Part shown: positions 1 through 13,771 of the stretch, piece by piece
Numbering within the stretch: the stretch's first letter is position 1
Layout of the letters: every line of letters begins with the position of its first letter
Assembly (NCBI GenBank): GCA_043816005.1
Contig: JBDRIM010000010.1
Span: forward strand, 1 to 13,771
Origin: Candidatus Micrarchaeota archaeon
GTDB lineage: Archaea > Micrarchaeota > Micrarchaeia > Anstonellales > Bilamarchaeaceae
Length of the DNA stretch: 13,771 nucleotides
Direction of reading: 5' to 3'
Translations under genes and position numbers: made by a program
The notes under the pieces: model-generated
What the model was told of the DNA's origin: nothing
Databases searched by the model: none
Seen by the model: the letters and a program-made list of their open reading frames with translations, nothing else

Positions 1-102
1 AGATTGGCCGATTACTATTGGCCCTGAACCTATTACTAGTACTTTACCAATTTGTTGGCAAATCTTGTTATTTGACAAGGCTTTTTTTGGTTTAATTGTC
101 AT
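1..102 (-). CDS. carB: Carbamoyl-phosphate synthase large subunit, N-terminal 34 codons (runs off the left edge; not in the ORF track)
   Basis: Manual translation from ATG at 102: MTIKPKKALSNNKICQQIGKVLVIGSGPIVIGQS. KVLxIGSGPIVIGQ is the CarB N-terminal signature. An AGGTG SD lies at 118-114, and the gene is downstream of carA on the same strand. Confidence 0.93.
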   Translation of the reverse strand, partial: MTIKPKKALSNNKICQQIGKVLVIGSGPIVIGQS

Positions 103-117
103 CAGATATACTACACC

Positions 118-465
118 TTAATGTTTGCAATTTTCATCATGTTTATGTTCATGTTTGTGTTCGTGTTTATGCTCGCCTTCGTGAGTGTGTTTGTGCTCTC
201 CTTCATCTGCTTTTTGGTCTCGGGACATTTTTTGCATAAAATCAAACATAAACCTTGATCCTTCAAAGAATGAGGTTTGGGCAAGTTCTTGCCGTGACAT
301 TTCTTTCAGTTTTTTCTTTTCGGCATTCCAGAGTTCCATAAATGCACGTGCTGTTACATCATTGATAAATTGCTGGAAACTTTCTGCTATTTTTTCAGGA
401 GGTATGCAAACATGTGTTTTATCTTTTACATTTTCAGGCAAAACACCTTCATCCCCTGATAACAT
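118..465 (-). CDS. Hypothetical protein with His-rich C-terminal tail; probably the 3' part of a frameshifted gene starting at 593
   Basis: 115-aa ORF ending ...GEHKHTHEGEHKHEHKHEHKHDENCKH. It has no obvious SD of its own, has an in-frame TGA directly upstream (468-466), and overlaps the 426-593 ORF by 40 nt. Confidence 0.7.
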   Translation of the reverse strand: MLSGDEGVLPENVKDKTHVCIPPEKIAESFQQFINDVTARAFMELWNAEKKKLKEMSRQELAQTSFFEGSRFMFDFMQKMSRDQKADEGEHKHTHEGEHKHEHKHEHKHDENCKH

Positions 466-593
466 TCATAGCAAGTGTGCTCTTTATCAGTTCCTTTAGT
501 TGGGTCTAATTGACATTGATCACAAAAAGTATCATTGCCACAAAAACTGCATTTTACGTTGTTTTCATTTTTTCCTTCTAGTTTTTCAGTCAT
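426..593 (-). CDS. Cys-rich putative zinc-finger segment, 55 aa (not in the ORF track); probably the 5' part of the same frameshifted gene
   Basis: MTEKLEGKNENNVKCSFCGNDTFCDQCQLDPTKGTDKEHTCYECYQGMKVFCLKM*, with CxxC, CxxC and HxCxxC. The ATG is 9 nt after the carA stop, preceded by AGTGA. Confidence 0.75.
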   Translation of the reverse strand: MTEKLEGKNENNVKCSFCGNDTFCDQCQLDPTKGTDKEHTCYECYQGMKVFCLKM

Positions 594-602
594 AACATCA
601 CT

Positions 603-1664
603 TCAAATCAATTTTACAAATTCATCGAATATGAACCTTGTATCATGAGGGCCAGGACATGCTTCAGGATGGTATTGTATTGAAATTATATCTTTATCAG
701 TACATGCCATACCCTCAACACTTTTATCATTCACATTTATTTGAGTAAGTTCAAAATTTTCAGGTATTTTGTTAACAGCAAATCCGTGATTCTGAGTTGT
801 AATGTAAGTTCTTTTATTTTTAATATTCAGAACAGCATGATTTGAACCACGATGACCGAATTTTAATTTTGTTGTATTTCCACCAAACGCATGTGCAAGA
901 AGTTGGTGACCGAGACAGATAGCTAGAATAGGACAAATTCCACCTAATTTTTTTATTACAGAATGTGCATTCGTCAGAATTGCAGGGTCTCCTGGACCAT
1001 TCGATAACAAAATACCATCTGGTTCGATTTTCTTTATATCATCTACAGTACTCGAACACGGAAGACGATGGACCTCACAACCACGTTCAACAAGTTGGCG
1101 AATGATATTCATTTTCACACCATAGTCAATAAGTGCAATTTTCTTTTTGTTTCCCTTACCAAATATTTCACATGATTTTGTTGATACTTTTGAAACAAAA
1201 TCAATTGCAGAATAATCAAATCCATGCATTTTTCCAATAAGTTTTTTTACATCAAGTTCTTCATCTGATGTTGCAAGGATTGCAGGCATTACACCTTTAT
1301 CACGAATATGACGGACTAGGAAACGTGTATCTATACCATAAAGACCTGGTATTTTGTATTCTTTGAGAAACGAATCAATATTTTTTGTTGAGTCACGATG
1401 TTGATAATCATGACTCAGTTCACGAATTACAAAACCATTTGGTTGTATTCTATCACTTTCCTGATCGTTTTTGTTGATTCCATAATTGCCGATTAGTGGA
1501 TATGTCATGAGGAGAATTTGACCACCATAACTAGGATCGGTTAACGACTCTTGATAACCCATCATAGACGTGTTAAAGACTAGTTCACCTAGCATTTCGG
1601 TTTTTGCACCAAAACCTGATCCGTGGATCACAGTGCCGTCTTTCAAAGCTAAAACTGCTTTCAT
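603..1664 (-). CDS. carA: Carbamoyl-phosphate synthase small (glutaminase) subunit
   Basis: Motifs GELVFNTSMMGYQESLTDPSY, LSNGPGDP, ICLGHQ (catalytic Cys), TQNHGF and QYHPE. Start moved from GTG 1676 to ATG 1664, because GGTGA at 1677-1673 fits as the SD and the argF stop is at 1668-1666. Confidence 0.97.
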   Translation of the reverse strand: MKAVLALKDGTVIHGSGFGAKTEMLGELVFNTSMMGYQESLTDPSYGGQILLMTYPLIGNYGINKNDQESDRIQPNGFVIRELSHDYQHRDSTKNIDSFLKEYKIPGLYGIDTRFLVRHIRDKGVMPAILATSDEELDVKKLIGKMHGFDYSAIDFVSKVSTKSCEIFGKGNKKKIALIDYGVKMNIIRQLVERGCEVHRLPCSSTVDDIKKIEPDGILLSNGPGDPAILTNAHSVIKKLGGICPILAICLGHQLLAHAFGGNTTKLKFGHRGSNHAVLNIKNKRTYITTQNHGFAVNKIPENFELTQINVNDKSVEGMACTDKDIISIQYHPEACPGPHDTRFIFDEFVKLI

Positions 1665-1665
1665 T

Positions 1666-2634
1666 TCATTTTTCACCTAACAATTTTATCAGCAGAGCCA
1701 TTTGTGCCCACATACGATTTTCTGCTTGATCAAATACTAATGATTTTGGACCTCTGAGACCATATTCGTCAATCTCATAGTCAATGTGGGCAGGCATATC
1801 ATGCATAGAGTGTGCTTGCGATCCGGCAATATCAAGAGTTTTTTTATTTAGTTGATAAGGTAACAATGCTTTTTCTCGCCTCTCTTTTTCTTGAGCAAAT
1901 TTCGGATCACTGAAAAATTCCATATTAACCCAAGTATCAGTGTAAAGAATATCTGCACCAGAAACTGCTTTTTCAAGATTTGATTCTTCGTGATAATTTG
2001 GCTGTGCGCATAGCCATTTTAATTGTTCTTCATCAAGACTATTTGGATCGCGTTCTGGTGTGCATAATGTAAAATTTGCACCGGTTCGTACTGCTGCTAG
2101 TGAAAGAGAATTACTCACATTATTTGCAATTCCAAGATAGGTGATTTTGATGTCTTTGGTTTTGTTGAATTTTTCTTTTACTGTCATCATATCAGCTAAA
2201 GCTTGGCAAGGATGATATTTCTCACAGAGCCCATTGATCACAGGAACTCTCGAGGTTTTGGTCATTTCCATTACCGTTGCATTTTTGAGTGGTCTGACCA
2301 TTATTGCATCTACATAACGAGAGATAACTTTGGCCTCATCTTGGACTCCCCCCATGGCAAGAAGCTTTGCTTCTTGACTGTCGCGAACCTCAGTTCGCAA
2401 CATAGCAAGTTGGGTGGTTCTCCAATCAACATAAATTGCATGACCACCTAATTTGGTCATTCCAGTTTCAAAAGACAACCTTGTACGTGTAGATGTTTTC
2501 TGAAAAATCATTGCAAGAGTTTTGTGACTAAGAGTGTTTTCAAATTTTGTCGGATTCTTCTTTATTTCTAATCCCAAATCGATTACTGATTCAATCCATT
2601 TCCCATCGTAATCTTTCAATGCTACAACATGCAT
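1666..2634 (-). CDS. argF: Ornithine carbamoyltransferase (ATCase/OTCase family) with a 16-aa insertion
   Basis: Motifs FQKTSTRTRLSFE (carbamoyl-phosphate site), INGL, HPCQALAD, YTDTW, HDMPA (variant of HCLP) and FDQAENR. It lies next to carA/carB. Confidence 0.9.
   Translation of the reverse strand: MHVVALKDYDGKWIESVIDLGLEIKKNPTKFENTLSHKTLAMIFQKTSTRTRLSFETGMTKLGGHAIYVDWRTTQLAMLRTEVRDSQEAKLLAMGGVQDEAKVISRYVDAIMVRPLKNATVMEMTKTSRVPVINGLCEKYHPCQALADMMTVKEKFNKTKDIKITYLGIANNVSNSLSLAAVRTGANFTLCTPERDPNSLDEEQLKWLCAQPNYHEESNLEKAVSGADILYTDTWVNMEFFSDPKFAQEKERREKALLPYQLNKKTLDIAGSQAHSMHDMPAHIDYEIDEYGLRGPKSLVFDQAENRMWAQMALLIKLLGEK
2353..2409. repeat. In-frame double-hairpin insert in argF flanked by a 9-nt imperfect direct repeat
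   Basis: CATGGCAAG (2353-2361) and CATAGCAAG (2401-2409), period 48 nt. Hairpins: CAAGAAGC-TTT-GCTTCTTG (2358-2376) and GCGAAC-CTCA-GTTCGC (2383-2398). Confidence 0.85.
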
Positions 2635-2685
2635 ACTCTCGCCTCTCTAAATTCTAAGAACTAGGAGATTTTATCTCAGTGCTAA

Positions 2686-2693
2686 TTTATAAA
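2686..2693 (-). promoter_or_regulatory. Putative TATA box for the argF-carA-carB operon
   Basis: TTTATAAA about 52 nt upstream of the argF ATG; a GAGG SD-like sequence precedes the ATG. Confidence 0.55.
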
Positions 2694-2718
2694 GTTATTG
2701 AAATTTTTGGAACAGAAG

Positions 2719-3411
2719 TTAGGTGTATACGAATAAATTTTTAAGGAAAATAGTTGGTTCGTCAAAAGAATCATGTGGAAGAGACATAAGAACTTGTAAT
2801 GGGTCGCGTCCGGTTTTTTCTTCTATTGCACGCATGAGAAGATATCCATTAACATAAATTGGACGTTTTTCTATAGTATCTAGAACATTCAGGTCTGGAT
2901 ACAATCTTTGAGCAACTTTCTCTCCGTAATAGGTTGCAAGACCCTCATAGATAGCAAGTCCGAATGATCCAGGAATTTGCTCTGCATCGTCAGTAAGTAA
3001 ATGAGTTAATTCGTGTGCAAGAAAATAATCTAATTCTTTTGCTCTTGAAAGAACAGACGAACTGGAAATAAGGAGTATAACATTCTCACCAGTTACAGCA
3101 TAACCCGCCATTGGTCTGAACTCAGAACTTAGTATACCAGCTAAACCTCTTGCTGCAAAAAGAAATGGTGCTGCAAATGGAGTCAATGCTCTTGACAAAA
3201 CATCATCAGAAAATGAATCAGGCTTAGGGAAAAGTGCTTTTTTAGTTGGATACCATACGTTCGCAAGAAAACTTGATACAAATCTAGTATGTACGCGTAT
3301 GGTGATGTCTCCATTTATACGTCTGCCTAGAGCTTCCTCACACAGTGGTTTAATTACTTTTAATCTTTCTGAAGCTAGTTTTCTTACTTCTGAGCGTCTT
3401 AATGTTCTCAC
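2719..3411 (-). CDS. Putative zinc metallopeptidase (HEXXH plus downstream E, gluzincin-like)
   Basis: LAHELTH followed by IYEGLATY and a later YVNGY. The GTG start is about 25 nt downstream of TTTTATAAA (3444-3436), suggesting a leaderless transcript. Confidence 0.7.
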   Translation of the reverse strand: MRTLRRSEVRKLASERLKVIKPLCEEALGRRINGDITIRVHTRFVSSFLANVWYPTKKALFPKPDSFSDDVLSRALTPFAAPFLFAARGLAGILSSEFRPMAGYAVTGENVILLISSSSVLSRAKELDYFLAHELTHLLTDDAEQIPGSFGLAIYEGLATYYGEKVAQRLYPDLNVLDTIEKRPIYVNGYLLMRAIEEKTGRDPLQVLMSLPHDSFDEPTIFLKNLFVYT

Positions 3412-3484
3412 AATATAATGTATGTGGCATTTAATTTATAAAATATGGTTTTTGATGTAAGTAAAAATTAATATTTAATTGGTC

Positions 3485-4705
3485 TTAGGATTTCTTGTGA
3501 TCATCAATAATTTTTGTGGCTTCATCGTGTGCTTGTTGAAGTGGAATTTGACCGAACCTATGGCCTTCAAAATCAGCCCTAACTTGCTCTGCAAGTGGTC
3601 TGTGACTTAAAGCATATTGAAAATAACTTAACGTCTGACTTAATGGAACTAGGAGTACTTTAGCTGCATTTTCAACAGTTGCACTCATTGCTCTTGTTGC
3701 AAGTTCAACACCATTAACAGTTTCCCTTACGCCAAATAATGCGGCTTTCCTTGCTGAGACATAAAGTTGATCAAAACCTTCAAGTCGAAAATTGTTCATA
3801 AGTCCTACGACTAAGTCTAATGCCTGTTGTTTTTGCATTTCTCTAGAAACCCTCCTTATTGGATTTGATTCTATCTCAGCTGGGTCTGCTGGTCTAAAAG
3901 CCATATTTAGCATGTATGGGACACCGTCAGCAAAAGTACGGCCACCTACAACCCTACCTTCGTTTAAAGGTGGTTGCTTCCAAAATGGAATATGAGTTCC
4001 ATCTGGCATGACACAAATTATACTTGATCCGCCACTTGCCTCGTGAATTCTAAGTCTTCGAGCAGTATATTCTAATTTTGATGGATCGCCTGATTCCACA
4101 TATTCAGTTGATTGTCCTCTAAATTCTGCCTCAAAAACAGTACCTACTGCTTTGGCACCAAGATGTTCTTCCAAAACAGTGTGGCGTGCTGCGTACATAA
4201 GGCCACCAATCCCCATAGTTTGGAAATCTACAGGTGTACCAAAAGTCATTTGAGAATAAACTGCATCTGCAACAGCACCATACTGCCAATAAACCATTTT
4301 TGGTCTTGCTAGAACCGATCCCTGACTGTATGCTATAACACCCAATTCATCATGAATTATTGCAATTGCCATGAATGGATGATCTTCAAAAATCTCCCTC
4401 CTAGTATTCATATCTTCAAGTCTTTGTCTGATCAATGATGTTGGTTCTGCTTCGTTTGGATTGGGAAAGAAATGGGTGTATATACCTGGTTTAACTCCAG
4501 TTGGTTCTGATGCATCAAAACCAATACCATGAGCAGCAACTTCAGAACTAGGATCACGAATTTCTACTACTCTTAATACTTGATAAAGTGGTTTGTGAGT
4601 TATTGGATCTGGTGCTTGTAATTTTTCAGCTAATCGTCTACCAATGTAATGTTCACGAACTTGGATAGGTCTATTTTCTTGTTTAGTTATTGGTCCTGCT
4701 GCTAT
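3485..4705 (-). CDS. Hypothetical protein with a divergent GNAT acetyltransferase-like region; probable ATA start (about 406 aa)
   Basis: The frame stays open 90 codons upstream of the track's TTG (4435) to an ATA placed 4 nt after GGTGA. GNAT-like pieces: IYTHFFP..E, YGAV, FQTMGIGGLM, VFEAE, RRLRIHEASG. The fold call is inference. Confidence 0.65.
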   Translation of the reverse strand: MAAGPITKQENRPIQVREHYIGRRLAEKLQAPDPITHKPLYQVLRVVEIRDPSSEVAAHGIGFDASEPTGVKPGIYTHFFPNPNEAEPTSLIRQRLEDMNTRREIFEDHPFMAIAIIHDELGVIAYSQGSVLARPKMVYWQYGAVADAVYSQMTFGTPVDFQTMGIGGLMYAARHTVLEEHLGAKAVGTVFEAEFRGQSTEYVESGDPSKLEYTARRLRIHEASGGSSIICVMPDGTHIPFWKQPPLNEGRVVGGRTFADGVPYMLNMAFRPADPAEIESNPIRRVSREMQKQQALDLVVGLMNNFRLEGFDQLYVSARKAALFGVRETVNGVELATRAMSATVENAAKVLLVPLSQTLSYFQYALSHRPLAEQVRADFEGHRFGQIPLQQAHDEATKIIDDHKKS

Positions 4706-4736
4706 GTGATCACCAATTACTATTGCTCATAATAGG

Positions 4737-4744
4737 TATATAAA
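4737..4744 (-). promoter_or_regulatory. Putative TATA box for the 3485-4705 gene
   Basis: TTTATATA on the minus strand, about 23 nt upstream of the GGTGA SD at 4714-4710. Confidence 0.55.
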
Positions 4745-4875
4745 CGTTATTATCCATTAATTGCCACTGAAAGTATTTATAAAAGAATGGCCAAACGTAG
4801 GACAATCGTCTGGTTTAAATACCTTTGTAAGGTAATATCTAATTCGCAACTTTTGCTTATTTAGAGGTATATTAC

Positions 4876-5181
4876 ATGACTAAAGTTAGAATAAAATTAA
4901 GTGGTGAGGACCCTGCTGCCCTCGATAATGTAGTTGAACAGATAAAGAATTTATCTTCAACATTAAGTATGAGATTTATTGGTCCTGTCAGGCTACCAAG
5001 AAGAAAAATGGAGATTGCCTGTAGAAGAACTCCTTGTGGAGATGGTACTGATACTTACGAACATTGGGAAAAAAGAGTTCACAAAAGACTTTGTGATGTC
5101 GAAGGCGATGAAAAATATATCAAACAAATTCTGAGAATTAAAGTTCCAACCAATGTTTTTGTTAAAATCTCACTTGGTTAG
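4876..5181 (+). CDS. rps10: 30S ribosomal protein uS10 (archaeal type)
   Basis: Motifs RIKL, GPVRLP, RRTPCGDGTDTYEHWE.RVHKRL. GAGGT SD just upstream; TATA-like TTTAAATA at 4814-4821. Confidence 0.95.
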   Translation: MTKVRIKLSGEDPAALDNVVEQIKNLSSTLSMRFIGPVRLPRRKMEIACRRTPCGDGTDTYEHWEKRVHKRLCDVEGDEKYIKQILRIKVPTNVFVKISLG

Positions 5182-5184
5182 TTA

Positions 5185-5781
5185 TTAATCAAGATGAGAT
5201 AATATTCTTATAGCTGCATTAGAAACCTCACTGCTCAGATCTCCCCTCAATTGTATAATAGCCTGTTTGAGGGATGGGTGAACCCCAGTATTATCAACAA
5301 CTACCCGACTCTCGATTTGATTAAGTGCAAGTCTTTTTTCATTTTCACCGCCGTTAAGTAGAAGTGCTTCCAGAAAACCATACCCAATAGTCTTTACATG
5401 ATTATTATTTGAATAAAGTAAAGAACCAAAAATACCAATTATACCAAGACGTTCATAATCCGTGCCACGTAAAGCATAATATCGCAGATCAACAACCAAA
5501 GTATGGAGAAACGGATCATTATTTTCACGTTCAAATATGCCTGTGAAAAAATTTTTCAGACGAACTCTAAGATCATAATTAGAACTATTAAAGATTGCAA
5601 TAAAATTCCTTAGAAGATCTGGTTGTTGTTTAAGTTTATCAAAAAGTGCTAAATCTTGATGAACGTTTAACGCAGATGCAATCTGGCGTTTCGCCCACCA
5701 TGCAACTAATGGATTTTGATGTTTGAATCCTCGCTCTTGCTCATGTGCAACATGACCAAGTACTGCGTGTCTGATACTCAC
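5185..5781 (-). CDS. Hypothetical alpha-helical protein, possibly HEAT/ARM-like
   Basis: 198-aa ORF with a GTG start after a GGTGGGGGG SD-like run. Amphipathic helical segments, ending in DLSSEVSNAAIRIL. Confidence 0.55.
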   Translation of the reverse strand: MSIRHAVLGHVAHEQERGFKHQNPLVAWWAKRQIASALNVHQDLALFDKLKQQPDLLRNFIAIFNSSNYDLRVRLKNFFTGIFERENNDPFLHTLVVDLRYYALRGTDYERLGIIGIFGSLLYSNNNHVKTIGYGFLEALLLNGGENEKRLALNQIESRVVVDNTGVHPSLKQAIIQLRGDLSSEVSNAAIRILSHLD

Positions 5782-5930
5782 AGGATCCCCCCACCATAAT
5801 ATGGTGGATAGACGGGTTTTTGTGGATTGTGGTTTTGTGTAAAGACGAAAGATATTTAAGCCGAACTATGAAATAATCAATCCACGAATTATTACATTAG
5901 ATGAATTTTTTTAAAATATGAGGTAATGTC

Positions 5931-6042
5931 ATGGGTGCTAAACCAAGAAAATGGAAATCGATCCGAACAAGTTCGGTTCTTTCCATTTTCTCTGACGTTT
6001 TTAAGAGGTATGAATATGGGTGCTAAACCAAGAAAATGGAAA
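5931..6042 (+). repeat. Exact 27-nt direct repeat of the first 9 codons of eL41, with an inverted copy between the two repeats
   Basis: ATGGGTGCTAAACCAAGAAAATGGAAA at 5931-5957 and 6016-6042. TTTCCATTTTCT (5980-5991) is the reverse complement of AGAAAATGGAAA. Confidence 0.95.
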
Positions 6043-6129
6043 AAGAAAAACAGAATGCGCTGGAATTGGGTAACGAAAAAGCGCAAACGACTTAGAAAAA
6101 AAATTAAACGAAGAGTAGGTGAACTCTAG
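6016..6129 (+). CDS. rpl41e: Ribosomal protein eL41 (L41e), 37 aa
   Basis: MGAKPRKWKKKNRMRWNWVTKKRKRLRKKIKRRVGEL matches the archaeal L41e pattern PRKWKKKxRMRWxWxKKRxRRL. GAGGTA SD at 6005-6010. Confidence 0.88.
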   Translation: MGAKPRKWKKKNRMRWNWVTKKRKRLRKKIKRRVGEL

Positions 6130-6517
6130 AACATTGATGCGGTCCTTCAACATGGTGCTCCGCAGGAGCACCTTCTCTAATTCTTTGAAATGTTGAAGCA
6201 TCGTAAGTAGATACTGGAATATAAACCAAATAAACATAGCGAGTTGGATTAAAACTTGCTGTTCTTTCATCTCTTGTCGGTTCTTGACCATCAGTAACAA
6301 AAATTAGAGAACACTTTTTTTCTGTTTCAAGTTCTCTTACTCTGGATGATGCAACTCTAGGATTTATTGCAACTAAACGAGTTACAAAAATTCCAAGAGT
6401 TTCTTCTCTGTCGCCCAGAGTACACACTAAAAGATCTACAGGTTTACTAACTTTTCCATTTGATTTTGTGGCATGCACGATAGCATAATTACTGTGTTGA
6501 ATTGTTCGAGGATTCAT
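6104..6517 (-). CDS. Hypothetical protein
   Basis: 137-aa ORF with ATG after a GGTGG SD. No recognisable motif. Its 3' end overlaps eL41 convergently by 26 nt. Confidence 0.5.
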   Translation of the reverse strand: MNPRTIQHSNYAIVHATKSNGKVSKPVDLLVCTLGDREETLGIFVTRLVAINPRVASSRVRELETEKKCSLIFVTDGQEPTRDERTASFNPTRYVYLVYIPVSTYDASTFQRIREGAPAEHHVEGPHQCSRVHLLFV

Positions 6518-6644
6518 GTATCCACCATTTATCTGATATTACCATACATAAAAAATATAAACTGATGTTTCGTTTTTTTAATTTGTTAAACTGTATTAGA
6601 CACAACTTTAAATATTGTTGGATAAAATAATATATTGTGTTGTC

Positions 6645-7466
6645 ATGACTAATATGAGATTTCAAAGCTTAGCTAGATCCATCCCAACAAAAGCGCAGAC
6701 TGCAGCACGAGCAGTACAAAGACTTGAGAATTGGGGAACTTATCTTATGGACTGTGTTGGCCTTGCAGGTTCAGATAGATTAGTATACACCTTAAGAGAT
6801 GGAACTAAATTTGCAGTTAGAGCAGGAACTGTTGATAGGTATGTTCTCAACGAAGTTGTTTTTAGACGTGGATATTTCCCCGATGGTTTTTCCATAGAAA
6901 AAAATGATACCGTAGTTGAGATTGGAGGCCACATTGGAATATTTACTGTTTTAGCTGCAAGAATGGCACCACAGGGAAAAGTTTATACTTTTGAACCAAA
7001 TCCAGATAACTTTCAGATGCTTGGTACAAATCTTGCCATGAACCGAGTTGGTAATGTAATTGCAAGGCAGGAAGCAGTATCCGATACCAGTGGTTCAGTA
7101 TCTTTATACCTTGATCATAGAAACACTGGCGGGCATTCGATACACCAAAGTGATAACACTGGAACTGGAATAACTGTGAGAACTACTACTTTGGCTGACA
7201 TAATTAGTCAGAATAGACTGGAAAAAATTGATTTCCTGAAAATGGATTGTGAAGGAGCAGAATACGAAATATTCAGAAGTGTGCCATTGGAAGTTTTAGC
7301 AATGGTAAGAAAAATAGCAATGGAATGTCATGATCAGGGTGAAGGAAGAAATAGTAGATTGATGGTAGGTTTACTCCGTAGACATGGATTTGATGTTGTT
7401 GTTAAAACCGAACGATTCGATGATAAATTATCGATGATTTATGCAACGCGGACCTATGATAACTAA
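6645..7466 (+). CDS. FkbM-family SAM-dependent methyltransferase
   Basis: Motifs VEIGGHIGIFT, VYTFEPNP and IDFLKMDCEGAE. Start placed at ATG 6645, about 30 nt after TTTAAATA at 6608-6615; the track's TTG start overlaps that box. Confidence 0.9.
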   Translation: MTNMRFQSLARSIPTKAQTAARAVQRLENWGTYLMDCVGLAGSDRLVYTLRDGTKFAVRAGTVDRYVLNEVVFRRGYFPDGFSIEKNDTVVEIGGHIGIFTVLAARMAPQGKVYTFEPNPDNFQMLGTNLAMNRVGNVIARQEAVSDTSGSVSLYLDHRNTGGHSIHQSDNTGTGITVRTTTLADIISQNRLEKIDFLKMDCEGAEYEIFRSVPLEVLAMVRKIAMECHDQGEGRNSRLMVGLLRRHGFDVVVKTERFDDKLSMIYATRTYDN

Positions 7467-7517
7467 AAAAGCACAGAGAATAGGTTTTTAAACTCGTCTC
7501 ATAAAAGAATAGTTCTA

Positions 7518-7544
7518 CCCGTAGTACCACTTCAAGTGGGAGGG
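7518..7544 (+). promoter_or_regulatory. Putative uL1-binding autoregulatory leader (rRNA mimic) overlapping the rpl1 SD
   Basis: CCC-GTAGTA-CCAC-TTCAA-GTGG-GA-GGG: two helices around an asymmetric loop. It contains the GUGGGAGG and UACCAC strands known from the 23S rRNA L1 site. TATA-like TTTTAAA at 7486-7492. Confidence 0.75.
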
Positions 7545-7551
7545 ATTTATT

Positions 7552-8184
7552 ATGGATAAGAAAAAACTTATAGAAGCTATTAGTAAGATTCTCGAAGAAA
7601 AAGGAAAGAGAAAATTCAAACAGAGTGTTGAGATAATCATCAATATGAGAGGGATTGACTTCTCAAAAAGTGAAAACAGACTCAACATAGATATTGTTCT
7701 GCCAAAAGGTAAAGGCGGCAAGGAACTTAAATCAGCAGTTTTTGCCGAAGGTACCATGGCTGATGAAGCCAAAAAAGCAGGTGCAGACTTGGTAATAACA
7801 CCAGATGCAATTCCAGCATATGCAGAATCATCAAAAGTAAGTGATCTTGCAGATAATTATTTCATGTTATCTCAACCCAACCTTATGGGTGCAGTTGCAA
7901 AATCACTTGGTCAATATTTAGGTAAACGAGGTAAACTTCCAAAACCAATAATAGGGAATATTTCTGATCTAATAAAAAGATCGAAAAACAGTGTCAGAAT
8001 TGTTTCGAAAGGTAAACACCTTCCAGTTGCACAAGCACTTATAGGCACTGAGATAATGGATACTGATGACCTTGTTGACAATGCTGAAGCAGTATACGAC
8101 GCATTAAAAGGCAAGGTAAATGAAGGCAACATCAAGTCAGTTTATGTTAAATTGACTATGAGTAAGCCAGTTAGAGTTGTTTAG
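7552..8184 (+). CDS. rpl1: 50S ribosomal protein uL1
   Basis: Motifs KRKFKQSVEIIINMRGIDF, LGQYLGKRGKLPKP and NIKSVYVKLTMSKP. First gene of the L1-L10-L12 cluster. Confidence 0.97.
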   Translation: MDKKKLIEAISKILEEKGKRKFKQSVEIIINMRGIDFSKSENRLNIDIVLPKGKGGKELKSAVFAEGTMADEAKKAGADLVITPDAIPAYAESSKVSDLADNYFMLSQPNLMGAVAKSLGQYLGKRGKLPKPIIGNISDLIKRSKNSVRIVSKGKHLPVAQALIGTEIMDTDDLVDNAEAVYDALKGKVNEGNIKSVYVKLTMSKPVRVV

Positions 8185-8194
8185 GGTGGATTAA

Positions 8195-9052
8195 ATGACA
8201 TACAAAACTGACGTTAACAAAAAAGAGATAAAGAAAAAAGCAGAGCAAGTTCAAAAAGCTATTGCAGACATGAAAAAATATAAAACAGTTGCAATGCTTG
8301 ATTTGAGAAAGCTACCTGATTCACTCTTCCAATCATTAAGAAAGAAGATTAGAGAAAACGGAGGCCTGGTTTTAGTTCTTAAAAAACCAGTCGTAAGTAG
8401 AGTGCTTGCAGCAAACAAAAAACTTGCTGAGAAAGTTGGCGAATGTAACAAACCAATTGCTCTTATTTACACAAACCAATCTGCTTATGAGTTAAATTCC
8501 TTCTTCAAACAAAACAAAAAGACGAGAGCAGCAAAGTCAGGTGATATTGCAGTTGTTGACATTATTGTTCCAGAAGGAGAAACTGATCTTCCAGCTGGTC
8601 CAGCTTTATCTGAACTTAAGGCAGCGGGTCTTAATGCACAGATAAGAGCAGGTAAAATTGCAATAGTAAAAGAGAGCACAGTTGCCAAGGCAGGGGAGAA
8701 AATAACAGATGCAAAGGTCAAAGCACTCCAAACACTTAGTGTTCGTCCATTTGAGGTCATGGCCAATTTAATTTTTGGATTCGATGGAGAGTACATTTAC
8801 TCAAGACAACTTTTGGATATCGGAGATAGCATAAATGCAGATGTTGCAAATGGATTATCACAGGCATTGAATGTTTCATTGAATGTTAATTATCCAACCA
8901 AACAGAACATTAATTTACTGCTTGGAAGTGCCGTAAAGCAATCGATAAATTTTTCGCTAAATGGTAATTTATATTCATCAAACTCAATCGGGCAGCTTCT
9001 CTCCTCTGCAATAAGGCAGGGGATGGCTTGTGAGAGTTTGAATAAGAAATAA
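8195..9052 (+). CDS. rplP0: 50S ribosomal protein uL10 (acidic P0)
   Basis: AKSGDIA..DIIVPEGETDLPAGP (archaeal/eukaryal domain II) and LSLNVNYPT. Lies between uL1 and L12, with a GGTGG SD. Confidence 0.95.
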   Translation: MTYKTDVNKKEIKKKAEQVQKAIADMKKYKTVAMLDLRKLPDSLFQSLRKKIRENGGLVLVLKKPVVSRVLAANKKLAEKVGECNKPIALIYTNQSAYELNSFFKQNKKTRAAKSGDIAVVDIIVPEGETDLPAGPALSELKAAGLNAQIRAGKIAIVKESTVAKAGEKITDAKVKALQTLSVRPFEVMANLIFGFDGEYIYSRQLLDIGDSINADVANGLSQALNVSLNVNYPTKQNINLLLGSAVKQSINFSLNGNLYSSNSIGQLLSSAIRQGMACESLNKK

Positions 9053-9062
9053 AAGGAGATTA

Positions 9063-9084
9063 AAAAAGAACCTTGGTTCTTTTT
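9063..9084. repeat. Perfect 10-bp inverted repeat in the P0-L12 spacer
   Basis: AAAAAGAACC-TT-GGTTCTTTTT, ending 2 nt before the GAGGTG SD of L12. Confidence 0.85.
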
Positions 9085-9097
9085 ATGAGGTGTAAAA

Positions 9098-9403
9098 ATG
9101 AAAGTAGATCCATATTTGCACGCTGTGCTTGTTTTGCATGGCGCTGGGAAAGAAGTTAGTAAGGAAAGCATTTTAGCTGTTGTAAAGGCAAGTGGTGCTG
9201 AAGTCGATGAGGCTCATGCAAAAGTACTTGCTGAAGCAGTTAAAGACGTAAACTTCGAAGACCTTCTAAAACAATCAGCAATGGTTGCAGCAGCTCCAGT
9301 TGCAGCAGCTCCAGCAGCTGAAGGAAAGAAAGAAGAAAAGAAGGAAGATGAAGGAAAGAAAGAAGAACAAGCAGCAGAAGGTTTGGCTAACTTGTTCGGG
9401 TAA
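9098..9403 (+). CDS. rpl12: 50S ribosomal stalk protein P1/L12 (archaeal)
   Basis: YLHAVLVLH.AGKEV N-terminus, Ala/Pro hinge, charged stretch and C-terminal GLANLFG. Confidence 0.97.
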   Translation: MKVDPYLHAVLVLHGAGKEVSKESILAVVKASGAEVDEAHAKVLAEAVKDVNFEDLLKQSAMVAAAPVAAAPAAEGKKEEKKEDEGKKEEQAAEGLANLFG

Positions 9404-9453
9404 GCGTAGCGAACCCGGACAATCTTGAACTTGTTCAAGGCTTGTTCGGTTAA
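9391..9453 (+). repeat. Double hairpin bracketed by a duplication of the rpl12 3' end
   Basis: CTTGTTCGGGTAA (9391-9403) and CTTGTTCGGTTAA (9441-9453), period 50 nt. Hairpins: TTGTTCGGGT/ACCCGGACAA (9392-9422) and CTTGAAC-TT-GTTCAAG (9424-9439). Confidence 0.85.
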
Positions 9454-9477
9454 TTTTCTTTTTTAATTTTTTATTTT
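9454..9477 (+). terminator. Oligo-T tracts, probable terminator of the L1-P0-L12 operon
   Basis: TTTTCTTTTTTAATTTTTTATTTT just after the last gene and its hairpins. Confidence 0.6.
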
Positions 9478-9543
9478 AATTGTTATAACTAGTTTTGAAA
9501 AAAATAAGATAAGAGTTATAAGGTACATAGAAGAATAATTCTT

Positions 9544-9852
9544 ATGATAAAAAGGCCGAAAATCAGCAAAGAGGAACTGATAGCAGACCTGATATACATT
9601 TTAATCGGTGCAATTGTTGCATTCATTGCAATATTCATATTCGACATACACTGGAGTTTCTATCCTGGAGAAACAGTATTGCCACCAAGCAGACATGTTT
9701 TCCAAACTCATGATCCGTATTATTTTGGTATCCCAATTGGTGCAATTGTTGGCTTTTTCATATTGAAACTACTTTCATTTGCCTTTATGGAAGATGAAAT
9801 AGCACATGAAAAGATGGTAAAAACCAAAAAATCAGTGAAAAAAAAGCAATGA
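9544..9852 (+). CDS. Small membrane protein, two predicted TM helices, unknown function
   Basis: Hydrophobic LIYILIGAIVAFIAIFIF and FGIPIGAIVGFFILKLLSFAF segments with a basic tail. TTATAA lies about 25 nt upstream (leaderless-type spacing). Confidence 0.7.
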   Translation: MIKRPKISKEELIADLIYILIGAIVAFIAIFIFDIHWSFYPGETVLPPSRHVFQTHDPYYFGIPIGAIVGFFILKLLSFAFMEDEIAHEKMVKTKKSVKKKQ

Positions 9853-9885
9853 AACCTATTTATTTCTAGCTTCTGTTAGTAAAGT

Positions 9886-10818
9886 ATGCACAGGGATATA
9901 AAAAAAATTATAGGTGATATAAAATCCCTAAAGATACAAGGCGCAAGGAATGTTGCTAAAGCTGCCGTAAATGGGCTTGCTATAGCAGCAAAAAAATCAA
10001 AAACAAAAACAGCTCAAGCATTCAGTCATGAAATGCGTGATGTAGCTAATGCACTTGCCACTAGCAGACCAACAGAACCGATGATGAGAAATATGCTTGA
10101 TGAGGGACTGTATTTCATAGAGCAAGCAATTAAATCAAAGAAAACCACCAAATCATCATTAGTAAAACTATTAGTAAATCACGAAAAACAAATGATCAAC
10201 AAAATGGAATTGGATGCTAAGCGCTTGGCACAATATGGTGCAAAACTTATCCCTGACGATGCACTCGTATTAACTTATTGTCATTCTTCCACTACAACAA
10301 GAATTTTAATTGAAGCTAAAAGAATGCGTAAAAAATTTTCAGTGGTTGCATTTGAAACACGACCAAGATTTCAAGGGAGAATAACTGCAGCAGAACTTGC
10401 AAAGGCTGGTATAGATGTTACTCTTACAGTAGATGGTGCTATGTATCTATTTATGAAAAAAGCAGATATTGTTATCGTAGGAGCTGATTCAATAACATCA
10501 CGAGGAGATTTGATAAATAAAATTGGCACTGCAACAATTGCGCATATAGCAAAAATGAATGACGTCTCGTTTTACAGTGCAGCTGAATTATCAAAATATA
10601 GTGCAATGACAATTTTTGGCACGCGTGAAAAAATAGAGGAGAGAAACTCAAAAGAAGTTTGGGAGAAACCACCAAAGGGAGTGACAATAAGAAATCCTGC
10701 ATTCGAAGCAACCGCAGCAAAATACATAAATGGTTATATAACTGAGATAGGAGTAATACCACCACAATCATTCTTCACAATGGCAACTAATAAATTAGGT
10801 ATAAAATTATATGAATAA
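9886..10818 (+). CDS. e2b2: Ribose-1,5-bisphosphate isomerase (eIF2B-like family)
   Basis: Motifs IQGA, RPTEP, LTYCHS (catalytic Cys), ETRPRFQG, VGADSI (catalytic Asp), NKIGT and RNPAFE. Directly upstream of AMP phosphorylase. Confidence 0.9.
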   Translation: MHRDIKKIIGDIKSLKIQGARNVAKAAVNGLAIAAKKSKTKTAQAFSHEMRDVANALATSRPTEPMMRNMLDEGLYFIEQAIKSKKTTKSSLVKLLVNHEKQMINKMELDAKRLAQYGAKLIPDDALVLTYCHSSTTTRILIEAKRMRKKFSVVAFETRPRFQGRITAAELAKAGIDVTLTVDGAMYLFMKKADIVIVGADSITSRGDLINKIGTATIAHIAKMNDVSFYSAAELSKYSAMTIFGTREKIEERNSKEVWEKPPKGVTIRNPAFEATAAKYINGYITEIGVIPPQSFFTMATNKLGIKLYE

Positions 10819-10830
10819 ATAGGTGAAAAT

Positions 10831-12393
10831 ATGGTAGACTACGTTGAATCTGAACAAAAAAAAGTAGATGTCTGGAAATTCAAAAAATATGCATGCAAAG
10901 TGAAACCAATAGATATTTTCACTGGTAAAAACATAATTGTCCTAAATAAAGAAGAAGCACAGGAGCATGATATTTATTCAGGATATAGGACTGAGTTGAA
11001 ACATGATGGAACAAGTATTATTGCAATAGTAGATGTAAGTGATGAGATAGTTGAACGAGGCGAAGTTGGAATTTTCCGTGATTTAACAAGCTGGCATAAA
11101 CTCAAGAAAGGGGAAATAGTAGAAATAGTTCATATGAACAGACCAGAATCTATAACATATATCAAAAAGAAATTAGATAAAGGTGTACTCAACACTAAAG
11201 AAATTAGAACGATAGTAAAGGAAATAATGCAGGATAGATTAAGCGAAATAGAAACATCTGCATGGATAGCAGCTGCATACATAAATGGATTCTCAGATGA
11301 TGAAATTATATCGTTGGCAGAAGCAACTGTTGATTCTGGCGATCAGTTGGATCTGGGTAAGCATCCCGTTCTGGACAAACATTGTATAGGTGGCGTAGCA
11401 GGAAATAGAACGACTATGTTGGTAGTTCCCATAATTGCAGCTCTGGGTATGTACATGCCAAAAACATCATCACGATCAATAACCTCAGCTGCAGGAACAG
11501 CTGATACAATGGAAGTTTTGGCTGATGTTACGTTTAATATGGAAGAACTTCGTTCAATGGTATTGAAAGCAAAAGGTGCAATTGTTTGGGGTGGAGGAAT
11601 GAAACTTGCCCCAGTCGATGACAAGCTCATAAGAGTCAGACATCCGTTAAGTCTTGATCCAGAAGGTATGCTTTTAGCAAGTATCCTTGGTAAGAAAAAA
11701 AGTGTTGGTGCAGAATACGCTGTAATTGATATTCCTGTTGGGCGTGGTGTTAAAGTACCTTACATGGAACGTGGAAACGAACTTGCAAAACATTTCATAA
11801 GTGTTGGAGATAAACTTGGAATAAAGATAGAAGCTTTGATAACAGATGGTGCAGAGCCGATTGGAAATGGGATTGGACCGGCACTTGAATGTATAGATGT
11901 GTTAGAAGTACTTGAGGGTAAAGGTCCAGATGATTTAAAGCATAAAAGCCTTTTACTAACAGGCAAATTGCTTGAGTTATGTGGGAAAGTGGATAAAGGC
12001 AAAGGATATGGAATTGCAGAGAATACACTTATGAATGGTAAAGCAATGGCTAAATTCAGAGAGATAATTGAATTGCAAGGTGGTGATCCAAAAATAAAAT
12101 CATCTGATATTACACTTGGATCAGCTAGCCACACCGTAACTGCAGAAACATCCGGAAGTATCTTTCATATAGACAATAAAATAATGGCAAAAATAGCAAG
12201 AATTGCTGGTTCTCCGCGTGACAAGGGTGCTGGCGTATTCCTCCATAGGCTTCGGGGTGATAGAGTAGAAGTTGGAGACAAACTTTATACTATACATGCC
12301 GAAAGCGGAACAACATTGGATTTTGCCTTAAAAGCAATCAAAGACCTTGAACCAATAGAGATGAGGAAAATGTTGTTAGGAAGTCTGCAGTAA
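10831..12393 (+). CDS. deoA: AMP/NMP phosphorylase (thymidine phosphorylase family, archaeal long form)
   Basis: Motifs DKHCIGGVAGNRTT, PKTSSRSITSAAGTADTMEVL, PLSLDP and NGIGPALE, with an extra N-terminal domain. GGTGA SD 4 nt before the ATG. Confidence 0.95.
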   Translation: MVDYVESEQKKVDVWKFKKYACKVKPIDIFTGKNIIVLNKEEAQEHDIYSGYRTELKHDGTSIIAIVDVSDEIVERGEVGIFRDLTSWHKLKKGEIVEIVHMNRPESITYIKKKLDKGVLNTKEIRTIVKEIMQDRLSEIETSAWIAAAYINGFSDDEIISLAEATVDSGDQLDLGKHPVLDKHCIGGVAGNRTTMLVVPIIAALGMYMPKTSSRSITSAAGTADTMEVLADVTFNMEELRSMVLKAKGAIVWGGGMKLAPVDDKLIRVRHPLSLDPEGMLLASILGKKKSVGAEYAVIDIPVGRGVKVPYMERGNELAKHFISVGDKLGIKIEALITDGAEPIGNGIGPALECIDVLEVLEGKGPDDLKHKSLLLTGKLLELCGKVDKGKGYGIAENTLMNGKAMAKFREIIELQGGDPKIKSSDITLGSASHTVTAETSGSIFHIDNKIMAKIARIAGSPRDKGAGVFLHRLRGDRVEVGDKLYTIHAESGTTLDFALKAIKDLEPIEMRKMLLGSLQ

Positions 12394-12771
12394 TCGTGCA
12401 TGCTCGATCATAATGCATTTATTCATCACAATGTTCAGCCCTGCTTTTCTTGCAAGTTCTGCTGCAGGTATTACACTTAACTGCATCCAGATTGTTTTTG
12501 CCTTAGCTTGAATAGCTTCTTCAACTATAGGCATAACATCTTTGCTTTTTCTAAAAATATCAACAATATCAATTTTTTCTTTAATTTTATTAAGAGAAGT
12601 ATATGACTTTAGACCACACCATTCTTCTATATTCGGATTAACCGGAAAAATTTTGTAACCATGTTTCAAAAGATAGCTCGCAACACAAAAACTTGGACGA
12701 TCTGGATTATCTGAAAGACCAACAATGGCAATTGTTTTTGATTCTTGTAGAATAAATTTCAGATTAACCAT
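12376..12771 (-). CDS. CoA-binding protein (YccU-like)
   Basis: Motifs TIAIVGLSDNPDRPS, PVNP, IDIVDIFR, IWMQL and VMNKC. Start set at ATG 12771 (MVNLK...) because the track's extension runs through the TATA box. Confidence 0.9.
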   Translation of the reverse strand: MVNLKFILQESKTIAIVGLSDNPDRPSFCVASYLLKHGYKIFPVNPNIEEWCGLKSYTSLNKIKEKIDIVDIFRKSKDVMPIVEEAIQAKAKTIWMQLSVIPAAELARKAGLNIVMNKCIMIEHARLLQTS

Positions 12772-12790
12772 GGTAAAACCAAAACGCCTA

Positions 12791-12800
12791 AATTTATAAG
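12791..12800. promoter_or_regulatory. TATA element in the 55-nt divergent gap between the CoA-binding gene and tRNA-Tyr
   Basis: AATTTATAAG reads TTTATAAG on + and TTATAAAT on -, at promoter-like distance from both starts. Confidence 0.65.
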
Positions 12801-12826
12801 AACTTCCCTGCACGTTTTCATTCTAT

Positions 12827-12988
12827 CCCGTCGTAGCTCAAAGCCTTGAAAGGGTTCTTTCAAGATTTACCCGCCAAGGCGTGTAACGGTAGAGCGGTCG
12901 GCTGTAGTTTTGATTTACTCGATTTTGACGAGTTATATCTACGCCAGTAGATACCGACAGGTTGCTTGTTCAAATCAGGCCGACGGGA
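12827..12988 (+). tRNA. trnY: tRNA-Tyr(GTA) with two introns (12842-12886 at position 15/16; 12908-12952 at 37/38); CCA not encoded
   Basis: Acceptor CCCGTCG/CGACGGG with discriminator A (C1-G72, A73: archaeal Tyr identity). D-stem GCTC/GAGC, anticodon stem GTCGG/CCGAC, loop CT-GTA-G|A, variable loop AGGTT, T-arm GCTTG-TTCAAAT-CAGGC. Confidence 0.93.
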
Positions 12989-13006
12989 CTTCCCTATTAT
13001 AAACGA

Positions 13007-13771
13007 TTAGACACTTCCAGCACCTCTTTGAACAACTTCGCTTAGTGCTGGATGAATGTGAATAGTATTGATTATGTCATTAACATGAGATTTCCCTGCT
13101 TTCATCGATACCAAAACTTCATGTATTAATGTTGATGCTTCTGGCCCAATTATATGGCAACCAAGAATTTTACCTTCATAATCAGTTATGAATTTGACAA
13201 AACCATCTTTTTCTGCCAATGCCTCCCCCATTCCAGTTTTACTATATTCGTATTTTCCAACTAGATAATCTATTTTCTTCTCCTTAAGCTCTTGCTCAGT
13301 TGCTCCAACACCTGCAATTTGTGGACTTGAAAAAACAGCATGTGGCATTGCCGTATAATCAACTGGTTTTTTGTGTTCTGGATTAAGAATGGCAATTGAG
13401 ACGTATTCTGCTTCCAAATTTGCTGAATGTTTAAATAAAAATTTTCCTGCAATATCCCCTATTGCCCAGATTCCAGGAATGTTTGTTTCCATGTATTCGT
13501 TTGTTTCCACATAACCATCTTGGTTTGTTCTTACACCAGTTTTAGCAACATCAAGAATATCAGTATTTGGTACCCTGCCAGTTGCAATGAGTAAATCAGT
13601 CCCTTCAACAACAGTACCCTCCTTACTATAAACAAAAATTTTACTGCCTTTTTTCTCGACTTTTTGAACTGGGAATCTTAGTTTAACGGGATAATTTTTT
13701 GAAAAAAGTTCAGTGAATTTAAGTCCGATTTCTTCATCTTCATCAGGCAATAATCTGACATTGCGCATGAG
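13007..13771 (-). CDS. Class-I pyridine nucleotide-disulfide oxidoreductase (dihydrolipoamide dehydrogenase/mycothione reductase-like), 3' part only
   Basis: Motifs LLIATGRVPNTD, ETNIPGIWAIGD, PHAVFSSPQIA, GKILGCHIIG and HIHPALSE. The N-terminal FAD/disulfide region is outside the window. Confidence 0.9.
   Translation of the reverse strand, partial: LMRNVRLLPDEDEEIGLKFTELFSKNYPVKLRFPVQKVEKKGSKIFVYSKEGTVVEGTDLLIATGRVPNTDILDVAKTGVRTNQDGYVETNEYMETNIPGIWAIGDIAGKFLFKHSANLEAEYVSIAILNPEHKKPVDYTAMPHAVFSSPQIAGVGATEQELKEKKIDYLVGKYEYSKTGMGEALAEKDGFVKFITDYEGKILGCHIIGPEASTLIHEVLVSMKAGKSHVNDIINTIHIHPALSEVVQRGAGSV

Follow-up and report, generated by a model that had tools for sequence, protein, structure and literature searches.

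A repeated hairpin motif in a Micrarchaeota contig is probably the core of a tRNA-intron-type element with copies outside tRNA genes

The hairpin motif AATCTTG-N(8-12)-CAAGGCTT, present three times on one contig of a Candidatus Micrarchaeota archaeon, is likely the conserved 5' core of a Micrarchaeota tRNA-intron-type element of approximately 40 to 50 nt, with one copy in a tRNA-Tyr gene and the other two best read as ectopic DNA insertions. Sequence comparison supports the view that the three copies are homologous, insertion-prone, and members of the same family as the non-canonical D-loop and T-loop tRNA introns of Micrarchaeota. The window, meaning the whole stretch of 13,771 nt that was analyzed, is contig C10 (13.8 kb, low coverage) of the genome under study, G000, and carries all three exact copies of the motif. 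Other G-numbers denote related genomes and C-numbers denote contigs; the closest relative, G023, served as the empty-site reference. The G000 assembly is 1.26 Mb, 86% complete, with an estimated contamination of 5.5%; that every exact copy lies on a single contig of such an assembly weighs against the reading.

Three motif copies and their sites

The motif matches exactly at 61-83 (+), 9421-9443 (+), and 12841-12867 (-). This compares with a mean of 0.01 matches in 200 dinucleotide shuffles, none of which reached three, and the 15 outer bases are the same in all three copies. The copies noted in the sequence-only reading are confirmed. The inner part, described in that reading as self-complementary throughout, fits the description clearly only at site 3 (AAAG/CTTT); self-complementarity is weak at site 2 and almost absent at site 1. 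Read on the opposite strand, the motif becomes AAGCCUUG-stemloop-CAAGAUU. The T.G pair noted in the hairpin exists for the motif as originally written; in the tRNA sense (AAGCCTTG..CAAGATT), it is a C.A mismatch. At none of the three sites does G023 have the inserted sequence. The features are as follows.

1..102, - strand: 5' part of carB, with its ATG at 100-102, cut off by the contig edge; translation MTIKPKK...VLVIGSGPIVIGQ
44..82, - strand: 39-nt in-frame insert at the carB N terminus, adding ALSNNKICQQIGK; contains motif copy 1 (61-83); from genus comparison
9098..9403, + strand: rpl12, acidic ribosomal stalk protein P1 gene (Pfam Ribosomal_60s, E 4e-11)
9391..9399, + strand: direct repeat CTTGTTCGG (9 nt), left copy, resembling a target duplication
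9400..9449, - strand: 50-nt insert at the rpl12 (P1) stop codon; contains motif copy 2 (9421-9443); from genus comparison
9441..9449, + strand: right copy of CTTGTTCGG; the ancestral stop TTAA comes next
12827..12988, + strand: tRNA-Tyr(GTA) gene with two 45-nt introns (ARAGORN after in-silico intron removal)
12842..12886, + strand: D-loop intron, 45 nt, beginning with motif copy 3 (12841-12867); absent in G023; top match of covariance model R1
12908..12952, + strand: canonical anticodon-loop (37/38) intron of the same tRNA-Tyr, outside the motif family

The first copy does lie within carB, in codons 7 to 20 on the - strand; carA adjoins carB, and window positions 1-23 are identical to the end of contig C59. 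The insert is missing from six of the seven other genus genomes that cover the region (G023 and five more), and the seventh, G049, has a related insert of 51 nt at the same site. Its first bases are AGCC and its last are AA, as in the tRNA introns of the family, and it shares the 16-mer CAAGATTTGCCAACAA with the tRNA-Val D-loop intron of G053. Deleting it regenerates the G023 sequence in frame. The insert is itself in frame and free of stop codons, and therefore read-through suffices; lying in an unconserved N-terminal tail, it would be tolerated through either read-through or excision. A CCAA/UUGG helix between exon and intron was considered as a splice signal at this site and set aside, the tail forming its own GCCAA..UUGG hairpin, as does the diverged copy on C41 described below.

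At the end of rpl12, G023 reads ...AACTTGTTTGG|TTAAtttt with the insert absent, and none of the 22 other genus orthologues carries it. The protein end GLANLFG* is unchanged because the insert supplies a new stop codon (9401-9403). The sense strand of the element is here antisense to rpl12, the only evident transcript at the site. The copy sits antisense at the very end of the gene, where the duplicated target would preserve the end of the protein.

The third copy was correctly placed in a D-loop intron, but the tRNA gene itself is on the + strand, so that the motif as written is the antisense reading. Neither ARAGORN nor Rfam (gathering and E-value modes) detected the unspliced two-intron tRNA-Tyr. 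In-silico removal of 12842-12886 and 12908-12952 yielded a 72-nt tRNA-Tyr(gta) in ARAGORN; only for this copy does intron removal restore a canonical cloverleaf, copies 1 and 2 being outside tRNA genes. The intron boundaries could be fixed because 13 of the 18 recovered genus orthologues have intron-less D-loops, GCTC-AACGGTA-GAGC; three others have a family intron and two have other D-loop introns. The intron, missing from the tRNA-Tyr of G023, is placed at 15/16 when the register of the family is used to assign the A-run. This is the only tRNA-Tyr found in the assembly, and for it to work the copy would need to be removed by the broad-specificity splicing endonuclease of the genome.

Four DNA sequencing runs gave only short contigs at a depth of about 2 to 4, one of which crosses site 1 with the sequence unchanged; no indel or joint was seen at the three sites in these contigs.

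The intron family in related genomes

Covariance model R1 rests on 18 tRNA introns taken from other genomes, none of them from G000. In the window its top three matches were sites 3, 1, and 2, at 37 bits (E 2.7e-8), 20.8 bits (E 7e-4), and 18.6 bits (E 2.8e-3), respectively, and the next match scored 13.3 bits; on a whole-genome basis, the E values of sites 1 and 2 are weaker, at 0.066 and 0.25. The family hairpin is 97% paired, with covariation in five of eight pairs, and an alternative helix, GCCUUG/CAAGGC, is 92.5% paired. The pattern AAGCCTTG..CAAGATTTG..(CAAGGC)..CAA is common to D-loop introns of tRNA-Tyr, tRNA-Phe, and tRNA-Val and to many T-loop introns. The proposed core of the element would be A|AGCCUUG, a variable perfect stem-loop, and then CAAGAUUUG..., and the element would mostly reside, as a protein-spliced non-canonical intron, near position 15/16 of the tRNA D-loop or near 59/60 of the T-loop. 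An explanation at the RNA level is then available for the conserved, irregular outer bases, with AAGCC at the 5' splice junction and GCCUUG able to pair with the 3' CAAGGC. The earlier suggestion that the tRNA intron derives from the repeat stands to the extent that the D-loop intron belongs to the same family as the other two copies.

A pattern scan of the genus gave 29 matches versus 4 in reversed controls, 15 of the matches being family-type as judged by eye. Further exact copies of the motif are lacking in the whole 1.26-Mb, 86%-complete G000 assembly, a result that for the exact motif in this genome formally counts against the sequence-only reading by its own refuting condition, yet 176 genomes of the order gave 45 pattern matches versus 2 in the control. 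Those outside the genus, sorted by eye, comprise 14 tRNA introns, 5 hairpin-type loci that are non-tRNA or ambiguous, and 10 that look like chance. Among the 119 matches listed in a broad contig scan, four are tRNA introns and most are chance bacterial matches; the named records with family introns, among the matches listed, are Micrarchaeota or Burarchaeum. Within G000, allowing one mismatch added six unconvincing matches, allowing two gave 146 that are mostly random, and allowing three with inner pairing gave 71 versus 34 in a reversed control; neither of the latter two scans yielded a convincing extra copy. A covariance model search did find a diverged fourth copy at C41:54560-54605. The proposal of a dispersed, protein-recognized repeat thus holds in that the copies belong to one repeated, insertion-prone element, but G000 has only three exact copies and one diverged copy, and the element is not genome-wide there.

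We infer, from sequence, that the family introns are spliced in vivo. PF01974 matches G000 at C64 and C5, and the 391-amino-acid EndA encoded at C64 has two catalytic-domain matches and the N-domain PF02778. A canonical 3-4-3 bulge-helix-bulge is not evident at the junctions, and minimum-energy folds lack the motif. The exon-intron helix was scored by eye, pairing the 4 exon nucleotides before the AAA bulge with the 4 intron nucleotides before the terminal AA. By this measure, it is complete (4/4) for the Val (GUCG/UGAC) and Phe (GCAU/GUGC) introns, for G144 (GUGU/ACGC), and for the G028 Tyr intron (GCUC/GAGC), reaches 3/4 for G000 Tyr (GCUC/GUGU), and is poor in the T-loop copies.

Insertion footprints and competing explanations

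Of the 11 family copies sorted by eye as non-tRNA, 3 are directly flanked by direct repeats (9, 9, and 7 nt) and 8 have none. Besides rpl12, a second comparison of filled and empty sites comes from G003, where a 52-nt insert at C81, set against the paralogous C28 and C39, is flanked by the 9-nt repeat CTTGATGCA; at the paralogous G003 sites, the element is found in opposite orientations. The third locus, in G153, has a 7-nt direct repeat beside the family copy. An empty-site search with the G153 copy returned overwhelmingly tRNA matches. The tRNA introns of the family showed no target duplication beyond 2 to 4 A-rich bases. The two orientations and the 7- to 9-nt putative target duplications suggest that the element moves as DNA. 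A more far-reaching proposal, that the family tRNA introns begin as hairpin-bearing DNA insertions at any site and in either orientation, with target duplications of about 9 bp, and survive where the RNA around them allows the broad-specificity endonuclease to excise them, the carB copy perhaps likewise being excised from mRNA, is one that we regard as a tentative possibility, with the odds against it.

A rather improbable alternative confines mobility or exchange to the hairpin module (CCTTG-stem-CAAGA), as a small hairpin-forming DNA repeat invading old introns and intergenic structured elements, the intron itself not being what moves. The core, sometimes with a near-identical interior, does occur in two scaffolds, a TTGTCC type at G023:C7 (CCTTGAACGGCGAACCGTTCAAGA) and an AAGCC type at G003:C81 (CCTTGAACGGCGATCCGTTCAAGA), and hairpin interiors differ among the orthologous tRNA-Tyr introns of G000, G003, G006, and G028 and between the carB inserts of G000 and G049. 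G000 also has six copies of a TTGTCCTTG-hairpin-CAAGACAGT family; Rfam gave no match in any of the six loci of the TTGTCC type. However, inserts 1 and 2 include the AGCC start and a tail of 17 to 28 nt in addition to the hairpin, and 16 nt of the site 1 tail are common to the tRNA-Val intron. The stems, moreover, are short and come in few variants (GAAC/GTTC, GAAAG/CTTTC), and near-identity may be convergence.

Spread at the RNA level appears unlikely; on this view, an intron once excised would enter a transcript by reverse splicing, and the product of its reverse transcription would then recombine into the genome. A group II intron-type reverse transcriptase is encoded at C41, and some 250 nt past its upstream open reading frame (ORF), about 730 nt from the RVT_1-bearing ORF, is the diverged fourth copy, but the gene is split into two ORFs and looks broken. 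The boundaries of the site 1 unit are exactly intron-like, as this route would have it. Against it, site 2 is antisense to the sole evident transcript, the paralogous G003 sites hold opposite orientations, and reverse splicing is not expected to give 9-nt direct repeats.

The sequence-only reading had favored recognition of the hairpin by an HUH (Y1) transposase in the manner of REP or IS200/IS605 elements, which we now consider very improbable. Every member of the family does have the mismatch or bulge of its irregular hairpin at one place. The G000 genome (86% complete) gave no match to Y1_Tnp (PF01797), although six control genomes matched, nor was a TnpB-type match found in it. The exact copies are confined to one contig, and neither the 9-nt direct repeats at two insertions nor the mostly tRNA-loop location fits such an element. 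As another mobile source, a miniature element (MITE) mobilized by the insertion sequence at C50, the sole DDE_Tnp_1 element found, was rejected: its ends of about 20 nt, GGCT(T/C)(A/T)GTAGAAAATCTTTT, are unlike those of the element. PF00872 gave no match.

The least credible explanation is that the three matches are coincidental or are separate local hairpins, for example terminators or regulatory stems. In its favor, the motif was chosen post hoc and a T-run after site 1 mimics a terminator. Against it, that T-run was rejected as such, being the complement of carB Lys codons, the shuffles do not reproduce three matches, all three sites are lineage-specific inserts recovered by the independently built R1, and their orientation relative to transcription is mixed.

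Relation to known systems

REP elements with RAYT and the ends of IS200/IS605 are imperfect hairpins recognized by HUH proteins. The Micrarchaeota element is likewise a short, dispersed, imperfect hairpin with conserved irregularities; it differs in its few copies, in the lack of an HUH gene match in G000, in its mainly tRNA-loop location, and in the direct repeats at some inserts, IS200/IS605-type insertion not being known to make any. Bulge-helix-bulge introns also occur in archaeal mRNA, as in cbf5 of Crenarchaeota. The carB copy is comparable as an intron-type unit in a protein gene, with the frame restored if it is excised, but its excision is only putative and it is in frame and stop-free. 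Were it excised from mRNA, a DPANN archaeon would have a tRNA-type intron in a protein gene. PMC11782384 mentions introns in archaeal mRNA genes.

Closer to home, ARMAN-2 (Candidatus Micrarchaeum acidiphilum), of the same lineage, is described as having non-canonical introns at T-loop position 59/60 and other sites, with a relaxed bulge-helix-bulge, and a three-unit epsilon2 splicing endonuclease of broad specificity (PMC3239211). The predicted G000 EndA, with its two catalytic-domain matches, resembles that enzyme. The portions of the ARMAN-2 account available to us describe no conserved AAGCCUUG..CAAGAUU intron family and no ectopic copies.

The route by which archaeal tRNA introns reach new positions is a recognized puzzle, and a 2026 census concludes that it is still open (bioRxiv 10.64898/2026.10.13.758758). 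The insertions in the window are three fresh ones of a single intron-type unit, and a sister genome has a clean empty site for each. They lie in a tRNA, in a coding sequence, and at the end of a gene, the last with an apparent duplication of 9 nt. Two of them, being within or next to protein genes, hint at how such introns spread, and together the three make the arrival route testable, both as DNA insertion versus reverse splicing and with regard to endonuclease trimming of mRNAs. In the literature searched, we found no published report of such family copies outside tRNA genes with direct repeats. The nearest precedent is the transposed tRNA-intron families of Thermoproteales (Fujishima, Sugahara, Tomita & Kanai 2010, Mol Biol Evol, as summarized in PMC3239211, PMC4090602, PMC10714607, and bioRxiv 10.64898/2026.10.13.758758). 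There too, in what these summaries relate, similar introns occupy different tRNA isoacceptors and non-canonical positions and are patchy among relatives. The Micrarchaeota family differs, as far as those summaries go, in its phylum and its sequence, in being found also outside tRNA genes (in coding sequence, at a gene 3' end, and in intergenic DNA), and in its filled and empty site comparisons with 7- to 9-nt direct repeats. The known transposition of tRNA introns is extended in this way by copies at ectopic sites and by footprints suggestive of target duplication.

Copies of the hairpin motif in tRNA-Tyr, in carB and at the rpl12 end

The pattern AATCTTG-N(4-24)-CAAGGCTT has three exact matches in the 13,771-base window:

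61-83, + strand: site 1 motif, in carB
9421-9443, + strand: site 2 motif, at the rpl12 end
12841-12867, - strand: site 3 motif, in the tRNA-Tyr D-loop intron

Shuffled versions of the window gave a mean of 0.01 matches and none of 200 reached three, which bears out the three same-motif hairpins of the sequence-only reading. The window is contig C10 of the G000 assembly (85 contigs, 1.26 Mb, 36.5% GC, 86% complete, 5.5% contamination), which as a whole contains no further exact copy. Allowing up to one mismatch added six matches, none convincing. Under random placement in 1.26 Mb, three copies on one 13.8-kb contig have p ~1e-4, a post-hoc calculation on an incomplete genome that hints at local spread of the element.

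Site 3 lies in a tRNA gene with two 45-nt introns.

12827-12988, + strand: tRNA-Tyr(GTA) gene
12842-12886, + strand: its D-loop intron, from comparison with orthologue D-arms
12908-12952, + strand: its anticodon-loop intron

Neither ARAGORN nor Rfam found a tRNA in the uncut window sequence; with both introns deleted in silico, ARAGORN called a 72-nt tRNA-Tyr(gta). The assembly showed no other tRNA-Tyr. The D-loop intron boundaries follow from the D-arm GCTC-AACGGTA-GAGC, which is uninterrupted in 13 of the 18 tRNA-Tyr orthologues recovered in the genus. Because the gene is on the + strand, the motif as first written is antisense to the tRNA; in tRNA sense it reads AAGCCUUG-AAAGGGUUCUUU-CAAGAUU, starting at the intron's first bases. 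The T.G pair and bulged C pointed out earlier belong to the antisense reading, and the sense view instead puts a conserved AAGCC at the predicted splice junction.

Sequence comparison shows all three copies to be inserts that the nearest relative, G023, does not have; its tRNA-Tyr is without the D-loop intron. The genes concerned at the other two sites are as follows:

44-82, - strand: site 1 insert, 39 nt, first bases AGCC, last AA
102, - strand: start of carB, which runs off the contig
603-1676, - strand: carA (Pfam)
9098-9403, + strand: P1/L12 stalk protein gene, rpl12 (Pfam)

Pfam also identified ribosomal genes S10, L1 and L10/P0 in the window. At site 2, the G023 sequence ...GCTAACTTGTTTGG runs directly into TTAAtttt; in G000 these halves are separated by 50 additional bases (9400-9449), and a 9-nt direct repeat, CTTGTTCGG, flanks the insert at 9391-9399 and 9441-9449. 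The protein end GLANLFG-stop is kept because the insert brings a new stop codon. None of 22 other rpl12 3' ends in the genus has this insert. At site 1, the carB N-terminus is MVTLKKPKK-VLVIGSGP in G023 versus MTIKPKK-ALSNNKICQQIGK-VLVIGSGP in G000, and taking the insert out regains the G023 sequence in frame. The insert is absent from five genomes besides G023. In G049 its place is taken by a related in-frame insert of 51 nt whose perfect hairpin differs. Compared by eye, the 27-nt 3' parts of the G000 and G049 inserts show four differences, three of them nonsynonymous, versus nine in the adjoining 39 nt of carB, all synonymous, so the inserted peptide looks unconstrained.

Window positions 1-23 exactly match the final 23 bases of contig C59, and carB therefore runs on into that contig. 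This break in the assembly is 38 nt from the first motif copy, and public-run coverage is only ~2-4x. Between carA and carB, a 115-aa ORF (118-465, - strand) with a His-rich C-terminus, HEGEHKHEHKHEHKHDENCKH, is kept in G023 and G049 and had no Pfam match. Gene order is common to window positions 160/9200/12780 and G023 contig C9 positions 36388/49129/59169; the rpl12-to-tRNA-Tyr spacing is ~10 kb in G023 versus 3.4 kb in the window, so one of the two must have an indel of several kb.

The intron family and its structure

Across 40 genomes of the genus, AAGCCWTG-N(4-24)-CAWGATT gave 29 matches versus 4 in the reversed control; by eye, 15 are family-type with a self-complementary interior and 14 chance-like. 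Among the family-type copies are D-loop introns in tRNA-Tyr (G000, G003, G006, G053), tRNA-Phe (G022, G006, G053) and tRNA-Val (G053), and a T-loop intron in G010. A stricter pattern gave 45 matches versus 2 controls in 176 genomes of the order, spread over 32 genomes, mostly of the same family. Outside the genus, by eye, there were 14 tRNA introns (10 T-loop, 3 D-loop, 1 other), 5 hairpin-type cases that are non-tRNA or ambiguous, and 10 chance-like matches. The matches listed in a scan of named genomes were mostly chance and bacterial; among them were at least four in tRNA introns, with titles giving Micrarchaeota, Burarchaeum or "archaeon." The consensus intron is A/AGCCUUG, a perfect stem-loop, then CAAGAUUUGNCNG(C)AAGGCNGNCAA/ (slashes, intron ends), and the 16-mer CAAGATTTGCCAACAA is common to site 1 and the G053 tRNA-Val intron.

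The 18 tRNA introns used to build a covariance model, R1, all came from genomes other than G000. In the window, searched with filters off, R1 ranks the three sites highest: site 3 (37 bits, E 2.7e-8), site 1 (20.8 bits, E 7e-4; whole genome, 0.066) and site 2 (18.6 bits, E 2.8e-3; whole genome, 0.25); the next match scores 13.3 bits. The earlier view of a single repeated element, comprising both the intron in the tRNA and the hairpins elsewhere, is supported. The whole-genome search also gave a diverged, full-length fourth copy (C41:54560-54605, 21.9 bits), AAACCATG..CATGATT, with a tail like that of site 1.

In the 18-intron alignment, the hairpin noted originally is 97% paired, with both sides changing in five of eight pairs, and an alternative helix, GCCUUG/CAAGGC, joining the same CUUG to a 3' CAAG(GC), is 92.5% paired; one lineage has all three segments altered together (GCCAUG, CAUGAUU, CAUGGC). 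In minimum-energy folds, T-loop precursors favour the outer helix, and the AUUUGNCAG tail pairs with the 5' arm of the hairpin. Judged by eye, the AAA at the 5' junction is preceded by four exon bases that pair with the last four intron bases ahead of the terminal AA: fully in Val (GUCG/UGAC, and CGAC in two unrelated G000 Val introns), Phe (GCAU/GUGC), G144 (GUGU/ACGC) and G028 Tyr (GCUC/GAGC), at three of four positions in G000 Tyr (GCUC/GUGU), and poorly in T-loop copies. The predicted exon-intron junction thus looks like a relaxed bulge-helix-bulge; the canonical 3-4-3 motif could not be made out.

Two G000 tRNA-Val genes (C73:7221 and C78:3794) have ~50-nt D-loop introns at the same position, of a different sequence family, both ending CGACAA, which pairs with exon GUCG. 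G000 also holds a second small family of ~80 nt, with a covarying outer stem, TTGTCCTTG-hairpin-CAAGACAGT and then a second perfect hairpin; its hairpin core, CCTTG..CAAGA, also occurs in the intron family.

C5:44697, C14:10065, C20:8077, C54:6187, C60:14513, C60:37660: second-family copies, all intergenic

This second family has 12 matches in 5 of 40 genus genomes versus 0 controls, and no Rfam match.

Insertion footprints and candidate machinery

G003 has four non-tRNA copies, three of them in paralogous intergenic repeats. The element on its contig C81 is opposite in orientation to those on C28 and C39 and shifted by 12 nt; it is flanked by a 9-nt repeat, CTTGATGCA, for which C28 has the single site CTGGATGCA. 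In G153, a copy adjoining a tRNA 3' end has a 7-nt direct repeat. Direct repeats abut the element in 3 of 11 non-tRNA copies (site 2, 9 nt; G003 C81, 9 nt; G153, 7 nt) and in none of the other eight. Its presence in either orientation, together with the duplications, suggests that the element inserts as DNA.

The sequence-only reading proposed REP-like recognition by an HUH transposase. This mechanism found no backing, as no Y1 (HUH) transposase was found in G000 (86% complete), nor any TnpB-type match or IS256-type transposase. The only transposase of its kind found in the assembly belongs to a DDE_Tnp_1 insertion sequence (C50:~706-1595, ~890 bp, ~20-nt inverted ends), rejected as the source because the element shows no relation to those ends. 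At C41:53160-54304, a reverse transcriptase/maturase of the group II intron type is divided between two overlapping ORFs. The fourth copy is intergenic, upstream of this gene on the opposite strand; ~250 nt separate it from the upstream ORF and ~730 nt from the one bearing RVT_1. Two G000 genes are candidates by similarity for splicing:

C64:47933-48424: tRNA-intron endonuclease, 391-aa two-repeat form, matching the catalytic domain twice and carrying an N-domain
C5:14421-14663: second EndA-like gene, in a 333-aa open frame

Comparison with transposable tRNA introns

Full-text literature searches yielded no mention of this motif family, of ectopic copies in protein genes or of target duplications at archaeal tRNA introns. 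For Asgard archaea, how introns arrive is said to remain open (bioRxiv 10.64898/2026.10.13.758758). The three window copies give clean filled and empty sites for testing how transposable archaeal tRNA introns arrive, which makes the finding of moderate to high interest. In Thermoproteales, related intron sequences across positions and tRNAs have been called "tRNA intron transposition" (Fujishima et al. 2010, as cited in PMC3239211, PMC4090602, PMC10714607 and bioRxiv 10.64898/2026.10.13.758758), by a mechanism that PMC4090602 describes as unknown. The 391-aa G000 endonuclease agrees with the three-unit, broad-specificity splicing endonuclease that PMC3239211 describes for ARMAN-2, and the sequence comparisons support placing the element with the transposable archaeal tRNA introns.

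Follow-up and report, generated by a model that had tools for sequence, protein, structure and literature searches.

Hairpin-rich inserts in a Micrarchaeota genome comprise one recent repeat insertion and older shared structures

Hairpin-rich segments lie within or beside housekeeping and tRNA genes at six sites in a 13,771-nt stretch of a Candidatus Micrarchaeota genome (contig JBDRIM010000010.1 of assembly GCA_043816005.1, positions 1 to 13,771; hereafter the window). We find that these features belong neither to one class nor to one age: alongside one recent repeat insertion there are shared structures of greater age. Our best reading is that the window displays the products of a single lineage-wide habit acting at the level of DNA, as opposed to six copies of one transposon. 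As the process behind it we tentatively favor, at slightly less than even confidence, the copying of hairpin cassettes by short-homology template switching, with the products filtered by selection and sometimes co-opted.

Results

Six hairpin-rich sites of different age and kinship

The genome that contains the window (G000) is represented by an assembly that is 86% complete, and the closest species compared with it was G023. An earlier note on this DNA, written from sequence alone, had placed hairpin-rich segments at six sites; their coordinates and anatomy were confirmed and are listed here, together with a palindrome that lies between two of the ribosomal-protein genes.

43-81, reverse strand: carB insert, 39 nt (13 aa), in frame, with two small hairpins, CTTGT..ACAAG and TTTGCCAA..TTGGTAAA; the N-terminal part of carB is read from the reverse strand of 1-102
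2353-2409, reverse strand: argF insert, 48 nt (16 aa), in frame, a two-hairpin module with a hairpin at 2358-2376, the linker GACTGTC at 2376-2382 and a hairpin at 2383-2398
5917-6042, forward strand: structured leader of eL41/eS32, whose main ORF is 6016-6129
Within the leader: native Shine-Dalgarno box and copy A of the first nine codons, 5931-5957; inner hairpin, 5963-5976; inverted copy, 5980-5991; second Shine-Dalgarno box, about 6003-6009; copy B, 6016-6042; upstream ORF of 31 codons, 5931-6026
9063-9084, no strand assigned: perfect palindrome AAAAAGAACC-TTGG-GGTTCTTTTT in the interval that separates P0 from P1, with AAAGGAGATT before it
9391-9453, forward strand: P1 (rpl12) insert, 50 nt at the 3' end of the gene, with the last codons and stop at 9391-9403, an inverted copy at 9413-9422, the palindrome CTTGAAC-TT-GTTCAAG at 9424-9439, and a second gene end and stop at 9441-9453, then a T-rich tract
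12827-12988, forward strand: tRNA-Tyr(GTA) gene with two introns, matched by ARAGORN only after removal of 12842-12886 and 12908-12952
12842-12886, forward strand: D-loop intron, 45 nt, placed with an ambiguity of 2 nt; its GCCTTG/CAAGGC helix encloses the hairpin CTTGAAAG-GGTT-CTTTCAAG
12908-12952, forward strand: anticodon-loop intron, 45 nt, at the canonical position (37/38)

Empty sites of the kind that the note had expected in relatives are present; G023, for example, lacks five of the six features (48 nt in argF, 85 nt at eL41/eS32, 50 nt at P1, 39 nt in carB and the 45-nt D-loop intron of tRNA-Tyr). The note's broader proposal, that the six sites belong to one family, did not survive comparison, and the sites are not all recent. 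Significant paralogues were found for the argF insert only, and none was detected in the G000 genome for the carB insert, the P1 insert or the D-loop intron. As for age, the eL41 structure occurs at 7 of 28 readable loci in the genus, the D-loop intron is common to at least four species, and the carB insert has a counterpart in G049; recent insertion had been entertained for both the eL41 leader and the D-loop intron and was rejected after the wider comparison. Folding energy sets the argF site apart as the sole one clearly beyond shuffled sequence (z -3.65; 0 of 200 shuffles), P1 (z -2.30; 5 of 200) and the D-loop intron (z -2.05; 7 of 200) giving moderate values and the eL41 leader (z -1.58; 13 of 200), carB (z -1.41; 22 of 200) and the anticodon-loop intron (z -1.17; 30 of 200) weak ones.

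A search of the whole window with the Rfam 15 covariance models gave no match at E values up to 1. Several neighboring ORFs of the window have no Pfam or NCBIfam family, and a search of five relatives with the 137-aa ORF at 6107-6517 gave no match. Literature searches turned up no description of hairpin inserts in Micrarchaeota; the word 'Micrarchaeota' does not occur in the main text of PMC11602168, whose supplements may list such elements.

Hairpins built from host sequence are in excess across the genome

The recurrent GAAC..GTTC core singled out in the note is far more frequent than composition predicts: the window contains five instances of GAAC-N2-4-GTTC against 0.44 expected, a number reached in none of 200 shuffles, and GAACG..CGTTC occurs 45 times genome-wide against 2.1 expected. 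Perfect hairpins number 953, as compared with 583-613 in shuffles, and those with stems of at least 9 number 239, as compared with 43-57. The excess of perfect hairpins that share the core is restricted to the lineage and falls in intergenic regions, tRNA introns, gene ends and occasionally in frame within genes; long-stem hairpins are mostly intergenic.

The note had also described direct repeats of host sequence accompanied by an inverted host copy that serves as a hairpin arm, and genome-wide this arrangement proves to be far above chance. Direct repeats of at least 12 nt spaced 30-160 nt apart number 122, against 20 in shuffles; 23 of these enclose a perfect hairpin (shuffles, 0) and 13 an inverted copy of the repeat (shuffles, 0-1), with 19 of the 23 hairpin-enclosing pairs lying at gene starts, at stops or between genes. 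Comparison of G000 with 578 kb of G023 revealed 45 indels of at least 20 nt, in both directions. Among the 41 that could be analyzed, 18 contain a perfect hairpin (mean of 1.8 in random segments), and in six a hairpin arm of at least 9 nt derives from pre-existing host sequence (mean of 0.37 in shuffles). The duplications vary in length (5-6 nt, as with GCCAT, 9, 13 and 27-41 nt), which fits re-entry at variable points rather than a fixed staggered cut. The carB insert and the D-loop intron have no host-derived arm and no direct repeat longer than 2-4 nt.

The argF insert belongs to a dispersed two-hairpin repeat

The insert in argF is a recent one, peculiar to G000: of the 20 orthologues compared, the other 19 are all without it. 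It is in frame and free of stops, lengthening the predicted protein by 16 residues, and is flanked by a 9-nt direct repeat (CATGGCAAG at 2353-2361 and CATAGCAAG at 2401-2409, 48 nt apart), while its ends are not inverted repeats of one another. Paralogues lie at C27 and C60, and the insert is a member of a dispersed repeat with the layout ATGG-hairpin-GACWGTC-hairpin-CATGG, of which we count 24 copies against 1-2 in shuffles. The repeat is restricted to the archaeal family of the host, at 0 to 14 copies per genome, G121 (14 pattern hits) and G023 being among the members with high copy number. Only a few pairs among the 24 structural copies exceed 85% identity. Since structure defines the family better than sequence does, an nhmmer profile built from 14 seed modules retrieved no more than about 20 copies. 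The repeat is also mosaic, with an identical first hairpin joined to three different second hairpins, and copies at non-orthologous loci of G023 are 79-88% identical with compensatory changes in their stems. An origin of the CATGG flanks as a restriction-site effect was considered and rejected, CCATGG not being depleted (512 observed, 510 expected).

Twenty-four dispersed copies whose flanks and linker are conserved, restricted to one clade at widely differing copy number and present at non-orthologous loci in two species, are what might be expected if the inserts were non-autonomous elements (MITE-, REP- or RPE-like) moved by a transposase or recombinase, unrecognized or missing from the assembly, that recognizes hairpins and inserts at CATGG-like sites. 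Duplication of GCCAT/CATGG in three independent events fits such an enzyme, for which the ATGG/CATGG flanks and the GACWGTC linker could be recognition sites, and insertion sequences are frequently lost from incomplete assemblies such as this one. Against it, the note's remark that no mobilizing enzyme is encoded in the window extends to the genome as far as assembled (86%): there is no match to a Y1/HUH transposase (PF01797; the control search matched 6 of 14 known genomes) or to TnpB (PF07282), and self-comparison of the genome revealed no multi-copy insertion sequence. Terminal inverted repeats are lacking and the target duplications range from 5 to 41 nt; moreover, many inserts have no paralogue at all, and in many the host's own flank supplies a hairpin arm. 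We regard this account as unlikely, with a chance that is nonetheless appreciable. The REP/RAYT-type mechanism that the note had raised found no support, no RAYT having been found in the 86% complete genome.

Inserts at gene ends and the eL41/eS32 leader

The carB insert, likewise stop-free and in frame, adds 13 residues to the predicted protein; it is missing at 26 of 28 readable loci in the genus and has a longer homologous version in G049. At the end of P1, a 13-nt direct repeat with a spacing of 50 carries the duplicated gene end; in the minimum-energy fold, it is with the second copy that the inverted copy pairs. Analogous P1-end structures that cannot be aligned with this one occur in G022/G044, G012 and G052. 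The palindrome between P0 and P1 is a repeat dispersed through the genus.

The most elaborate of the six features precedes a 37-aa ORF that has no match in Pfam or NCBIfam and was identified as eL41/eS32 by its similarity to four solved archaeal L41e/eS32 chains of 36-37 aa (E from 6.7e-5 to 1.9e-4). A direct repeat of 41 nt (27 exact) recurs here at a spacing of 85, and the 12-nt inverted copy at 5980-5991 is 100% complementary both to 5946-5957 and to 6031-6042. The leader shows covariation: the inverted segment and copy B form a helix in which pairing reaches 97.6% and three pairs have changed on both sides, and RNAalifold predicts this helix unaided. The upstream ORF is open for 21-31 codons in seven of seven species. 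A twin cassette lies at a second locus of the same genome (C73), where the eL41 hairpin and inverted segment appear twice in tandem, 88% identical over 42 nt. Each copy stands immediately behind the same AAAATGGAAA, and a Shine-Dalgarno box and a duplicated start region come after it. The inverted segment of the eL41 leader has two alternative pairing partners, the decoy start region of the conserved upstream ORF and codons 6-9 of the true gene, an arrangement that looks like a translational switch. The leader is a concrete and testable candidate for a new element of archaeal translational control, uniting a conserved upstream ORF with an anti-start segment and a decoy start region.

Covariation and the conserved upstream ORF of this leader, together with the compensatory changes in the D-loop intron described below, stop-codon hairpins that arose at the P1 end in several species and the mostly intergenic location of long-stem hairpins, raise the question of whether any common insertion process is needed. 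The sites might instead be separate functional RNA structures shaped by selection (an eL41/eS32 leader, a 3' stabilizer or terminator at P1, and tRNA introns) that share only a preference for stable hairpins. This account leaves the in-frame argF and carB inserts unexplained, as it does the five instances of the GAAC..GTTC core in the window and the near-identical cassette at an unrelated gene, and it sits poorly with the hairpins in 18 of 41 interspecies indels and with the patchy distribution over the species tree. We consider it improbable, if still deserving of some weight.

Two tRNA-Tyr introns of different kinds

In the raw window, the tRNA-Tyr gene was missed by both ARAGORN and Rfam; once the introns are removed, ARAGORN reports tRNA-Tyr(gta) with intron i(37,45). 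The note had suggested that hairpin insertion could give rise to tRNA introns, a proposal that fits one of the two. The D-loop intron is of the hairpin class and patchy in distribution, being found in G047, G048 and G017 as well as here, and in G048 its stem bears a compensatory change (GCCATG/CATGGC). Scored for a relaxed bulge-helix-bulge, it has three of the four central pairs and an inner helix of 6 bp and lacks an outer helix; its removal yields a canonical tRNA. The anticodon-loop intron, by comparison, is an ordinary conserved intron: its bulge-helix-bulge scores 9, with four of four central pairs and five outer pairs, it is 94% identical in G023, and an intron occupies the same place in all 14 tRNA-Tyr genes read.

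The presence of the same hairpin class inside the D-loop intron suggested that the inserts in protein genes might themselves be bulge-helix-bulge introns, cut from mRNA by a tRNA splicing endonuclease of broad specificity, for which the cbf5 mRNA intron of Crenarchaeota is a precedent; the 85-nt and 50-nt inserts, moreover, are not multiples of three. When all splice pairs that restore the ancestral sequence were scored, argF reached 5, carB 4, P1 7 (17 tried) and eL41 8 (44 tried), all at chance level as against 9 for the anticodon-loop intron, and the in-frame, own-start or own-stop solutions make splicing unnecessary, so that this possibility appears very slight. Slighter still is the prospect that the inserts are chimeras of assembly or amplification: the depth of public contigs is low (2-4) and the P1 region at 9320-9486 was skipped as a repeat in the contig alignment, but independent contigs from two studies span the argF insert without a single difference, genomes of other species that were assembled independently carry homologous inserts, and every insert preserves its gene. 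One public contig spans copy A of the eL41 leader, the hairpin and 12 nt of copy B. Among the public contigs aligned to G000, there was neither a fresh insertion nor a contig joining across any insert as an empty allele.

Discussion

Template switching between cassettes and host sequence would account for these observations as follows. Short hairpin cassettes with the stem core GAAC..GTTC would be copied to new places during replication or repair, when synthesis quits the host template at a short match and proceeds on a cassette at another locus, or on the opposite strand of the same locus, the latter producing the inverted host copy that becomes a hairpin arm. The host template would then be re-entered upstream of the point of exit, often at a Shine-Dalgarno box or at CATGG, leaving a host duplication of 5-41 nt. 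Selection would retain only those inserts that leave the gene working: in proteins, in-frame loops such as those of argF (48 nt) and carB (39 nt); at gene ends, a restored start preceded by the eL41/eS32 cassette and a Shine-Dalgarno box, or the restored end and stop of P1; and in the D-loop of tRNA-Tyr, an insert that the tRNA splicing endonuclease could remove. Ages differ among the products: the carB insert is shared with one sister species, and the eL41 leader and D-loop intron are old and patchy, which the ease of precise loss between direct repeats would explain.

Several observations pull the other way. At some sites, selection for function is indicated by covariation, by conserved upstream ORFs and by the survival of inserts that would be easily deleted, and it could suffice without a common process; and the patchy distribution on the species tree (five changes for five taxa) could reflect lateral transfer. 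A bolder proposition, and one that we consider rather unlikely, is that ultrasmall archaea move DNA in a way so far undescribed, by means of cassettes with a target-complementary segment, a variable flank duplication and a mirror copy, such that one process seeds tRNA introns, protein loops and translational leaders, the decoy-start leader of eL41/eS32 among them.

If template switching of this kind does operate, hairpin cassettes would be a main source of indels in these reduced genomes, to judge from the indels between the two species, and one raw material would supply extra loops in conserved enzymes, non-canonical tRNA introns and ready-made regulatory leaders. The combination of variable-length duplication and mirror copy is a footprint that is not known from any described transposition mechanism. 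At a practical level, standard tRNA finders and gene callers fail on genomes with such inserts.

Among known systems, Rickettsia palindromic elements are reportedly short, lineage-specific palindromes found between genes and, as additional translated loops, in frame within housekeeping genes. The inserts of argF and carB, whose translation is predicted, resemble them in lying in frame in protein genes. The G000 units differ in being smaller and mosaic, at about 40-50 nt, mostly without paralogues, with variable duplications and inverted flank copies and in an archaeal host. REP/BIME elements with their RAYT share with the G000 inserts an extragenic location of hairpins, mosaic arrays, conserved linkers and stems kept by compensatory change; the G000 inserts differ in their variable target duplications, in the absence of a Y1_Tnp or TnpB match and in occurring also within genes and tRNA introns. 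Elements derived from IS200/IS605 insert 3' of a defined motif of four or five nucleotides and leave no target duplication, unlike the inserts described here, with direct duplications of 5-41 nt and no PF01797 or PF07282 match in the genome. MITEs differ too, the argF insert lacking terminal inverted repeats and the target duplications having no fixed length.

The eL41 leader resembles leader-peptide attenuators and autoregulated ribosomal-protein leaders in its three-part 1:2 or 2:3 pairing and short upstream ORF, which traverses segment 2 and terminates at the start of the main ORF. It departs from them in that segments 1 and 3 duplicate the gene's own first nine codons, in the recurrence of the cassette at another gene and in having no Rfam match. 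By this analogy, the leader would work like an attenuator and is not a member of that class.

The origin of non-canonical tRNA introns is a long-standing question, and intron transposition occurs in Thermoproteales. Two papers describe, respectively, the splicing of non-canonical tRNA introns in ultrasmall archaea by a three-unit epsilon2 endonuclease (PMC3239211) and the gain of tRNA introns through mobile DNA (PMC3293823). The gene studied here follows known archaeal examples in having two introns in tRNA-Tyr, one of them in the D-loop, in its patchy gain and loss among close species and in being missed by standard finders; its D-loop intron is unlike them in that its hairpin is of the class also seen in repeats between genes and in the inserts of protein genes, with no integrase-type element adjoining.

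A further parallel comes from mutations that arise in replication. In template-switch mutations (quasipalindrome or duplication-inversion-duplication), one event yields a direct duplication together with an inverted local copy, creating a perfect hairpin with one pre-existing arm, and many of the G000 inserts share both the host-derived arm and the direct duplication. Unlike the products of a simple template switch, their cassettes, with GAAC..GTTC hairpins and the GACWGTC linker, recur across loci and species; the switching behind them would need to be both ectopic and local, and to occur with unusual frequency.

Six inserts in the window and their empty sites

All six features described in the earlier note, namely segments at the carB N-terminus, in argF, at the eL41/eS32 start and at the P1 (rpl12) 3' end, together with two tRNA-Tyr introns, were confirmed by repeat search, by inspection and by tRNA recognition after intron removal. 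The archaeal genome that contains them (G000) comprises 1.26 Mb in 85 contigs, with 36.5% G+C and 86% completeness. The window is its complete contig C10 (13,771 nt) and carries the following genes.

1-102, reverse strand: carB N-terminus (gene call in the window)
6016-6129: 37-aa ORF, eL41/eS32 (similarity to solved archaeal L41e/eS32 chains)
Coordinates not given here: carA; argF; S10; FkbM-type methyltransferase; ribosomal proteins L1, P0 and P1; IF-2B-family protein; AMP-phosphorylase-like protein; CoA-binding protein; tRNA-Tyr; pyridine-nucleotide oxidoreductase

The 37-aa ORF matches the solved chains, which are of equal length, with E values of 6.7e-5 to 1.9e-4. Elsewhere in the window, the overlapping reverse-strand ORFs 426-593 and 118-465 (together 118-593) look like one frameshift-split gene, the second with a His-rich tail at its end; contigs from runs X1 and X3 have one additional A behind position 447. 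A 413-codon open frame (3485-4735, reverse strand), for which no Pfam family was found, lacks ATG, GTG and TTG in its first ~97 codons and has an ATG at its 5' end, but in a different frame; either a frameshift or a non-standard start may account for this.

The argF insert consists of two perfect hairpins joined by the linker GACTGTC and flanked by 9-nt repeats spaced 48 nt apart. Repeat search also returned a direct repeat with 50-nt spacing at the P1 end and a 41-nt repeat (27 nt exact) with 85-nt spacing at the eL41 start, where a 12-nt inverted copy is 100% complementary to both repeat copies. Five GAAC-N2-4-GTTC motifs occur in the window, as compared to 0.44 expected (at least five in 0 of 200 shuffles); the fifth, GAACTTCGTTC at 11545-11555, lies within the AMP-phosphorylase-like gene. 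Folding energies relative to shuffles are clearly beyond chance for argF only (z -3.65), moderate for P1 (z -2.30) and the D-loop intron (z -2.05), and weak for eL41 (z -1.58), carB (z -1.41) and the anticodon-loop intron (z -1.17).

Public contigs of two studies bridge the argF insert with zero differences, and one spans copy A of the eL41 start, the hairpin and the first part of copy B. No empty alleles were seen in these contigs, which span the argF insert and part of the eL41 segment but not the P1 insert. Empty sites are present in the closest species compared (G023), which is syntenic with the window at 72-86% nucleotide identity; the inserts of argF (48 nt), eL41 (85 nt), P1 (50 nt) and carB (39 nt) are all absent there, as is the D-loop intron. 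The argF insert, sited in a conserved TTQ-LAMGG loop, is missing from all 19 other orthologues, and the carB insert is missing from 26 of 28 readable loci and takes a longer form in G049. Hairpins formed by the last codons and stop of P1 plus an inverted copy also occur in relatives including G022, G044, G012 and G052; those of G022 and G044 are homologous to each other, and those of the relatives cannot be aligned with the G000 hairpin. We also observed that G023 is longer than G000 by ~6.4 kb between P1 and the next shared gene (window 9403/9538) and by ~3 kb between argF and P0.

A dispersed family of two-hairpin modules

Hairpins are in excess genome-wide, with 953 perfect ones (stem at least 7, loop 3-7) as compared to a range of 583-613 over three shuffles. 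Those with stems of at least 9 number 239, as compared to 43-57; on a crude ORF-based gene map that scores 91% of the genome as coding, 149 of them fall between genes and a further 28 do so in part. The stem GAACG..CGTTC was counted 45 times, where 2.1 would be expected.

A structural scan for two-hairpin modules (ATGG-hairpin-(G)ACTGYC-hairpin-NNCATGG) found 24 in G000, 1-2 in shuffles and six in G023, of which 578 kb were scanned. The 24 include the argF insert, which has paralogues on contigs C27 (90% over 31 nt) and C60. Composition is mosaic, in that an identical first hairpin is found with three different second hairpins. The G023 copies lie at non-orthologous loci and are 79-88% identical to those of G000, with compensatory changes that keep the stems perfect. 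Across the 176 genomes of the order, the pattern GACWGTCNNGAACN{2,8}GTTC matches in 24 (five single matches for a backwards control), among them 18 of the other 39 in the genus. G121, from another genus of the family, is also among the 24, with 14 matches to the module pattern; one 24-nt form is present there five times letter for letter, suggesting recent activity of the family. The earlier idea of a single insert family is partly supported: there is a real repeat family, which includes the argF insert, but the six sites are not copies of one sequence family. The eL41, D-loop and carB inserts are shared with other species.

Hairpin repeats also lie in coding and spacer DNA. A 727-aa ORF (G000:C27:13319-15502) contains two in-frame two-hairpin modules (~13553-13606 and 13980-14026), and the P0-P1 spacer (window 9047-9087) holds AAAGGAGATTNAAAAAG plus a GAACC..GGTTC palindrome, a repeat dispersed through the genus whose matches include 22 in G045, 15 in G023, 11 in G049 and eight in G000.

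The eL41/eS32 leader and its twin cassette

Among 30 genus loci, 28 of them readable, seven share the eL41 architecture (G000, G011, G041, G047, G010, G012 and G017), with an identical breakpoint after codon 9. The native Shine-Dalgarno box and nine codons come first; then follow a hairpin whose stem is of the GAAC..GTTC type, codons 6-9 in inverted copy, another Shine-Dalgarno box and the nine codons repeated. Copies A and B co-vary inside each species. Pairing reaches 92.9% in the helix of copy A with the inverted segment and 97.6% in the helix of the inverted segment with copy B, where three pairs have changed on each side; in slid controls it falls to 25-63%. These counts support both alternative helices. 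RNAalifold, unaided, predicts the second helix, which in this model would enclose the second Shine-Dalgarno box and the true start codon. In all seven species, an upstream ORF read from copy A is open for 21-31 codons across the hairpin and inverted segment; its end falls somewhere from the inverted segment to 11 nt beyond the main start. We consider this upstream region a candidate translational switch.

On a P0+L1 tree, in which G016 was scored as a non-bearer though it gave no match in the eL41 search, the five bearers included are unclustered and need five changes. Lateral transfer is a possible explanation of this scattered distribution; descent from an old origin followed by many losses is plausible, since the 27-nt direct repeats would make precise loss easy.

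The hairpin and inverted segment were found again at G000:C73:11560-11880 (88% identity over 42 nt), and the cassette is therefore not peculiar to eL41. Two tandem units occur there, each directly preceded, as at eL41, by AAAATGGAAA, which at the C73 gene contains the start codon; each unit runs from a GAAC..GTTC hairpin through TTTCCATTTT and a Shine-Dalgarno box to a duplicated start region. The cassette appears to have been copied from gene to gene, the genes having in common a 10-nt word to which the cassette's inverted segment is complementary. These tandem cassettes, on the reverse strand, precede a gene starting ATGGAAATAGCAGGC, and their first upstream ORF has 20 codons and a stop 2 nt ahead of the next start.

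Introns of tRNA-Tyr and other tRNAs

The tRNA-Tyr(GTA) gene is recognised only once 12842-12886 and 12908-12952 are removed. The anticodon-loop intron, with a bulge-helix-bulge scan score of 9, is present in all 14 tRNA-Tyr genes read and is kept in G023 at 94% identity. The D-loop intron, which scores 7 in a relaxed form, is missing from 10 of the 14 and occurs also in G047, G048 and G017; match coordinates suggest its presence in G003, G006 and G053. In G048 the outer helix of this intron, GCCTTG/CAAGGC, is changed to GCCATG/CATGGC, and in G047 and G048 its inner hairpin is of the GAACG..CGTTC class. Second matches of 80-85% to the tRNA-Tyr D-arm and D-loop intron, at G003:C66:389-453 and G049:C6:567087-567151, may represent another tRNA with a related intron.

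Other tRNA introns of G000 are filled with hairpins of the same classes. Those at C22:27345-27615, C24:6500-6730 and C85:27420-27690 are chained perfect hairpins NNNNCTTTTT-NNN-AAAAAGNNNN; across the whole genome, ARAGORN with introns allowed detects only 20 tRNAs.

Origin of the inserts

Comparison of G000 with G023 over ~355 kb of alignment identified 45 indels of at least 20 nt, 20 in G000 and 25 in G023. Eighteen of the 41 analysable indels contain a perfect hairpin of at least 7 bp (random segments: mean 1.8, maximum 6), and in six a hairpin arm of at least 9 nt derives from pre-existing host flank (shuffles: mean 0.37, maximum 4). Genome-wide, direct repeats of at least 12 nt lying 30-160 nt apart number 122, as compared to 20 in shuffles; 23 surround a perfect hairpin (shuffles 0) and 13 an inverted copy of the repeat (shuffles 0-1). 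Nineteen of the 23 hairpin-enclosing repeats lie at gene starts, stops or in intergenic DNA, whereas repeats without hairpins are mostly coding. At G000:C40:12540-12830, one gene start is duplicated three times, nested, with a perfect hairpin between each; the unit is GCCAT plus a ~25-nt 5' leader, suggesting repeated events at a single locus.

The mechanism of insertion is one that we still infer. Template switching at short homology, in replication or repair, would produce the inserts, and seems a better fit than a fixed-cut transposase because the duplications span 5-41 nt, hairpin arms are built from host flanks, re-entry falls at Shine-Dalgarno boxes or CATGG, and cassettes are mosaic. 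No Y1 transposase, TnpB or multi-copy insertion sequence was found in the 86% complete genome, and CCATGG is not depleted; as the assembly is incomplete, an enzyme that moves the inserts may have escaped detection. As for the single hairpin-inserting process proposed in the earlier note, the underlying observation and the hairpin excess stand, but the inserts differ in age and class. Bulge-helix-bulge introns can be set aside for the protein genes, where scan scores do not exceed chance; we accordingly take the argF and carB inserts to be translated, and those of eL41 and P1 to be bypassed through their own start or stop.

Relation to known systems

Literature searches found no account of such hairpin inserts in Micrarchaeota. 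The closest analogues include REP/BIME elements, Rickettsia palindromic elements and template-switch mutations, although not every defining feature of each is present here. The same applies to another close analogue, the non-canonical archaeal tRNA introns (PMC3239211, PMC3293823). The main text of a prokaryote-wide MITE census names DPANN once and Micrarchaeota never (PMC11602168). Set beside these systems, the inserts are small palindromic repeats of a new form, with an unusual footprint.

Follow-up and report, generated by a model that had tools for sequence, protein, structure and literature searches.

A palindromic insertion that repeats the start of the eL41 gene in a Micrarchaeota archaeon is apparently one member of a start-codon-associated family

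The 13,771-nt stretch of DNA that we analysed (the window) is an entire contig of the 1.26-Mb genome bin (G000) of an uncultured Candidatus Micrarchaeota archaeon; the bin is spread over 85 contigs and is 86% complete with 5.5% contamination. In addition to the locus described here, the window encodes archaeal S10, L1, P0, and an IF-2B family protein. The locus itself contains a 37-codon gene at 6016–6129, whose product matches the archaeal ribosome chains 6tmf_c, 9fny_A2, 6skf_Bk, and 6sw9_0 with E values of 7e-5 to 2e-4; by these sequence matches the gene is eL41, also named eS32. It lies between two minus-strand ORFs, one of 198 aa (5185–5781) and one of 137 aa (6104–6517), the latter converging on eL41 and overlapping its last 26 nt. 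Searches of Pfam and NCBIfam returned no family for the 37-aa protein, for the peptide encoded upstream of it, or for the two flanking ORFs. The features of the locus are as follows.

5846–5869, plus strand: BRE/TATA-like motif cgaaagatatttaagccgaactat, the putative promoter of eL41, common to most members of the genus with or without the insert
5917–5957, plus strand: copy 1 of the gene start, with Shine-Dalgarno sequence SD1 (GAGGTA, 5920–5925), start codon ATG1 (5931), and the first 9 codons (to 5957); 41-nt repeat at 85% identity, the last 27 nt exact
5925–5999, plus strand: the whole long hairpin of the minimum-free-energy fold, with outer helix 5925–5931/5993–5999, arm helix 5946–5957/5980–5991, and tip
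5931–6026, plus strand: decoy upstream ORF from the ORF list, 31 codons plus TAA, ending 8 nt inside eL41; equivalents of 23–31 codons in 7 of 7 aligned carriers
5958–5979, plus strand: tip hairpin module TCGAT-CCGAAC-AA-GTTCGG-TTC, stem 5963–5968/5971–5976, recognised from sequence, repeats, and fold; nearest copy in the genome at C73:11697
5980–5991, plus strand: inverted arm TTTCCATTTTCT, the reverse complement of codons 6–9 (AGAAAATGGAAA) in both copies; two 12-nt inverted repeats at 100%
5992–6015, plus strand: spacer and second Shine-Dalgarno sequence, SD2 (GAGGTA, 6005–6010), read from the sequence
6016–6129, plus strand: eL41 (eS32) gene, 37 codons, with PDB sequence matches to archaeal L41e/eS32 chains; repeat copy 2 is 6016–6042

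A first-pass annotation had described this region as eL41 preceded by a decoy copy of its own start, and its account of the anatomy agrees with the sequence throughout. GAGGTA stands at 5920–5925 and again at 6005–6010, each time 5 nt 5' of an ATG (ATG1 at 5931 and ATG2 at 6016), and the 27 nt at 5931–5957 recur exactly at 6016–6042, giving a repeat period of 85 nt. The upstream ORF encodes the 31-residue product MGAKPRKWKSIRTSSVLSIFSDVFKRYEYGC, and its TAA (6024–6026) falls within the 37-aa gene. The arm is 100% complementary both to 5946–5957 and to 6031–6042 (codons 6–9), and the hairpin is capped by CCGAAC-AA-GTTCGG at 5963–5976. A repeat search of the window extends the duplication to 41 nt at 85% identity (5917–5957 and 6002–6042), indicating that the SD is included in it. 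The palindromic element thus sits nine codons into eL41 and is followed by a second copy of the gene start. In the minimum-free-energy fold, an extra 7-bp helix between 5925–5931 and 5993–5999 (with one G-U pair) closes the hairpin over the A of ATG1.

Allowing up to 5 mismatches, no other match to the spacer and SD2 (5992–6015) exists in the genome. GAGGT before ATG2 is kept in six of seven carriers, and L026 has GGGGT. Given the usual TATA-to-start distance from the motif at 5846–5869, transcription of eL41 would be expected to begin upstream of copy 1, near 5880–5890. A search of RNA sequencing runs found none that contains this stretch. A further ATG, at 5926 in the spacer between SD1 and ATG1, shares the eL41 reading frame and begins a 67-codon ORF (5926–6129) for an N-terminally extended eL41; its use seems unlikely because it lies only 1 nt after the SD.

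Although an eL41 relative was found in 39 of 41 related genomes, the duplicated layout is patchy among them. It occurs in 5 of 30 fetched loci (that of G000 and those of G010, G011, G017, and G012). Of 57 named loci around L1, 41 include eL41, and four of these were flagged: L041, L076, L089, which is the same DNA as G011, and L066, which is a decayed copy. Overall, the site is occupied in eight genomes including the source, so that a search of relatives, proposed as a check in the first-pass annotation, finds the layout upstream of eL41 in the assemblies of seven other genomes, one of them decayed. The insertion point is constant, following AAATGGA-A, and the repeat periods range from 84 to 95 nt. 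ATG1 is intact in seven of the eight carriers. Decay is seen in L066, where copy 1 has ATG changed to ATA and TGG to CTG, and in L041, where SD1 is weakened to GATGA.

The closest kin have an empty site: the sister genome G023, G003, and loci L040, L042, and L045. The promoter regions of these last three are nearly identical to that of the carrier L041, yet they have no insert. Moreover, a related groundwater contig joins 5930 directly to 6016, skipping exactly 85 nt (5931–6015). On a tree of 26 genomes, the five eL41 carriers require five changes, at least four of which are forced by well-supported branches. This tree was made by a quick method from 380 columns of S15 and HTH proteins, and 9 of its 23 inner branches are well supported; both genes themselves host elements, and their duplicated parts were left out. 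The case for mobility of the eL41 element is drawn from presence and absence alone, and, as a counterpoint, a single old insertion could have become equally patchy if recombination between the direct repeats removed it precisely in some lineages. One of the two origins suggested in the first-pass annotation, an insertion with a long target duplication, gains support from the empty sites in kin, from the exact 85-nt skip, and from recurrence of the arrangement at unrelated genes.

This recurrence is evident within G000. A genome search with the region showed that the hairpin part of the eL41 structure is found again on contig C73 at the gene for an HTH regulator, whose start is present three times and whose arms, AAAATGGAAA and TTTCCATTTT, are as at eL41. 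The C73 tips are GCGAAC-AA-GTTCGC and GTGAAC-TGC-GTTCAC, and the eL41 tip plus arm differs from C73 at 7 of 34 nt. The same order of parts (gene start, tip hairpin, inverted flank copy, new SD, gene start again) was found at the genes for S15, S3Ae, an Sm-like protein, adenylate kinase, S12, a DnaG-like Toprim protein, PcrB/GGGPS, class I LysRS, PurA, and the HTH regulator. Several of these genes carry more than one unit: S15 has three in tandem (one with nested hairpins), and S3Ae, the Sm-like gene, and the HTH gene have two each. At S15 on contig C40 (12550–12830, minus strand; locus L091), the gene start follows three tandem units that each end in ...TTTTTATGGCA, and the outermost tip (TTGAAC...GTTCAA) holds two more hairpins nested in its loop.

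We also looked at hairpins across the genome as a whole. In a census, 28 had both an inverted arm (6 nt or longer) and a flank repeat (8 nt or longer) no more than 130 nt away, compared with 5 in a shuffled genome. The 8-mer flanking a hairpin is repeated downstream in 12–19 of 900 hairpin orientations at offsets 0–15, versus 3–8 at offsets 20–60. Perfect hairpins whose stem is 7 or longer and has 3 or more GC number 451, versus 167 after shuffling (2.7x), and recurrent stem types are TTGAACG, TTGACCG, TTGTTGC, and xxGAAC; tips of the form NNGAAC-loop-GTTCNN recur across many loci and genomes. A strict scan for a perfect arm plus tip returned 18 matches with no dominant geometry, and the 5-mers adjoining hairpin stems showed no single dominant flank. 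Tip flanks seem very often to hold ATGG or ATGN, as ATGGC, ATGCC, and ATGAC at start codons. At eL41 and HTH, the motif is an internal AAAATGGA about 7–9 codons into the gene, which implies that the whole N-terminus had to be re-copied. The inverted arms vary with the host gene (TTTCCATTTT, TTATAAAAATTT, CAAAACCC), and the duplication ranges in length from about 6 nt (ATGGCA, at S15 in G005) to 45 nt (at C73).

A related structure within the window involves the end of a gene rather than its start. The sequences CTTGTTCGGGTAA at 9391–9403 and CTTGTTCGGTTAA at 9441–9453 form a repeat at a spacing of 50 that comprises the 3' end of a gene, including the stop codon, and brackets a CTTGAAC-TT-GTTCAAG hairpin at 9424–9439. 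This 3'-end duplication indicates that the process also acts without a start codon, where control of a start codon is not at stake. By its sequence, the ORF with the duplicated end (9098–9403) encodes an acidic ribosomal stalk protein. When reverse-complemented, the gene-end words AACTTGTTCGG also give the 11 nt with which the eL41 tip hairpin begins.

In relatives, the element was found at 4 of 25 S15 loci and at 5 of 25 loci of the HTH gene, together with two relic-like HTH loci; copy 1 of the HTH gene is frameshifted in L139. At L135 and L138 (G002 and G014), an arm-like CTCCATTTT and then an SD lie upstream of HTH with no recognisable tip or first copy, and CTCCATTTT may here be the relic of a partly deleted element. 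Elements occupy different genes in different genomes, and only G000 has those at eL41, S15, and HTH together. Among the order's 176 genomes, 11 matched a strict pattern for the ATGGCA-type unit, and these belong to a single family (10 of 98 when G000 is set aside, and 0 of 77 outside the family); G000 had the most matches, with 5, and the reversed control pattern had none.

Comparison of the carriers shows which parts are copied from where. Within a genome, the two eL41 copies differ at 0–3 of 27 nt and share that genome's own synonymous codons, which differ between genomes. The arm tracks these codons, with TCT for AGA in G000, CCG for CGG in G017, and TCG for CGA in G011. In three genomes, the innermost base of the arm fits copy 2 (…GGAAG) and not copy 1, and over the alignment the paired cells of the arm make up 96.4% with copy 2 as the partner, compared with 92.9% with copy 1. 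Across seven genomes, 10 of 25 pairs change on both sides, a level reached in 0 of 500 shuffles, and 88.5% of cells are paired, compared with 28–58% when the partners are slid. Such both-side changes affect 4 of 6 pairs in the tip helix and 4 of 7 in the outer helix. This covariation fits templated copying as well as it fits selection on RNA structure, being equally expected from either.

In most carriers, identity between the copies begins at or within 1–2 bases of the start codon, and the SD regions differ. At S15 in G005, the arm has as its partner the spacer of the element itself and not the local SD region, and in that genome the arm and SD2 at HTH match other lineages and not the local sequence; these mismatches to the local flank indicate that the tip, arm, and SD can travel as a block. 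Genome G016 carries a lineage-specific base change in both HTH copies, though its element appears to be homologous with the one in the sister genome G022, suggesting that copies are also homogenised after insertion.

Taken together, we think it probable, though well short of certain, that the eL41 structure is one copy of a lineage-restricted Micrarchaeota family of small palindromic (hairpin) insertions. Each unit has a GC-containing tip hairpin, an inverted copy of the 5' flank, and a spacer with a Shine-Dalgarno sequence, after which the start of the interrupted gene is repeated. The elements lie beside ATGG or ATGN motifs, which in most cases are the start codon, and the copies that survive would be those with an intact SD, start codon, and N-terminus behind the insert, so that the host gene works. 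On this reading, the architecture of the insert accounts for the upstream ORF and its decoy start, for the long hairpin, and for the arm with two partners. We infer that this DNA is mobile or duplicative and has little if any selected function, resembling selfish DNA that the host tolerates and not a purpose-built switch.

Such units might spread with no dedicated transposase involved, being copied from one gene start to another by ectopic conversion or by template switching guided by microhomology (at ATGG). Filled alleles could be exchanged between species by homologous recombination, and fold-back copying could make or renew the inverted arm. We prefer copying to transposition because the duplication is long and variable, because the flank is present in both orientations, and because no Y1 transposase, TnpB, or GIY-YIG protein was found. 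The search for these proteins (PF01797 for Y1) covered the 86% complete genome G000, and its PF01797 control was positive in 6 of 14 known genomes. No donor of the element was found either. An IS200/IS605-type element was considered and set aside, since neither a Y1 transposase nor TnpB was detected in G000 and long flank repeats do not fit this class.

A different reading is that the structure serves selected translational control, in which a decoy or leader ORF and a toggling arm let ribosome traffic on the leader set the initiation of eL41 by coupling, masking, or attenuation, whether as a purpose-made device or as a domesticated insertion. The first-pass annotation had proposed a switch of this kind, and its physical premise, two near-equal pairings of the arm, holds: the alternative foldings have energies of −31.2 and −28.5 kcal/mol, a difference of 2.7. 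When copy 1 is kept single-stranded, the computed fold pairs the arm with eL41 codons 6–9, and SD2 and ATG2 are open in the best fold. Taken alone, the hairpin at 5925–5999 has a folding energy of −26.2 kcal/mol (z −4.5), which is beyond chance and is reached by 0 of 300 shuffles; it is the hairpin that stands out, as the fold of the whole region is unremarkable (z −1.6, equalled by 12 of 200 shuffles). In the mRNA, this long hairpin would partly mask ATG1. A terminator-like hairpin with a T-rich tail was also flagged at 5963–5976, the arm and tip helices covary over the seven genomes, with the outer-helix changes given above, and a single site is occupied in eight genomes, all of which would suit a regulatory role.

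The upstream ORFs add to this case and also limit it. All seven in the aligned carriers begin with ATG and stop between 17 nt before and 8 nt after ATG2. Ending so close to ATG2, they favour coupling or reinitiation over blocking, and ribosomes finishing the decoy ORF may be able to reinitiate at ATG2. The specific claim that a freed arm blocks eL41 fares poorly, since the arm lies inside the upstream ORF and would be covered by the very ribosome that had released it from copy 1. The decoy peptide shows no conservation beyond the duplicated 9 residues in the aligned carriers. A switch dedicated to eL41 is also hard to reconcile with the patchy distribution, including absence from the sister genome and most relatives, and with the loss of the decoy start in L066 (ATA) and the weak SD1 of L041. 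Finally, the same architecture is found at unrelated housekeeping genes and at the 3' end of a gene, and units are stacked two to three deep at S15 and HTH. Absence from most relatives, decay, stacking, unrelated housekeeping hosts, and the 3'-end case favour a family of insertions over a device of eL41, and we consider selected control fairly unlikely.

Known RNA classes gave no better account of the structure. Rfam matched only two microRNA models, at E values of about 1 and far under the gathering score. A bulge-helix-bulge, the mark of exon-intron borders in archaeal introns, is defined by two 3-nt bulges with a 4-bp helix between them; by eye, the arm and tip helices at eL41 are split by a 5-nt by 3-nt internal loop whose sides are opposite, not staggered as in 3-4-3, and an archaeal intron was rejected. 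A kink-turn or L7Ae site was likewise rejected, as the loops of the copies inspected by eye lack tandem G-A pairs.

Another possibility is a purely local replication accident, in which a template switch or fold-back at the start of eL41 generated the inverted and direct copies and the tip de novo, independently of any family of elements. Fold-back with re-priming is described in the template-switch literature as yielding a direct copy, an inverted copy, and a direct copy, which is the order observed; the arm exactly reverse-complements local codons, and the spacer plus SD2 is unique in the genome. However, a de novo origin does not predict the match of tip plus arm to C73 (7 differences in 34 nt), the NNGAAC-loop-GTTCNN tips at many loci and genomes, or the parts of the G005 elements that are unlike their local flank. 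We regard a purely local event as improbable.

An assembly artefact, in the form of a chimeric or mis-joined repeat in the metagenome bin, is scarcely credible: the bin is fragmented and partly contaminated, as noted, and the spanning sequence asked for in the first-pass annotation was obtained only in part, with no single contig covering 5700–6400 and 6132–6400 uncovered, but a 249-nt Logan contig, possibly derived from the source sample, covers 5779–6027 with 0 differences, and the layout recurs with lineage-specific sequence in the assemblies of seven other genomes, which are separate records.

Returning to a family of palindromic insertions as the preferred explanation, the closest parallels are with small mobile hairpins of other organisms. 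The REP, BIME, and REPIN sequences of bacteria, which are moved by RAYT (IS200-like Y1) transposases, are also short imperfect palindromes that form hairpins, occur in many dispersed copies and tandem clusters, lie at gene boundaries, and are co-transcribed with their neighbours (PMC3116915, PMC3337134). The many dispersed palindromes of G000 (451 hairpins against 167 after shuffling) agree with this description. Unlike REP and REPIN, the Micrarchaeota copies have an inverted flank copy and a long direct target repeat of variable length (5 to about 45 nt), lie at start codons or immediately behind them, where they restore an SD and a start codon, and reside in a DPANN archaeal host; PF01797 gave 0 matches to a RAYT/Y1 gene in the 86% complete G000. 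Whereas IS200/IS605-type chemistry inserts without target duplication, the repeats measure 27–41 nt at eL41 and 8–45 nt elsewhere.

MITEs are a second parallel, exemplified by the Correia/NEMIS elements of Neisseria, bacterial MITEs that are co-transcribed with genes. Like MITEs, the inserts described here are small, non-coding, and near gene starts; they fold in the mRNA and may bring expression signals. In MITEs, all copies share terminal inverted repeats that belong to the element, and the target duplication is short, with a fixed length. In our case, the arm reverse-complements a local or donor flank and depends on the host gene, so that terminal inverted repeats of the element's own are not present in all copies, and the duplication varies from about 6 to 45 nt. 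With regard to a related transposase source, three protein families were searched in G000 and none was found.

The GC clusters of yeast mitochondria are mobile hairpins as well, and their description (PMC4478555) reports rapid turnover, stem-preserving substitutions, merger or nesting, interspecies exchange at conserved flanks, and an unknown enzyme. They carry 2–3 nt flank repeats (AG, ACT), are mostly intergenic, and, unlike the Micrarchaeota elements, are not described there as duplicating translation starts (PMC4478555). None of REP/REPIN, MITEs, and GC clusters has a long variable flank duplication with an inverted copy, or rebuilds starts.

Upstream or leader ORFs with coupling or attenuation, such as the erm leaders and those in ribosomal-protein operon feedback, offer the nearest regulatory comparison. 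Like these leaders, the eL41 structure has a short ORF whose end falls at or near the main start, along with a stretch of RNA that can pair in either of two ways. Such leaders, however, stay with their gene and have a sensing step, whereas the eL41 insert is patchy, decaying, and common to unrelated genes. A conserved cis-leader of eL41 would be present lineage-wide, and the layout occupies 5 of 30 fetched loci and 4 of the 41 with eL41, the sister genome having none; the compensatory base pairs expected of a leader are present, and templated copying would give the same. In a full-text search of the openly accessible literature, no description of such elements was found. RepRanger treats REP-like palindromes in archaea in general terms, and its main text contains neither 'start codon' nor 'duplication'.

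The eL41 case would be a well-documented member of an apparently undescribed start-codon-associated family. A wider proposal can be offered only tentatively: Micrarchaeota may carry undescribed palindromic elements that seek start codons and compensate their own insertion, landing on ATGG-type motifs, bringing an SD, and leaving a re-copied gene start. On this proposal, they would spread without an element-encoded transposase, through microhomology-guided template switching or ectopic conversion together with allele exchange between species, and stacks of decoy starts could give heritable, reversible tuning of the translation of housekeeping genes.

If the family is real, a large share of the structures in ultra-small archaea that combine a decoy start with a hairpin would be footprints of selfish DNA and not gene-specific riboregulators, and the annotation of such leaders would change. 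It is unusual that the inserts lie in the most sensitive part of essential genes (ribosomal proteins, an aminoacyl-tRNA synthetase, a primase) and that the host genes are left working through a rebuilt translation start. Equally unusual is the copying of the flank in both inverted and direct orientation, which points to copying and not to a cut-and-paste transposase. Upstream ORFs that are coupled to essential genes would also be raw material for the evolution of real translational control.

Further hairpins in G000 were observed outside these units. Within the window, a AAAAAGAACC-TT-GGTTCTTTTT hairpin at 9067–9080 lies between the P0 gene and the SD and start that follow it. This A5-GAAC...GTTC-T5 type recurs intergenically on other contigs and resembles a two-way terminator or an intercistronic hairpin. 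Chains of two to four adjacent perfect hairpins bracketed by ATG...CAT were seen at C5:19661, C41:83096, C40:33496, and C54:26742; their members include ATTGTTGC-NNN-GCAACAAT, CAAGAACG-NNNN-CGTTCTTG, and CATGAACG.... Some hairpin chains in G000 lie directly after start codons, for example that of PurA.
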